Shown: in pieces, positions 1 through 64,000 of the stretch
How the letters are laid out: the number at the start of each line of letters is the position of its first letter
How positions within the stretch are numbered: position 1 is the first letter of the stretch
Origin: Orbicella franksi
Taxonomy: Eukaryota
DNA length: 64,000 nucleotides
Direction: 5' to 3'
NCBI GenBank assembly: GCA_964199315.1
Contig: OZ116703.1
Location: forward strand, 17,174,001 to 17,238,000
Notes under the pieces: model-generated
What the model was told of the DNA's origin: nothing
What the model saw: only the letters and a program-made list of their open reading frames with translations
Database searches by the model: none
Program-made: the position numbers and the translations under genes

Positions 1-655
1 GCAACCTCAAGACACTAGCCACATCCCCCCTCCCCCCACTGAAAAATATTGGATCTGCCCATGTCTTGAGGTCAGAGGAAAGTGGCCATTAAAGGGAGGC
101 AGCCATTATGGGGAGGTAGGGGTGTAATATGACACTTGTATTTTTGGGGGGTGCAACCTTTTTGTCATTACAAAATGCTTACATGTACTGTAGCATGTAA
201 ATAAGTAACACAATCAAAGTATATTGATACTGCAACAGAAACCAAACAGAGGTATGGATCAATTTTCGTCACCTTTTACAGTACATTAAAAATAGGGTTT
301 TCTATACACCATTCGTCACTCATTGATTAATTGGCCATTGTCAAGAGGTTATTTTGGTAGCTGGGATGCGCTTTAGTGGCTGTTACTGTTGTGGAGAGGT
401 GACCATTGTAGAGAGGTTAAAATAAAGTGAATGTATGGATCATTAGTCGGGACAAGAAAAGTGGCCATTGAAGAGAGGTGGCCTTTCGTGGAGGTTCAAA
501 TGATTTTAACATAGAGAGGCCTGTAATGACATTGGCGTGATATAACAGTGCAAAATTTTGTGACTACTTTATACAAAGGATCTTTAATTTCAAGAATAAT
601 TAAATCACTAAGCAGAAAAGTAAAACTAAGAAATTAATTACTAATAGGTATTCAC

Positions 656-3600
656 CTGTTTGAAAGTATATTTGTAGAGTAATGTTAGCAGCTCAAGCAC
701 TGGGAAATGGGAGCTGTTTTCAAATCTTCTCAGGTGTATGCTCACAAAGAGTCTCAAGAACTCTGTGAACTTGCTCAAATAGCTGAAATAGAAAAAAACA
801 CATAAAAATAACATTAATCTTAGGAAAAAACAATCAAGACATGGGCTAAGTGGCTATTAATGCCGGTGTATAACTACGTGACTACTAAATCACATTGAGG
901 TTCAGGTATAATAATTAATTTATTTTGTTTCATTCCCCTAGGCCTCAGAGTCAAGTTAGATTAAATGTATTGAAATTGGCTCAGAGAAATTGGTCTATTG
1001 ACTTTTCAATCACACCCTAAAAGGTGGCAAGCAAGCATTTACACCTTGAGCACAGCACACCACAAAGAAGAGCAATGCCATCATAGATTTTTAAAATACA
1101 GTATTTTTAGTGCAGAGTGCACTATTGGGATGGTTTTGGGGGCTAAGGCACTAATGCGCGCTAAGGCACTACGGCACTAGAGCCCTAAGCTCTAAGGCAC
1201 TAACTTAAGGCATTAAGGCACTAATACACTAAGGTGCTAATGTACTAAGTCCCTAATGGACTAAGGTACTAAGGCCCTAAGGCCATAAGACACTCAGGCA
1301 CTCAGGCACTCAGGCACTCAGGCACTCAGGCTCTAAGGCGCTAATCCACTAAGGCGCTCAGTCGCTCAGGCGCTAAGGCGCTCAGTTGCTAGGGCGCTCA
1401 GTCGCTAGGGCGCTCAGTCGCTAAGGCGCTCAGTCGCTAAGGCGCTCAGTTGCTAAGGCGCTCAGTCGCTCAGTCGCTAAGGCGCTAAGGCGCTAAGGCG
1501 CTAAGGCGCTAAGTCACTAAGTCACTAAGTCACTAAGTCACTAAGGCAATAAGTCACTAAGGCAATAAGTCACTAAGGCAATAAGTCACTAAGGCAATAA
1601 GTCACTAAGGCAATAAGTCACTAAGGCAATAAGTCACTAAGGCAATAAGTCACTAAGGTACTAAGGTACTAAGGTACTAAGGTACTAAGGTACTAAGGTA
1701 CTAAGGTACTAAGGTACTAAGGTACTAAGGCACTAACGCCTTAAGGCCCCAAGGCCCCAAGGCACTAACGCACTAACGCACTCGGGCACTTGGGCACTCG
1801 GGCACTAAGGTACTAAGGTACTAAGGTACTTGGGTGTAAACTTAAATGTTTGTTTAATTAATAAATAAAATTAATTAATCTAGGGGCAAGGAATCTTGTT
1901 GGGGATGGCATGGGATAGGTACATGCGTACTCTACTTAAAACATGTTCCACCTAGACTAGTGTGTGAACAATGCAAAGCTACATGTTTGTTTCAGGTAAC
2001 CCCTTGCTCTCCTTGTCATACGGAAGTGAACCTAGCAGGGGTGAGTACCTGTCTGACTACCTACCAGAGCTATCACTTGCACTCTGCACTATCTGAGATT
2101 GTCTCACTAGTTTTACTTATAGTTCACCTTTCATCTTGTTCTGTGAGGAGGTTCTCCGCAGCCTGAGCTCCTGTGTCTTTTGTTATTCTTTGTAACAACT
2201 GAAATGTCTGTTGAAACAACTTCAGCAAGAACTCCTCAAATTCAACTGGAACACAATTCTTGGACAGCAGTTCATTAATACAGGACATTGCCGAGACACC
2301 TTAAAAAAAAATGCAACACAAGACAATATGGTAGCTGAAATAAAACAGTATGCTAACACAGTAATAATTGAAATTTTACTACAAAATATTAATGGTTCCA
2401 TGATGATAATGGTTCTACTGAATTATTTAGTAAGTAAAATGCTTCTGTGACAGAACACAGGCAACAAGGAAAAGAATGTTGTCAGTAAGAATCAATCCTA
2501 AAGTTTAGTTATCACTAACATTTTAGCGATCTAAAGTTATTACTACAGTTGAACCTCTCTACAATGGCCACCCTGGGAATAGAGTGTACTGGTCATCGTG
2601 GAGGGGCAGCCATTGTGGTGAGATTAAAATAAGAGCAAATTTCCCGACTCTGACTTAAATATATGGCTGCTGTAGACAGGTGGCTGTTGTTAATTAGTAG
2701 AGGTTCAACTGTAACTAACTTACATGTGAATGGTTATTTTTTCTTTTTTTCCCGTTTTCAAAAACATACATTCATGAGTAAAATGCATAATGCCTATGAT
2801 GGCTCTCAATCAGAATTGCATGCTTGAAGTTAACACAGTCTTTTCAGTCTAATTTCTTTAGAGCATTTTCAGTCATGTCATAAATCTCTCATTAACCAAG
2901 ATTACCTGGGACCATACTGGGAAAATATCAACCTTTGGTCTGTTTTTATTGTTCTGAAAATAACTTCACTTGGTCTGTACTGCCAAGACATCAGACCAAT
3001 ATTCTCACAGTATGGCCCTTGTGTAAGGCTATAAGATAATCACAACAGTGTATCTTGACTGAACAAACTTGGTCAATATTAACTACTTATTAATCAAGAG
3101 TGAGGTCTTTATGGGAAAATCTCAAACAGAAACTTGGCCATATTAACCTCACTATCATTTAGTCAATACAGCAAGGCCGAGGCTTGAGATTTTCCTGTAA
3201 AGACTGAACATTCAAGGTTAATAAGTTGTTTATCATATTGCTTTTTCCTCTGATTTGCAGGTCCGTAATCGGCCCATGGACATTCCAGGAGAATGATGTC
3301 CTCAAATTAGCCAATCAGAAAACACATTATATCAGCCACAAAAAGGAGCCATATACATTGCAAGACAGGATTTTCTAATATCTTTCAGAACACAGCATTG
3401 CTAATCACGGTTTACTTAATTCATACTAACCTAGTTCAGCATTACCCACAACATTGCTACCAGAACTTGTCGGCACTACATTGCAGCCAAACTCCGCAAG
3501 ATAAAACACGGTAGACACAAGTGATGGTGTAATTGTTGTAGACAGAGGGATCCAGCTAAAGAGATGGCCCAAACATTTGAGCACTAGAGAACTAATTTCC

Positions 3601-6600
3601 TCTGATTCTGAGTCTAAAGGAGGCAGTGGATGTCCTAAATTCTGTCTAGATTTCATCGGTGAATTACTCAATAACCTTCCCATGAGATTACTACTTCCCG
3701 GGTGTTGAAGTGTCTGATCAGCAGATGTTGACGATGAGAATAATGATAATGAACCTGATCCTGATACTGAAGGGCTTGTACTTCTAACTGGTGACATTCC
3801 GTGAGTAGGAGATGGAGGTGGGGTGACTGTTGTTGCAAGTCGGCGATGCTTTTCTAAGACTCTGTCCAATAAATGTGTTAACAAAGAAAGAACTCCAGGA
3901 ACTTCATTGAGCAATAGTCTGTGCACTTCAGTTTTTCTAGCAATACTCAAGTCTTCCCTGGGGGATGCCATTTCTTCTGATGTTGTCTGGAGCATGACCA
4001 AGCCTAGAGTTACTGTGGACGGTTGCTGGAGCAACTGAAAAAATATATAAAATAAAATATTAAAATAATTCTCCTCAACACTGGCCTTTTTCACACTAAA
4101 AATAAAACAATAAATAAATAATTATAGTTACAACATTATCTAATTAACCACTCCCCCAATGGCACTTTCAGGGCCAATGGAAAGAAACAATTTGTGAATG
4201 AGATAACATGATTTGGAATCCCAACTGGCAGGAGACAGACCACCAGGCTAATTTTTACACGTGTACCCAGTCGAGCAGTTGACCTCAGGCCTACCACAGA
4301 AAAACACCAACTAGTGGTCAGAATAGGACTTGAAGACGTTGAAACCTGTGACCTCCAGATTACAAGTCATGGTCGCATTGCCTCCATGTCTTACTTTCTT
4401 GCCCTAGAGTTGGCTTTTGGGAGGGTTAGGAATTATTTTTCCAGAGGAAAAAAATTGTGTGGCTTGCACATCACTCCAATTTACCTCTAAGCAAAATTTA
4501 AAATGTGAACAGAAGGATACCACAACATGATAAGCAGCAGAGATTCAAAAAATCATTTCTCCACAATGACATGGAGAAAGGAAATACATGTATTTAGTAG
4601 AAGTCTGCATGTAAGTTAAGACATTGTTATTTGAGTAAACTCTATGAAGAGAGAAGACTTACCTCAATAATATTTGAGAAAAAATTTGGGTAGAAATGTG
4701 GCCAGTCAACCCGTCCTACGTCGACAATCACTTTAACAAGCTTGTTTCTGATGTGTGTTGGAAGCTTCTTGTGGTGCGACAAAAGATATTCATTAAGAAA
4801 TTGGCGCACTTCAGCCTTATCTCCGGCTTGTGCTCCTATCCACTGTTTATTGATGAGATTCTATGAAAATGACATGAACATCAGCAAAATTGATTATTTA
4901 GCAATAGTACAATGTAAGTCATATATCCCACCAAAATTATTTGGGCTTTCATAGGAAAGCCAGAGCCTAAAAATGCAAGCCATTTTGTCTTGGTTGTCAA
5001 ATGAGGGGTTATAGTGCCAAGTGCTCCAAGCTGACTGCGCGGAAACTGGCGATGGGAATTATAGTTTTAGTTTAGACTGAGATGGTACATCAAAAGCGTT
5101 TTCCAAAAGAAAGTTGTCTTCCCCTATTACCATGAATGTTAAAGTGCTACTATGATCAATTTTTACCACTCTGAGGGGTACCAACATGGTGGCCATAAAG
5201 AAACAGAAATATCTGTCATTGAGTTTTGCTACTAAAGCAAAAAAGTTGTTGCTCTTACTAGAGCTTTGACACATCGGAATGAATACTTCTTCTAGTACAA
5301 GAACTGTTCAGTTAGCAAAAACTTAAGTAATAACCCATCTTCTGACCTACATGCCAGCCTTCTTGGGTGGCCATTTTAATGCAACCAATGCAAAAGCTTG
5401 GAAATTTAAATGTGCTCTTTTAGAAAAAGAAGAACCCTGTGGGTCTAAACCATTGTGAGACATGAAAGTCCTAGGGGGTCGTGCATCTGATGAAAATAAA
5501 TCCTCAGAAGGATGGGTAATTTTTAATTTTTGGAATATAACAATTCAATGATGTCACATGAAAACCAGCAACTTCACTTACCTCAAACACTGAAACCGCA
5601 TACATCAAAACATACTGATTTGAACAATTGTTCATAAAATATACACAATGGTGCCATGCTCCTGATTGTTGACTAAAGTTCTGTAATACTTGTTCTAAGA
5701 TTAAAAAAAAAAACAATGGAATTTATACAGGTAAACATGTCTAATTTATTCAGTTATACTTTAGAGATCAAAACTTCCACTCTTTAAGTGATGTTAGAAT
5801 ATCACAGAAATGCCCAATCATTGGTAAACAAGCTGTTATCTTCCTGGAATAACAGGTTACCATAGGACATGTAAAACCTATTAAAAACACCAGCTTGAAG
5901 GTTAATTATTATTTTAGTGCTTGCAAATGAAGACTGGCTCTGTGAACCAAACTTTTTTGTGGAATTGCAATTAGCATGATAAAATACATCTTTTTACAAA
6001 GTTAAAAAAAATTCGGTCAAGATGGGGCTCAGAGCTGCCTAAAATTTCAAAGATTTAAGCTAGCTCTGAACCAACTTGATAGAATTTTTTTAAACTTTGT
6101 GAAAAGCTGCATCTTATCATGCTTATCTTAATTCTATATAAAAATGGGAGTCACCAAGCTCATTTTTTAGTAATAAGCACTTCCAGCTAAAATTAAGGGT
6201 GTTTTTAACAAGTTGTATTGTTGCTATGGTAACCTGTTATATAAAAAAAGATCACAACTTGTTTACCAGTTATACAGCAATTGGATCATGTGAGATACCA
6301 TTTTTGTAGCATTACTTGTTAAACAGTGGTAGAATTCATCCTTCAAAGTATAGCTGTTAGAAAAGTGCTGGAAACTGTTGCCAGCGTACTTAAGGTAAAA
6401 TAGTGTTACAACATACCCCAACATAACCCAAAATACCCAAATCATTAATGCTAACAACTGTATTGCAAAATGGCATTTGGGTGACTGAGACATCCAGGAG
6501 CTTAAACTATTGGCAGCCAGCTCCTAGATGGAAACTGCTCCCAGGACTGGCAAATCCTGGCAAACCAGCCATGAACCCCCACACAGAAGAGAAACCTGCA

Positions 6601-8349
6601 CCTGTCACACTGATAACACAGAGGAAAGAGAGGAAGGAAAGGGGGGGGGGGGGTGGAAGCCCTTAAGAAGTGCTCCTATACTCAAGGAATGCTCACTATA
6701 TTTACAAGTACACAATGTACAGGCACAATGCTAAACCTACTTCAGTCAGAGAGCACATGGACTCCTGAGGTATATGCGTATCTAGCAAAACAAAGCGGAC
6801 TGCAAATTAAAGGGATGCTAGTGCTCTAAACTGTTACAATGCAACTATCTTTAGTAAGATACTCCCCTCACAGTGTCCCACTCATTCCAGGAGTATAAAT
6901 GGCCAGAGTAGTGAGCCAGTTGTTTGGTCCAGCTCACAAATGCTGGGGTGTAACTTAAGATAAATTAGTGCCCTATACTGGGGAGTGAGCATTTATCCTG
7001 TTGGTTTAGGCTTCAGAAACCAGGAGAAGCTCTGGGAGTGTGGACACTTGGAGGTCATTGATCAGTGATGTGCTGTGCAGTTAAAGAACCACTAGTTAAC
7101 CATTATGCTTTTCACACATCTGTTATTATATTGGTTTACATGATAGCAAGGTTTCTACGATTGTTTTTCATTGCTGCATAGTGCACAATGCATTCTGGCA
7201 AAAACTGGGTCAATAAAGATTTAATAAATACCTATTTCTCTTTTCCGATGGTTGTTGGTTGAGGCATTGAAGAATTCATTCATAAGCAGCTCCAAGGCAT
7301 GAAGAGATGCTGCATCTGATGACTGTGAGAGGAATTTAACAGTCATGCAATCATAAGAAGGCAGTGTAACCATATACTGGCCTGGTACTAATTAATAGCC
7401 CATGTCCACTTTTAGAAGATAATTGTTTTATTTTTTATATGTTGCTTATACATTGACCCTACAGCACATTTTGGATGTCCAGTTTTCAAATCCTGGCCGG
7501 CAGCCTATGTAAAACCAAACCAAAAGTAATCTTGGCATACTGGCCAATCACAAAGGACACAGACAATTTAACGAACCAATTAAAACTCTGAGTAAATACA
7601 TGGAACTAATGCGAAGTGTTGAAAAACATGTGAGAATGGTTTTGACTTAATTGGATGACAAAGTGTGTAGCATAGTAATGCAAAACCAAAGCAAATGTGA
7701 ATGATGCTCAACACTCATGTGAAAACCACTCCATTCTCATTATTGGCTTAAAAATCTTGTCCTACTTTGTCATCCAATCAGAACTAAACCACTTGTTTGT
7801 AACTCACTCGCACATTTTTTTCTGCACTCCAGACTATTAATATGTTTGCTTCAAGTTTTAACTGGTTCACTGCACTGTCCATGTCTACTGTGATTGGCCA
7901 CTGTTAAATCTGGTTTTGGTTTCACAAAATTCATTGAAATCCGTTCTATATTTTCAGGGATGCAAAGAAAAACTATCAGATCCTTATCTCAAATTTTAAA
8001 CATCCAGTTTGAATTAAAACTTTTCCAAGAAATATCCACCACTTTCTGTAGAATATACACTGAAAACACGTTTTCATGTAAAGGCCTGTCACATTGTATT
8101 CGTTTACTGGACACGTTCCTGACTCCAGCAATTAGCCAGAAATCACGCCATCTCTGCCTAAGCACAGCGCAAGGATAAATGGATGACAAGGTCTCAATAC
8201 CATGGATGGAAACAATGAATTAATTATTCAATCTAAGGTCCATTGAGCGGGCTTAAAAGACTGTTTGATGCAACATACCTACATTTCACTTCTAGGTGGC
8301 GCCACATAAAGATGAAAAAAGTTTAAGCTTACTTAAGCTTACTTACCAT
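656..8349 (-). CDS. XPO6: Exportin-6 (importin-beta family), N-terminal part; gene continues beyond the left edge
   Basis: Exons with GT-AG ends and consistent phases: 8347-8349 (ATG only, then gtaagt), 7232-7322 (SSDAASLHALELLMNEFFNASTNNHRKREI), 5582-5694 (QVLQNFSQQSGAWHHCVYFM...VSVFE), 4663-4860 (NLINKQW...IRNKLVKVIVDVGRVDWPHFYPNFF), 3431-4034 (LGLVMLQTTSEEMASPREDLSIARK...CLGHLFSWIPLS), 2128-2299 (SAMSCINELLSKNCVPVEFEEFLL), 656-782 (YLSKFTEFLRLFVSIHLRRFE). These peptides closely match remembered vertebrate XPO6. Confidence 0.93.
1143..1830. repeat. Intronic minisatellite of about 85 degenerate 8-bp units (ctaaggca family)
   Basis: Continuous 8-bp periodicity in blocks: ggcactca, gcgctcag/tcgctaag, gcgctaag, gtcactaa, ggcaataa+gtcactaa, ggtactaa. 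Confidence 0.95.
2546..2711. mobile_element. Tc1/mariner-type MITE
   Basis: TIR CAGTTGAACCTCT...AGAGGTTCAACTG flanked by TA on both sides (2544-2545, 2712-2713). Degenerate relatives near 360-500 and 21890-22120. Confidence 0.75.
4125..4385 (-). mobile_element. Degenerate tRNA-derived SINE
   Basis: Minus strand begins with a tRNA-like head (gacttgtaatctggaggtcacaggtttcaa...agtcc...ctgaccactagttgg). Boundaries approximate. Confidence 0.45.
6790..7050 (+). mobile_element. Degenerate SINE, same family as 11415-11700
   Basis: Shares the core ctcacagtgtcccactc...tataaatgg...tgctggggt(g)taac...cagaaaccaggagaagc with 11415-11700. Boundaries approximate. Confidence 0.45.
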
Positions 8350-9591
8350 GATTAAGCCTACAGCCTTTTGAGTCTTACGTTTATCATAAATCGCTTCCAA
8401 AGTAATTCAGTTGACCAAACAACATCTTCAGGATTGGTGAAATAAATATACCATACACAGCTCTGTCTTTTTATCTCAGTCAGAGGCTGGGAAAGAATGC
8501 AACGTGGAGATCAAAAATTGTCGCATGACTCATGCAGTCATCGTAAAATACATCCAGGCTATCTTTACAACGTCAAGTCAGTGACCGAGAGTACAGTCCC
8601 CAGACCTTTTGCTCCGCAAAGAACGAGTAGTTTAACCATAGAAAAAAAATAATGGTCGTGAACTCCACACTTTCGAACCAAATTATGTCAAGAACGTAAA
8701 ACGGCGACAAAGACCGGTAAAAGTCTCGTACGATTGCGATAGCTATGCCCCTTTCTACTTCTTCTTCCTGCCCGGCCCACATACATAGAAACGAGGCTAA
8801 CAAGGTAGCAAAAGAGCGGGGAGGAGTGTGTCGGAGAATCCAGTACCCAGCGGAGGAGAGGGTGGGGGGATGCACGTAAAGGGTCGGACTGCATGCATAA
8901 TGTTTTACAGGTACTTGAGTTGGATTAGAATATCGAATGAAGTTCCTTTGCGGGAGATCACCAGCTCTAGAATTTTAGATACGCCCAGATGATAACCCAG
9001 ATGAATAAGGAAACAACAATGACAACAAACCATCAGTTTTCCACACTTCTCCCTCATGTTTTCGCTTGGAAGGGGCTATAATATTATAGGTTCAATAGTT
9101 TCTACGCTCATTTCACAACTCATCAAGAGTGTCCTTCCCCTTTCACATGAGAGTTTCTACCCTCCAGGTCTCATAAACAAAGAGGCTTAGAGGTTCATTT
9201 TTCTTACGTTGACCAGGAGCCAGACATTTTATACAGACAGTGTCAAGAAGAAAAAAAACTTTATTGAAGTTTTATTGAATTACCTGTTCCTTAATTACCA
9301 AAGATCATTATGTTTGCATAATAAGTTACACGTCTTGATTGACACTGTGCATAAGTTGGAGAACAGCTGAGTGAAAACAAAAATTACGATATCACCTAAA
9401 CCATCTTGTGTGCTACTATACTGGACAACAAACCATCTTCTTGGTAAAGCTAAGGTAACTGACGCCCAAAATATGTACAGTGTACCAAAGACACAACATG
9501 GTATTGAGAAAATTATCCACTGTCCAAGAAAAAAGTTCTCATAATAATATTCTTCTTCTGCATTTGATGTGACAGTAAAAGGCAGTAGAAT

Positions 9592-9901
9592 CCCATGGGG
9601 GGGGGGGGGGGGAACTCCCATATAAAAAAAGATTGGACTGCTCATCGGGTCCCTGAGAGGTACCAAGATCCTGTTTTGTGGGCGTGGCTTGAAAATATTT
9701 TCACCCTTAAGAGGTAGTTATTCTAAAACAAAACATTATCTCTTGTCATATTTTTTTGGTCTCCATACTACTGCAAAAGCTCCCGCTGTGGACCCTTTGA
9801 GGCTGAACACCCTAAGAGGTACCAAAACGGCTTTTTCAACCCCTAAAAGGTACAATGAGCACCACTGTCCTTTTTATACGGGGGTCCCCCCCCCCCTTGG
9901 G
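9592..9901. mobile_element. MITE with CCC...GGG poly-G TIRs (CMC/EnSpm-like, unclassified)
   Basis: Left end cccatgggg..ggaactcccatataaaa..ggactgctcatcg is the inverse of right end caatgagcaccactgtccttttatacggggtccccc..ttggg. Family members at about 42860-42970 and, inverted, at about 62815-62960. Confidence 0.7.
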
Positions 9902-10175
9902 AATACAAGCTGAGTGAAAACAAAAATTAGGGTATTGTCCCAGTCTAAGCCATCTTGTATGCTAGCATACTGGGAACCACGCTATCTTCTTGCTAAAGCG
10001 GCTATGGTTACGACTAAAATAATTATGAACAGTGTACCAAAGACACAACATGGCATTGAGGAAATCATCCATTGTCCAATAAAGATGTTCTCATAATCAT
10101 ACTCCTCTGTCTTTGACTTACTGCTGCCTTTGACTTTTGTAGTAAGAATGATAAGGCATTTTATTTGATTTTTGA

Positions 10176-13100
10176 CTACATGGCATGTGCATCTCTAAAT
10201 GCCAGAGCTACTACAGCTTTTTGATGTCCACTGTATTCACAGATGACCTCCCCCTGCTCCAGATTCCAAAGGCGTGCCATGTTGTCAGATGACGCTGAAG
10301 CCAAGAAGAACAATGAAAAAGCTTTTCAATGACTGGTATAAGAAATAATCTCTGTGGCTTAAAATACTTAAATGCCCTGTTCAAACAGAAGCCACACTCA
10401 TAGCTCAGATTTACGTGTACCAGTACTCAAGAACAAAACTGACAAGAAAATGCAAAAATTGTCAGGAAACAACAAATTGACAATTTCATTATCAAGGGAG
10501 ACATGACATAATTCTCTAGTGTCTTTTTTAATTTCCAGGGGAAGAGCAAGGCAGGTTTTGGTTTAAAGTTTGACTGGCTGAAGGGTATTTTGGAAGCTTA
10601 AGGAAGCCAGATATATTTTAATTTTCATTTTATTGTCACTATCAGTATTCTTAAAGGTGTTAATCTCACCTTTACTATCACTTGAGTGATACTAGTATAG
10701 ATCTCTTTTTCCCTGTGTTTCCAATCATTCCTTTCATTCTGATAACATCACAACATATTTTTAGCACCTGTGTATCATACCTGTGATAAGATACTGCGAG
10801 TCTTCTGAGAAGGCACAATCCCACACCCATCGTTGATTAGCTTCTTTCAGAGTCTTTTTAAGAGAGAAGTCAGCTGTCTGCCATATATTAACTGTTGTGT
10901 CTGCAGATGTTGTGGCTAAGAAGCTATATATTGATCAATGATAAAGAAAGAGATAATTTGACAATCCACTGAGTAGGTTAGTGTTAAAGTTAGTCTGCCA
11001 AACTGATTTACAAAATACCATGCTCAGGTCAAGGTTTTGGTTTCCAATTATGTTAATTAACCATTTGCACCAAAAACAAAAGCAAATGAATGTAATAAAT
11101 ATGACAAATGCACATGTACCATCAACCTTCACCGTCTAAGTACTCAGGAAAAAATGAAGAGGAAGAAGGCCTATTCAAGAGAGGCACTTAAATTTTATAA
11201 CATTAAAGATGATTTTCAATTTTCTTGCTGTTTTTAATATACTGTGTATATTTTCAGTTTTGAGTTTAATTTTGAAGTTGTCTGTGTATGGTGTCTCAGA
11301 AGTTGTGGAAAGGGAAATTCTTATTATAAGTGATTGAGTCTTAAGATTCAACCTTGAATTAACATTAGGAATAGGAACTTCAGTTGATTAAAAGAACTAT
11401 CAGCAGTAATTGGCACACATTAGCGCAGTGGACTCAGTGGGTTGGGTTCAAATGACCCACTTTTGGAGCCCTGTTGCTGATTTATGAATAATACTGTGTT
11501 GTGTTCTTGGGTCGAGTGTCACTCTCACAGGACCTCTCTCCGCCCATGAAGATAAATGGATACCAGAAACTAAATGCTAAGGGTTGTAAGGGGGTAACCT
11601 CACAATGGACTAGCGTCCCATCAAGGAGGAATAGAAATGCTCCAATTTACTTCATGCCTCTGATTTCAACTGGAGATAAGCACCAGAACCAGCCTGATGG
11701 ATGACATAAATGCAGATGTAATAAAAAGTACTCACCATGAGTCTGGACTAAAAAGGCATTTAAGGGCTGCTCTTTTATGTGCCCTAGGAATTTTTGTCCT
11801 GGGGTGTAGCATAGTTGGATCATCTTTGGTACCACCAGTTAAGCTCCATACATAACAGTTACCCTTCAATTATTGGAAAAAAATGCAAAATATTAATTTA
11901 ACAAATTAAAGCAATGTTATACTGAATAGAGGGGAGAAGTACGTCAGGTTTTTTTAAATTTTGAGCTTCTCGTTTTCATTTATAATTATTATAATTCATC
12001 AAGTTAAAACAAAGGAAGTTATAATCACAATGGAGGTTTTGGAAGTCTGATATTAATTAGCATAGATTGTTATGATCTCATTTCTCTGTTTATCAATTTT
12101 AGTTTTGATTCAGAAAATGTAACTAGCAAACACTTGAATGAGTGTAAATACTCTGTAAATATTGTTTTTCTCATTATCCTTATCGTTATCATTATCGTTA
12201 TCGTTATCGTTATCATTATTATTATTATTATTATTATTGTTATTATAGTGTTTCCTCACATTTCTAGACAACTCACATTTTGTCAAAAAATACTGTGCTA
12301 TACATCAACTCTCAGGTTTCTGGCAATGTCCTGAAACATCTTCAGAACATCTTCAGAATATCACATTATATATCATTTGAAGACAGATCTGTCTAGACAC
12401 AATGCTTAATTAGATTGCAGTGTGTTTAAAAGGCACACAGCAATCTAACATAAAATTACCTGATTATTGACAGCTGCCATGTAGGATGCTTCTCTGTCAA
12501 TACTAATGGACAGGATTGAAGCATCTGATTCTGGAATCTATACAGAAAAGAAAAAAAAGAAAAAGAAGTTGCAATATTCACGAAATAAAGTAGAAAATGT
12601 GGATTTTTAATTACATGTATTGTTACCAGATAGAGGAAGAGGAAGAAGGAATGGATTGTGCTGTGGGCAGAGGGTAAATAAAATATAGAGAACAGAGAGG
12701 AAGAGAGAACAAGGGAGGGAGGAAGGTACATCCATATGAACACAGATTACTTGTGACTTGACACTCCTACAAACAAAGGACATAATGTCATAAAATGGTT
12801 ATAATCCAGGTGAAACCACAGGTGAAGTAAGTGGTTTCACAGCAAGGCTTTGACATTCTATGATATCATTTCTGTGGTCTATATAAGTATGAGTGTATGT
12901 CAGTAATGGCTAAAAACCTCTTTGATCTTAGATGAATTACATGTTGGTATGTCTACATCAAAGTTTCAACTATTCTTACCAACTGTTCATTGTGATCTGT
13001 CTTCAGATCCCACATATGTATTGCACCACTCTGATCACCAACAATGAGCTCACCCTAAAACAACGTGATAATATTTTAAGAGTTAACCATCATTTAATTT

Positions 13101-16100
13101 GCCTACAAACACACCTACAAGTTACTGTATTTTAACTGTGTTACGGTACACAATTTTACACAAACAGGGCAACCCTTAAGTAGCATTTAGCATTTAGCAA
13201 CTTATATTTTGCACACACTGATACTACCAATAAACAAAATTCGTGTTTACAGGTTCAGTACTCAGGTGTATATAAATTATTGGCACCGCGAATGGTTTGG
13301 GTAGAAATGACCATTTTCATTAACTTCCAAATCGCAAACAAAACTATGCCTTGATCATGCACTAGAAGTTTAATTGACAGCTTTAAATTCAAGTTGTTTG
13401 TTTACCTGATTAGGATGGAGGCAAACACAGTTTACAGGTGCATTAACTTGGAAAACTCTTTGACACTGTAAATTATGGGACCTGTAATCAAAAATAAAAA
13501 TGTCCCACATTTTCATTCCACAAAAGCAAGGTAAGGAGTAAAAGGTAGGAATGCCTATGGCTGGAAACTGAGCCTAGCATCCCCCTCCCCCGGTTCGCTT
13601 TCCCCTCCCCCAACATAAATAACCAAAATATTATATTATAATATTAAAATATTATAAACCTTACTGAAATGTAATTAGTTTGAACCCTCACATTCCTTTT
13701 TCTCGCAAAGAATTTATTAACAACAGTATGAGTGGATATGAGTCTCTATTTTACTGAGTTTGGAAGCAGCAAGGTCATTACTCACAGAGCCTGCTTAAAT
13801 AGTAATTTTGGATGCACATATATCTTGATAAAGGTCAAATCACAGAGGGACATACAGTACCGTAAGTCCCATATTCTGGCTGAGCAGTCCTCGCCACCAG
13901 TGAACATCCATTTACCATCCTCGTGAAATCCAACAGCAGTCACATTTTTTGACACACCGTCATAATTCACAACCTTACAAAAAGAACCAAAAGGTGAAGT
14001 TATTGGGTATTTCTTTCTTAAACTGACAGTTACAGGATACAACTTAGCAAAGCTAAGAATTCAATGAAAGTGTTTTTCAGTCCTACAGATCAGGAGCAAG
14101 ACATCAGTACCCGGAGTACAAAGACTTTCTACACGTTACTTTTGGTCAAAATGGTGCTAAAATTATGACCACCAAGTAACTAATTTTGCTTATACAAATA
14201 TGTGCCTAAATGAAGAACACTACCTAAAGATGACAATATGAAAATGAATTGTTAAATGAGAAAAAAATGTAATTTACTGGATTTCTGTGACATTTCCAAG
14301 ACAAAAGAAAGGGAAGATTATGAACTTGTTCCAATTTTCAACCTATACCTCGCTCATACATAACTCTTGATAAAAAAGTGCCTGTAATAGTCACAAAGCA
14401 TTTTGTCTAAATAATATTTTTTCCACAAACTGGATGATAACTTTTAACTTTCCATGGGATAAATGTGAAAATAATTTTTTTTGGACTTTTCAAAGTCATT
14501 TTCAAGATTGTGCCCTTTCGGAATTTTTATTCTTCTATGATAGTTAGGAAGTTGATTATCGTAAAATAGACTGATGGAAATACCATAAGTATAAATAAAG
14601 TCATTGTTCAAATTGTATTGTACCATTCTCATTACGGGATGAGGAGTATTGCTATCCCCTACCCCCAAGGGATGCTACTCCATCACCGATTGTCCCCCTC
14701 CCCCAGCATATATATTTTTGTGGTGTTGCCCTAGCCTGATAATTCGCTATTATTGATTCATATTTGTAAGTGGAGAAAAGCACTGTGGGAGTTAAGTGTC
14801 GTACTCAAGACCACGGTACATGTACAGTGACTCATGCCAGTGGAATCACAGACCCTCAAACTAAAAAAAGTTAATTAAATTATATTGCTAATAAAAGTAC
14901 TGTAAACATGAGACTTACCGGACTTGGATTATTTGAATTGATGTCATACATACGTATATGTTGATATCCTGAATCAAGAGCCAAAAGTAAACGAAACCAT
15001 TATTAAACAGTATGCAGTTTAAGAATAATAAAATTTGTCACTGGCAGCAACAAAGTGCAATAGGTCATTTTGTACATTCAAATTAATGAAAATTGATGTA
15101 TGGTTTATGATAAAAGTCCTAAGAGTATCAATTGACATGTTCAATTCAAATATCAAAATCAAATCAATAATGACCAATGAGCGATTTACAGATTGTGGAA
15201 ATTATGTTAATAATGTTACTAACAATAATGTAAAACTAATACCGTTACAAGCCATATCAAATACAGGTAACGTTTAGGTGTCTGAGGGGGTAGTACTACA
15301 GATGGCCTTCCAAGTGACTGTTTTCAAGTTGCAATTTGAGAGCTGAATCCTGATTTCAACTCTCATGCATTCAGTCATTGTGTCATTTTTTGGAGAGTAA
15401 GAAGGTCAACACACCCCCACCCCTCTCCCCCAAGTTGGAAGATGCCTGTAGGCATATGTTATTAACCGACACTGCAGGCCACTAAAGCTAGGGGCAGTAC
15501 TGAATAGATATCTAACCCTAATCATGCTTTAAAAATCAAATCCCAGTATTAATAATTATTTTCCTCACTAAAGTGTTCAACAAGTCATGTTATTCATACA
15601 TTAATCTTGACATAAATGTTTAGCAGGGGTGTCTTTAAGGACTGTAACCCACAACACCTGTTACAGCTGAGTATGACTGATGAACCCTTGATGTTACAGG
15701 TGAACTTGTTCATTGTTTGGACAGATATAAATAACTCAAAAAGCAACACGTTTGTTACAAGTGTGAAGATCAGGGGAACACATGACTCAAAACTTTAGTG
15801 ACAACCCTGATAAGTATTGAGTCATTTTGCAATTTAATAGATTTGAGTCCTTCCTGAGAATAAATGGCACTGGACTAATTACCTGCAGCTGCCAATAACT
15901 GCCTGTCTGGAGTAATCTGCATGGCATTGACTTGCTATGACAGCAGTTAAGGAATGTAACTAGCAAATATAATCAAAAGAACAACAAGACAATAGAATAA
16001 CATATCATTCCAGCAAATATTCGTGCCCGACCATGGAAGGATTTTTTTTGCCAGAACCCACCCACCCCTCTGTAAATTTCAGTTTAGTTAAAAACTTTCC

Positions 16101-17257
16101 TTTACAGTCAGTATGAATTTTAGCTTTTGATACCTTCAAAAAATACCCCTTAGAGTCAGGGCTAAGAAAAAAACTAAGCAGGCTCATTAAAAAACTCAGT
16201 CAGCTTTTCTGGCCTGTATTCCTTCAAAATTATATATATGTACGCAAGTGAACATATTTTGAAGAAAGCTGTTGAAGAAATTCAAATTACAGACTGAAGA
16301 ACTGTAAGAGAAGACACAATGGCATTTATTACATAAACACCAATGAAATACCAGGCAAGCTTTCTTGCAAAAACATGACATCTTCACAAGTAAAAATAGT
16401 ATTTTATTTTCATATGAGAAAAGAACACCGTTGCTAAGGTAACATAATAAATCACACCTTTCGCAGCAGAATTTTAATGGTTTGTTATTTCATTGGTGTT
16501 GATATAATAATAGAACATTACATGGCTGCTTGGAGATACAAAATTTCTCTTTTCATGTTGAAAAATATTTCACTTGTTCACTGAGCTGACCAAGTAAATA
16601 TTTTTCAACACTCGAACAGAAATTTTGTATCCCCACACGGCCATGTAATATCCTTTATTTATTTCAATTTTAAATTAATTGACCGTGCTAATATGAAATT
16701 TAGAAGCGGGAGGGGGGTGGGCACTAGTGAGAATGACTTTTTCTTTCACAACAACATGATATGTTGTTGTTTGCTTTTCTCGCGTTTCTTCCCTGTTTGA
16801 AGCAAATAACGTACAATCATAGTTCCAAAGAAAAAATCTTGCCCATGAATAGCAAGGTTACTAGGAGTTCCTGTGCATACGTTACCAGTGTGTCGGAGTA
16901 ACGACTCAAGAATATGGCTGACACATGTCAATGATAGTTGCCACTGGACAGAGGCAGAGCTGGGTCAGAACAAAACGTTAAAAGTCGGAACCAAGCATAA
17001 TTTAAAAATTATCACAGAAATCACCAAAAAACAAACAGCTCCCTTTTTGACCCATCTTTCAGTAATAAGAGAGGAAATATTCATTATTTACAAAGTAAAC
17101 AACACAATTAACACCTCGCATTTGTAAAAGATACAGAATCAGGATGCTGGACTGTGCGGTGACATATTCCGCTGTGTGCTTGCCAAAACTTAATGGCATG
17201 ATCATAGCCTGCTGTAGCCAGGATAACTGGTTCACTTGAACCATCTGCGTCAGTCAT
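10176..17257 (-). CDS. MLST8: Target of rapamycin complex subunit LST8 (WD40), 318 aa, 10 coding exons
   Basis: Exons 17135-17257, 15883-15934, 14919-14968, 13861-13973, 13406-13481, 12980-13054, 12460-12537, 11736-11863, 10781-10923, 10176-10294 total 957 nt in frame. Protein: [32 protein letters not shown]...[11 protein letters not shown]...[15 protein letters not shown]...[24 protein letters not shown]...[27 protein letters not shown]...[19 protein letters not shown] at 10160-10165 (minus). Confidence 0.97.
11415..11700 (+). mobile_element. tRNA-derived SINE in an MLST8 intron
   Basis: A/B-box-like head (tagcgcagtgg...gggttcaaatg), then gtgttgtgttcttggg...ctctcacag...ataaatggatacc...atggactagcgtcccatc...ggagataagc. 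An inverted relative lies at about 14640-14860. Confidence 0.55.
12175..12246. repeat. (ATC/GTT/ATT)n trinucleotide microsatellite
   Basis: tatcgttatcattatcgtt...attattattatt; explains the poly-Ile ORF 12134-12334. Confidence 0.9.
15935..17134 (-). other. U12-type (minor spliceosome) GT-AG intron of MLST8
   Basis: 5' splice site GTATCTTTT (consensus RTATCCTTT). Branch site TTCCTTAAC at 15946-15954, about 11 nt from the TAG acceptor, with no polypyrimidine tract. Confidence 0.85.
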
Positions 17258-17705
17258 CTTGCAGTTATCATTTGGGGATATTTACGTCGTGGAGTAAAAT
17301 TCTCAGAACTGGCTTTATTTGTGACCCTTCGCTCGTCTTTTCTTCTACTTCAGTTCATACTACATGAAGGAACTATTTGTTTTCAACTAAACCGCTGTCC
17401 TTTTACTGCGCTACTTGTTAAAATATTTTCTCAAGGGTAGGGAAGGTAACAGTAACTAAAATCACAAATCAGCATTGCGAAAATGTTCAACTTTACTGGC
17501 TAATCTTGAAGACAGGTAGTTCTTTCTTTCTTCTTTCAAGCTATAAAATTCAACATGAATCTTCCGCTTCGGTGAGTATATAAAACATGCCCAAGAAAAT
17601 TAAATGCAACATCTTACCCTCCCCTCCTTAATATTTCTCATTGATGTGACGCCTGGCACATTTTTGTTATGAGGGAGATGCTGGCGCCATTGATGTCCAA
17701 GCTTG
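17258..17705. promoter_or_regulatory. Shared head-to-head promoter/5'UTR region of MLST8 and ASTE1 copy 1
   Basis: Divergent ATGs only 448 nt apart. ETS-like CTTCCG at about 17561 and YY1-like CAATGGCG on the minus strand at about 17685-17692. Confidence 0.6.
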
Positions 17706-20700
17706 ATGGGGATTCCCGGACTTACAGGCTATATTAACTCAATCGGAACTCTTTGGACGTCGATCGATCTTCAAAACACAAAACTTGTCATAGACGGATC
17801 ATGTCTATCTCACTACCTTTATGTAAACAACGGCTTCGACTGCAGATGTGGCGGTCAGTACGATGAATTCTATCACGTTGTGCTTTCGTTTTTCGATGCC
17901 CTGATTTCTAACGGTGTAGAATCTTATGTGATCTTCGATGGGGCGCACCATCCAAGCGATAAAAAGATGGAAACGCTCAAGGCAAGAGCTCTGGAGAGGA
18001 TCAAGACTTCTAAAGCGTTGTCAAACTCTGCAGACGATAGGCTCTTTCTACGTCCGCTCTTGTCAAAGCTTGTTTTTCTACAGGCACTGAGGAATCGCGG
18101 CGTAAAATTTGCGGTCTGTGATAGGTAGGGAATGACAAAATCAATGATGATTTCCAGAGATAAGCATAAAAAATAGTCGTAGGAAAAGTCCACTTTGGAA
18201 AGCCTTTCACAAGGGTCGAGATGGACAGAACTGGAGATAGGCGGACTCCCCACGGGGTTTATTGTTCCGGGAAAGCCAACAGCTAAAATAATCATCAAAA
18301 ATAGTGATTAGAATAGAAAAAAAGTTCTAGCTCGCTAACAGTAACTATGGCAGTCTTTCACATAAACCTTTAAGGGATTTTATCAACAGAGACTCAGAGA
18401 GATGAAACACTGAAGTTCAATGTACGGAGTGAAAAGGGGAATATAATGACTTGGGATCGTCTACGGAATGGTGTCTAGGGGAAGTCATAGAACCGTGGAG
18501 TGTCAAGCTAGAGAGGGTGACATATCATCAACAGGTCCGGATTCAAAGAGATTTGTACCTACTTTTCTCTACTCGATTCCGACAAATTAACCTGGGAACT
18601 TCAAAGTGTCACGTTTTGTTGTAGTCGTTGATTGGGAAGTTACAAGTGAGTATTTTTTGACCAATTGACATAAAACTTTCTTTTCTCTAACCATGGAACT
18701 TATGAAGATCACCAGAATGGAGTAGCCTTTTTCATGTAAGTGTTTCAGTAAAGTGAAGTGAAGTGGTCTTGAGAAATGAGAGAGAATGTTACTTATTTTT
18801 GGGATGTGTTTACAATACTAACTGCCCTTTGTTATAATTTTTATCCTAACCTGGAGAATCTTTACACTAAAGTCGACTTTTGGAAGTCAATGTTACACAG
18901 AATTTGGGTTCACATGTTATCTTCGACTTGTTTTTTTTATCTCATCAGTGAAGCCGACACGGAAATTGCCTCCCTTGCTCGTGCCTGGAACTGTCCCGTG
19001 CTGAGCAGTGATAGTGACTTCTTCATCTTTGATATCAAAGCAGGTTACATCCCTCTTACTTTCCTCAACTGGAACTCTGATCATTTGACAGCCAGTGTTT
19101 TCTATCGGAAAAAAATGGCATCGCACTTTCGAATTCGCCCGGAATTGATTCCTCTGTTAGCTTCTTTAGCAGGGAACGATTACGTGAGTTCTGATACATT
19201 AGCTGCGTTCAATCTCGCACTAAATCGCGTTCAGACTTCGGGCGGTTTTGGGAGAAGAGGAGCAAGATTTGCAACCATCGCTAACATGCTCTCCGAACTA
19301 CCTGACTCAAGCACAGAAGAGGAGGCGTTAAAATACGCCCTACAAACGGTACCGTCGCCAGGGAGCAGAGATCAACTTAGACAAGCTGTTGAGCATTCTC
19401 TTCAGGAATACACGATCACGGAATCGATTTTATTGCGCTATTTCCAGGATGGCGTGATCAGTAGTTCCCTAAGAACCCAAAACGGCCACGAAATCAACGA
19501 GTGGCTTTTGCGCAGGTTCCGCGATGGATACTTTGCCTCTACATGTATGAGTGGCTTAACGGTGGGCAAATTCTTGCTGGGAACTTTGGTCGAGAATTGT
19601 CGGGAAATATCGGCAAATCGCTGTTCTCTGTGGCTGAGGCGGTTTGTGTATGGGATTTTGAACGATGCTGCTACTCACGGAGCGGAGGGTAATTTAACAA
19701 TGGTCCAAGAATGGGACAGAGAGGGTTTGACGGTCAAGCCGTCAAATGTGGTACCTTACCAAGAGGGCGTGGTCCCCAGTGTGAGCCTCATCCCATACCT
19801 TGATACCGAAGAACGTTTGACGTTTCTATTTTTTGCGCTCGACGTGGACACAACGCACATCAAGTACTTGCCGGATGAGTTCAAATTAATTGTAGGGTCA
19901 CTTCGTTTACTCCTCACTAACGCTCAGCCAATGTTAGAGATGAACCACCTCGTCGCTTTACTCTGCTGTTTCGTTAACTTACAAGAAGATTCGGTTGAAC
20001 AGAAAGAAACCCCTACAAATAGAAAACGTTTTTCTCAGCCGTTTGATCTGCGAGCGGCACAAAGTTTTGCTCAGTGGCAGTGTGTGTTGAGAGATGCCAT
20101 TCACCTGAATGTAACTTTGCTTGAGCCCGTACCTACACCCTACATTCACAAGACTTTCAATGGAAAACTGGCGCATAGTTTGCGAAAAGGATTGGATCAA
20201 GGTATAAAGACTTACAACGAACTTTTATGTTCATATTTATGCTCTTGTCACTAGAAATTCCATTAATATTTTATCGCGAACGCGCAAGATTTTCTAGTTG
20301 CGCCTGACCTGGTTTTCGTTACGCTAGGAGCCCTTCGTGCCTCTTTGTCACGTAAGAGGGCCCAACTTAGGTTTGGCGGTATGCGAGCTGAGAGTAAAAA
20401 TGAAGAGGGGTACGGGATGACAAGGCTTTTAATGGCGGGATGCGAGATAAAAATATTTCGGTGGGAACGGGATTTGCTCATATTGGCAGACGGGATGCGG
20501 GATGAAAAACAGAAAATCACACGTTTCGCGGAGAACTGTGACTCTAACCAGGCGGGATGAAGATAAATATTCTGACTGGCGTGGGATGGGGGGATTGAGC
20601 CAAAAATAGTGACGGGATGCGGGATAAAATAGCCTATGGTGGCCCCTCATGTAAGGGCATTTAAATCACGGCCACTTTTCACTTCATGCAACCTAATTTA

Positions 20701-21023
20701 AGTTTTTATTATTTTTCTTTTCAATGCAAGAGTAAATTTAAGTACCAGTCTTTCTTTCTTTCGTCCCTTGTTTTTCTTCAGGTCGTACACCAGAGCAGCT
20801 GATTCCTTCTTTCGGACTGTTTCGCTTGTTCCACAGACTTAAAATCGCGGTAACCAGCGACCTGTTAGAAAAGATGGCGACGAACGAGAGACACGATGGC
20901 AAAAAGATTATTAAGGAGAAATCCCGGTCAACAGTCGGGACATCAAATGCGGCATTATCCTCGGACGAAACCTTGGAAAATCGTTTTTCACTTTTGTGTG
21001 ACATTGGAGAACAACAAAGCTAA
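17706..21023 (+). CDS. ASTE1: Protein asteroid homolog 1-like PIN nuclease, copy 1 (canonical C-terminus), 637 aa
   Basis: Exons 17706-18124, 18949-20201, 20782-21023 total 1914 nt in frame. Motifs MGIPGL, LVIDG, GGQYDEF, IFDGA, SEAD, NCPVLSSDSDF, AGND, FAQWQCVL; ends ENRFSLLCDIGEQQS. Confidence 0.93.
20353..20650. mobile_element. MITE-like repeat with internal ggcgggatgcgggat motifs
   Basis: Inverted ends aagagggcccaacttagg / cctatggtggcccctcat; repeated gggatgcggga motifs. Lies in intron 2 of ASTE1 copy 1. Confidence 0.5.
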
Positions 21024-22256
21024 GCCAATGAAACGTAACTTACCGGAGATCTAACCCGAGATCAAGTTAATAATACCAGTTATCGCCCAACATAGTTATC
21101 ACTATGGACTTGTCGCCAAATAAAAGGACGAATTCTACTGGCGATGTGCGGATCATGTGACGTACTTCCAAAGACTCGAGGTATTTGTTTCTTTTGGACT
21201 GATTGGCGATCGAAAACTGTTCGAAACTTCTACGAGAATTTAACAGCATGTAGAATTGTACCTGTTTTCCTGTCTGAAATTGCCAAACGACGAAAGTCTT
21301 CTTTTTTTCTTTTTTATAGACAAAGTTTAGTTTTTTTAGTTTTAGTCACACAACATAAAGTTTTAACAAACCTACTTTTTGAGCCTCCATTGAAAGGTGA
21401 CGTAATAGCGTTCGCAATGTACAAGGAGGTTGGTCCAAAGGATTGTGGTTAAATTTTTCACTTTGTGTTTCTTTTACATATACAATTCTTATCCGATGAA
21501 AAAGTAAAAGATACTATAATGATCTTAGCAATAAACACCTTTGTTTACAAAACCTTGTCTTCTTTTTGTTTTAAGGGCTCGTTAAAATTGAGCGTCCTTC
21601 TTCGAATTCTTCGAGCGATTTTTGCTTGAATTTTAAGATTTAATCCCAAAACCAGTCAAGCTTTCCTCGTAAGGTAACATTTCAGAGACGGCAAGGTTAA
21701 AAAAATGACAATACAGACCACTGTACTTCAGTGTAAGTTGTCGTCAAATGAAAACAAAAAACAAACGAACAGAGAAACAAACCAAATTTTTACATTTATT
21801 TCAAGGCTAATACGACTGGACCATCACTCGACAAATTTTGAAAAAGTCTAAGATTAACAACAAAATTAACGTGGCTGAGAACTATAAATCGAACCTCTTC
21901 TAATAGCCACCTCTCAACAGCGACCACATATTTTCATCCCAAATATTTTCATCCCAGTTGAGAGATTCAGTTTGCCGCTTCTTCCGGACGAACCGCCACT
22001 TGGGGCAGGGAGCGAAGAAGGACGGCTGTTTTCGCAGGCCATGTTTTAATTTCCCAACAATGGCCACCTCCCCACAATTGCCAGAGAAGTTAGACTGCAA
22101 ATTTAAGACTGTGACCTCCACTGGAAACACAAAAAAGCTTAAAATATCGCGTGCTTAACACGCCTGACTAACTTCATATTATAATTTAATTGTAGGCATA
22201 AAGTTGCTTGCGTAGGCGATTTTGTCTCGGTTTCGTGCAACTGAGTCATTTGAGAG

Positions 22257-25200
22257 ATGGGCGTTCGAGGACTTACCAGTTACATTAACTCAATCGGGAG
22301 TCTTTGGACACAAACTGAGCTTCGAAATACAAAGCTTGTCATTGATGGACCTGGCGTATGTAACTGCCTTTACGTGGACAGTGGCTTCGACCGTCAATTT
22401 GGAGGCCAATACGAGGAGTTTTACAAAGTCGTTCTGTCGTTTTTCGACGCTCTGGATTCTCGGGGTGTAGATTCCTTTGTAGTGCTCGATGGCGCTCATG
22501 ATCGAAGCGATAAAAAGTTAGACACTTTCAAGAAAAGATCAGTGTAGAGGATCCAAGCTGGTGACGCGCTGTGCAACGGTAGATCAACTGATGGTGATGT
22601 CTTCGTTCTGCCGCTTTTGTCAAATCTTGTCTTTGTGCAAGCGCTCAGGGATCGCGGTGTAAAATTTGCTGTTCCTGACTGGTAAGTTTTAACGCAATGT
22701 AAAATAAAGTAGATTTTACAGATAATGATAACGTAGGAACAACAAAATAGCGAGCGTCTTTTCTGCGAAGTCATTATCCTCTCTGCGAAGCTTGCGTCCT
22801 GTCTGGTCTTTCTGCGAAGCAAGGCGTCTTTTCTGTGAAGTGTGTGTCCTTTCTGCGAAGTGCTCTTCCTTCCTGCGTCTAATACAGGAAGGATGTTCAA
22901 ATGTGGGCTATAAAATGCTGAGCTTTGCAGTGTAAATGAATGAATGGTAATTAATTTTGTAATTCAGTTTGTTATCGTAAGCGGTTTCCTGTTTCAGTTT
23001 CGCTTTTGCACGCAGTCCCTATCACGCAACAAGGAAATGCTGCGCAACGAACCCAAACAATAGTGTGAAAAGATTGTGTAAATGAGGTTGATGAAAGTAA
23101 ACAGGAGTATTTTGTGTACGATCTTATACCTATTTCTACAGGAACGATCGCTGACTTGAAAAGAGTGAAACTGGCTTACTTCAATTTCCGCTTCTACTTG
23201 AGCTTGTTTATGTCAATGAGTAGTAAGTGAATCGGGACTGCAAGAGAGCCTTTCCCTGTTTCAGTAAGGAGAGCTGCACTTGTAATATTCCCGGCTTAAA
23301 CCGGTCACATTGGGCCAGGGATTATACAAAACATCAGTTACTAGTAAGTTAACATACAGTTAGTGCTAACTGCACTCCCAACACTGCAACCCGGAAATCA
23401 AACTGATGTATAACGCCAGAAGTCTAAAAAGTTTCAAATTTGTCATTTCGTACATATGCGCACGCAATGTAAGGCATACTTTTTGTTACTTCATACTCCT
23501 TCCAGATTACGAAGGACGAATTAACTAGCTGTAATTTTCATGTTTCTTTTCAGTGAAGCGGATTCTGAAGTCGCCTCCTTGGCCAACGCTTATAACTGCC
23601 CTGTATTAAGCAATGACAGCGATTTCTTTATCTTTGATATCGAAGCAGGCTACATCCCACTTTCCTCTTTCGACTGGAAGTCTAGTCGCCTAACAGCCAA
23701 AATTTTCCATCGGAGAAAATTGGCGTCACACTTAAGAATTCACGCAGAATTGCTGCCTATGTTCGCTTCTTTAGTGGGCAATGATTACGTCAGCATTGAT
23801 GCATTGGAACCGTTCATCCATGCCCTTAGTCGCAGTCAGTATTCCATGGATCATTCTAGCAAGAAAGAAGCCAGATTTGCTGGGATCGCAAATATGCTTT
23901 CCACCGTACCTGACAAATTTGTTCTCCAAATGGTGTCGTCTTATGGCGGGATTCAACTAAGGCAAGCTGTTGAGCATTCTCTACAAGAGTACTCGATCAC
24001 AGACTCGAATTTGTTGCGCTATTTCCAAAAACGCGTGATCAGTAGTTCTCTCAGAACCCAAAACGGCCGAGAAATCGACGAGTGGCTTTTGCGCAAGTTC
24101 CGAGAAGGACAGTTTTCTACTAATTGTATGAGCGGCTTAACATCGGGAAAGGTCTTGCTCAGATTCCAGGTTGAAAACTGTCGGGAAAAGTCGGCGAATT
24201 ACTGCTCCCAGAAGCTGAGGCGGTTTGTTTATGGGATTTTAAACGATGATGAAGTTTACAACCGGAGAGGAAATGTAGCGATGGTTGAAGAATGGGACAG
24301 AGAGGGTTTGACGGTGAAGCCGTCAAATGTTACTCCCTACCAAGAGGGTGTGGTCCGAGTGAGTCTTATCCCATGCCTTGATGCTGAAAACAGACTAACG
24401 GTTTTGCTAAATGCGCTTAATTCAAATACACCTTCCATAAGATTGTTGCCGGAGAAGTTTAAATTAATTGCAGCGTCACTTCGTTTTCTCAAGAGCAACG
24501 CACAGCCACCTTTGAAGACGAATCACCTTACCGCCATACTCTGCAGTTGTATTAAACTACAGGACGGCTCGTGGAAACAATACATCTCCCTATCTCAGTC
24601 GTTTGATCGGCAAGCGGCACAAAGTTTTGCTCAGTGGCAGTGTGTTTTGAGAGATGCTGTTCATCTGAACTTTGTTTTGATTGAGCCTGTTGAAACACCA
24701 TGTATTCACAAAACGTTTAATGGACGACTGGCGCACTGTCTGCTGAGCGAACTTGATCGAGGTCAGTCTCCTTCCTGATAAATGCTTGCTTGTTTCTTTT
24801 TATTTCAAGGGGGAGGGAGGAGGGGAGGGGGATCGCGTAGAGTTTATGCCAATGTTTGTTTCGTTCCGATATTTTTTGTTGGTATAGTGAGAGAGTCCAT
24901 GCACTGTTAACGCTGCACTTTGCCACAATGTTTCCAGGAACTTGTTCTGTTTTCTTTTGTTCTCTAAATGTCAAGAATTTATCTCCTTAGCCATTGCCGT
25001 ACCTAGAACATTTGAAAGGAGCAATGTCAACTAGTAGTTTTGTCAACCTCGTGCCCAGGGAGCTTTGAAGGGATAAGCCTTGGTCACGAGTTGGCTTCAA
25101 ATCGAGGGCGACCATAAACTAAGAGACTAACACATAGGTGAAAGAACCTTAGGTAATGATAAACTGAAACAAGATCTAGGTTTGTTGTGATTGATCGATT

Positions 25201-26486
25201 TCAAATTTAAAATTGAAACAATAAGACAAAATTTTTTGATATGTGCTATCCATTGTTGTTAGGTCCCGCGAGGTTTTTCAAATTAACATAAATATTTCCT
25301 CTCTCATTCAGGTCGCATGCCAGAAGAGTTGCTTCCGTCTTACAACAATCGCTTTCTTTACAACGAAATTTGCAATGCGTTGGAGATAGAAGGTAGAATA
25401 AGAACGTTCTCAATTACAATTTACTTTTCGTTTTATAACTACTCTCATTGTTAATTTAACGTTGTTTAAAAAAATCGTTTTGAAGCGTTAACGATGTACA
25501 AACGTAACTTCATTATCATGTATTTTACAATTATCTAAAGAATACCTGCTTGAAAAGGAGACTGAAAAGCAATCAGTGTTTTAGCATGAGTTCACTGTCC
25601 GTGAAGAATGTCGGACGAGTGAAAACAATATGAATGGGATTGGGGCGAGAGGATGAACGGTGAACCCGAAGAGAACTCAATCTACTTAAAAAACTGATTA
25701 ACATTAATCGAAAACATGAGACAACACAGCGTAAGAAATTAGTTTAAAGTTGATAAGGTACAAAACTAAGCTATTGGATTGGCTTAATCTGACTTTGAGT
25801 AGCCACGAGTCCAAATTAGTAATCCATCTTTTGTTTTATTTTATCTTCCTTCCTGGTGATTATAGGCAAGATTAGCGTTGGCCTGAACACAAAATATCCT
25901 GGTGTCACACATCCAAAGTCGTACCAAACATGGGACAGTTGCCGTCCCCCGGCCCAATCTTACGCTCCCCTGGACATCAGGAGTGCTGTTTACAGGTACA
26001 AATATGTTCTTTTTATCTACCCCTTTCCCATCCCATTCCCCCCGTTTTCTTTTCTTTCTTTTTTTTTTCGTCCCCTTGACGATTATAAAGAATATTGAAT
26101 GCCTGTAAACAGACTATTTTTCCACAGACTACACGGGAAAAACTTTTATGATTTTATTAAATCTGATTACTTTATTAACAAGTTCCTAAGACAAGTTCCC
26201 CTCTTCAGTACATACAAAACGAGACGAACGAAGTAGAACACACCAAGTGGACAAAGTCTTGATGTACTGCCAAATTCTCAGAACTTCCTGTAAAGGAATT
26301 GCGTCGCAAACAGTTTAGAGAATTAATGTTGTAATAGCTCTTGCATGGCTGGTAAAAGACGCTAAATAGTGTCGAGTTCAAGTTGTAACTTCATTTAGGT
26401 GACAGCTCCATTTAATTTATTTTCAGTCCAGCAAAACGATGGGAAGCACATGGTCATACACGACAGACAAACCAGGTGTCTACGAG

Positions 26487-26519
<33 letters not shown>

Positions 26520-27564
26520 GCAGCAGCAGCAGTGGCTGTCTTCATCACAATATGTATGTAGTCAAATATCTTTGCAGGGTCAATCAATCAAGTCTATTAA
26601 TTTTATGCATCGCTGTTATGATGTAAGGAAACTGGTGTCTTTGACTTCGTAGAAAAAAAAAAACGATTTTTGAAAGCTCCCGCAGCTTCTCGACTAACCT
26701 CCGTGCCTCCAATAGTCGCTCTCCCTAAGCTTCCGGAATAAATTTGACTCAAGGCGCCATATCGAAACATCACGGTAAGACGTTTGCGACGTCGCCATTT
26801 CAACCGCAACTTTTACGAGCTTTAATTATTTCTCTTTCTTCCAGAAACAGAATGCGTCCCATAAGCGACATGACCGACCTATGTATTACTCTCCAGTTCC
26901 TCAAGGTGGAGCAAGTTGGAGCTTGCCCTTGTCCTCTAGTAAAGGGTATTACCAGGAACAACAGTATGCCCAACCCAGCGTCTATTCAAGTGGTCATCAC
27001 GCTGGTAAACCTCATCCAGTGACACCTACATCCAGTAGAGTAGCACAGCGCGCTTACACACAACAAAAAAGAGAAGCAGAAATCTCTACCGGGATTCAAA
27101 ACTTAAATCTACGTGCAAACCCGAGCCACAGCAGCAAGAATTACGCAGCAGGTGAGAACAGGCACTCGCCATCTGCGCTACGACCGAGGGAGGTATCGCC
27201 ACCGGGATGGGTGTCGCCTGGCTCCAAAAGTACGTCGGCAGCTTCTTACAATCCAGTTGATTATAGGAATGAAGGCAAAACACCACCGAATGCCAGACCC
27301 CCTCGCGCCAAGTCTACAGCACCGTACCCATCAGCTACCCACTGTTCCCTCTCCTCCACTCGGCGGAGGGATGAGCCAGTATCTTTATCTCCATTACGCA
27401 GTGGTTATGGTCAGCGGTTTTTCTATGATTCGTCTTCACTGGACGATTTACCACTCCCTTCTGATGAAAGTTGGTCAGTGAGGGATTCATCAAGGTCTTC
27501 CGATGAAAGCTGGTTATCCGACTATTACAATGATGACGCGGAGCCCTATTTTGAAGATTTTTGA
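22257..27564 (+). pseudogene. ASTE1: ASTE1 copy 2 with long disordered tail; one in-frame TAG at codon 97 (recent pseudogene, null allele or base error)
   Basis: Exons 22257-22681, 23554-24761, 25312-25392, 25866-25995, 26427-26553, 26845-27564 total 2691 nt. The only interruption is TAG at 22545-22547, and the frame continues (RIQAGDAL...LPLLSNLVFVQALRDRGVKFAV). IDG, LDG, EAD, NDSDF and GND motifs are intact. Confidence 0.8.
26488..26532 (+). repeat. Coding (CAA/CAG)15 polyglutamine tract
   Basis: caa cag cag cag caa caa caa cag x8, in frame in exon 5 of copy 2. Confidence 0.8.
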
Positions 27565-29349
27565 TGATTTTTCCCTTGCAAGTCAATAGCGAAAACTGCC
27601 GAAGAGTTTGGATTAATAGGCAACAGTGACTATGTTCCGGCTGTCAGTATTATTTATATTAAGATAACTCAAAACAGTTTCCAGCATTTAGATTTTGATT
27701 TAGTCATGGTAGTTGATTTTGCAGTATTTCAGTTTGTAATTTATCCTCACTACATTTCTATTGTTGGGATCACGTTAGACTAAGTTATGGGAGGAATCCG
27801 AGACCGCCTAAGCAAAAGATATGCAGCAAGGCCAGGTGAGCGGTGGTCACTTCCACCAGGTCCACCAGGGGAGGATGGAGGGGCGCAAAGTGTCTTCCCA
27901 CGGCAATCTCGTCAAACTGCAAGATTTCGCACTGCCCAGCCAGATTTTATGTTCGAAAGGCCGCAAAGGATCATACTAGACGCCACTAACCTAGACCCTC
28001 GGGATTAGCGGAATGTAACCCGTTATCGCGAATCGGTCATTATATATGCAGTGAGAATAGTTGAAATAGTTTACGATTCTAAATTCATATTATCTCACCC
28101 TTTAAATTACTTTACACCTTTTTGTGGTGTTACTAGTTACGTCGAAGTAAAGCTTCTCAGAAAGTGTTAACTTCACTGTTTTCCTGCTGTTTTTAACGGG
28201 CCACAGTAAGAAATATTACTGAAATTTGTGAGTTTAAATAACCATTTACCTTAATTACCAGACGTTTGCCGGTGATCAACAAAAATTGAAAGCTGGGCTT
28301 CGCCTTCTTGGTGAGCCGTCAGTGCTATGAAAAGAATCTGGGAGATTTGCGTCCTCAGTTAAACGTCATCGCTTCTGCATGCATTGCGTGCCGTTTATTA
28401 AACGTTGCCAAAAGTTGCGTCTTATCCTGCTGATTGAAATTTGGTAATATAATAAAATTTCACCGTGCCGTTTTTGAATTATAAGCCCCTAAAGCTGTAA
28501 TTAAGGCTGCTTTTAGCAGGTCATACTGTTGCTATGGTAACCTATTGTATCACGAAAATAATAACAACGTGTTCACCAATGATTGGGCAGCTTTTTGATA
28601 TCATGATTGTAGCATCAAGTGATAAAGCGTGGTTATAACGACCCCTCAAAATCTAAGTGCTGGAAACTGTAACGGCAGGAATCGAAATGTAGTTTTATAT
28701 TACAGCCAAGAATGTGAGTACAATCTCCAAATCCAGATAGAAATATGAAAATTCATGGCAAATTCGGCCTCATGGTACATATTCTCCATAAACTGAAATC
28801 CAAAACTTGATCATTTTCTTTACTGGTAGAGGAGGGTAAATGAATATACAATACGTATAATGCAAGCCATTCTATGATTTTTTCTAGCTGTGTTGTCATT
28901 ACGGTGCCCAGAATATCGTTTTGTAAACAAGCCATCAAGATTAAAGAGGCTCAAGCAAAAAGGTTTAAATTTCAGTAATAATGGATTATGTAAAGCTTTG
29001 AAAAACACAAAATATTGATGTACAAATAGGGCAAAAATATTTCTGCGGTGAAGACGCCTCGCCGATCTAAATGGTGCACGCTTCGTGATGGTTACAAAAC
29101 AAGTTCTTTGAAGTTTAAGAGTATATGTCAATAAGGATCAAATAAATCGCGGACACAGCTCAAAATTCAATTCCGCCCATACTTTGTCCATTGGTAGTGA
29201 AAAAGACATTAAAAAGGAAAGTTAAAGAAAGAAAAAATTATAAAAATTAAAAGAGACCTAATATTTTAAATTACAGAAGATTAATCTGTATACATAGTCT
29301 TTCGTAATAAGTTGTAGCTTTTATATCGAATTGTTAATGCCTGATGTAT

Positions 29350-29569
29350 NNNNNNNNNNNNNNNNNNNNNNNNNNNNNNNNNNNNNNNNNNNNNNNNNNN
29401 NNNNNNNNNNNNNNNNNNNNNNNNNNNNNNNNNNNNNNNNNNNNNNNNNNNNNNNNNNNNNNNNNNNNNNNNNNNNNNNNNNNNNNNNNNNNNNNNNNNN
29501 NNNNNNNNNNNNNNNNNNNNNNNNNNNNNNNNNNNNNNNNNNNNNNNNNNNNNNNNNNNNNNNNNNNNN
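29350..29569. other. Assembly gap (220 N)
   Basis: Run of n characters. Confidence 1.
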
Positions 29570-29757
29570 CACCCTTTGTTTCACACACTAAAATAATTTG
29601 TTGTTTGGTCAGTATTTGTCATAGAAAATAGTTCTCGTGGATTGTATATTCTGAAAAGTAAAACCAATATAACTGAACTGCCCAGAAAGGAGATTTGCAA
29701 CCGAAACCGAAGATATCAACAAAACGCAGCTTCATGCTTCAGTAGCCACCAAATATC

Positions 29758-30729
29758 GGCATCTCATAAAACCCGAAACAACGAAACGAAACCACCGAAA
29801 CCACCGAAACCACCGAAACGAGCGAAACGAAACCACCGTAACGAAACCACCGAAACAAGCGAAACGACCGAAACAAGTAAAATAGTAAGTAAATAAATAA
29901 AAATGTTTTAAAAAAACAGCCTTGATCTCTGGAAAGTTACTATGGCAGCCTGATCTCGTACCCAGATCCTGCTCTTTAGCCACACGCGTGACATCATGAC
30001 ATTTTGAAAGATGGATGAGCACAAGGGTGTCTACGATTTGCTTCTTTGTAAATTTGCCCTGATTACCCATAATGTCCATTAGAGCGTGAAGGGGTCTATT
30101 CTTAACGCTCAAATAATGAAATGTGTTTTTTTTTGTTTGTTTTTGTTGCTGTCGTTTTCTCTTCAGCATTTGTCGCTGATATACTGATTGCAACTGAGAT
30201 AACGGTTAATTATGAGTTGTTCCCAAGAAAATTTATTAAAAGATCGTTGAGTTTGATTGTCAATTGAAGCTTTTTTCATTCCTCACTCCCATGAACTAAC
30301 CTCTGCTGAGTGAACCCTAAAAAGCTGATTCCCCCTCCTCCCCTACCATACAGTTTACACGCAATCTAAGGGGAAAAGTAGCGATACCGACTGAGACGTT
30401 ATCAATGAATACTTCTTATCCTAACTTTTCTATTACTTTCCTTTCTTTTCTTTTCCCATCTACTTTGGTCGGCGTTCCACCCTTAAAATACATACAAAAA
30501 TACAACAACATTTTCTTTCAGTCTTTACAAGACAGCTGTACTGCTCGAAGTACTAAATGTAATATAATTCTGTCTTTCGCTGGCCCGTGGTTTTGTTTTG
30601 GTCGTTTCGTATCGTATTTGTCGTATCTGTCTTTCGTTTTGGTTGTTTCGTTTGTTTCGGTGGTTTCGTTTCGCTCGTTTCGCTTGTTTCGGTGGTTTCG
30701 TTTCGTTGTTTCGGGTTTTAGTACATGCC
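29758..30729. mobile_element. Non-autonomous Mutator-like element (MULE) nested in the TTAA element
   Basis: Perfect 9-bp TSD CCAAATATC (29749-29757, 30730-30738). Long TIRs starting GGCAT...aaaacccgaaacaacgaaacgaaaccaccgaaac, built from cgaaac microrepeats. Confidence 0.85.
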
Positions 30730-31117
30730 CCAAATATCTTGTGTAAACAAATTGACAGTTGTCATGAAAACAAGCAAAAATCTGCTTGAGTCGACCTCCA
30801 ATTTAATTCATTGTCTAGATAAAAGGCAGAAACCAAGTCTCAACTTAATTTAGCTTATCATATTTTAATTTTTAATGTACTTTTTGGCATGCGATCAATT
30901 GTTTCTTGATGGTCATCTTAGTTGTAACTTTAATATGGCGGCAGCAGCAAATCTCGAAAATAAGCAAATTTCAAACAAAAGTGCGTTTACCGTAAAACTA
31001 AAAGGTATCCCAAAATATTTCAAGTATTTCTGTGAACGTCTATCCTTATACTTTATCTGCAATATAGTTATTGGGTTTTTCTTCGCGAACCGACAAGCGT
31101 TTTCGGCCGTTGTTTAA

Positions 31118-31746
31118 GGTCATTCCTCACATTTGCATTGCGCATCCTTACTGCGCATAATTTATGGCGTCATTAGCGCGCACATTGAAAACATGACGGG
31201 TTTGCCTGGATATTGAGCTCTGTCAGTTGAAAAATGGCTCTAGCTCACCAACGAGCAAGGGCACCTCAATTTTTTTTCCAGTCATTGTAATCAACTAATC
31301 ATAAGCTTTGCGTGAGAAAAGACTTATTTAATTTCTATTGCTGAAAATTGAATAAATAAGAAAAATAGCAGATACAATGTGGTCTTTTCTATTTTGCAGT
31401 CGGTAACCACGTCAAGAAATTTGGTTCAAATTTTTAATCAAGGATTTAGCTTTCCGTCTGAATCACACTTAAAACGTTTATTTGTGTCCGACACATTGTA
31501 TTGACTGTAGTTTAATGTGTGTTCTTATGAGTCCGGGCTCACAAAGATGTTACAATTACTGGGAATGTGTTCTTATGATAAGCATTAAATAATGCCAAAA
31601 TGGGGCATTTTCAATGCCTCATTGCTCCTTAATGAGCATGGGCACCCCCTTTTTTATTTCAAAATTGAAGTTATCATATGACAAATATTGAGTGGGCAAA
31701 GTTTGAACAAAAATCTATTGTCACTTTTTATTTCAGAGGAATTACC
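31118..31746. mobile_element. Kolobok-like MITE nested in the TTAA element
   Basis: TTAA|GGTCATTCCTC...GAGGAATTACC|TTAA; same family as 62333-62785. Confidence 0.8.
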
Positions 31747-32187
31747 TTAAGGGTACCACAGAGCTATTGAAAAAAACAGCTGCAAGGCGTCTTTGCGCAA
31801 AAATTCATAAACTATTTATAACTAGAAAATATCTGCTTTTCATGTCATCAATGAATTGGTCAAGGCCCTAACTATAGTGTTATTGCAAAGGAAAATTCAC
31901 AGATGATTTTCGACTTGACGCTGACGAGCTATGGATATGACAGAATTTTGATAGTTCAAATATCGAAATTTGGCTCTCGATCCGAAATTAGGGGTTTCTA
32001 TTTAATTACTCTCAAAAAAATAAATATTACAACAAACTAACCTTGTTTTGTCTACTTTGGCACAAGGGCCTATCAATATAGAAAGTACGAGTGAAATCGA
32101 TTATTTGGCTGTGTCCGCGATTTTGATGAACATATCTGATTTTTACTGACTCAGACTCTTAAACCTTTTCAGGACGATTCAATCAAG

Positions 32188-35100
32188 ATGGGAGTTCGCG
32201 GACTTACCAGCTATGTCAACTCAATCGAAACTCTCTGGAAACGTCAGACCAAGCTCAAAAACACAAAACTTATCATAGACGGGTCCGGCTTATGTAACGA
32301 TCTTTACAGGAACGCCTTCGACTGTCGACATGGAGGCCAGTACGAAGAGTTCCACGACGCTGTACTTTCGTTTTTCAATGCGCTTGATTCTAACGGTGTA
32401 GAATCCTTTGTAGTCCTCGATGGTGCACAACATGTAAGCGACAAAAAGTTAGAGACACGCAAGAAAAGGGCAAATCAGAGGATCGAAACATCTTTTGCCT
32501 TAGCCGAGAATCGGGCACCAGAAAACAGCGAAGACTTTCTTCTTCCGCTTTTGTCGAAGTTTGTGTTTCTGCAGGCGCTGATGGATCTCACGAGGGATCA
32601 CGGTGTCAAATTCGCGGTCTGCGACAGGTAGGACGCATTATTACATTATTATAGTAGTAACAGTAGTAAATGTTTGCATGCATACAGTCGAATAGATAGG
32701 TGACTTGGAGACTGTTGCCAGTGACTGGACAGATATCTCCTTTGTGGTACGGCGAGATTAAAAATTTACCGAGCGAAGCAGCCATGCCTATGCAGATCAC
32801 TTAAGATGGTGACATCTTGGCGATGTCAGCTGTCAGAATGAACTAAATAATCTGCATTTTAGCTTATTTCACCAATTTTAGAATAACAGTACTTTTCATT
32901 TATTAGCCTGCGTAGCAAACGCTGGAGTAACGGCGAGAAGACGGTCGCGGGCGTAGACACGCAAGGAAAAGGAAATGCTTATTCCACTTGTCGACATTTT
33001 ACCGAACGCGCCCTAACATGCCGCTCTCCCTTGGGGCGCCAACTGTCCCATGAGAACCAATGATCATCAATGTCCGCCAAATCAAGCGCCCAGCTTGAGT
33101 CCGCTAACAGCAAATAGTAATGCGCGTTACATAATGACCGAGTGTTATTACGCGAAACGTGACTCTCGCCTTGCAGCATATGGAGATGTTGTGTTACAAA
33201 AGTTTGAATTTATAAAGGTTTGGATGAGGAAAATAATCGACATTATAGCTGAAATTTTGATATTTTTCAATAAGAATGACTTACCTCAATGCCTTGTTGT
33301 CTTTTCTAGTGTCTTCTCGCTTCTGAGCTCGATCCGAAGCCTTTTTACCGACTTATCGCTTTTTGATTTTCCTCTCCTTTCTTAGATTAAAATAATAATA
33401 ATAACTCCTCGCATCGTAAGCTTGGGCCGCCTGTGTTAAAATTTTCTCCTTCACTCCCACGAGTATTTGATAAATGGATTACAAGGACATCCTGTCCACA
33501 TATAGTACTAGACTCTAAGCATCGGTTTTAGATCGATGTGTTTGCCGTTTTGCGAAAGACCTCTCAACGTTTCCTGAACAGAAAATTCGGATTATACATG
33601 AATGTCAAATTTCTAATGTCACTTTTGACCAATCAAATTGCACTATTGCTTCCCGTTCGTGGGCGAACTAAACTGCGAGAAGGCTCCCTTGTTGTTTGGG
33701 TAGCGTATCGCGGGCAAGGGCGGCGGAGCCGCAACCGCGAGCCGGCGAAGCTGGCGAGAAGAATGGGGCGAGGAGAACTTTACCTCCCCCCATTCTTCTC
33801 GCCTGCTTCGCCGGCTTGCGGTTGCGGCTCCGCCGCCCTTGCCCGCGATACGCTACCCAAACAAGAAGTGAGCCTGCTTGCGGGCTAAACGGAGCTCGTT
33901 AAAATGGTTGGGATTGCAGGCGATTCCTTTTCTCCCCACCCCCTCCAATTCTCGCTCACCCCCTCCCCACCTCTCCCCAATTTTTTGCTCACTCCAGGCG
34001 CACTTCTTTGCTCGCCCGCTTCCTCGCTCGCTTGTTCGATCTCTTAGACTGGTGGCAGTCTGTTTTTCTCTCGAATTTCAGAAGGGGTTATGATGCGAGA
34101 CGTTTTGGCTAAAGGGGAATGGGACCAGACATGGGCGCGGCACGCACGAGAAGAAAAAATTTTCTCGTCTCGCCTTCTTCCCTACTCGGCCACCGCCATA
34201 CCGCCCTTTTGCGTTCGCGATGACTAAACACTCGTCGTAGTTCTAGCAGACCATCGATGTCTCCGCCTGGAAAAGGAAAGTAAACGGTTGCTACGCAGGT
34301 CATCACTCGAGCGTCTGCTATGCAGAGTATATTTTTATCCATACTACAGGCAAATGAATTGAGATTCTCGATCCTCGATCTTCCGACGAGGCACGACATT
34401 TAATTAAACAGAGAGTAATGGATTGAAGAAATGAATCAGTTTGGTGACGTTAGCGATATTGTTTCAGTTTCCAGGCCTTTTGATTCTTTTATACCTGAAA
34501 GATTTATTGCAAATAAACAACTAACGTAGCTACTTGGTATGAATGTAGATGCGGCGAGAATTGTTGAATCAGAATTTTTTTCTTGGAGTGTTTTTCATAA
34601 TAAACAGACACCGGAGACCAGAATCCTTGATTTGAGCGAGACGACGAGCATCCTCGACCTTTTCATATCAAAGTTCCTCCCCCCTTCACACCCCCCCCCC
34701 CCGCCCCGGGAACAAATGCAATGACAAAAGGATACAATTGCCTTGCCTAAGCACATCTTTATGTTTCTTTCAGCGAAGCAGACAATGAAATCGCCTCCTT
34801 AGCCAGCGCTTGGAACTGCCCTGTTTTAAGCAATGACAGCGACTTCTTTATCTTTGATATCAAAGGCGGCTACATCCCACTTTCTTCTTTCAATTGGAAA
34901 GCTGGTTTCTTAACTGCCGACATCTTCTATCGGGAAAAACTGGCATCACACTTTGGAATTAGCGAAGAATTTCTTCCTTTGTTCGCTTCTTTGGTGGGGA
35001 ATGATTACGTGAGTTCCGAGGCATTGGCAGAGTTTAGACCCACACTGAATTGCGGAAAAGCGTCAAGATTTGCAAGCATTGCTAACATTCTGTCTCACTC

Positions 35101-38100
35101 CAGGACAGAAGAAGAGGCGCTCGAGTCTGCTCTACTAATGGTAGAGTCAGTGGTAAGCAGAGATAAACTAAGACAAGCTGTCAAGCATTCTCTCCAGGAA
35201 TACAAGATCACAGAGTCACATTTGCTGCTCTATGTCGACAGTGGTGTGGTCGACAGCTCCTTGAAGACTCAAAATGGCCGTGAAATTGAAGGATGGATTT
35301 TGCCCAAGTTTCGCAAGGGACTGTTCTCCGCCAAATGTATGAACGCCTTGACAACGGGGAAACACTTTCTCAGAACTCAGGTTGAAAACTGTGAGGAAGT
35401 ATCGGCTAATCAGTGCTCTCAGCGCCTGAGGAAAGTCATGTATGGCATTTTAAACGATGCTGCAGCTCACGATGGGGAAGGAAATATAACGATGGTCCAA
35501 GAATGGGACAGAGAGGGCTTAGAGGTCAAGTCGTCAAATGTGCCACCCTACCAAGAGGGCGTAGTCCCTGGAGTGAGTCTCATTCCAAGCCTCAAGAAAG
35601 ATGAAAGATTAGAGGTTTTGTTAAATGCGCTTGATTCAAACACAGCTTCCATCAAGTCCTTGCCGGAGAAGTTTAAATTAATTGCAGCCTCACTTCGTTT
35701 TCTCGCAAGTAACGCACAGCCATCGTTGCAGGGGAATCACATCACCGCCATACTCTGCAGTTGTATTAAACTAGAAGACGGCTCGTGGAAACAATACATG
35801 AAAAGCACAATCAGTCAGTCGTTTGATCGGCAAGCAGCACAAAGCTTTGCTCAGTGGCAGTGTGTTTTGAGAGATGCTGTTCATCTGAACTTTGTTTTGC
35901 TTGAGCCTGTTGAAACACCGTGTATTCACAAAACGTTTAATGGACAACTGGCGCACTGTCTACAGAGCGGACTTGATCGAGGTGAGTCTTTTTCCGGATG
36001 AATGCTTGCTTGCTTCTTTTTCTCTATTTCGGAGGGGGGGGTGGGTTTCAGGGGGGGAGGGAGAAGGGGAGGGCTGAGTCACCTGGGGTTTATACCAACT
36101 ACGAACCCCATGCACCGTTGGCAATGCACTTTGTCACAATGTTTCCAGGAACTTGTTCTGTTTTTCTTTTGTTGTGTGAATGTCAAGAATTTATCTCTTC
36201 AGCCATTCCAGTGCCTAGAAACTTGAAACGAGCTATGTCAACAAGAAGCTATGTCAACCTCATGCCTAGGGCGATTTGCAGGGATAAACGTCCTGGAAAC
36301 GAGCTGGCTTCAAATCGGGGGCGACCATAAACTAAGAGGCTAACACTTAAGTGAAAGAAACTTAGATAACGATAAAACGAAAAAGGAACTAGGTTTATTG
36401 TGATTGATTGATTTTAAATTTAAAATTGAAACATTTAGACAAAATGTTTCGAAATGTGCCATCCACTGTTCTTAGGTCCCGCGAATTCTTCGAATTAACG
36501 TAATTATTGCCTATCTCTCTTTCAGGTCGCATGCCAGAAGTGTTGCTTCCCTCTTCCAACCTTCTTTACGGAGACATTTGCAATGCGTTAGAGAGAAAAG
36601 GTAGAATAAGATCGTTCTCAATTACATTTTACTTTTCGTTTTATGACTACTGTCATTGTTTCAACGTTGTTAAAAAATTCACTGTGAAGCGTTAATGAAG
36701 GAATTCCTGCTTTCTAGGGAAAAGTACGCTAAAAGGTAATCAATGTTTTAGCATGAGTTTGCTTTCCGTGAAGAATCTCGGATAAGTGAAAAAAATGTGA
36801 ATGGGATCGTGGCGAGAGGAGGAATGGAGAACGCGAACAGAACTCAATCTTCTTGAGAAACCGAATAACCTTAATCGAAAACATGAGAAAAAAAAGGCGA
36901 AAGAAATCATTTTAAAGTTGATAAGGTACTACTGGACTGGCTTAATCTTGCTTCAGTTAACCACGGACCGATCTACCTTTTGTTTTATTTTATCTTCCTT
37001 CCTGGTGATTATAGGCAAAATTAGTGTTGGCCTCAACACAAAATACCCTGGTGTCACACATCAGAAGTCGTACCAAACTAGGAATAGCTATCGCTCCTCG
37101 ACTCAGTCTTGCTCTTCCATGGACAGCAGGAGTGCGTTTTACAGGTAGAAATATTTTCTCTTTATCCACCCTGTTTCCCACATACCATCCCCGTTTTTTT
37201 GAATGTATTGAATGTCTGTCAACAGACTATTTTTTCGCAGACTACAAGGTCAAAAATTTATGATTCTATTAAATCTGAGTGCCTTATCAGTAACAAGTTG
37301 GCAAGAATGTCTTATTTCATTGTGTGTTCAACATTTAATTTCTCATAACCACTTCACTGCATACAAAACGATGCGGGAACGAAGTAGAACACGCCAAGTG
37401 GACCAAGTCTTGACATGGTACCAAAATCTCTGAACTTATTATAAAATAATTGTGTCGCCATCAGTGAAGAGAATTAATGCTTTACTAGCTCTGCCATGGC
37501 TGATAGACAAAGCCAAATGGTGTCGAGTTGTGACTTCAGGGTGAAGGTGACAGCTCTGGTTAATTTCATTTTAGTCCAACAAAACGAAGGGAAGAACATA
37601 GTCATACAAGACGGACAAAGCAGATGTCTACGAGGAAACAGCAGCAGCAGCAGCAGCGGCGGGTATCGTCATCACAATATGTACGTAGTCAAATATCTTC
37701 GCAGGGTCAATCAATCAATTCTATTAATTTTATGCATCGCTGTTATAATGTAACGAAAACCTGCCACTCAGCCGCTGGTGTCTTCGACCCCGTAGAAAAA
37801 ACATATTTTTGCAAACCCGCACAGCTTCTCGACTAACGTCCATGTCTCCAATAGTCTCTCTCTCTAATTTGACTCAATGCACCGTACCGAAACATCACGG
37901 TAAGACGTTTGCGACGTCGCCACTTCAACCGCAACTGTTACCAGCGTTAACAATTTCTCTTTCTTCCCGAAACAGAATGCGTCCCATAAACGACATGACC
38001 GACCTATGTATTACTCTCCACTTCCTCAAGGTGGAGCAAGTTGGAGCTTGCCCTTGTCCTCTAGTAAAGGGTATTACCAGGAACAACAGTATGCCCAACC

Positions 38101-38491
38101 CAGCGTCTATTCAAGTGGTCATCACGCTTGTAAACCTAAGCCAGTGACAACTAGATCCAGTAGGGTAGCACAGCGGGCTTACACACAACAAATAAGAGAA
38201 TATGAAATCTTTGCCGGGATTCAGAACTTAAATCTACGTGCAAACCCGAGCCACAGCAGCAAGAACTTCGCAGCAGGCGAGAACATGCTCTCGCGATCTT
38301 CGCTACGACCGAGGGAGGTATCGCCACCGGGATTGGTGTCGCCAGGCTCCAAAAGTGCATCAGCAGCTTCTTACAATCCAGTTGGCTATAAGAATGAAGG
38401 CAAAACACCACCGACTGCAAGACCTCGTCGGCCCAAGTCTAAAGCGTCTAAGCCATCAGCTAGCCACCATTCCCAGTCTTCCGCTCGGTGA
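32188..38491 (+). CDS. ASTE1: ASTE1 copy 3 (chimeric; disordered tail), 824 aa
   Basis: Exons 32188-32627, 34774-35981, 36526-36600, 37015-37144, 37575-37680, 37976-38491 total 2475 nt in frame. Catalytic motifs IDG, LDG, EAD, NDSDF and GND intact. Confidence 0.88.
32904..34325. mobile_element. TAGCCTGCGTAGCA-family MITE with nested insertions in intron 1 of copy 3
   Basis: Ends tagcctgcgtagcaaacgc / gcgtctgctatgcagag. A shorter version sits at the equivalent position in copy 4 intron 1 (about 42368-42560). Boundaries approximate. Confidence 0.55.
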
Positions 38492-38741
38492 AGGAATGAG
38501 CCAGTACTTGGATCTCCAGTAGGCGGTGATTATGGTCAGCGGCTTTTCTATGATTCATCTACACCGGGGGATTCACCACGGCCTTCTGATGACAGACGGT
38601 CAGTGAGCGATTCACCAAGGTCTTCCCATAAAAGTTGGTCAGACTATTACAATGATGTCGCTCCGCCCGATTATGACGATTTTTCCCTTGCAAGTCAACA
38701 GCGAAAGCCGCCGAAATATTTGAATCAATAGGCATCAGTGA

Positions 38742-38806
38742 TTATGTTTCGACTGATAGTATTATAAATATCACTGATATTTATAATACTATCAGTCGGA
38801 ACATAA
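38742..38806. repeat. Near-perfect 65-bp palindrome (32-bp arms, 1-nt loop)
   Basis: ttatgtttcgactgatagtattataaatatca-c-tgatatttataatactatcagtcggaacataa; 31 of 32 pairs Watson-Crick plus one G-T. Confidence 0.95.
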
Positions 38807-38864
38807 GCTAGGGTGGGGAGGGGTCAGGGTGTCTGTATAAGACAAGGCAGACGCTGAGAAGTGA

Positions 38865-39289
38865 TGTCAGACATCTCGGAGAATGATTTAATACACGAAC
38901 AATGACAGGGAGTTAATAATTGTTCAAAGAATTTAACGTTTTGCTATTTATAGTTGGAGCACACTGATTGGAGTACAGCTCAGGGAATGAACTAAGGAGG
39001 TCTGTGAGAACCTTTCTTTGGCCAGAAAAGAAGGCCAGTAGTCCAGTCCTTGAACCCTCTCGAACTCTCCGGACCCTTCTCCGCTATATATAGGAGTTCA
39101 ACCCAGATGGGAGAACGATCTCTCTTCTCCCTCCTGGGTTCAACCCTTGTATCGAGCGTGGAAGGGAGTGTTTAGGGACTGGACTAGATAGCTAGCTAAT
39201 AATCAATCAGAATCGATAGTTATCTGTTTATCAGTAATTTCGGCTTAGCTGATGTTATAAAAGTTGCCGAGTCTTCGTATAATCTGACA
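38865..39289 (-). mobile_element. Putative solo LTR
   Basis: 425 bp bounded by TGTCAGA...TCTGACA. On the minus strand it has TATAAATA and an ATTAAA near the 3' end. No TSD found (agtga vs tacca). Confidence 0.45.
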
Positions 39290-40852
39290 TACCAAAATAA
39301 TAACAACAACCTTATCTTAGACTGATTGTTCACGATACCAATGGATGATCTTTCGTTCACATACAACAAAAAGACGTCTTTTTTTTTCGATTCCGTATTT
39401 CGCAAAATTGTAGATCTAGTTTTAGCGTTTATTTCTTTAAAGCAGAAATCTTTCTTTAAAAAAAAAATGGGAATTGAAAGATATATCTTCAGTAAAAATG
39501 TAGTGTAGAGGGGGGAGGGTGGAGGAGGAGGAAGGAGAGGAGGAGGGGAGGAAAGAAATTGGGAGACTTCGACTGGAAACTATTATGGAACCTGGTACCC
39601 ACCTCCTGTTTCTAAATCCTCCTGTCCCCCCGCCCCTTCCGTCACCCCGACGCATTTTGGAGCAGCGATTCCGAGAGTAGAATACGTCATTCCAGATTTA
39701 GTAAGTTTTGAACTTAATTTTTCACCAAGATGTTGCACGTGTAAAATATCTTAGCCAAGTATATCGTATTGCTTAGTATATAAAAAGGTATGTAGTTTAG
39801 CTAAGCGTTTCCTAGATTCGACTACATTGTATGGAAATATGTGCTCTCAGATTACAATTGACAATGTAAAATGTTTTGCAACAAATATCGCGTTTACAGT
39901 AAAAATGTGAGGTGTTGCTGTAGTTCACCTACATGTTTGTGACTTTGTGCGCGCGTGCACTCGCGAGGTCCACACGCAGCTAAGTTTGGCCATTGTTTAG
40001 TCTCAAAATGATCTGATGATTATCTTGTTTCTCTATACCGAATCTCTACATTGTAGTCACGAAAGTACGTTGATTAGCATACGAAACGTCAAGATCATAA
40101 AATGCACGTTTTTAAAATGTTTATCACCGCTGTTTGTGTTATATTTTTAATCAAAGTAAAAGTGATTTAGTCTTGATAGACTACCAAACTCTCGCATCTA
40201 ATGTTGTAAGAAAATGTATGTTAGACAGGTACCAGCAAAACATTTTTTTTTTCAACCTTTTTTGTTGCGGATAATAAATGTTAATCGAAACAAGAAAAGC
40301 ATCGCTTTTATACCGGGCTTTTGGTTAAAGCCTTCGTTAATAACTTTAAACTGTGAAGTGTGTAGCTTTGACCATCGAGTTATGGGCTATAAATTAAACC
40401 AGAGTGAATGAATGGAGGACGACGAAGAAAAAAAAAAAAACGAATATGATCCACGTTCTCTCCGATCGAAAACCTCTCCAAGTACTTTCTAAACTAGCCC
40501 TGGAGCAACAAGTTATAAACTCGTACCTTTTGATGCTGGTCAACCAAATATTTTATTATTTCGTCAGGTAAAGGGCTGTAGAGATCAGCTCCAGTCCTGA
40601 ATATACTAAAGCCACGCCATAAACGGAAGAAGATAGAAATCCGTCTGCGTTCGCAGGGTACTTTCGTGTCCACATACACTGTGGTCCGCGTTCTTTATCA
40701 GGACGCCCAAAAGAAAGATCACCGCGCTCCGCCATAGACACGCCGCGTCCTTCATGACTTCACAGAGTGTTGCTTCCCATACTTATATCTTAACCGATAA
40801 ACAATAACGGCATAGAAAATGTAGGTTTACATTACAGCCAAGAATGTCATTG

Positions 40853-41377
40853 AATACCACATGTGGCACTAAATTTGTGCAGGAGTTTATTTTTGCGAAT
40901 CGGCGATTTTTTTGTATTTTGCGGAACTAATTTTTGCTATTGAAAATATTGATTTTTCTTGCTGGATCCTAATTGTTTCGATTGTCGGGAAGTTGCATTT
41001 AATTGAAAATACAACATTTCCGCATTTTTCAAATTAAAGTTCATGCAGTTGACAAGTGAAAGAAAATGTAGAGATGTAAAACACAAACACACAAGTAATC
41101 AGTGTCACTCTATTGTAGAATGCCCTTCTGAATGTATTATCTTTGGACGATCCTTTCCTGTACTTTTTTTTTTATTTCTGAACGTTTTGTTTCTCATTCT
41201 ATCGTTTTGACGTTTTCAATAAATGGCAGCAGCAAGATTCTACTTGTGATATTTTTATGTGTAATTTCGCCAGTGGAGTAAGTTTTTGCGGGAATTTTAT
41301 TTTGGGGGAACGTTTCTTGCGGATCACTGTAAAAACTGCAAAAATTAGAACCCGTCAAAATTTTGTGCCACACGGTA
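40853..41377. mobile_element. MITE (TACCGTGTGGCAC family) interrupting the promoter-homology block upstream of copy 4
   Basis: Ends accacatgtggcactaaatt / aaaattttgtgccacacggta; absent from the homologous block 28670-29114. Boundaries approximate. Confidence 0.6.
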
Positions 41378-41709
41378 CAATGCCCAAATATAGATGGCAA
41401 GATGAAAGTTAATGAAAAACTCAGCCACGTGGTACATATTCTCCAGAAACTGAAATCCGAAACTTGATCATTTTCTTTATTGGTAAAGGAAAATAAAAGA
41501 CGTATAATGCATGCGCAAGCCATATTTAATTAAGTTTCAGTAATGATGGATTATGTAAAGCTTTCAAAAACGCAAAAATACTTATGCATAAATAGAGCAA
41601 AAATAATGCTAGGGTGATTCTAAACCTTATGTGCCTGTGGAGGAGGTTTCGTGACGGTTACACAACGAGTACTTTGAAGTTGGAACATTTTGAGGACGAT
41701 TCTATCAAG

Positions 41710-44700
41710 ATGGGAGTTCGCGGGCTGACCAGCTACGTCAACTCAATCGAAACTCTCTGGAAACGTCAGACCAAGCTCAAAAACACAAAACTTATCATAG
41801 ACGGGTCCGGCTTATGTAACGATCTTTACAGGAACGCCTTCGACTGTCGACATGGAGGCCAGTACGAAGAGTTCCACAACGCTGTACTTTCGTTTTTCAA
41901 TGCGCTTGATTCTAATGGTGTAGAATCCTTTGTAGTCCTCGATGGTGCACAACATGCAAGCGGCAAAAAGTTAGAGACACACAAGAAAAGGGCAAATCAG
42001 AGGATCGAAACATCTTGTGCCTTAGCCGAGAATCGGGCACCAGAAAAGGGCGAAGACTTTCTACTTCCGGCTTTATCGAAGCTTGTGTTTCTGCAGGCGC
42101 TGATGGATCATAGCGTCAAATTCGCGGTCTGCGACAGGTAGGATGCAATATTACAGTATTAAATGTTAGCATAATAGTCGAATGGTTAGCTGACTTGGAG
42201 ACTGTTACCAGCGACTGGACATATCTCCTTCGTTGTATGGCGAGAATAAAATTTGCCGAGCGAACATAAAGGATGGTTACATCTTGTCGATGTCAGCTGT
42301 CAGCTCTCAGAATGAACTAAATAATCTACATTTCAATTGATTTCACCAATTTCAGAATATTAGAATATTAGACTGCGTAGCAAACGCTGGAGCAATAGGA
42401 AGCGAATTAGAGCGGCGTAAGAGTGAGAAAACGTTCGCGGGCGGAGGCACGTGAGGTGAAGGAACAGAAGGAAATGAGGTGCTTATTCCACTTGTCGCGT
42501 GCGTCTCCACGCGAACTCGCGCCTTTTCACGATCACTCGAGCGTCTGCTAAGCAGACTTCATTTTAATTCATGCTAGCGCAAACATTCTTGGTTCTCGAT
42601 CTTCCGACGAGGCATGACATTTCATTGAATAGAGGATAATGGATTGAGCAAATGCATTGGGTGACGTTAGTGATATTGTTTCAGTTTCCAGGCCTTTTAA
42701 TTCTTTTAAACCTGAAGGATTTATTTCAAATAAACAACTAGCGTAGCTTACCCAGGATGACTGTAGACGTGGCGAGAATTGTACCGTGATTTAGAAAATG
42801 GAAAGGAAGGAAGGGAAGTGGGGGAGCGACGAGGTCGTTACCTCTACTTTCTTCCTTGCCCCCGTGGGGGGACTCCCATATGAAAAGGTCGGGGATACTC
42901 GTCGGAAAATTTGAATTAAACCCCCGAAAAGAGTTTGGGCGTGGCTCGAGCTTTATTTGATCCCTTAAAGATACTACTTAAAACGAAATAGGCTTCCGCT
43001 CAGTAAAAAGGACTGGAGAGACCTTCAGAAACCGGGCTTAAAAACGGAAAGAAGAGCGTTTTTAATTATTATTTCTTTGAGTACGTCTCGTCATAAACAG
43101 AGACCAGAGACCAGAATCCTTGATTTATACCTCTAAAGGCTGGTTTTCACTAGCGACGGAGTCGGAGTCGGAGTCGTAGTCAGAGACGTAAGAGTGCTTA
43201 CGACCTAGTGAAAATCGAAAATCGGAGTCGTAAGCGGAGTCATAAGCTCGACGGAATCGGAGTCGGAAGAATCAGAACGTTTCCATTTCTTCCGATTCCG
43301 TTTACGACTCCGTCGCTTATGATCCAATGAAAACTAGATTGTCGGAGTCGGAACCAGAAGCGGAAGAACCAACCAATCACAAGGCCCAGAATGGATCATT
43401 GTAATTGGTTTATTCTTCCGCTACAGCTTCCGACTCCGACAATCTAGTTTTCACTGGATCGTAAGCGACGGAGTCATAAACGGAATGGTTGTTCTTCTTC
43501 CGACTCCGTCGGTTTGATTTTCACTAGTTCGTATCACTCTACGCTTCTGATTATGACTCCGACCACGACTCCGTCGCTAGTAAAAACCAGCCATGAGCGA
43601 GACGACGACCATCACTGACCTTTTCATATCAAAGTTTCCCCCCCTTCTCCCCCCCCCCCCCTCTCCCGGGGATGAATTTCATGACAAAAGGATACAGCTG
43701 CCTGGTTGCAACAAGCTTGTCTAAGTACATCTTTATGTTTCTTTCAGCGAAGCAGACAATGAAATCGCCTCCTTGGCCAGCGCTTGGAACTGCCCTGTTT
43801 TAGGCAATGACAGCGACTTCTTTATCTTTGATATAAAAGACGGCTACATCCCACTTTCTTCTTTCAACTGGAAGGCTGATGGGTTAACTGCCGACATTTT
43901 CTATCGAGAAGAACTGGCATCGCACTTTGGAATCCGCGCAGAATTTCTTCCTTTGTTCGCTTCTTTGGTGGGGAATGATTACGTCAGTTTCGAGGTATTG
44001 GCAGAGTTTAGACCCACACTGAATCGCGGAAAAGCGTCAAGATTTGCAAGCATTGCTAACATTCTATCGGACTCAAGGACAGAAGAAGAGGCGCTCGAGT
44101 CCGCGCTACGAATGGTAGGGTCAGCGGTAAGCAGAGATAAACTAAGACAAGCTGTCGACCATTCTCTCCAGGAATACAAGATCACAGAGTCAAATTTACT
44201 GCACTTTTTCGATAGTGGTGTGGTCGACAGCTCCTTGAGGACTCAAAATGGCCGTAAAATTGAAGAATGGATCTTGCTCAAGTTTCGCAAGGGACTGTTC
44301 TCCGCCAAATGTATGAACGCCTTGACAACGGGGAAAATCCTTCTCAGAACTCAGGTTGAAAACTGTGAGGAAGTATCGGCTAATCAGTGCTCTCAGCGCC
44401 TGAGGAAAGTCATGTATGGCATTTTAAACGATGCTGCAGCTCACGACGGGAGAGGAAATATAACGATGGTCCAAGAATGGGACAGAGAGGGCTTAGAGGT
44501 CAAGTCGTCAAATGTGCCACCCTACCAGGAGGGCGTGGTCGCTAGAGTGAGTCTCATTCCGCGCTTCGAGAAAGAAGTAAGATTAGAGATTTTGTTAAAT
44601 GCGCTTGATTTAAACACAGCTTGCATCAAGTCCTTGCCGGAGAAGTTTAAATTAATTGCAGCGTCACTACGTTTCCTCGTTAATAACGCTCAGCCAATGT

Positions 44701-45873
44701 TAAAGGTGAACCATCTCGTCTCTTTACTCTGCTGTTGTCTTATTTTGGAAGACGATTCCACTGAACATAAAGGAAACGCTGAGACCAGTACGTTTGATCT
44801 AGGAGCGGCACAAAGCTTTTCTCAGTGGCAGTGTGTTTTGAGGGACGCCATTGATCTTAACTTCATTTTGTGTGAGCCCTTAACTACACTGTGTGTTCAC
44901 AAGACGTTCAATGGAAAACTGGCTCATAGTCTGCAGGAAAAGTTAAATCAAGGTATATCTTTCCGGTACAAATGCGTACAGACAATTTGTTTTAAAATCT
45001 GACAAATATCGAGAGTGTCAAGGCTGTGTAGCTCTCTCTCCTAGTCATTTAATGCTAAAATCTTACTCCAGACCAAAAGGACTTGAAAGCCACATCCTTT
45101 GGCACCACGCACACCAATATAGCTTATATTAGGGCGTACCCTCTGGGGGTCCTAGAAATGGAACACACCAAGCTAACACAGTCGTGGGAAAAGGATTCCG
45201 GATATGGTTGGATTACCGTCTCCGAAAATTGACTCGGCTTGTAATTTTCGTCCAAGAAGCGTCAGCCAATTGGCCATTTCCGAGTTAGGTTGTGCCTCTG
45301 TTTCAAAATGAGTCCTCGTGCAAAGTCTTTCATATGAAGATGTATTTGATTTGCACGAAAGTGAACCTATAGCAGAATTGTTGTGCATCAAGTCTCATTT
45401 TGATATAGAGGCACAAGGGAACTCGGCAATGGCCTATTGCCATGTACTCGCTGACTGGTTGTTCTAGCATGAGGGAATTTTCACGGGGCGCAACTGTTTT
45501 CTACTTGCTGCTGTAATCGACTTTGCTTTAAGTAGGCTCTACTCTTTTCCTGGATGTTTCTTATCATCGGTTGTAGAGAATAAAACCTTCTCTTCTCTTC
45601 GCTTCTAGATTCAAATTATATAAACATCACTACATGCTATATTGAGAAACAGAATGAGAACTGTTTGCTTTACATCTTTCAGGTCGAACCCCAGAAGAGC
45701 TGCTTCCATCCTTTAGAAACCAGTTGTTTTACAAAGAACTTAACAACGCAGTAACTGATGGCTTACAGGCAAAGCTGATCAGTGATGAGGGGCAGAAAAG
45801 TTTCTGTATTTATTTTGTTGTCGTATTGCTAGTGGTATTTTGTTGCGTCGGATTCTCTCTTCTTCGAGTATGA
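41710..45873 (+). CDS. ASTE1: ASTE1 copy 4 with predicted C-terminal transmembrane anchor, 607 aa
   Basis: Exons 41710-42137, 43748-44952, 45683-45873 total 1824 nt in frame. Catalytic motifs intact. Last exon GRTPEELLPSFRNQLFYKELNNAVTDGLQAKLISDEGQKSFCIYFVVVLLVVFCCVGFSLLRV*. Confidence 0.88.
43138..43592. mobile_element. Harbinger-like MITE in intron 1 of copy 4
   Basis: TIR GGCTGGTTTTCACTAGCGACGGAGTCG / CGACTCCGTCGCTAGTAAAAACCAGCC; absent at the homologous position of copy 3 intron 1 (about 34630). Confidence 0.7.
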
Positions 45874-45914
45874 AAGAAATTACTGCCGTATATTTCCCCC
45901 ATTACGAACAACTT

Positions 45915-46193
45915 AGGCCCAGTGCACACTACAACACCTGAGGAATTTGAAATTACACGGGGGTTTCACTCTGAAAAATCATCAAATGTTTTCCATTCAC
46001 ACTACGCCGGAGAAATTTCAAAACGCAACAATAAACCAATCATTTTGGATTTGTGTTTGAGGAAAACTCGGTCAGCGAAATCACATTACTATCGTGATGT
46101 TATCGTTTTGGAAAAGCCCCGTTCTAGGTAGGCCTAGCCGTAGAAATAAAGTTGCGTTTTCAAATTGTTCCGGCGTGGTGTGGACGCTGCCTT
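45915..46193. mobile_element. MITE (ggcccagtgcacactac / gtggtgtggacgctgcc ends)
   Basis: Imperfect inverted termini with internal cacactacgccggagaaattt repeats. Confidence 0.5.
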
Positions 46194-46470
46194 GAAAGTA
46201 TTCCCGTCGCGTTTATATCCAAGCTTATATAGTTTGGTGTCGTTTGGTTATATCGGATTTTCTCTGCTACGAGCATGAATCTTTTCTAGTATGCATTTCA
46301 TTTCTCATGTCACGATTCGACAGAAAGTATTCCCGTCGCGTTTATGTCTAAGCTTACATAGTTTGGTGTCGTTTGGTTATATCGGAATTTCTCTGCTACG
46401 AGCATGAATCTTTTCTAGTATGTATTTCACTTCTCATGTCACGATTTAACGGAAAGGATTCCAGTTGCGT
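46194..46470. repeat. Tandem repeat, 129-bp unit, about 2.1 copies
   Basis: gaaagtattcccgtcgcg starts at 46194 and 46323; a degenerate third start is at 46452. Confidence 0.9.
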
Positions 46471-48073
46471 TATTTTGTTAGATCTTAGTTTTAAGTCGTT
46501 ATCAACGAAATAATCTGGGTGTAAGATCATAACTGTCCTTGAAAAACCACAAGGAATGACGAGTAAGGGGAAAAAAATATATTTAAATATATGTTTATTT
46601 GTTCGTTAGAATAAAGAAAATATAGCTATATACAAGAGTAATAGTAAGTCATTTTACACTGAATTTCATGGCTGTCTTCAGCAATTGATATATACTATTT
46701 ATGACATATAACAAGGCTCCTCTATGTATTCCAAAATGATTACATCAATTTCTAATTTTTCTCCAGAACTGGAAATTCAAATCGTAAAAAGCAATCTAAT
46801 TCATACGCTATTCTATCGTCAGATCGGTGAATATAATTTTCCTGCAACACTGAACCCTAATAAACAATCGACTCTTAATGCCGACATACAAGCAGCTAAG
46901 CCCTAAAACGGACAAAACCATCAGTGTTCCTAAGATAGTAAATGGAATTTACCTAAGAAGTCACAATTCTGCAAGGAAAATCAAAATTTAAATCGAATTT
47001 TGACCGCAAAACTTAAGGTTTCAGCAAAGAACTGAAACGTTACTTGTTTTAAGAAAATAAATATTCTATGATTCTTCGAGGCAGCAAGCTTCTTTAAAGA
47101 TCCCGCGGTTTTTCGTCAAAACGTTGCCAAGCAAAGCCATTCGTTGCTAAGGACCATGAATTATCGCCCTTGTCCTATTTTTCTGACTGGATAATATGTG
47201 GATGATTCTAAGAATTTAGCAAAAAAAGACACTTGCTGATGTGAAAGAATGGCAGGCTTAAAATAAATGCCCCATAAAAACGTTTCAAAGATTAAAAGTA
47301 ATACAAAATAAATATAATTGCCCCCAGTTAAGATATCTCGGAACCACTGAGATATTATAAAAAGTTCTATGAAAGACAAAAAAAACTTACACATAACTAG
47401 CGTACAAACTCTGCACGGGACAGTATATCATACCTAAAATTATTTGATATTTCTCTCCACTATTTGAATTGTGTTAAAAAATGTTCAAAACTTTACCTTG
47501 TAATCGTGAATTAAGCCTGCTCCAATTTCATTCCAATCTGCTTGAAAATGAGAATTACATTGAATACGCGATGCTGCAGTCGATCAATGACCTTTTGATT
47601 CCTGTGTGACATCTTTATGTTGGTTTTCCATTGCTAAGCCAATCAAAAGGTAAGTTAGTCAATGAAGGCAGGGTAAGCAAAGTAACCGCAAGCTACTGAC
47701 CGAAAAGTTTGGAAAACCAACAAAAAGTTGTCCGGAAGTTGTACTTGCAGATAACGATTCTTTGATTGGCTCGAAATTTTAGAAAACCAACACAAACATG
47801 CCAAAAGCCCTCAAAGGTGTGGCGCCTTTAGACGTAAATATGCAGGCTAAGCGGGGCAGAGGGGAGACTGGTCTTGTTTCATCTGATTCTCCTCTTTTCC
47901 TTTTAAGTCACGTGATAACGTCTTGACCAATAACACCATTGTGGTAAACATCGCCCAGTCATAAAGCATGTCCATTGCCATGTTTGCGTAGAGGTTACAG
48001 CTCGTTAACTTATTTCATCCAGGCGATCGTTACAGTTACTTTTACCGTGGTTTGATCCAATCCAACTCTCCAT

Positions 48074-51000
48074 TCATTCGAACATGGAGTCTAACTCAGT
48101 GGAGAAGTCATTTAACATGCTGTTGATGTTCTTCAATAGATCTTCAGCTATTCTACAATGAAGAGAGCATGATAGAGCAATTAATTCGAAAAGCACGAGA
48201 CGGGGTTAACAGTATATAATTTCGCGATCATAATCTGACACTGATAGTTTAGTCACGAGAGCAAGCATGAAACAAGAGTCGCCCAGCGAGGTGGGAAAAG
48301 CTTACAGTACTAAAAACACTGCACTTTAATACTTATCCAGGACCCAAACAGCCCAAAGTGATTTATAGGGCTTACTCTTTGAATTACGGAAGTAACGCTA
48401 GCGTAATGCAAGCGAGGCGAGAGAAGCTTTGCGCCCGCCTCGAAATCTCGCAACATTACATTAGAGCATTTACATGGCCAGCTGTGATCGGATTCTAATT
48501 TTTTTTTTTCAACAAATCAAAATAAAGTCATTTATCAAGGTCATGAGAATTAACGAACTGATTTCTATAGAGAACTCGCCTTGATATATAATCGTCTTCA
48601 CCTAACTATTACTATGACAACTAAGTAGGGTCTCTACTAAAGAGCTTAGAAGAATTTGTATGTTGAGCTTAAGATTTAAAGCAATTTTATGTACGTACTC
48701 TTGCTCCTTCTTCGCCGCTTCCGTGTCTACAGACTCCGCTTCGATATTTACTTCGGGCACAGCTGAAGGTGACACAGAGGGTTCTGTGACAAAATTAGCA
48801 CGATAAATAACATTGCAAGCAGAGAGGTCAGCAAGGTTAGCAACAGCATGACGTATTCCAAGAGTATTCAACGGTAACTAACCCAATCAGAGCGCGAGTA
48901 TTTGTCACGTGAGCCCATACCTGTTAGGTCAGGTCACGTTACTTAGCAACAGCCCTGGCGAAGAACCCGGCTTCAGGTTACTCTCGGAGATCAAAAAGCC
49001 GGGGAAGCAAGCAATTACCTTTGCCTCCAAAAATTGACCAAACCCGTGCAAGCGACAGCTTACAATCCAAAAATAGGAGGTATCGCCCATTCAGCGTCGT
49101 TCACTTTTAGAATGGATAAATTTCACCCACTGGACAGGCCGTTTACCCAAGAGAAAACGTTATTCATTCCTGGCACAATCGTTGTCTGCACTATATAATT
49201 CTAAAACGACGCCAAAGTGGCTATTATTCCGTGACTGACTAGCTTAGTGCTCATGTCACCACGCACACGCAGTGCATCTGAGCGCGCCCGAGCAAACTCT
49301 CTATGTGGAGACAGTCAGTCCTAGCAACTGAGCGGCATTTTACGCCAGTATATTACCAATCAATTACCGTAATCTACAATGGCGGACAAAAGTCCTTGGG
49401 ACACTAGTGATGAAATTCAACGAATTGTATGTGTTCTACAACTGAAGTTTTGAAAAAACGCTGCTATATACATTTACAAATGCGTTGCTGAAAAGTCAGA
49501 AGAAATTGCAGGTACTAGTTTTCCACATTGTGTGTGGGGTGAGAGGAGAGGCTAGGGAGGTGTTTGCCTGGCGTGTGTCACCAAAAGTGCAAATTTGCCC
49601 CGAGACTTTTGTCCATGATTGTAGCCTTACAGCGTAAAAGAAAGACGGCTGAGCCGTTCTCCCAACGGTACACAGAACTCACAGCTCCTTTTTTTTCTGG
49701 TTTATTCACCGCACAACTCACTGAAAGGACTTATAACTCACAATAAACTCTAGAAAAACTCCTTCGCTACTCGCTATTTTGTCACGTCCCGATTGTCTCA
49801 TCCTGCTCGCATGTGTTCATTACCTTATTTAGTGGTGATCGCATGTGTCACAAACTAAGAGGGGTGGGGGTCGGTTAAAACTCTTGTACACGGCTTCTGA
49901 AGAGGGTCTAAAGCAACAATGCAGGAAAATATTTACCTGTGGTTGGTACTTCTGATAGATCTTCTCTAGAACGATTTCTGAGAATCTGTTTAATTTGTTC
50001 ATCCAGTTCACCATCAGCTGTAGGAATGAGAAGAACATATAAGTCAAACGGCCAATCGTTATTCCAACTGCTTCACTGATCAGTAACCACTGCAGTTCAG
50101 TTCGTCTTCAGAGCTAGCTAGCTTTCTATTGGCCAGCACCACGAACGTTGACGCTGACCAGCTCCGATTATTTGAACATGCGCAGGGAGGTCAGTTTTCA
50201 ATGCCAGCCCATCAGATTTCAAGGGGGAGGGGGGGGGGGGTCCTGGCGACCAGACTGTCAATGCGCCAAAACCAAACGTGTAATTAATCAACACATGACT
50301 TCCGCACCATCTTGACCTACTTGGATTTCGATTGGCTTTAAATGATCATAAAATAATAATTTATTAATCTATAAACAAACGAAAACTAACCAAACAACTC
50401 CTGGCTAGTAACTAAAATTGGTAAGTAAAAGAAAGGCATCACAAGTGCTTTAAAGTATCACGCACAGCTTTTGGTTATGGTTAATTGTTACGTGCGTTGT
50501 TAAGACATTCCTTAACGCCTACATAAGGAAAGCAACAGTTTAGAAGATTACAGATATACGATTATTATCATAACATGCAAGAAGAAGTATTAAACCGTTG
50601 TCGTTTAAGACGATGTTTGAAGTATGACGTTTTTAAGAGTGCAAAAACAGTTGCGACGACAAGTTCAAGGAAAGACAAATATCTTATCACGGTTCTTTTG
50701 TGTGGCAAATCTCTCATCACAGCAAACTACGAAAACAGAGCCTGTTTACACTCCTAACACCCGTCATTGTTACTTTGATTAGTTATTAGTTATTAATGTT
50801 ACTGATTTGTTAGGATGAGTAGTGCTTGTCTGATCGTAGGTGTAGGAACAGTGCCTCACTCTCTCTCGCCGTCAACCGTTGTTTACCTCTCGTCGCGTCC
50901 ACTTGGTTCGTTCTCACTCCTCCATGATACTCGTGCGAGGTGTTCAGTCGGTCTGGAGCGCTAACCTTTCGACCTGGTTTTTCAAAACCCTTTCTTGTCT

Positions 51001-52255
51001 CTTCTATCTCTTCGATCAACGATTCCACTGAGCTATGACTGCTGGCGCTACTGCTGCACGATCGCAAACTTCCATTTCCGTTTCCGGTTTGTCGAGCGCG
51101 TGGAGGCGACGGCCAACAGGAGGGGCTAGAACCAGTGCTACTGCGTCCTGATAGCAACGTGATTGACAGTAACTATACACGTGACGTAAATGGTAATGCA
51201 ACCACGTGCGACAAAGTTGTCACGTGAATTTATTGTAAAAGGATGAATAAATGTATAAATGATATGAAACTGAAGCAATACGTCTAAAGCTGTTAAAAGT
51301 TCGTTTGTGTTCTTTAAATGAATTGAAAGTTTAATTTGTTTTTCACACAATGAGGGATATATAGATATATATACACAGATATACACACAGATATACAGCC
51401 CCACAGTAATCCGTGAAGTGTCACTGATTATTGAATTGAGGCACCTAAACAGAGATGCCTTTTTGTTTTTTTTCCAGCTACGGTTAAGTGTTTTAAAATG
51501 CTATAGGTTATGTGCTTTAAGCCAAGCTTTATAGTGCAGCGTTATTCAATTTCCGTTCATTGGCGCATGATGTATCTCAAGTCAGACTGAAGATGAAACA
51601 ATTCTTTATGTCCTCTGCTATATGTCCGTTCTCCTACAGTAACGCGATTCGCTCGATTTCAGTTTTCAATCGCCCGTGACAAAAAAACACAAAGTACTGG
51701 GGACTAGTGTACGGCCAGGATATAAAGAACTTGAATATGACACAAGTCTTGTGCAACTCGCAATCTCTCCAAAAATGACTGAAGTCTGCCGTATGTAACG
51801 AACTGTGGGATACACCAAACCAAACTTTTAGCCTTCGGGGATGTTCGTCACATCCGAGTGTACAGACGTTTACACGCAAGGGTTGGAGATCGAACATAGC
51901 ACAGGAAAATTAACTGTTATCAAATGTGCTTGTGCATCAGTCAAGATTCCCACTGATTTAGAGTAAAATCTGTTAGTTAAATTCAACTTTTAACTAGTCC
52001 AAAATTAATATTTCACTGAGTGCTTTGCTTCTGTGTTAGTTACACTTGTACAAAAACTTTCATCGCTCACGGTGATGCGTGCTATATCGTCACAACTAGA
52101 TAGGACGCTTGACGATTATCACCCCACCCCATCCCCCTCCCCGCTCCTTTAAGCCAGTATTCTGTCAGGGTCCCCTAATAATTAACAATTAGACCCGTAG
52201 CCCGCAAGGGCTACTGGTCAGTAGCCCATGAGACGAAGTCAAATGGGCTATAGAC

Positions 52256-52289
<34 letters not shown>

Positions 52290-55200
52290 TAGTATCACCA
52301 AACTAGTCGGACAGAAAAGGCAATAATAAAGTTAGCAAATGCAAGTTGAAGAAATATCTATTTGGGAATAACACGAAAGAAAGCATCACGCTCGATTGAG
52401 CCAATTTCGCTACTCGAGGACTATTACTAACAGTCTTCTAGTAGCGTAGCCAATTAAAATGCAGGATTCGCATTAGTCCACTAGTTGGGTGATACTAATT
52501 GGGGTTATCCAATTAGAGCGGTTCTCAATTGAGTGTCGTAAAACCAGAACCAAAGTAATCTCTCAAGCCAATCACAAAGAACACACAATACAGTGAGCCA
52601 ATCAAAACTCGAAGTACTCACATGTAGCTGACGCAAAGCGCGGGAAAACGCGTGCGAACGAGTCACGATTGGTTTTGGTTTTACTCCTGATTGGAAGAAA
52701 AATTGGCGCGAGTTCTTTTTAAACCAATCGCATAGCGTGGTAAGTGGAAAACCAATTACTTTTCAACACTCAAATGAAAACCGCTCTATATGGCTGGGCG
52801 AACTGGAAGAGAGGCACTGTGAGCGCAAAGCTAAGTTTGCCAAAAACAAACACAGTGACTCCGGCTGGGCCCGAACTCAGATCTGTCAAACCGGAATACA
52901 AAGCACTAACCATTAGGTTGTAGGTCAAACTATCATAGTTTCATTATTTTTTTTAAAAAAGACACTTACTGTCCACAGGAGACAAGGGTTTTGTCGGTGA
53001 CCTGTCTCCGGCGCTTTCCTCGCCCGAGCTCCTCTCTCTGTATCCAGCCGTGAAAGACGCGGACTTTCGGGGCTTGGGCGGCACTTTAGGGGGCGGGCCC
53101 TTCTTAAAGCTTTTAGGCTTGACCGGTGGTGGTGGGGCAGGTTTCTTGGGTCTCTGAAAGGTAGAGTCCGGCGAGGAGGTACGTATTCTATCGTTCTCCT
53201 CTGAAACCATGTCCTTCACGGCCATTCCGGGGCCATTGAAATCGATTTTAGTTTGATTAGAGTTGGCCACATGACGTGGCAGCTCAATATCCTCCAATGG
53301 AGGGGGAGGGCGGGGAGGAGGTTCGTCGTCTTCATTAGCTGAAGTTAAAACAGAATTATCTCCATGTAATCCTAACGAAGGGTCCAATTCATTTTCATGG
53401 TTGCCTTTTTCCTCCGGAGGGTCTAGCCGATTGGCAGAGGGATCAACCCCATCACCATCCGTCTGCGGCGCCTCAGGGCACAGATCATGTGGACCAGCAT
53501 TCTTCTGTTGATCTTGATCTCCGTTTTCATATGGTAATTCTTCTTTATGAACAAGCTGCGTTGTTGTCTCGGGAATTTCGGATTCCGCCGACGAAGAATC
53601 CTCGACAAAAAGCTCTTCATTAGCTTTTCCACTCGGGGAAAGAGCATTGCGAGAAAACTCCTTTTGGTTTTCTTGTGTTCGAGCGCTTTCCGAGATCAAT
53701 TCAGATGGTTCAACTTCATCGGTTGATACTCCGGAATCTTCTCCATCTAAACATGTCTCTAAATAACCCTTCCTCTCCTGAAGCGGAAATTTCTCTTCTA
53801 CACTTTCCAGCACGTTCTCATTTTCGTCTGCCTCTTTCAGAGCTTGCACGGCCATCCATATCTTTCTTTGATGGCCTGGTTTTTTGACTCCAATCGCTAC
53901 TAGGTCTTCTAACGTCATGTCCTGGAGGAAATCCATGTCATCGAATCCGCCGTCCAAGAACTCGGGTATGTATTGCTCTAGACCAATCAGACGCAGCCAC
54001 GTCATAATATCTCTCTGCAAGAGAAGCACCAGGTTTACCGTGAATTGGGATTGCGTGAACATGCACCAGTCGGACGTGACAACTGAACGTAACGCTTCCG
54101 TTCTTTCTTATGCCGTGGGTAAATAAGCCAAGCTTGCAAGATTTTTCAGCTAGTATAAATTGCATTTGCTCTGAAAATCTGTGACAGCTGGCCAGTGCGT
54201 ACCCGAGGCAAAGCTGAGTGAAATACTTTATGACATTTTTTCGAAATAAAAACAAAATTCAAATTTAGGACTGCATGGAAAGACCTCATACTTCCAACAC
54301 ATCACATAAGGGAATTTGAAACGTCTGTAAGTTTTGTGATAGTGCTTTACATTCCTGACAATATCCAACTATTCATGTACAAACTGCTATTACAGCTCAC
54401 CGGTTTTTCTCTCGGAAATACCACTCTACTTTCCAGTTTGGCTGATTCTGATAGAATCTTTTTCCTATGACCTGTTTTCGTCACGTTTATGGCCGTCAAA
54501 TCCTGACAAAATGCAAAGATAACAAACAAACAAAAATTACAGCAACAACCAAGCAAGTAAGCAAGCAAGTTTAAGAGTTGGTTTCCCAAAATATACGTTA
54601 TTCTCTGTATTCGTGTAACCTGCCATTCAACGTGAATAACTATCAATACGTTGAGCCCAAATTTTCCTTCACCGTCCATGTTAAGCCGCTCACAACATAA
54701 AATATTCAGTACGCCGAATTTATAGTTCTCCTACATTTTTTATGAAGACCTAAACAAAAACGCCCATGGCACACTAAAACAGGAATCTCTCACGTAATTT
54801 TGATTTCATCACTTTGTACCGAACAGTTAAGACCACATGGTTAAAAAAACAGTAAATACTACGTTTAAATACACATGACTTCCGGTTCGTCAGGCCTGTG
54901 GCTTTAAGTCTCCCATTCCAAAAATATGAAGGACTCGTTGTCAGATATAACCCTTCTGGGGGGGGGGGGGGGGGGGGGCACTAATGAATATAGCTCGAGT
55001 CCTAAAAGTCCTTTCTCAATCACACACCTCCTAACTTACGTAGTTAGAGACGAAAAGGCAAAATGACAGTATCACCCTATTTTAAACAGATCTTGCTCTA
55101 CAACAAGCGCAACAGTACGCCGTAAAGTTCGGAAAATGACGATCCTTTTGGATTCATACTAGTAGCCTGTCGCTATCGCTACTTTCCGATGATCGAAACT

Positions 55201-58200
55201 TTCGGAGGATCGCTACTCAGGCTTACAGGAGTCGTTACTTTCGGAACTTTACGGTAAATTAGCACGTGTTTCGTGTCATGTTTGGAGGAGCTCCGTGACA
55301 AAATTCAATATCGGAGGTATAAACTTGATCAGAGTAAGTAGTGTCGATTACTAATCCCTCAAGTGCTGACACTTTACCACGCAATAACTCAATAATTTGT
55401 CTTGCTTGATAACAAAAACTGATTTTTATGACATTAATACGAATGAAATCAAGTCAGACGGTTTACGTTCTTTTTCTCTTTCCCTTTTCTCAACTGAGCT
55501 ACCTTAGCATTACCTAGGTAATGGAAAAGCACAAAGCCCTAAAAGTCAAAAAAAAAAACTTCCACACTCGCGTTCGTTGTTCCCAAACAGTTGAAAGACG
55601 AAACAAACCAGTCGAACATTGGGTAAAACAACGTATAAACTACGCAAAATAAAACTTGAATTTTCACTTCAAACTTAGAATTAAGCCTTTCTCTTACTGC
55701 TAAGAATTCAAGTTTTCCTTAGCCAGTTGTCAACTCTTTTGACTCTTAAAACATATATAGTTTCAATAAATGAGTTTGGTAAACATGTTTTTTTGATTAT
55801 CACACACGAAACCACACATCGTAAAGTTGTTAAGATGACTTGTTGAAACTCGAAATTAAAGCTACAAAAGCTTGCTGTTTTCTTTACCTCTGCAGTTATT
55901 CCAAGTATACTGGTCATGTCGAAACCTCCTTTCACAAAATTATCGATGTAGATAGTCAGTCTGAATTTCTGCAGCCAGTCGAACAACTCGTTATACTCTC
56001 GCATCTAGAAAAAAAGAAGAAAGACAATAAGAACAAAGAGACATGGATATTAACAAAATGAATCAAATTGGCGCTTTTCAAGGCATCAAATATTGCAAGA
56101 AAACAACATAACACAACATAAGTAAATAAAAGGTGATGTCAAGGCAACGGAGCTAAGTATCTGCCTTTATCTAAGCAACTAGTAAGAATCTACAGGCTAC
56201 ATGTAGGCAGAGGTCAACTCTAGTAGCCGTTTCGAACGTGTTACCTGAAGCTTCAACGCCGAGCAACTCACCTAACAGTCTGCCCAAGGCCTTAAAAAAA
56301 GTACCGAGAAAATGATCGTGTCTTATCCAAACAGAGCTCAATGATAAGTTGCTTGAAAAATTAACTGTGGCATTTCTACTCAACCACAAACTGCAGGTGC
56401 TCTGGGAAAAATTCCACTGTTTCCGCGCTGACGAATAGTGACTGAATGCCTGACGTGACTAAATAAGGTTAAATCGCGAATCTAACATCCTGAAACAAGT
56501 TCAGTCAATGATATTCTTCTTCCCACGTTTCCTGTTGATAGTATATTCGAAATATCCTGCGGGGCTCAGCTAATTAGGGAACATCATGACAGAAGAAAAT
56601 CACTGAAAGAGCGGATCGGCGTGCTCGATAGGCAGGCAATGTTCCTTTTACAAAATAAACTTCACTTCTTTATAATTTTAATATCCTCGACTTGATGGTA
56701 ATAGGGCTCTTATATGCAGAGTCTGTAAATGGGCGTAACGAGCCACTCAAATGCTATACACTTTCACTGACGCAAAAAAGCACTTGAAACTTGACCTCTC
56801 AACATCCGCCACAGAGTGCATCTTTCCGCACACTATCGTTTTCGTTTACTCCTTTTAACACAACTGCAACAGAGACGCACTCGTCATTTCTCGTTGATTT
56901 AGAGAAAAGAGACCTAACCCTGAAGTCAGGCTCTCTTTCAGCAAACCTGTTTAACACACAAGTCAATAAAATGCCATATATTGATGTTCTCAGACAAGGA
57001 TATCTCCACTCACCTTAAGCGGGATGTGGCCCGTAGCTTCCGAGGGATCACCCGCGTCTCCTGCTGGAACAAAATAGATACGCCACGCACGTTGAGTACA
57101 ACGGAAAGACGACCACGACGTATAGAGACGAATGAAGTCAAATACGGTAACAAAATGTTAGGTTGTGGCGCCGGCAACAACCGCCCTTTCCCCAAGTCTC
57201 TCCCGATTTTTCTTAAAGGAAAATAGAGCAAAGCAAAACCTGAACTTTCTAGACTGACGGCAATAAATCCCTTTGATTGCTATAATAAATGTAATTACTA
57301 CGAAAATCAGGTGAAGGGTATCTAACGTATCTACATGGTACATAAAACTTGTCTCGCAAAAAAGGCTCGTAGGTGAACTTGCAAGAAAGTCAGCTTGCTG
57401 AGTACAATAGGTTACTACTAGCCTGCAGAACTGGCAGATTTGCGGTGTCCGCGTTCGTGTACTACGTCTCCCGCTGAGCCCCGCAAATCCGCCTGTTCTA
57501 TGGGCTGGGTTACTAATGACCAGGAGCCCATGAAATCCTGTAATCCCTGACTTTTAGTTCGTATTGAGCCTATCCCAAGATGTAGTCTCATGACTAACGT
57601 TTCGTGCAAACCTGAAAACCAAACCTACAGGATATGATAAAATACCCCACAAACGTGTATTTATGAACAAATGACGTCCTATTTTCCAGAAGAAAGTTTT
57701 TTCTTTTTTCATCGAAAGTACATGTTCAAGTGTTTTCCAGATTCCCTTCATTCGTTCTGTATTTCACCATTGTTGGGGAAGACTGTAGGCTCGAATTGCT
57801 GATCAAATGAAGTAATGGCCAATTCCCGTTATGAGATGCCCCTGCCGGGGAATCCTGGTAGTTGTCTTCAAGAATGCCAGGGGGTTGTTGTGAGGTTTGG
57901 GGGATTGTTGACAGTGCTTACCGCGTCGGTCGATATTGACATACTGATGGTTAACTGGCACGGCACCGTTTGTCATCATCTCGTAATCCATTCCATCTTT
58001 GTTTTCCCCTACAGAGTGATGCCAAAAACATTCTCAAAATATCACTTGCAAAATCTTCATTAAAAAAAAGTCTTTTTCGTCGAGGAATGATTATACAGAA
58101 GGATCGGATTCAGCAAGTGAAAAATGTGGTCGCATACCATCGGTTCTATAAATTAAAAAATTGCTTCAAACAAGTTTAGACTTCGGGAAACAACAACCGT

Positions 58201-61200
58201 AACAAAACTTAATTTGAGATGAAAAGGTGATCAGTCGTTCAATCAAGATTCCATTAAACCCCGAGTTCCCGAGTTGAAATTGAAAAAAAAGAAACAATAT
58301 AACCTCAAATTTCAGTTGATATTATTGTTACAAACAAGTGCACTCTGGGAGTGTTAGGGTTAATGGCTGTAATTTTACCTTCTCGACGTCGAAAGGAAAA
58401 CAAGTTATTTTCAAAGAGGTAGCAGAACATAATACAGTTGTGCAATTAGGGCTTAAAACTAGTAAACCAAAGACGTTGACTTTCCGTCAATGAGAATAGA
58501 AGTTTGACAACTGAATCTAAACTTGCACTGCAACGGGTTTAAAGACATCTACCCGTTTCCTCTAAACGTAGGTAATATATTCAAGTCTACAATCCTGGCC
58601 AAAAGTCCTTGGGACACTTAGCTTATACCGTGGGCTGAAACATTAATGTCTTTCTGCTCTTGCTAGGAAGTGATTTTACGAGTTTTACCACCTCCCCCCT
58701 CCCTCACCCAAGACAATGTTGACTTGGGGACAGAATTCTAGCTACATGGACAACATTATAAGGGGGAGGGGAGGGGGTATATGCATTAACTGTATGACCA
58801 CTAGAAAAGTAAGTAGTGTCCCAAAACTTTTGACCAGGATTGTACGTTCCTATATTTGATTTAAAGGAATTTAGTTTGGTACATTAAAGTAGCTTTACCT
58901 GCATCATCTGATAAACTGGTCTCATTGTCTTGCTTAACAGCTTGATTACTAGTCTTGTCATTTTGTGCTGTGTCAGCAGGAACAGCTCCCGTCATTGGCA
59001 CATAATTGACATCATTCGAGACGTTGTCCCATTTCACCGGCGTGCTAGCGCCTGGCGTGACATTTTCGTAGCCCCTGGCGTGAGTTTTTTTCGAGGTTGG
59101 TGTGTTAACAATAACGTAACCGTCCTCTCCTTCTCCCTGTTGGTCGACATGTGAGATGATCATACTCTGCGTATCGTTACCAGGCTTTCCTCTGTTCGGC
59201 AGCTGCACATTCTCGTAAGCTAGTTGCTGTTTTGGTTTCGGATATTCTTTCACCTTCAATGGTTGCGGTTTCCATAAAACGTCAGGGGAAGGAGGCGTTG
59301 CTTTACTTAGACTCATGTCTTCGTATCCTTTCCTTGACAATTCGGGACTTGCGACCCGTCGCGAGGGTTCCTCAGTAACGCTGAGACCCGTTTGACTCGT
59401 AAGACCGATCTGACCCTCGGGACTTGAATGTCCCGCGGGATGTTTGTCTGGTGGAAGAGCCGCAGGTAGTCTTCCAGATTTGAAAGTTGATTGGCTAGAT
59501 TCGGGAACAGCAGCGGGTGCGACGTCCTTAACAGGCGCCCGTATTTTAGGCGGTAGCGAAGGCGGTGGATTCGATGTATTTCGTACCCAAATATCGTCCA
59601 TCTCGACGTTTGAAGCACAAGGCTTCTTATTCTCTTTTTCAGGCAGCTGTGGAAGTTCTTCGCATTTATCAACCTCCTCAACGGATTCATTTGACGGCGG
59701 TAAACGAACTTCAGTGTACTGCGTTTTGCTGTTTGTTTGAACTCCTGGATTAGGGGCCTGGGGAGGAGACAAGGGCGCTTTGTCAACCTCAACCTCCACA
59801 TACTGCAGGCCCGTACCGGAAGCGAGTTTGACTGAGCCTTTTTTGGCTTTGAGTCCCTTTGCAGGTAAAACTGGCTCAAACAAGGCCTTTTTCGTGGCAG
59901 GATTGGGGCTCTCTTCCCCATCTTCATCACCGCGATGGCGAGGTCCCTTTTTACCGAAACTACTTAATCGAGGAGAGTTTCTCTGAAAACCTGGAGAAGG
60001 CGGCACTATGATGGAAAAACAACAGCAAAAGAGAATTTTACAACACATAAGAATCCTTCACAGTCGTTGAATTGAACGTAAAGGTTAGGGAACGCATGTA
60101 TGCCGAGCCGAACAGAAGCCGTTTTCGAAATAGTTTTATATCTCCTATGTGGCTGGGATCAAATAAAATCAACTCTTTCATCAACTCTTTCTGGAGGAAA
60201 CCAGTTTTCGTTTGATGTCAGAAATTCAACATGAATTCTGATCAATTACAGTTAAATCATAATTATCACGAGTTTACTTTTTTACGAGTTATTTTTTCCC
60301 TGGTTTGATGTCACTGTTGTTTAATATACCTGGAGGTAATGTAACCATCTGGTAAGATCCCACCGGAAGTACGCCAGCTTCCTTAAGCTTTGGTGACTTC
60401 TTGGCTAAAAAACATAACGTTAAAACAGCACAACATCGGCAGTTTGGAAACATTGCTGTCAAAATTCTTCGAGTATTTTTCCAGTAAAAATATGTACGTT
60501 TGCTTTGTTCAGAGTTTGCTAAGCGCTCAAGTGATTACAGCGTGAGTAGTGATTGATTAATGAAATTCATGCAGCAAGCTCTAACCAATAAGGATTTTTT
60601 TAAGGTAATCATCCCCCCCGGGGGGGGCGGGGGGAAGGGTACTCCCGTATATGCCGTTAAGCCGTTTTGGTCAGAAATAGAGTATTGACTTTGGCCATTT
60701 TGGTCTCAAATACGGTACAGTTTTTGCACTCTAGGCTTGAATTGGGTATGAATTTTTAGGAGAAGCTACTTTTTAATTATAAGGCAGGTTTGAAACAGGG
60801 TATTGCTTGCCACTGGGTACTATTTCAATTTCAGTTCTGATTAGTTGATGATACTACGTGTATTTGCGGTGGATCTTAGATTGCTTTCCTTTTAAACGGA
60901 CCTTTGTTTGTCAGTAAAGTAATGTATGTTTTCTTTTAAGGTTTTCGACATGTTGAGTGAAAATGACGATTCACTAATACTAACCAGAAGAGGCTTTTCT
61001 TGGTGTGGTTAACCTGACGAAGTTTCCTGGGAAGTATCCAACTTTCTCTTTCTGGAAATCAACATTACAAACAGATTTAAGAGGTTAACAATGGCATGAC
61101 CACATAACTGTAAATTACAGTTGGAACACTCATGAAGAAGCTGCGAACAACTCGTCTTTGGAAACAATTTTTTGGAAAATAAGACTGACAGAGAATTCCA

Positions 61201-64000: not shown

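Follow-up and report, generated by a model that had tools for sequence, protein, structure and literature searches.

Four genes for ASTE1-type nucleases stand side by side on the plus strand of an Orbicella stony coral (nt 17706-45873), and they join one conserved catalytic core to three different C-terminal ends, confirmed here as T1 (copy 1), T2 (copies 2 and 3) and T4 (copy 4). The four-copy array described in an earlier note on this DNA was recovered by tblastn and Pfam searches, and tblastn against the whole window (the complete stretch of 64,000 nt under analysis) revealed no extra ASTE1 fragments. Transcription and the modelled splicing are established for copies 1, 2 and 4. The arrangement is probably that of a tandem ASTE1-type nuclease family that arose in robust stony corals, the tails deciding the location or binding partners of each enzyme. 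Coordinates are collected in Table 1.

Table 1. Features of the array, in window positions
Feature	Span	Exons or detail	Strand	Basis
Copy 1 (T1, canonical), 637 aa	17706..21023	17706-18124, 18949-20201, 20782-21023	+	gene model
Copy 2 (T2), 896 codons	22257..27564	22257-22681, 23554-24761, 25312-25392, 25866-25995, 26427-26553, 26845 (or 26851)-27564	+	GT..AG joints, RNA contigs
Insertion, ~3.05 kb	29113..32164		.	32-nt imperfect inverted repeats at both ends
Copy 3 (hybrid)	32188..38491	32188-32627, 34774-35981, 36526-36600, 37015-37144, 37575-37680, 37976-38491	+	splice sites mapped from copy 2
Recombination breakpoint, copy 3 exon 2	35659..35695	fuzzy zone ~35600-35720	+	diagnostic sites
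Copy 4 (T4), 607 aa from conserved ATG	41710..45873	41710-42137, 43748-44952, 45683-45873	+	gene model, RefSeq, JGI contig

A conserved nuclease core in four copies

Pfam places XPG_N in exon 1 and XPG_I_2 (Asteroid) in exon 2, the domain order of the ASTE1/Asteroid family. XPG_N was matched by exon 1 of copies 1, 3 and 4 and not by that of copy 2, for which the scan ended at the stop; XPG_I_2 was matched by exon 2 of copies 1, 2 and 4, the exon-2 fragment of copy 3 having been scanned without its N-terminal part. The full-length proteins of copies 1 and 4 and their Oculina orthologues match the same Pfam domains, PF27698 (Asteroid_N) is precomputed on close homologues, and NCBI names the coral proteins asteroid homologues. 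As the earlier note had observed, the first two introns are common to all copies; they agree in both position and phase (exon 1 ends in phase 2 and exon 2 in phase 1, with GT donors), and exon 3 opens with G-R-(T/M)-P-E at nt 20781, 25311, 36525 and 45682 in copies 1 to 4.

The acidic motifs IDG, (F/L)DG, EAD, DSD and GND(Y), also listed in that note, are found in 4/4 copies. When the copy 1 protein is aligned to human EXO1, IDG, FDG, EAD and DSD fall on the matching EXO1 motifs, the residues of which we take to be D30, D78, E150/D152 and D171/D173. The full FEN1/EXO1-type set of metal-binding carboxylates is present, the seventh (equivalent to EXO1 D225) being recognised by motif only. An ESM Atlas model of copy 4 (pTM 0.85) superimposes on two chordate ASTE1/asteroid clusters with a TM-score of 0.85 over 569 residues; the modelled fold is that of copy 4 only, to which the cores of copies 1-3 are 57-88% identical. 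The core is also structurally similar to FAM120A/B/C and yeast Mkt1 (TM 0.81 for FAM120B and 0.70 for Mkt1 clusters), and weak FAM120A Pfam matches were recorded, but these TM-scores lie below that of ASTE1 and the coral proteins carry Asteroid_N. The FAM120 and Mkt1 proteins are not known to have a complete catalytic carboxylate set.

The coral proteins resemble vertebrate ASTE1 and Drosophila asteroid in their domains (XPG_N, XPG_I_2, Asteroid_N), acidic active site and predicted fold (modelled for copy 4), and copy 1 also retains the family-wide C-terminal NRFxxL motif. They differ in being encoded by four tandem genes, three of which lack NRFxxL and carry instead a disordered tail of ~350 aa or a tail-anchor helix. 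A literature search found no paper on the array, and exact-sequence look-up of the window ORFs gave zero matches; the suggestion that such an array had not been described is nevertheless only partly right, as RefSeq already holds Orbicella faveolata models for copies 1 and 4, the latter including the membrane-anchor end, and neighbouring genes with T2 and T4 tails are annotated in Oculina patagonica.

Three C-terminal ends

All tail types share homology over the opening ~27-36 residues of exon 3, so that divergence sets in within this exon or beyond it and not, as previously proposed, directly after its start. The T1 tail of copy 1 carries a basic patch followed by a C-terminal ENRFSLL motif. 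It was thought to end at NRFSLL, but the protein continues for 9 residues to a stop at nt 21021-21023. Copy 1 shares a 90% cluster with RefSeq XP_020624188.1 (637 aa) and with ORFs of 637 aa on JGI contigs (2.6 and 7.8 kb) that are necessarily spliced. Since NRFxxL is present in 43/124 full-length-like family representatives as well as in copy 1, T1 is the canonical tail; it is the ancestral tail of the family, and T2 and T4 are derived. The NRFxxL motif with the acidic residues behind it, kept in T1, is absent from copies 2, 3 and 4. Because the fold is not defined by this motif, the ASTE1 membership of the T2 and T4 proteins stands, but the loss of the motif marks them as divergent members of the family. 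Calling the three ends interchangeable modules, as in the earlier note, is apt with regard to one core, three ends and an exchange of tails, but overstates the case given this ancestral-to-derived relationship.

The T2 tail is spread over four exons and comprises ~350 aa of low complexity, with a polyGln run, an abundance of Ser, Pro, Gln and Tyr, and an acidic-aromatic end. The multi-exon disordered tail reported for copies 2 and 3 was borne out in copy 2 by exon joints in RNA contigs: all five introns are spliced in frame in contigs X26 (polyA) and X7, from polyA and cDNA libraries, with loose contig ends connecting nt 26553 to either 26845 or 26851. Raw polyA runs labelled as the same species (X23, X24) placed only 0-2 reads on copy 2, and the evidence of expression is therefore that of assembled contigs, from RNA libraries in which unspliced sequence is present as well. 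Two in-frame stops have to be added to the earlier account, a TAG at nt 22545-22547 (codon 97) of the reference copy 2, which had been missed, and a TGA at nt 38489-38491 in the tail exon of copy 3. Position 22545 is C (giving CAG) in both X26 and X7, and a related coral encodes Gln at this codon. The copy 2 allele of X26 carries a 17-nt deletion, after which the tail ends almost at the truncation point of copy 3, bringing the truncating variants of T2 to three. T2 tail ORFs fall in 22 clusters, and their frame and motif islands are kept even at the distance of Oculina. With residues 520-722 of the Oculina protein, its T2 tail, as query, no other full-length core-plus-T2 protein came up in the protein collection searched.

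Copy 4 has an in-frame upstream ATG at nt 41629, the start used in the RefSeq model XP_020624173.1 (634 aa), which has the same C-terminal end. In JGI contig L005, nt 44952 is joined to nt 45683 by splicing, and the 3' UTR continues to at least nt 46403. The protein ends in a hydrophobic helix of ~21 residues followed by Arg-Val and the stop; the 19-residue Kyte-Doolittle mean reaches 2.94 at 2 residues ahead of the copy 4 stop, and 3.29 in Oculina. One C-terminal helix with a very short stretch behind it and an N-terminus formed by XPG_N make up the architecture of a tail-anchored protein, as judged by Kyte-Doolittle hydropathy. The hydrophobic anchor noticed earlier is present in the RefSeq model, in a spliced transcript and in five further coral T4 genes. 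Of 7 T4 genes, 6 (copy 4, L003, L006, L007, L008 and Oculina) retain the helix and the position of the stop, the exception being a T4 gene of the related coral (L002) that lost the helix through a frameshift. Among the full-length-like sequences compared (the best-scoring family representatives and a few coral proteins), a C-terminal hydrophobic helix occurs in two coral T4 proteins only. An origin of the helix from T1 by frameshift was rejected, as exon 3 of copy 1 contains no hydrophobic frame and homology at the DNA level is gradually lost beyond ~110 nt.

Copy 3 as a hybrid of copies 4 and 2

Sliding-window identity shows exon 2 of copy 3 to be copy 4-like for its initial ~900 nt, from where the gene is copy 2-like through the whole tail. 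To the left of the breakpoint 192/216 diagnostic sites have the copy 4 state, and to the right of it 68/79 have the copy 2 state. Copy 3 is a copy 4 (5')/copy 2 (3') hybrid, and since the breakpoint lies inside exon 2, tail exchange by unequal crossing-over, the substance of the earlier idea of tail swapping, is directly shown. The duplicated units are colinear (nt 24400-35780 and 35614-44754). Copy 3 preserves the splice sites of copy 2 in frame, and its core is open. Its tail is cut short by the TGA, beyond which the homologous frame stays open to nt 38728, and the same TGA is read in an independent metagenomic genomic contig (L009; 97% identical to the copy 3 tail). A protein, P0126, with Trp at this position was rejected as evidence against the stop; its contig reads TGA, and the translation had used another genetic code.

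A single unequal crossover as the sole event was also rejected, because the 5' half of copy 3 is nearer to copy 4 (7% exon and 16% intron divergence) than its 3' half is to copy 2 (12% and 23%); later gene conversion or rate differences must therefore be added. In a copy 4 transcript from another sample, 7 consecutive sites have the copy 3 state and constitute a gene-conversion tract. Copy 3 arose when a T4 gene, supplying the 5' part, underwent unequal crossing-over inside exon 2 with a T2 gene that supplied the 3' part; a unit of ~9-11 kb was duplicated in the process, and short conversion tracts were afterwards exchanged between copies 3 and 4. Copy 3 is absent from both arrays of the related coral, which run copy 1-copy 2-copy 4.

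The insertion between copies 2 and 3 ends 26 bp upstream of the copy 3 ATG and contains internal inverted arrays of 9-nt repeats of the CGAAACC type; it is probably a non-autonomous DNA transposon. Within it lies an N gap (nt 29350-29569) in AT-rich, non-coding sequence, which touches no exon and is situated between the stop of copy 2 (nt 27564) and the start of copy 3. The DNA flanking the insertion is colinear with an uninterrupted paralogous site (41681|41684). Together with the inverted-repeat ends across the gap, this supports the order and orientation of the copies without the gap being read. An assembly artefact, either a mis-join over the gap or collapsed or chimeric haplotypes, is very improbable as an explanation of the four-copy array or of copy 3, even though copies 2 and 3 are separated by a gap of unknown length and a chimeric assembly that joins two paralogs could yield exactly such a hybrid. 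The gap is enclosed by a single insertion with its ends on opposite sides, the breakpoint lies 6 kb away in continuous sequence, and copy 3 has diverged by 7-16% from copy 4 and by 12-23% from copy 2 and is therefore no mosaic of their reads. The independent L009 contig across the copy 3 tail, the conversion tract derived from copy 3 and the identical gene order in related corals all argue likewise.

Selection, origin and possible functions

In a tree reconstruction, copy 1 falls in a clade that includes Acropora, Porites and Stylophora, and copies 2 and 4 form a clade (SH-aLRT 97) of robust-coral sequences only. The three tail types are old, and other robust corals have conserved them; the paralog order T1-T2-T4 is conserved too. 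Pairwise dN/dS values for the core are 0.09-0.32 in exon 1 and 0.25-0.44 in exon 2, and the core is under purifying selection in all copies. Values for the tails are 0.25 for T1 and 0.27 for T4 (63 codons only), with 0.59-0.83 in exon 6 of T2, which looks like weak constraint, almost neutral, rather than positive selection. As all pairwise values are below 1, no signature of positive selection was found.

Human ASTE1 is described as being recruited in an SHLD2-dependent manner and as trimming 3' overhangs (PMC9894118, PMC10398656, PMC12599495); this recruitment and the structure-specific endonuclease activity are known for the human protein only. The preferred explanation is that structure-specific nucleases of the ASTE1 type (Asteroid; XPG/Rad2-like) expanded in tandem within robust stony corals. 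In the T2 lineage the NRFxxL end has been replaced by four exons for the low-complexity tail, and in the T4 lineage by a single helix of the tail-anchor type. Each paralog would be an active nuclease with a tail that sets its location and binding. The T1 tail may bind the ancestral NRFxxL partner, presumably in nuclear DNA repair; T2 proteins could act via weakly constrained linear motifs in the disordered tail, the distal third of which may be dispensable or decaying; and T4 proteins would enter an internal membrane post-translationally, leaving the nuclease on the cytosolic side. The nucleus, condensates and membrane named as destinations in the earlier note are conjectures of the same kind, drawn from sequence.

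It is unlikely, if still worth weighing, that only copy 1 matters and that the T2 genes, and perhaps T4, are duplicates turning into pseudogenes, with functionless, captured non-coding DNA for tails. The stop at codon 97 of the reference copy 2, the copy 3 TGA seen in a second genomic contig, the 17-nt frameshift allele of X26, the near-neutral dN/dS of T2 exon 6, the related-coral T4 gene that lost its helix and the transposon-like insertion adjoining the copy 3 ATG would all fit such decay. Against this, copy 2 shows low core dN/dS relative to its orthologue (0.10 in exon 1, 0.25 in exon 2), codon 97 is intact in both RNA data sets and in the related coral, and 5/5 introns are spliced in frame, so the signs of a pseudogene came out negative for this copy. 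The persistence of the T2 frame and motif islands to Oculina, and of the T4 helix and stop position at a dN/dS of 0.27, likewise speaks against functionless tails. An innate nucleic-acid-defence family, the kind of expansion that the earlier note had in mind, driven by an arms race against viruses or mobile DNA, is less probable again. The tandem expansion is lineage-specific with ongoing recombination among the copies, and a membrane-tethered, cytosol-facing nuclease would be like TREX1, a tail-anchored enzyme that disposes of DNA in the cytosol (PMC11904002), but the dN/dS values speak against an arms race, the window showed no linked immune genes, and no literature supporting a defence role was found.

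The outline of T4, an N-terminal nuclease with a single (predicted) C-terminal membrane helix, is that of TREX1, an ER DNase that removes cytosolic DNA (PMC11904002), yet the folds are unrelated (DEDD exonuclease in TREX1, XPG/PIN-like in T4) and the likeness is one of functional analogy only. More speculatively, and with rather low probability, T4 may be a TREX1-convergent, cytosol-facing nuclease that degrades DNA of the cytosol or from organelles, or the replication intermediates of viruses or transposons, at the surface of the ER or of mitochondria in corals, with T2 taking the same core to a disorder-mediated compartment. If true, the ASTE1 core would serve nucleic-acid surveillance in cnidarians as a cutting module open to reuse, in addition to its part in double-strand-break repair.

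ASTE1 is known from a single role, in which it acts downstream of shieldin and trims resected DNA ends in human cells; Zhao et al. 2021 is said to be the source study. The T2 genes had been without a full-length core-plus-tail model in the protein collection searched, and the nonsense codons of the reference at the array are not species-wide. The array offers a natural experiment in which a constrained core has been joined to an NRFxxL end, a disordered tail or a membrane anchor, and the datable hybrid copy 3 shows the mode by which tails are exchanged. Constructs made from it could be used to ask what the NRFxxL partner is, whether an XPG-type nuclease can work from a membrane, and whether corals employ such nucleases outside the nucleus.

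The ASTE1 array and its gene models

Exactly four ASTE1 copies, all on the + strand, were detected in the window by tblastn with coral ASTE1 proteins as queries, which bears out the four-copy tandem array proposed in an earlier note. Intron phases are the same throughout (phase 2 behind exon 1, phase 1 behind exon 2), consistent with the claim that the first two introns are common to all copies. Exon 1 matches Pfam XPG_N and exon 2 XPG_I_2, and Asteroid_N is a precomputed family on close homologues. The acidic nuclease motifs are, as had been claimed, kept in all four copies, and they align with the corresponding motifs of human EXO1, whose active-site residues there are D30, D78, E150, D152, D171 and D173. 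Modelled by ESM Atlas, copy 4 matches chordate ASTE1 clusters across ~570 residues (TM 0.85). Because of these domain, motif and fold matches, membership of copies 1–4 in the ASTE1/Asteroid family is well founded. The window comes from a stony coral. Copy 4 exon 2 is 100% identical to Orbicella faveolata RefSeq proteins XP_020624181.1 and XP_020624173.1, both named 'protein asteroid homolog 1-like', and copy 1 shares a 90% cluster with XP_020624188.1. For copy 4 the RefSeq model chose an in-frame ATG at 41629, 81 nt 5' of the conserved start; the homologous XPG_N domain starts at 41710.

Gene models of the four ASTE1 copies (window positions)
Copy	Exon 1	Exon 2	Exon 3	Strand
1	17706-18124	18949-20201	20782-21023	+
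2	22257-22681	23554-24761	from 25312	+
3	32188-32627	34774-35981	from 36526	+
4	41710-42137	43748-44952	45683-45873	+

The N gap at 29350-29569 falls within AT-rich non-coding DNA between the copy 2 stop and the copy 3 ATG, and bears on no exon and no reading frame. The ~3.05-kb segment around it (29113-32164) has no counterpart at the paralogous site 5' of copy 4 (41681/41684). This segment, 26 bp 5' of the copy 3 ATG, is flanked by 32-nt imperfect inverted repeats; within it, at 29774-29877 and 30632-30713, a 9-nt repeat of CGAAACC type forms inverted arrays. It is probably a DNA transposon of the non-autonomous kind, and its ends showed no clear target-site duplication. Since the insertion has one end on each side of the gap, and the DNA beyond these ends is colinear with uninterrupted sequence elsewhere, order and orientation across the gap are supported. 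Large exon-like ORFs 3' of the array, at 52953-54062 (-), which opens with SAM-domain-like sequence, and 58861-60048 (-), which is Pro-rich, look like an unrelated neighbouring gene. An exon-like ORF of 222 aa lies 5' of the array (3426-4094, -).

Three tail types

The earlier note had the tails diverge right behind the first residues of exon 3; three tail types are indeed present, but the first ~27 residues of this exon are homologous in all copies. In copy 1 (tail T1) the same exon extends via a basic patch to ENRFSLL, which is not the terminus, as had been stated, but is followed by nine more residues. A motif scan covered the 150 top-scoring representatives of the family, taken from 50%-identity clusters, and a few coral proteins. 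T1 is the family's canonical end, since [N/S/G]RFxxL occurs in the last 40 residues of 43 of the 124 full-length-like proteins, mostly followed by acidic residues. T1 is also found on transcripts and models of Pocillopora and other corals. The family motif is lost in the other two tail types.

Contigs from RNA libraries X26 (polyA) and X7 (cDNA) carry the copy 2 GT..AG joints 22681/23554, 24761/25312, 25392/25866 and 25995/26427, and loose contig ends join 26553 to 26845 or 26851. The last exon has these two acceptors in use, 6 nt apart, so that Lys-Gln is either included or skipped; of the two, only the second is retained in copy 3, the first having been lost. The six exons of copy 2 form a single open frame of 896 codons. 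Its tail, of type T2 (~350 aa), which copy 3 has as well, is rich in Ser (16%), Pro (10%), Gln (9%, with a polyGln run) and Tyr, and has an acidic-aromatic C-terminal end. A homologous tail is carried by an annotated Oculina patagonica gene, G037923, and no other full-length T2 protein was found in the searched protein collection. T2 tail ORFs form 22 clusters, with a Pfam family on 0/22. Copy 2 ends in EDF-stop (27562-27564), most homologous tails in DFW-stop, as do some near-identical database ORFs (228 vs 227 aa). A TGG/TGA polymorphism may affect the last Trp codon.

In copy 4, exon 3 extends into a hydrophobic segment of ~21 residues (Kyte-Doolittle 2.94), followed by Arg-Val and a stop (tail T4). 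A transcript contig from JGI (L005) is joined at 44952/45683 and reads on into the 3' UTR, and the T4 end is identical in the RefSeq model. Splicing of copies 1, 2 and 4 is real. The T4 helix is retained in G037924 of Oculina, and four further coral assemblies (L003, L006, L007, L008) have it too; in one duplicate (L002) it was lost via a frameshift. No other full-length-like family sequence checked has a C-terminal hydrophobic helix of this kind. Judged by its sequence, T4 looks like the end of a classical tail-anchored protein.

Tail exchange and the hybrid copy 3

In the tree, Acropora, Porites and Stylophora sequences fall within the copy 1 clade, and a separate clade of copies 2 and 4 (SH-aLRT 97) holds robust-coral sequences only. 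A T1-like exon 3 persists in a pocilloporid-like paralog on the copy 2 side. This paralog and the clade membership show T1 to be the ancestral tail and T2 and T4 to be derived ones. T2 and T4 genes lie side by side in Oculina. In a related coral, one 378-kb contig (ENA ERZ26858540, loci L001-L004) holds two complete arrays spaced ~85 kb apart, both in the order 1-2-4, with copy 3 in neither. In the second of these arrays, copy 2 is broken and intron 2 of copy 1 harbours an element that bears a reverse transcriptase.

Copy 3 is a hybrid. Along exon 2 its identity to copy 4 stays at 0.90-0.97 as far as roughly alignment column 975 and is 0.62-0.72 thereafter, and the reverse holds for copy 2. 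Left of 35659-35695, 192/216 diagnostic sites are in the copy 4 state; to the right, 68/79 are in the copy 2 state. The stretch 24400-35780 is colinear with 35614-44754 over its entire length, and the pattern is what unequal crossing-over of a T2 gene with a T4 gene leaves behind. Tails have thus been exchanged via recombination. The L005 transcript, from another sample, has the copy 4 state of the window at 144/151 sites diagnostic for copies 3 and 4 (43748-44952), with seven consecutive copy 3-state sites at exon 2 nt 700-797. This run is a short inter-paralog gene-conversion tract, so gene conversion continues.

Constraint and possible function

Values of dN/dS against orthologues were 0.09-0.32 for exon 1, 0.25-0.44 for exon 2, 0.25 for the T1 tail, 0.27 for the T4 tail and 0.59-0.83 for T2 exon 6. 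Copy 2 codon 97 is TAG in the reference; position 22545 is C (CAG) in both RNA data sets, and the related coral has Gln. The copy 3 tail contains a TGA (38489-38491), present too in an independent genomic contig; Trp at this codon in a database protein was rejected as a genetic-code artefact. An X26 allele of copy 2, not seen in X7, lacks 17 nt (27339-27355), which shifts the frame and shortens the tail by ~70 residues, to an end nearly coinciding with the copy 3 TGA. From the dN/dS values and truncating defects, the core of T2 genes is constrained and the distal tail is not. For the innate-defence type of expansion that had been suggested, no sign of an arms race was seen.

The array had been thought undescribed. 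In the literature searched, no paper on a coral asteroid homolog or 'asteroid homolog 1-like' was found, and coral work was absent among the papers listed for ASTE1 in general, but copies 1 and 4 were already known as RefSeq models and GenBank contains the genes of Oculina. In humans, SHLD2 recruits ASTE1 to trim 3' overhangs (PMC9894118, PMC10398656, PMC12599495). TREX1, which clears cytosolic DNA, is tail-anchored (PMC11904002), and the likeness of T4 to it is offered as an analogy only. The core is conserved and appears catalytically competent, and the tails would determine the location and partners of these nucleases.

Follow-up and report, generated by a model that had tools for sequence, protein, structure and literature searches.

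The two tail-bearing members of a coral ASTE1 gene array owe their long C-terminal extensions to genuine 3' coding exons: exons 4–6, together with an exon 3 common to the whole array, belong to an old coral ASTE1 paralog lineage and probably encode a regulatory or localisation tail. The DNA analysed is a window of 64,000 nucleotides from Orbicella franksi (contig OZ116703.1, positions 17,174,001 to 17,238,000); positions below are those of the window, and all features lie on the forward strand. It contains a four-gene tandem ASTE1 array whose members differ at their C-termini. In copies 2 and 3 the extra exons add approximately 350 residues, predicted to be disordered, to an otherwise ordinary ASTE1/Asteroid nuclease (XPG_I_2, FEN-like PIN domain), and the tail consists of short conserved motifs strung in a fast-evolving, S/P/T-rich, net-basic linker, with a strongly acidic aromatic tip placed last. 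The tail is neither a folded domain nor a conserved prion-like domain.

Exon structure and splicing of copies 2 and 3

The copy 2 gene was reconstructed from RNA contigs at least 99% identical to copy 2, in which GT..AG joints were read after the reported cut offsets. Exon 1 (22257–22681) encodes the ASTE1 N-terminus and exon 2 (23554–24761), an open reading frame, the XPG_I_2 nuclease core and a helical body; these are followed by exon 3 (25312–25392, 27 aa) and by the tail exons 4 (25866–25995, 43 aa), 5 (26427–26553, 42 aa, with a run of 15 glutamines) and 6 (26845–27564, 239 aa and the stop codon). Exons 4, 5 and 6 have AG/GT borders and form a single frame running on from exon 3 (phase 1). 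The contigs contain the joints 22681 to 23554, 24761 to 25312, 25392 to 25866 and 25995 to 26427, so that the in-phase splicing of exons 4–6 onto the nuclease proposed in the original prediction was found at exactly the predicted nucleotides. The joint between exons 3 and 4 was present in two independent RNA runs, and that between exons 4 and 5 in one contig and one raw read; the joint between exons 5 and 6 was seen in a contig that starts at 26845 and is preceded by the last 30 nucleotides of exon 5. Raw-read alignment to the copy 2 locus was on a small scale (2 reads for run X22 and 47 for run X24). Additional support came from tblastn matches to exon 4 in loci L003 and L004 and the presence of this exon in an Oculina model (P0045), and, for exon 6, from a contig covering 26845–27900 at 99.3% identity and from 27 homologs. 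The spliced product is an 896-aa ASTE1 protein, with disorder predicted for a C-terminal region of 352 aa.

These joints bear directly on the alternative that the ASTE1 transcript stops after exon 3 and that exons 4–6 are a separate downstream gene, an outcome against which the original prediction was to be checked. Such a gene is suggested by a stand-alone 217-aa 'uncharacterized protein' model in Oculina patagonica (XP_078355579.1), which begins at a conserved Met of exon 6, and by unspliced intron 3 contigs, present at a depth of 18.2 versus 46.2 for the spliced joint. However, coding conservation continues upstream of that Met, the phases agree across all exons, and an independent GenBank model from Oculina (KAL9956444.1) joins the ASTE1 body to exons 3–6. 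Together with the exon 3 to exon 4 joint in two RNA runs, and the two joints that follow it, these data largely refute a separate gene, which we consider very improbable.

Both tail-bearing copies retain the acidic motifs IDG, LDGA, EAD, SNDSDFF and GNDY that characterise the active site of FEN-like PIN domains, and exon 2 of copy 2 matches Pfam PF12813 (E=1.1e-11), its score of 45.2 bits lying above the gathering cut-off (24.2). The reference copy 2 carries an in-frame TAG at 22545–22547 (codon 97, in exon 1). RNA runs X1 and X2, against the reference, have C at position 22545 and hence CAG.

In copy 3, exon 3 (36526–36600) was placed by alignment to copy 2 and by its splice sites. The predicted counterparts of the tail exons, at 37015–37144 (exon 4), 37575–37680 (exon 5, with six glutamines at 37639–37656) and 37976–38491 (exon 6), likewise have AG/GT borders and are in phase; judged from the DNA, they appear to use the same sites as copy 2, as had been proposed, with the exon 6 acceptor displaced by 6 nucleotides. 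Exons 1 and 2 form an open reading frame. A TGA at 38489–38491 ends exon 6 and shortens the tail, the frame beyond it being open to 38728; the 95%-identical sequence P0028 has TGG (W) at this position and a full 241-aa open reading frame. Only 0.14–0.53 of the words of copy 3 exon 6 are contained in the RNA runs.

Sliding-window identity places a crossover within exon 2 of copy 3, at approximately 35650–35700. Upstream of this point copy 3 is copy-4-like (88–97% identity), and downstream it is copy-2-like (88–96%); between these two tail-bearing copies, dS falls from 0.62 in exon 2 to 0.215 in the tail. On this pattern of identity, the copy 3 tail is an inherited one, a copy-4-like 5' part having apparently recombined with a copy-2-like 3' part inside exon 2.

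Age of the tail and selection on it

Exon 3 is common to all four copies (homology to 45675–45749 and 20781–20852). Copies 2 and 3 splice from a donor located after 81 and 75 nucleotides of this exon, respectively, whereas copies 1 and 4 read through. Searches of the window with the tail (tblastn and blastn) found no remnants of exons 4–6 behind copies 1 or 4, in agreement with the expectation that these two have no counterpart. Conservation of the tail exons between copies 2 and 3 had also been put forward. The exons are indeed similar (80–90% identity), but the introns are equally alike (79–89%); since exon identity is close to intron identity and dN/dS is 0.61, the likeness of these two copies is no evidence of constraint.

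Homologs of the tail fell into five clusters among 1.8 billion representatives, and a profile search returned 27 proteins; the only named homologs are two models from Oculina patagonica, the remainder being short open reading frames in coral-like data that include ERZ25067872, ERZ26858540 and a Tara Pacific contig. The complete exon 3-4-5-6 tail follows a copy-2-like ASTE1 paralog in O. patagonica and in two coral-like assemblies, while one Tara Pacific contig has the exon 6 reading frame by itself. At four loci (L003, L004, L008 and L009), all within tandem ASTE1 arrays, an Asteroid_N/XPG_I_2 reading frame is followed, approximately 2 kb further along its strand, by the tail reading frame, and the splice sites of exons 3–6 are retained in L003 and L008. 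The exon 2 adjoining the tail is closest to that of copy 2 in L003, L004 and L008, at 73–87% identity versus 57–64% for the other paralogs. We conclude from these sequence comparisons that the tail, which had been proposed to be newly recruited, is instead an old feature of one ASTE1 paralog lineage in stony corals, as the same four-exon arrangement with its splice sites is kept in Oculina and the two assemblies. The search for the origin of the tail by tblastn, suggested at the outset, did find homologs behind ASTE1 paralogs in coral-like loci, but a six-frame search of the coral's own genome found no donor gene, only the two tail copies. A search of the literature for asteroid homologs in corals found nothing.

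The tail is under weak purifying selection. Its dN/dS was 0.61 (95% bootstrap interval 0.42–0.90) and 0.66 (0.46–0.91), compared with 0.26–0.33 for the nuclease body, the upper bounds for the tail being below 1 but near it. This weak constraint is what would be seen if the tail were transcribed and in frame yet dispensable, with redundant tandem paralogs drifting to pseudogenes and the motifs marking slow ancestral decay. The near-equality of exon and intron identity, the premature stops in both reference copies, a frameshift in exon 2 of the tail-bearing Oculina copy, the L004 copy, which has a shortened tail and gave no match to exon 1, and a lineage (P0041) that has lost one of the tail motifs all point the same way; the weak constraint, the stops, the frameshift, the truncation and the motif loss count against a regulatory or localisation tail. 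On the other hand, reading frames of 200–240 codons and four pairs of splice sites persist at 37–50% protein identity across at least five lineages, the indels within exons are all multiples of three, and nuclease body and tail are both intact in L003 and L008. The bootstrap bounds, as noted, stay below 1, and a sense codon occupies the position of the copy 2 stop in two Orbicella RNA runs and that of the copy 3 stop in P0028. A dispensable tail is in our judgement unlikely.

Composition and conserved motifs of the tail

The tail is predicted to be disordered and is low in complexity, in line with the original prediction. AF2 modelling of exon 6 from a 24-sequence alignment gave a pLDDT of 49, a pTM of 0.09 and zero secondary structure, and in a charge-hydropathy analysis the mean hydropathy of the tail (0.371) was below the disorder boundary of 0.42, compared with 0.476 for the nuclease body. 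No Pfam family was found for the tail reading frames and their homologs, and a feature search of the ESM Atlas with the tail gave no usable match. The tail has an S/P/T-rich, net-basic body followed by the acidic tip, exon 6 being S/P-rich; about 20% of its residues are charged, 30% are S, P or T, about 10% are aromatic and about 11% are R or K.

The features expected of the tail, namely polyQ, a Y/Q/S/G-rich segment, S/P/R-rich sequence and an acidic-aromatic end, are present as described, except that polyQ is unequal in the two copies. The longest glutamine run is 15 residues in copy 2 (a CAG/CAA run at 26488–26532) and 6 in copy 3; L008 and Oculina have runs of 4, and other lineages of at most 2, the exon 5 homolog in L003 having no such run. 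The polyQ tract is a CAG expansion specific to copy 2.

These differences are relevant to the proposal that a newly recruited prion-like or FUS-like tail concentrates the nuclease by condensation, in RNA or germ granules or in repair foci. Disorder is compatible with condensation, as are the 15-glutamine run and the 22 Q/N residues in the best 60-aa window of copy 2, and the aromatic and basic residues of the tail could serve as stickers. However, besides the age of the tail and the shortness of the glutamine run elsewhere, the best window has only 13–15 Q/N in copy 3, L008 and Oculina and 8–9 in the others, and these windows contain 7–17 charged residues; as far as sequence can tell, the tail appears to lack a stretch of at least 60 aa that is Q/N-rich, charge-poor and kept in orthologs. 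RGG is absent from all seven tails scanned and motifs of the form [GS]Y[GSQ] number only 0–2. The high content of charged and S/P/T residues and the Y/Q/S/G segment, which turns acidic (YREDHWEE...) in other corals, are also unfavourable, and it is discrete motifs rather than composition that are conserved. The prion-like, FUS-like description was therefore not borne out as a trait of the family, and condensation through such a tail seems to us quite unlikely.

The conserved features are islands within the tail: I-x3-[IF]-x2-[LI]-x-L, VSPP, SAASYN, YGQRFFY and an acidic ESW...DF[YW] tip, with KY..., YQTRD and AQSYAP in exon 4. The first of these is a class 1a export-signal pattern (hydrophobic-x3-hydrophobic-x2-hydrophobic-x-hydrophobic), represented in copy 2 by I-STG-I-QN-L-N-L at 27082–27111, behind an acidic flank, and in copy 3 at 38207–38236. 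The class 1a pattern is degenerate and common. Each of the 7 tails scanned has exactly one instance, always in the homologous position, and 23 of the 24 sequences in the alignment retain the motif, with hydrophobic-for-hydrophobic substitutions; the P0041 lineage lacks it. AF2 gave no helix at this position. The motif fits a CRM1-type nuclear export signal in a predicted-disordered region, and may function as one.

The acidic-aromatic tip of copy 2 (27460–27561) contains SDESW twice and ends in ...YFEDF; ESW and a terminal D[DF][FYW] have been retained from lineage to lineage. In the reference, the copy 2 stop takes the place of a conserved final W; the 98%-identical P0023 ends in ...FEDFW. 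Scans of the tails for a PIP box (Qxx[LIVM]xx[FY][FY]), APIM or a K[KR]x[KR] nuclear localisation signal found none in any tail, and scans for LIR, W-acidic and RVxF motifs found none that was conserved.

Because the conserved features are short linear motifs, specifically the export-signal-like pattern and the acidic-aromatic tip, we favour a regulatory or localisation tail. By analogy with other nucleases of the XPG family and their C-terminal tails, it would act as a module in which the conserved hydrophobic pattern directs CRM1-type nuclear export, conserved SP sites allow phospho-regulation, and the acidic ESW...DF[YW] tip mediates partner binding or autoinhibition.

Relation to known nucleases and significance

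Disordered regulatory C-terminal tails are the rule in the XPG/FEN superfamily, as in FEN1, XPG, EXO1 and GEN1. The coral tail appears to follow this rule, being a predicted-disordered extension C-terminal to the core that carries short linear motifs, and does not represent a novel type of system. To our knowledge, the view of ASTE1 as a shieldin-recruited DNA-end nuclease rests on one human study. The FEN-like group of the PIN-domain-like superfamily includes ASTE1/Asteroid (XPG_I_2, PF12813; PMC5499597), and human ASTE1 is described, in the passage of PMC9879193 citing Zhao 2021, as an XPG-related nuclease that is recruited by shieldin and trims 3' overhangs. The coral proteins share with this family the MG[VI]RGL N-terminal start, an XPG_I_2 match above the curated cut-off and all acidic motifs, and the reading frames of their coral-like relatives carry Asteroid_N and XPG_I_2. 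They differ in the ~350-aa disordered tail that three added exons give copies 2 and 3, and in belonging to a four-gene tandem array with differing C-termini.

The C-terminal tail of human GEN1 contains a functional CRM1 export signal, through which the enzyme is excluded from the nucleus up to the onset of mitosis (PMC4172962). GEN1 and the coral proteins are both XPG-superfamily nucleases with a long disordered C-terminal extension and a Leu/Ile-rich pattern matching the export consensus, the coral motif being putative; the tails, however, have no sequence homology, and ASTE1 has XPG_I_2 where GEN1 has XPG_I. With the FUS family the coral tail shares disorder, aromatic and Q residues and, in copy 2, a polyQ run, but it has neither [G/S]Y[G/S]Q repeats nor RGG, is rich in charge and proline, and varies in Q richness among orthologs. 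In insects, silkworm BmAst has the PIN and XPG architecture of Asteroid, and its knock-down raises BmNPV proliferation, while the Ostrinia furnacalis REase, described there as a PIN-domain nuclease, degrades dsRNA (PMC10298989). The likeness to these enzymes is one of family-level architecture, with a role outside DNA repair seen in insects; a comparable tail is unreported there, and the coral proteins are linked to them by family only.

The analysis corrects gene models, the Oculina tail being annotated in part as a separate 'uncharacterized protein', and draws attention to two premature stop codons of the reference assembly, which may represent null or truncated alleles that are segregating. 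Mutable handles on the positioning or restraint of an XPG-like nuclease are available in the hydrophobic pattern (four positions), in the SP sites and in the acidic tip. Within the coral ASTE1 tandem set, the C-terminal ends are the sole large difference. A more ambitious and doubtful proposal is that the paralogs split their work by cell location through interchangeable 3' ends that branch from the shared exon 3: copy 1 would have a short soluble end, copy 4 a membrane-anchor end, and copies 2 and 3 a long disordered end, in which the nuclear export signal would be functional and the acidic tip would serve in autoinhibition or partner binding. The tail-bearing paralog would then be a cytoplasmic XPG-like nuclease rather than a repair enzyme that trims ends in the nucleus. 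If this were true, cytoplasmic, tail-bearing ASTE1 might act, for example, on nucleic acids in the cytosol that are foreign or come from symbionts, like the insect enzymes of the Asteroid family.

Layout, splicing and transcription of the tail exons

Four tandem ASTE1/Asteroid (XPG-like nuclease) genes lie on the + strand, from 17703 (copy 1), 22257 (copy 2), 32188 (copy 3) and about 41710 (copy 4), with an N run at 29350-29569. In copy 2, the large second exon scored 45.2 bits against Pfam XPG_I_2 (cut-off 24.2). All four copies have exon 3, which begins GR[MT]PE[EQV]L[LI]PS... in each and then diverges (20782-21020, 45683-45873 and 25312-25392). Copy 1 reads through exon 3 into a soluble end of ~80 amino acids and copy 4 into one that is hydrophobic and anchor-like. 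In copies 2 and 3, a splice donor is used after 81 and 75 nt of exon 3, respectively, and the coding sequence continues into a disordered tail. C-terminal modules are the main difference among the paralogs. As originally predicted, exons 4-6 have no counterpart in copies 1 and 4, no resembling sequence being found behind either.

In copy 2, exons 4, 5 and 6 (25866-25995, 26427-26553 and 26845-27564) had been predicted to splice in phase, and they do: their borders are AG/GT and their single frame continues the phase-1 end of exon 3 (25312-25392). Alignment to 22150-27900 covered two sets each of RNA contigs and raw reads, with joints read after the reported cut offsets. GT..AG joints were found at 22681>23554 and 24761>25312, at 25392>25866 (exon 3 to 4) in two runs, and at 25995>26427 (exon 4 to 5) in one contig and one raw read. 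The exon 5 to 6 joint shows as a loose end because the polyQ repeat is skipped in the read alignment; a contig starting at 26845 carries the last 30 nt of exon 5 just before it. All joints from exon 3 to exon 6 are present in copy 2 RNA, and the alternative, that transcripts end after exon 3, is contradicted by 25392>25866. The RNA contigs match copy 2 at 99% identity or more, and copy 3 is only 80-90% identical there; they therefore derive from copy 2. Splicing yields a product of 896 amino acids, of which the last 352 (exon 3 plus exons 4-6) form the tail. Unspliced contigs cover every intron at lower depth (18.2 versus 46.2 for intron 3) and look like pre-mRNA or DNA background.

Tandem acceptors precede exon 6 of copy 2 (cag/AAACAG/, 26842-26850), and the RNA uses the first. 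This AG is lost in copy 3 (37967-37975) and in L008, a relative's tail locus, so that exon 6 begins 6 nt later with the frame kept. In the copy 2 3'UTR, a 32-nt stretch (27668-27699) stands at ~6x the surrounding RNA contig depth; many reads continue from it into unrelated sequence on both sides, so this is apparently a dispersed-repeat core common to many transcripts.

The reference carries premature stops. In copy 2, codon 97 (exon 1, 22545-22547) is an in-frame TAG upstream of the exon-2 catalytic motifs (EAD, SNDSDFF, GNDY). Both RNA contig sets have C there, giving CAG, and the choice for the TAG lies between a null allele and an assembly error. The copy 3 tail is cut short by a TGA (38489-38491; CGG in copy 2) that costs it ~79 amino acids, the frame beyond being open to 38728. 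P0028, a public protein 95% identical to copy 3, has TGG (Trp) at this position and a full 241-aa ORF. At the last codon of copy 2 (TGA), another protein, P0023 (98% identical), has Trp, then a stop.

Origin and evolution of the tail

The tail had been described as newly recruited, with another gene or de novo birth as possible origins. In a six-frame search of the whole assembly, copies 2 and 3 were the only matches to the exon-6 peptide, and there is therefore no donor gene within the same genome. Searching 1.8 billion representatives exhaustively with phmmer returned five short clusters, and a profile search 27 proteins. Two of the homologs come from Oculina patagonica: a 217-aa 'uncharacterized protein' and a 581-aa hypothetical protein in which exons 3, 4, 5 and 6 follow on from the C-terminal half of the ASTE1 body; the latter is an independent gene model with the predicted architecture. 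Three large contigs were inspected (two holobiont assemblies and the Oculina chromosome), and in all three the tail ORF lies ~2 kb downstream of an Asteroid_N/XPG_I_2 ORF, on the same strand, within a tandem ASTE1 array. L003 and L008 retain the exon 3-6 splice sites, acceptors and donors alike, and the nuclease exon adjoining the tail in L003, L004 and L008 is most like copy 2 (73-87% identity versus 57-64% for other paralogs). The paralog with the tail therefore represents an old lineage and is no Orbicella novelty; recent recruitment is contradicted by the same tail and splice sites behind a copy-2-like paralog in other coral-like loci and Oculina.

The tail-bearing ORF is sometimes damaged among relatives. 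The Oculina copy (L009:9480-10738) is frameshifted at the exon 2 GNDY motif, and the GenBank annotation therefore splits it into 270-aa and 581-aa models. In the assembly ERZ25067872, a second tail-bearing copy (L004:6754-10402) lacks an exon 1 match in the 6.7 kb before it and has a tail ORF of just 133 aa, and so is probably a decayed duplicate. P0025 (348 aa, on a 253 kb contig) contains a ~95-aa internal tandem duplication, from an SKSASAASYNP motif to YxQRFF; thus, the tail motif block can be repeated.

Exons 4-6 were also said to be conserved between copies 2 and 3. Counterparts do exist in copy 3 (37015-37144, 37575-37680 and 37976-38491), but their similarity is no evidence of selection, with exon identity of 80-90% versus 79-89% for introns. 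Pairwise dN/dS of the tail between the two copies is 0.61; against the close relative L008 it is 0.66 (0.46-0.91), the nuclease body giving 0.26. Every indel within the exons has a length divisible by three. Inside exon 2, copy 3 switches from resembling copy 4 (up to ~35650) to resembling copy 2 (from ~35700), and its tail therefore arrived through recombination.

Disorder, conserved islands and proposed role

AF2 with a 24-sequence alignment gave a mean pLDDT of 49, a pTM of 0.09 and no secondary structure. Mean hydropathy of the tail is 0.371, on the disordered side of the charge-hydropathy boundary (0.42) and lower than in the nuclease body (0.476), and its composition is 30% S/P/T, 13% Q/N, 11% R/K, 9% D/E and 10% aromatic. 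Beyond the first 30 residues, successive 30-aa windows carry a net charge of +1 to +4; the last ~50 residues are strongly acidic. Conserved parts are short islands, found across lineages down to 37-50% identity: VPQ[GD]GAS.WS.P.SSS; an acidic run followed by I-x3-[IF]-x2-[LI]-x-L-R; PPR.VSPP..VS; SAASYN; YGQR[FY][FL]Y; and S[SD][DA]ESW with a terminal D[DF][FYW]. Each tail matches the class-1a export-signal consensus once only, at the hydrophobic pattern, which occupies the homologous position in 23 of 24 sequences. Scans of the tail for PIP box, NLS, APIM, LIR and RVxF motifs found none.

The predicted polyQ is present, with 15 residues in copy 2 but only 6 in copy 3; outside copy 2 the run falls to 6, 4, then at most 2, depending on the copy or species. 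Other corals have acidic sequence in place of the 'Y/Q/S/G' stretch, and the tail scan found no RGG and at most two [GS]Y[GSQ] motifs. Prion-like character is therefore not a family trait, although in copy 2 alone the CAG expansion may add some Q-driven stickiness. The original interpretation holds in part: the disordered extension is real, but the tail is not new and, across the family, not prion-like.

The Asteroid family has been placed among FEN-like PIN nucleases of unknown function (PMC5499597). In humans, ASTE1 is recruited by shieldin and acts as a nuclease on 3' overhangs (PMC9879193), and insect Asteroid relatives have antiviral and dsRNA-degrading roles (PMC10298989). Human GEN1 offers the nearest working precedent: an export signal in its disordered C-terminal region holds the enzyme outside the nucleus until mitosis (PMC4172962). 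The tail-bearing gene is classed as a variant, specific to corals, of a known nuclease family, and its tail would serve in regulation or localisation, as such extensions usually do in XPG/FEN nucleases: the export-signal-like pattern may act in nuclear export, SP sites could be under phospho-control, and the acidic tip might bind partners or autoinhibit.

Follow-up and report, generated by a model that had tools for sequence, protein, structure and literature searches.

ASTE1 is known as a soluble nuclease of the nucleus, where it acts downstream of 53BP1 and shieldin to trim DNA ends. Nucleases held at membranes are known from mitochondria, where PNLDC1, Zucchini/PLD6 and EXD2 are each anchored by one terminal helix, and to our knowledge no nuclease of the XPG/FEN1 superfamily carries a membrane anchor. 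At the ER, TREX1 is a tail-anchored DNase (PMC11904002). PMC9879193, citing Zhao et al. 2021, presents ASTE1 as an XPG-related structure-specific endonuclease that is recruited by shieldin, trims 3' overhangs and is nuclear. The literature searched held no membrane-anchored XPG/FEN1-superfamily nuclease, and no paper linking ASTE1 with a tail anchor or with corals. A preliminary description of the present DNA had proposed a membrane-anchored ASTE1 as an unfamiliar architecture, and the literature on ASTE1, in which no tail-anchor paper was found, agrees with this. The protein itself is already modelled in RefSeq; a description of its tail was not found in the literature.

Four tandem ASTE1-like genes lie on the + strand of the 64-kb window (the whole stretch of DNA that was analysed). 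The fourth, copy 4, is in our assessment probably an expressed, selectively maintained ASTE1 paralogue in which a hydrophilic C-terminus has been replaced by a single transmembrane (TM) helix, predicted to serve as a tail anchor in the ER or nuclear envelope. Copy 4 resembles ASTE1 in its MGVRGL start, its XPG_N, XPG_I_2 and Asteroid_N regions, its acidic motifs, its length and exon layout, and its homology from end to end; unlike ASTE1 as described, a soluble nuclear DNA-repair factor, it carries a transmembrane-like C-terminal helix. In its predicted topology it would be like TREX1 (PMC11904002), whose N-terminal DNA nuclease faces the cytosol and is followed by one membrane helix at the C-terminus and a very short luminal end. 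The two enzymes have unrelated folds, a DEDDh exonuclease in TREX1 and an XPG/FEN1-like PIN fold in copy 4, and no sequence homology. The linker of TREX1 is long and flexible, whereas the spacer of copy 4, judged from a structural model, would be ~12-15 residues. Any resemblance would be one of functional analogy only. PNLDC1, Zucchini/PLD6 and EXD2 differ from copy 4 in fold, some of them are N-terminally anchored, and their anchors are generally less hydrophobic.

The coding sequence of copy 4 joins 41710-42137, 43748-44952 and 45683-45873 into 1824 nt, an uninterrupted frame of 607 codons, and its splice sites are canonical. Exon 1 (41710..42137, + strand, as for all features below unless stated) starts with MGVRGL and comprises the XPG_N-like part with the acidic motifs IIDGSG and VLDGA, ending at the donor CAG/GTAGGA. 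Exon 2 (43748..44952) follows the acceptor tttcag/C, encodes the acidic motifs SEADNE and NDSDFF (XPG_I_2) and the Asteroid body, and ends at the donor AAG/GTATAT. Intron 2 (44953..45682) is a GT-AG intron of 730 nt that closes with a strong acceptor at 45682 (gtttgctttacatctttcag/GT), and the frame read from 45685 opens with RTPEELLPSF, the conserved start of the ASTE1 last exon. The soluble part of the last exon (45683..45798) encodes the conserved YKEL.NAVTDGL helix, followed by a short spacer of charged character that closes with DEGQK. Next come the 22 uncharged hydrophobic codons of the candidate transmembrane tail anchor (45799..45864), then Arg-Val, a putative two-residue luminal end, and a TGA stop (45865..45873, with TGA at 45871-45873). 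The reading of 21 hydrophobic residues followed by Arg-Val in the exon at 45683-45873, first made in the preliminary description, is confirmed in its coordinates and belongs to an intact gene. It had also been said that the six-frame open reading frame (ORF) track does not show the tail, which is incorrect: the plain ORF list includes the stretch, at 45724-45873, as 49 aa.

For the ORF that contains exon 2 (43773-45002), identity to 'protein asteroid homolog 1-like [Orbicella faveolata]' reaches 99% (E = 2.5e-261), and the exon-2 product has further matches in Stylophora, Porites and Oculina ASTE1-like proteins. The O. faveolata RefSeq models XP_020624173.1 (634 aa) and XP_020624181.1 (partial) have a tail identical to that of copy 4. 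An orthologue of 616 aa from Oculina patagonica has been annotated both by RefSeq (XP_078347187.1) and by the submitter (KAL9956447.1). XP_020624173.1 begins 27 codons 5' of MGVRGL (window 41629-41709), placing MGVRGL at RefSeq residue 28. Because the Pfam XPG_N profile begins at MGVRGL and the Oculina protein is without the extension, 41710 is the likelier start codon, and the 27-residue N-terminal extension of the RefSeq model is probably wrong.

Transcript evidence comes from one assembled contig, JGI Ga0099804_1119053 (sample 3300008044; hereafter L006), which matches the window at 43440-44954 and then at 45681-46274. Intron 2 is removed exactly at 44952/45683, with the junction reading AAATCAAG joined directly to GTCGAACC, and because a GT-AG intron has been removed this precisely, L006 is taken to be RNA-derived. 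It is identical to the window at 191/191 positions across the exon-3 coding sequence, and it continues unspliced through the tail, the stop and ~400 nt of 3' UTR (45874..46274; L006 1535-2128 against window 45681-46274, at 98.8%). Splicing out of the exon ahead of the hydrophobic stretch, which had been named as an outcome that would undo the proposal, is not seen in this contig, where the alternative donors at 45768 and 45834 are unused. The identity of L006 is 97-99% to copy 4 but only 89% to copy 3. Two oddities were noted in the same contig: positions 1-356 still carry the final 300 nt of intron 1 (window 43440-43747), and at the other end ~100 nt (2129-2234) have no counterpart in the window. 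These could stem from incomplete splicing, from a chimeric assembly or from an internal start.

By family and domain content, copy 4 is a member of the ASTE1/Asteroid family within the XPG/FEN1 superfamily, and so a putative nuclease. A Pfam search with the O. faveolata protein gave PF12813 XPG_I_2 at 42.5 bits (cut-off 24.2) and PF00752 XPG_N at 23 bits (cut-off 22), and PF27698 Asteroid_N is precomputed for the exon-2 product of copy 4 and its relatives. Copy 4 and Oculina both retain the four acidic motifs (IIDGSG, VLDGA, SEADNE and NDSDFF), the last three of which align with catalytic core motifs of EXO1. The nuclease body is under purifying selection, with dN/dS ~0.3: against five other loci (dS 0.17-0.73), exon 1 of copy 4 gives values of 0.16-0.39 and exon 2 gives 0.31-0.34. 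For the soluble part of the last exon, pairs involving the window copy give 0.16-0.56.

In frame, exon 3 ends in DEGQKS, continuing from that Ser as S-FCIYFVVVLLVVFCCVGFSLL (45799-45864), then RV and TGA. The tail comprises 21 hydrophobic residues, or 22 uncharged residues counting the leading Ser, and occupies residues 584-605 of 607. Kyte-Doolittle hydropathy averaged over 19 residues (KD19) peaks at 2.94 within residues 584-605, and this is the sole membrane-like segment in the protein, as every KD19 window above 1.6 starts at residues 580-589; hydropathy over all 607 residues revealed no signal peptide and no second membrane segment, and the protein opens directly with the catalytic XPG_N region. 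A 607-residue model with a single TM helix at about residues 585-605 had been anticipated, and both the codon count and the one KD19 helix at 584-605 match that expectation. Support for a TM helix is drawn from hydropathy, from run length and from a mediocre AF2 model; a Hessa-scale estimate for copy 4 is indicative only. The AF2 model has a mean pLDDT of 65.7, and shows a helix at 555-569 packing with the body (pLDDT ~89) and then a single long helix at 573-606, with pLDDT 58-79 in the tail. Alternative modes of C-terminal attachment were considered and rejected: a GPI-anchor signal, since copy 4 lacks a signal peptide; CaaX prenylation, since position -4 is not Cys; and a hairpin or lipid-droplet anchor, since the hydrophobic stretch is too short. 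Across all six frames of the window, 128,000 codons in total, uncharged runs of 20 residues or more with a mean Kyte-Doolittle value of at least 2.5 occur six times, two of them as simple repeats, and the chance of one such run in a given 63-codon exon is ~0.3%. As a run of this kind is rare yet possible by chance, the case for the tail rests on its transcript and its conservation.

Loci for comparison were gathered by fetching the DNA around exon-2 homologues and around matches to the tail exon. This gave nine tail exons from eight loci: the window, Oculina (L001), three large ENA coral contigs (L002-L004), L005 with two, an ENA metagenome scaffold (L007) and a Tara scaffold (L011). All nine have the acceptor tttcag/GT, an invariant helix of the YKEL.NAVTDGL type, and an LLVVFC core with an invariant Cys. 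The lack of a conserved hydrophobic tail in related species had been named as an outcome that would undo the proposal, and such a tail is now seen in these last exons, that of Oculina patagonica included. In seven scored exons the uncharged stretch is 22-24 residues long with KD19 of 2.9-3.4, and L007 has 17 uncharged residues followed by Arg. Between the hydrophobic stretch and the stop there are 2-14 residues (scored exons, with L007 and L011 judged by reading). The stop lies where it does in copy 4 in L001, L002, L003, L005b and L007, and the two-residue end is not universal, as L004, L005a and L011 run ~9-14 residues beyond the helix. Relative to copy 4, the tail gains 11-14 residues in L004 and L005a and is likewise extended in L011. 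The Oculina protein is collinear with copy 4, with 68% identity over 617 alignment columns and a tail that differs yet is homologous; at the DNA level, the last exons of the two are 73% identical from acceptor to stop, and the alignment ends at the stop. One Orbicella-like genomic ORF, P0125, has TGG in place of the stop after LLRV and reads ~160 residues through the 3' UTR; it may come from a sister species, be allelic, or result from a sequencing error.

The tail exon occurs twice in L005, once in each of two neighbouring paralogues (L005a and L005b), of which L005b is a different paralogue. Exon 2 of L005a (L005 10001-11277) is broken up into two ORFs that overlap but differ in frame. A frameshift would explain this, and would suggest that the gene is a pseudogene in that species, as would an error in the assembly of long reads. 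In a FastTree phylogeny of exon-2 proteins (MAFFT alignment), a single clade with support of 0.98 unites the copy-4 and Oculina groups, and the second L005 paralogue joins it with weak support. At least two other coral assemblies have two copy-4-type exon-2 genes on one contig (P0006/P0012 and P0011/P0015), and because these genes share contigs, the TM-type paralogue itself appears to have been duplicated in some species. The TM-tailed copy is the last of the ASTE1 array in the window and in L001-L003, where a minus-strand SAM-domain gene adjoins it. An exon of this gene lies at 52953-54062 (-) in the window, and a SAM or ankyrin-SAM gene holds the same place in Oculina (L001), L002 and L003; we read this position as conserved synteny marking the end of the ASTE1 array. 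A search of the C-terminal region alone against a set of 5.8 billion proteins returned only the queries themselves, and a tail-exon alignment profile run against 1.84 billion representative proteins gave five matches only; as short last exons are seldom called as proteins, such searches cannot set the taxonomic range of the tail. No hydrophobic tail was seen in the annotated Stylophora and Porites proteins.

Other members of the family end differently. Window copy 1, L010, P0040 and P0100 are hydrophilic-tailed paralogues with a basic stretch, an (N/S)RF-x-x-L motif and, in most of them, an acidic end, a module that copy 4 and its orthologues are without. The hydrophilic module (window 20784-21023; L010 5986-6231) retains its basic stretch, NRFS(L/A)L and acidic end across distant corals, and perhaps serves to bind a partner or to bring about nuclear import. 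The corresponding exon of copies 2 and 3 (25314-25382 and 36528-36590, respectively) loses similarity after NALE(I/R)(E/K)G, and long Ser/Pro/Tyr-rich ORFs lie downstream (26881-27564 and 38006-38491). As read from these predicted products, the array is one enzyme body with three C-terminal modules: hydrophilic with the basic/RFSLL elements, long and disordered, and, in copy 4, transmembrane. The proposal is that an ancestral hydrophilic C-terminus would have given way to the helix in copy 4. The preliminary description went further, deriving the FSLL of the tail from the NRFSLL of copy 1 by replacement in place, and this part has no support in the DNA: 11/30 bases match around the motif, and local alignments to copies 1-3 are no better than those of shuffled sequences. 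A MAFFT pairing of NRFS-LL-C in the hydrophilic tails with KSFC..LL..C in the TM tails was likewise set aside as a convenience of alignment.

The conserved helix might not span a membrane at all, and might instead mediate oligomerisation or partner binding, or act as a quality-control degron that keeps the protein low. An invariant Cys and LLVVFC core exceed the needs of a generic anchor, the AF2 confidence is moderate, and membrane localisation is itself predicted, all of which would suit such a role. However, a helix of 22-24 residues that lacks any charged or strongly polar side chain, and in which I, L, V and F replace one another freely at most of the remaining positions, is the signature of a lipid-exposed segment rather than of a specific protein interface, and the hydrophilic-tailed paralogues show that the fold needs no C-terminal hydrophobic element. 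We regard a non-membrane role as unlikely.

For a tail anchor, the arrangement at the C-terminus is the usual one: tail-anchored proteins have a hydrophobic helix of ~20 residues at the extreme C-terminus with a luminal end of fewer than ~30 residues, and copy 4 has such a helix with two residues after it, while the orthologue tails have 17-24 uncharged residues followed by 2-14 more. With no signal peptide and a helix lying at the very C-terminus, insertion could occur only after translation. This would leave the 580-residue nuclease on the cytosolic side, or on the nucleoplasmic side should the protein reach the inner nuclear membrane, ~12-15 residues away from the bilayer and with two residues in the lumen. 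By general sorting rules the predicted destination is the ER and nuclear envelope, via the GET/TRC40 route, since the 22-residue helix is very hydrophobic and its C-terminal flank is not consistently basic. Tail-anchored proteins whose C-terminal flank is basic tend to be sorted to mitochondria or peroxisomes, and an anchor in the mitochondrial outer membrane or in peroxisomes could be argued from the very short luminal end and from an Arg that often directly follows the helix (RV, RM, RA, RK, RE). We nonetheless hold such a destination to be quite unlikely, as a helix of 22-24 residues with KD19 of 2.9-3.4 is typical of an ER client of GET3/TRC40, whereas mitochondrial anchors are shorter and moderately hydrophobic, and as the charge of the flank is not conserved: Oculina ends in QE, and L005a and L011 are acidic or polar after the helix.

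Constraint on the tail was argued from a conserved property, using codon-position counts and a drift simulation rather than classic codon tests. Tail dN/dS is ~1 in distant pairs, a noisy figure over 22 codons, and is expected if hydrophobicity alone matters; of the dN/dS test put forward for this gene, the part concerning the body (~0.3) came out in favour of constraint, whereas the tail gave no sign of constraint at the codon level. The T content of the tail-coding stretch of copy 4 is 55%, with T at codon position 2 in 15/22 codons. Across all species T occupies codon position 2 in 15-18 of the 22 tail codons, and most changes fall at position 1, giving I/L/V/F swaps. Indels in the tail exon preserve the reading frame, in contrast to the many gaps of the intron and UTR on either side. 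Under neutral drift simulated at the observed divergence, a run of at least 20 uncharged residues survives in 1.4-8% of cases per distant lineage and in 22-33% per near lineage, giving a joint survival of order 1e-4 for the uncharged runs, with indels not yet counted. Neutral drift is thus an unlikely account of the kept hydrophobicity, frame and LLVVFC core together. Another account makes copy 4 a young duplicate in decay whose tail merely reads on, to no function, into T-rich non-coding DNA, with the conservation owed to recent ancestry or to nucleotide constraint on the 3' UTR. It could draw on the base composition of the stretch and the ease with which T-rich DNA gives membrane-like peptides (PMC7005711), on a 3' end of the tail that resembles a 3' UTR tandem repeat, on the tail dN/dS and on a tail identity of 84-93% among close relatives that only slightly exceeds the 82-88% of the intron, but is very improbable given that the frame and uncharged run survive at synonymous distances of up to ~0.4-0.7 and in two paralogue lineages, that joint survival under drift has the low odds above, that purifying selection acts on the remainder of the gene, where the catalytic motifs are intact, and that the transcript is spliced.

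With an ER/nuclear-envelope tail anchor as the preferred reading, candidate substrates for the putative nuclease would be cytosolic DNA, DNA at the nuclear periphery, or RNA. A conserved, expressed, tail-anchored ASTE1 paralogue would show that the XPG/FEN1 class can be redeployed to a membrane surface, with a bearing on innate DNA sensing, viral defence and intracellular symbiont life, and copy 4 would be a coral candidate for a counterpart of the membrane-bound nucleases that clear DNA. By analogy with the unrelated mammalian TREX1 one may speculate, as a tentative idea that we hold to be unlikely, that robust stony corals have made a nuclear repair nuclease into an ER/nuclear-envelope counterpart of TREX1, with an anchor taken from T-rich 3' repeat DNA. 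Were the TREX1-like reading true, the enzyme would degrade stray DNA in the cytosol or at the envelope, whether self, viral or from symbionts, and so set the threshold of cGAS-STING-type sensing.

The array also offers a natural experiment, in which one body has been given three alternative C-termini, the newest maybe from T-rich non-coding DNA. Such DNA readily encodes membrane-like peptides, and membrane domains can be born in this way (PMC7005711). Copy 4 is like those cases in that its tail is T-rich, has no detectable homologue in copies 1-3 and, at its 3' end, matches a 3' UTR repeat; it is unlike them in that they are new genes, whereas here an old gene gained the segment as a module at its C-terminus. 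Local alignment of the TM-coding stretch with the tail of copy 1, and with the post-donor sequence and 3' flanks of copies 2 and 3, was no better than with shuffled sequences. Within the 3' UTR, TRF found a 129-nt tandem unit in 2.2 copies (46194..46471), which also lies downstream of the orthologous exon in L001-L005. This unit partly resembles the last nine tail codons plus the stop (45847-45873), with 23/27 bases matching and 0/2000 shuffles reaching the score. The match fits recruitment of the tail from T-rich non-coding DNA, and a duplication linking tail and repeat could have run in either direction. A dispersed transposon was rejected as the source, as the 3' UTR sequence matches local and orthologous positions only. 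The 3' UTR additionally contains an inverted repeat of 32 nt at 87.5% identity (45998-46029 and 46151-46182), in a region whose orthologues align in L002-L004, and its two arms may be the ends of a small inserted element.
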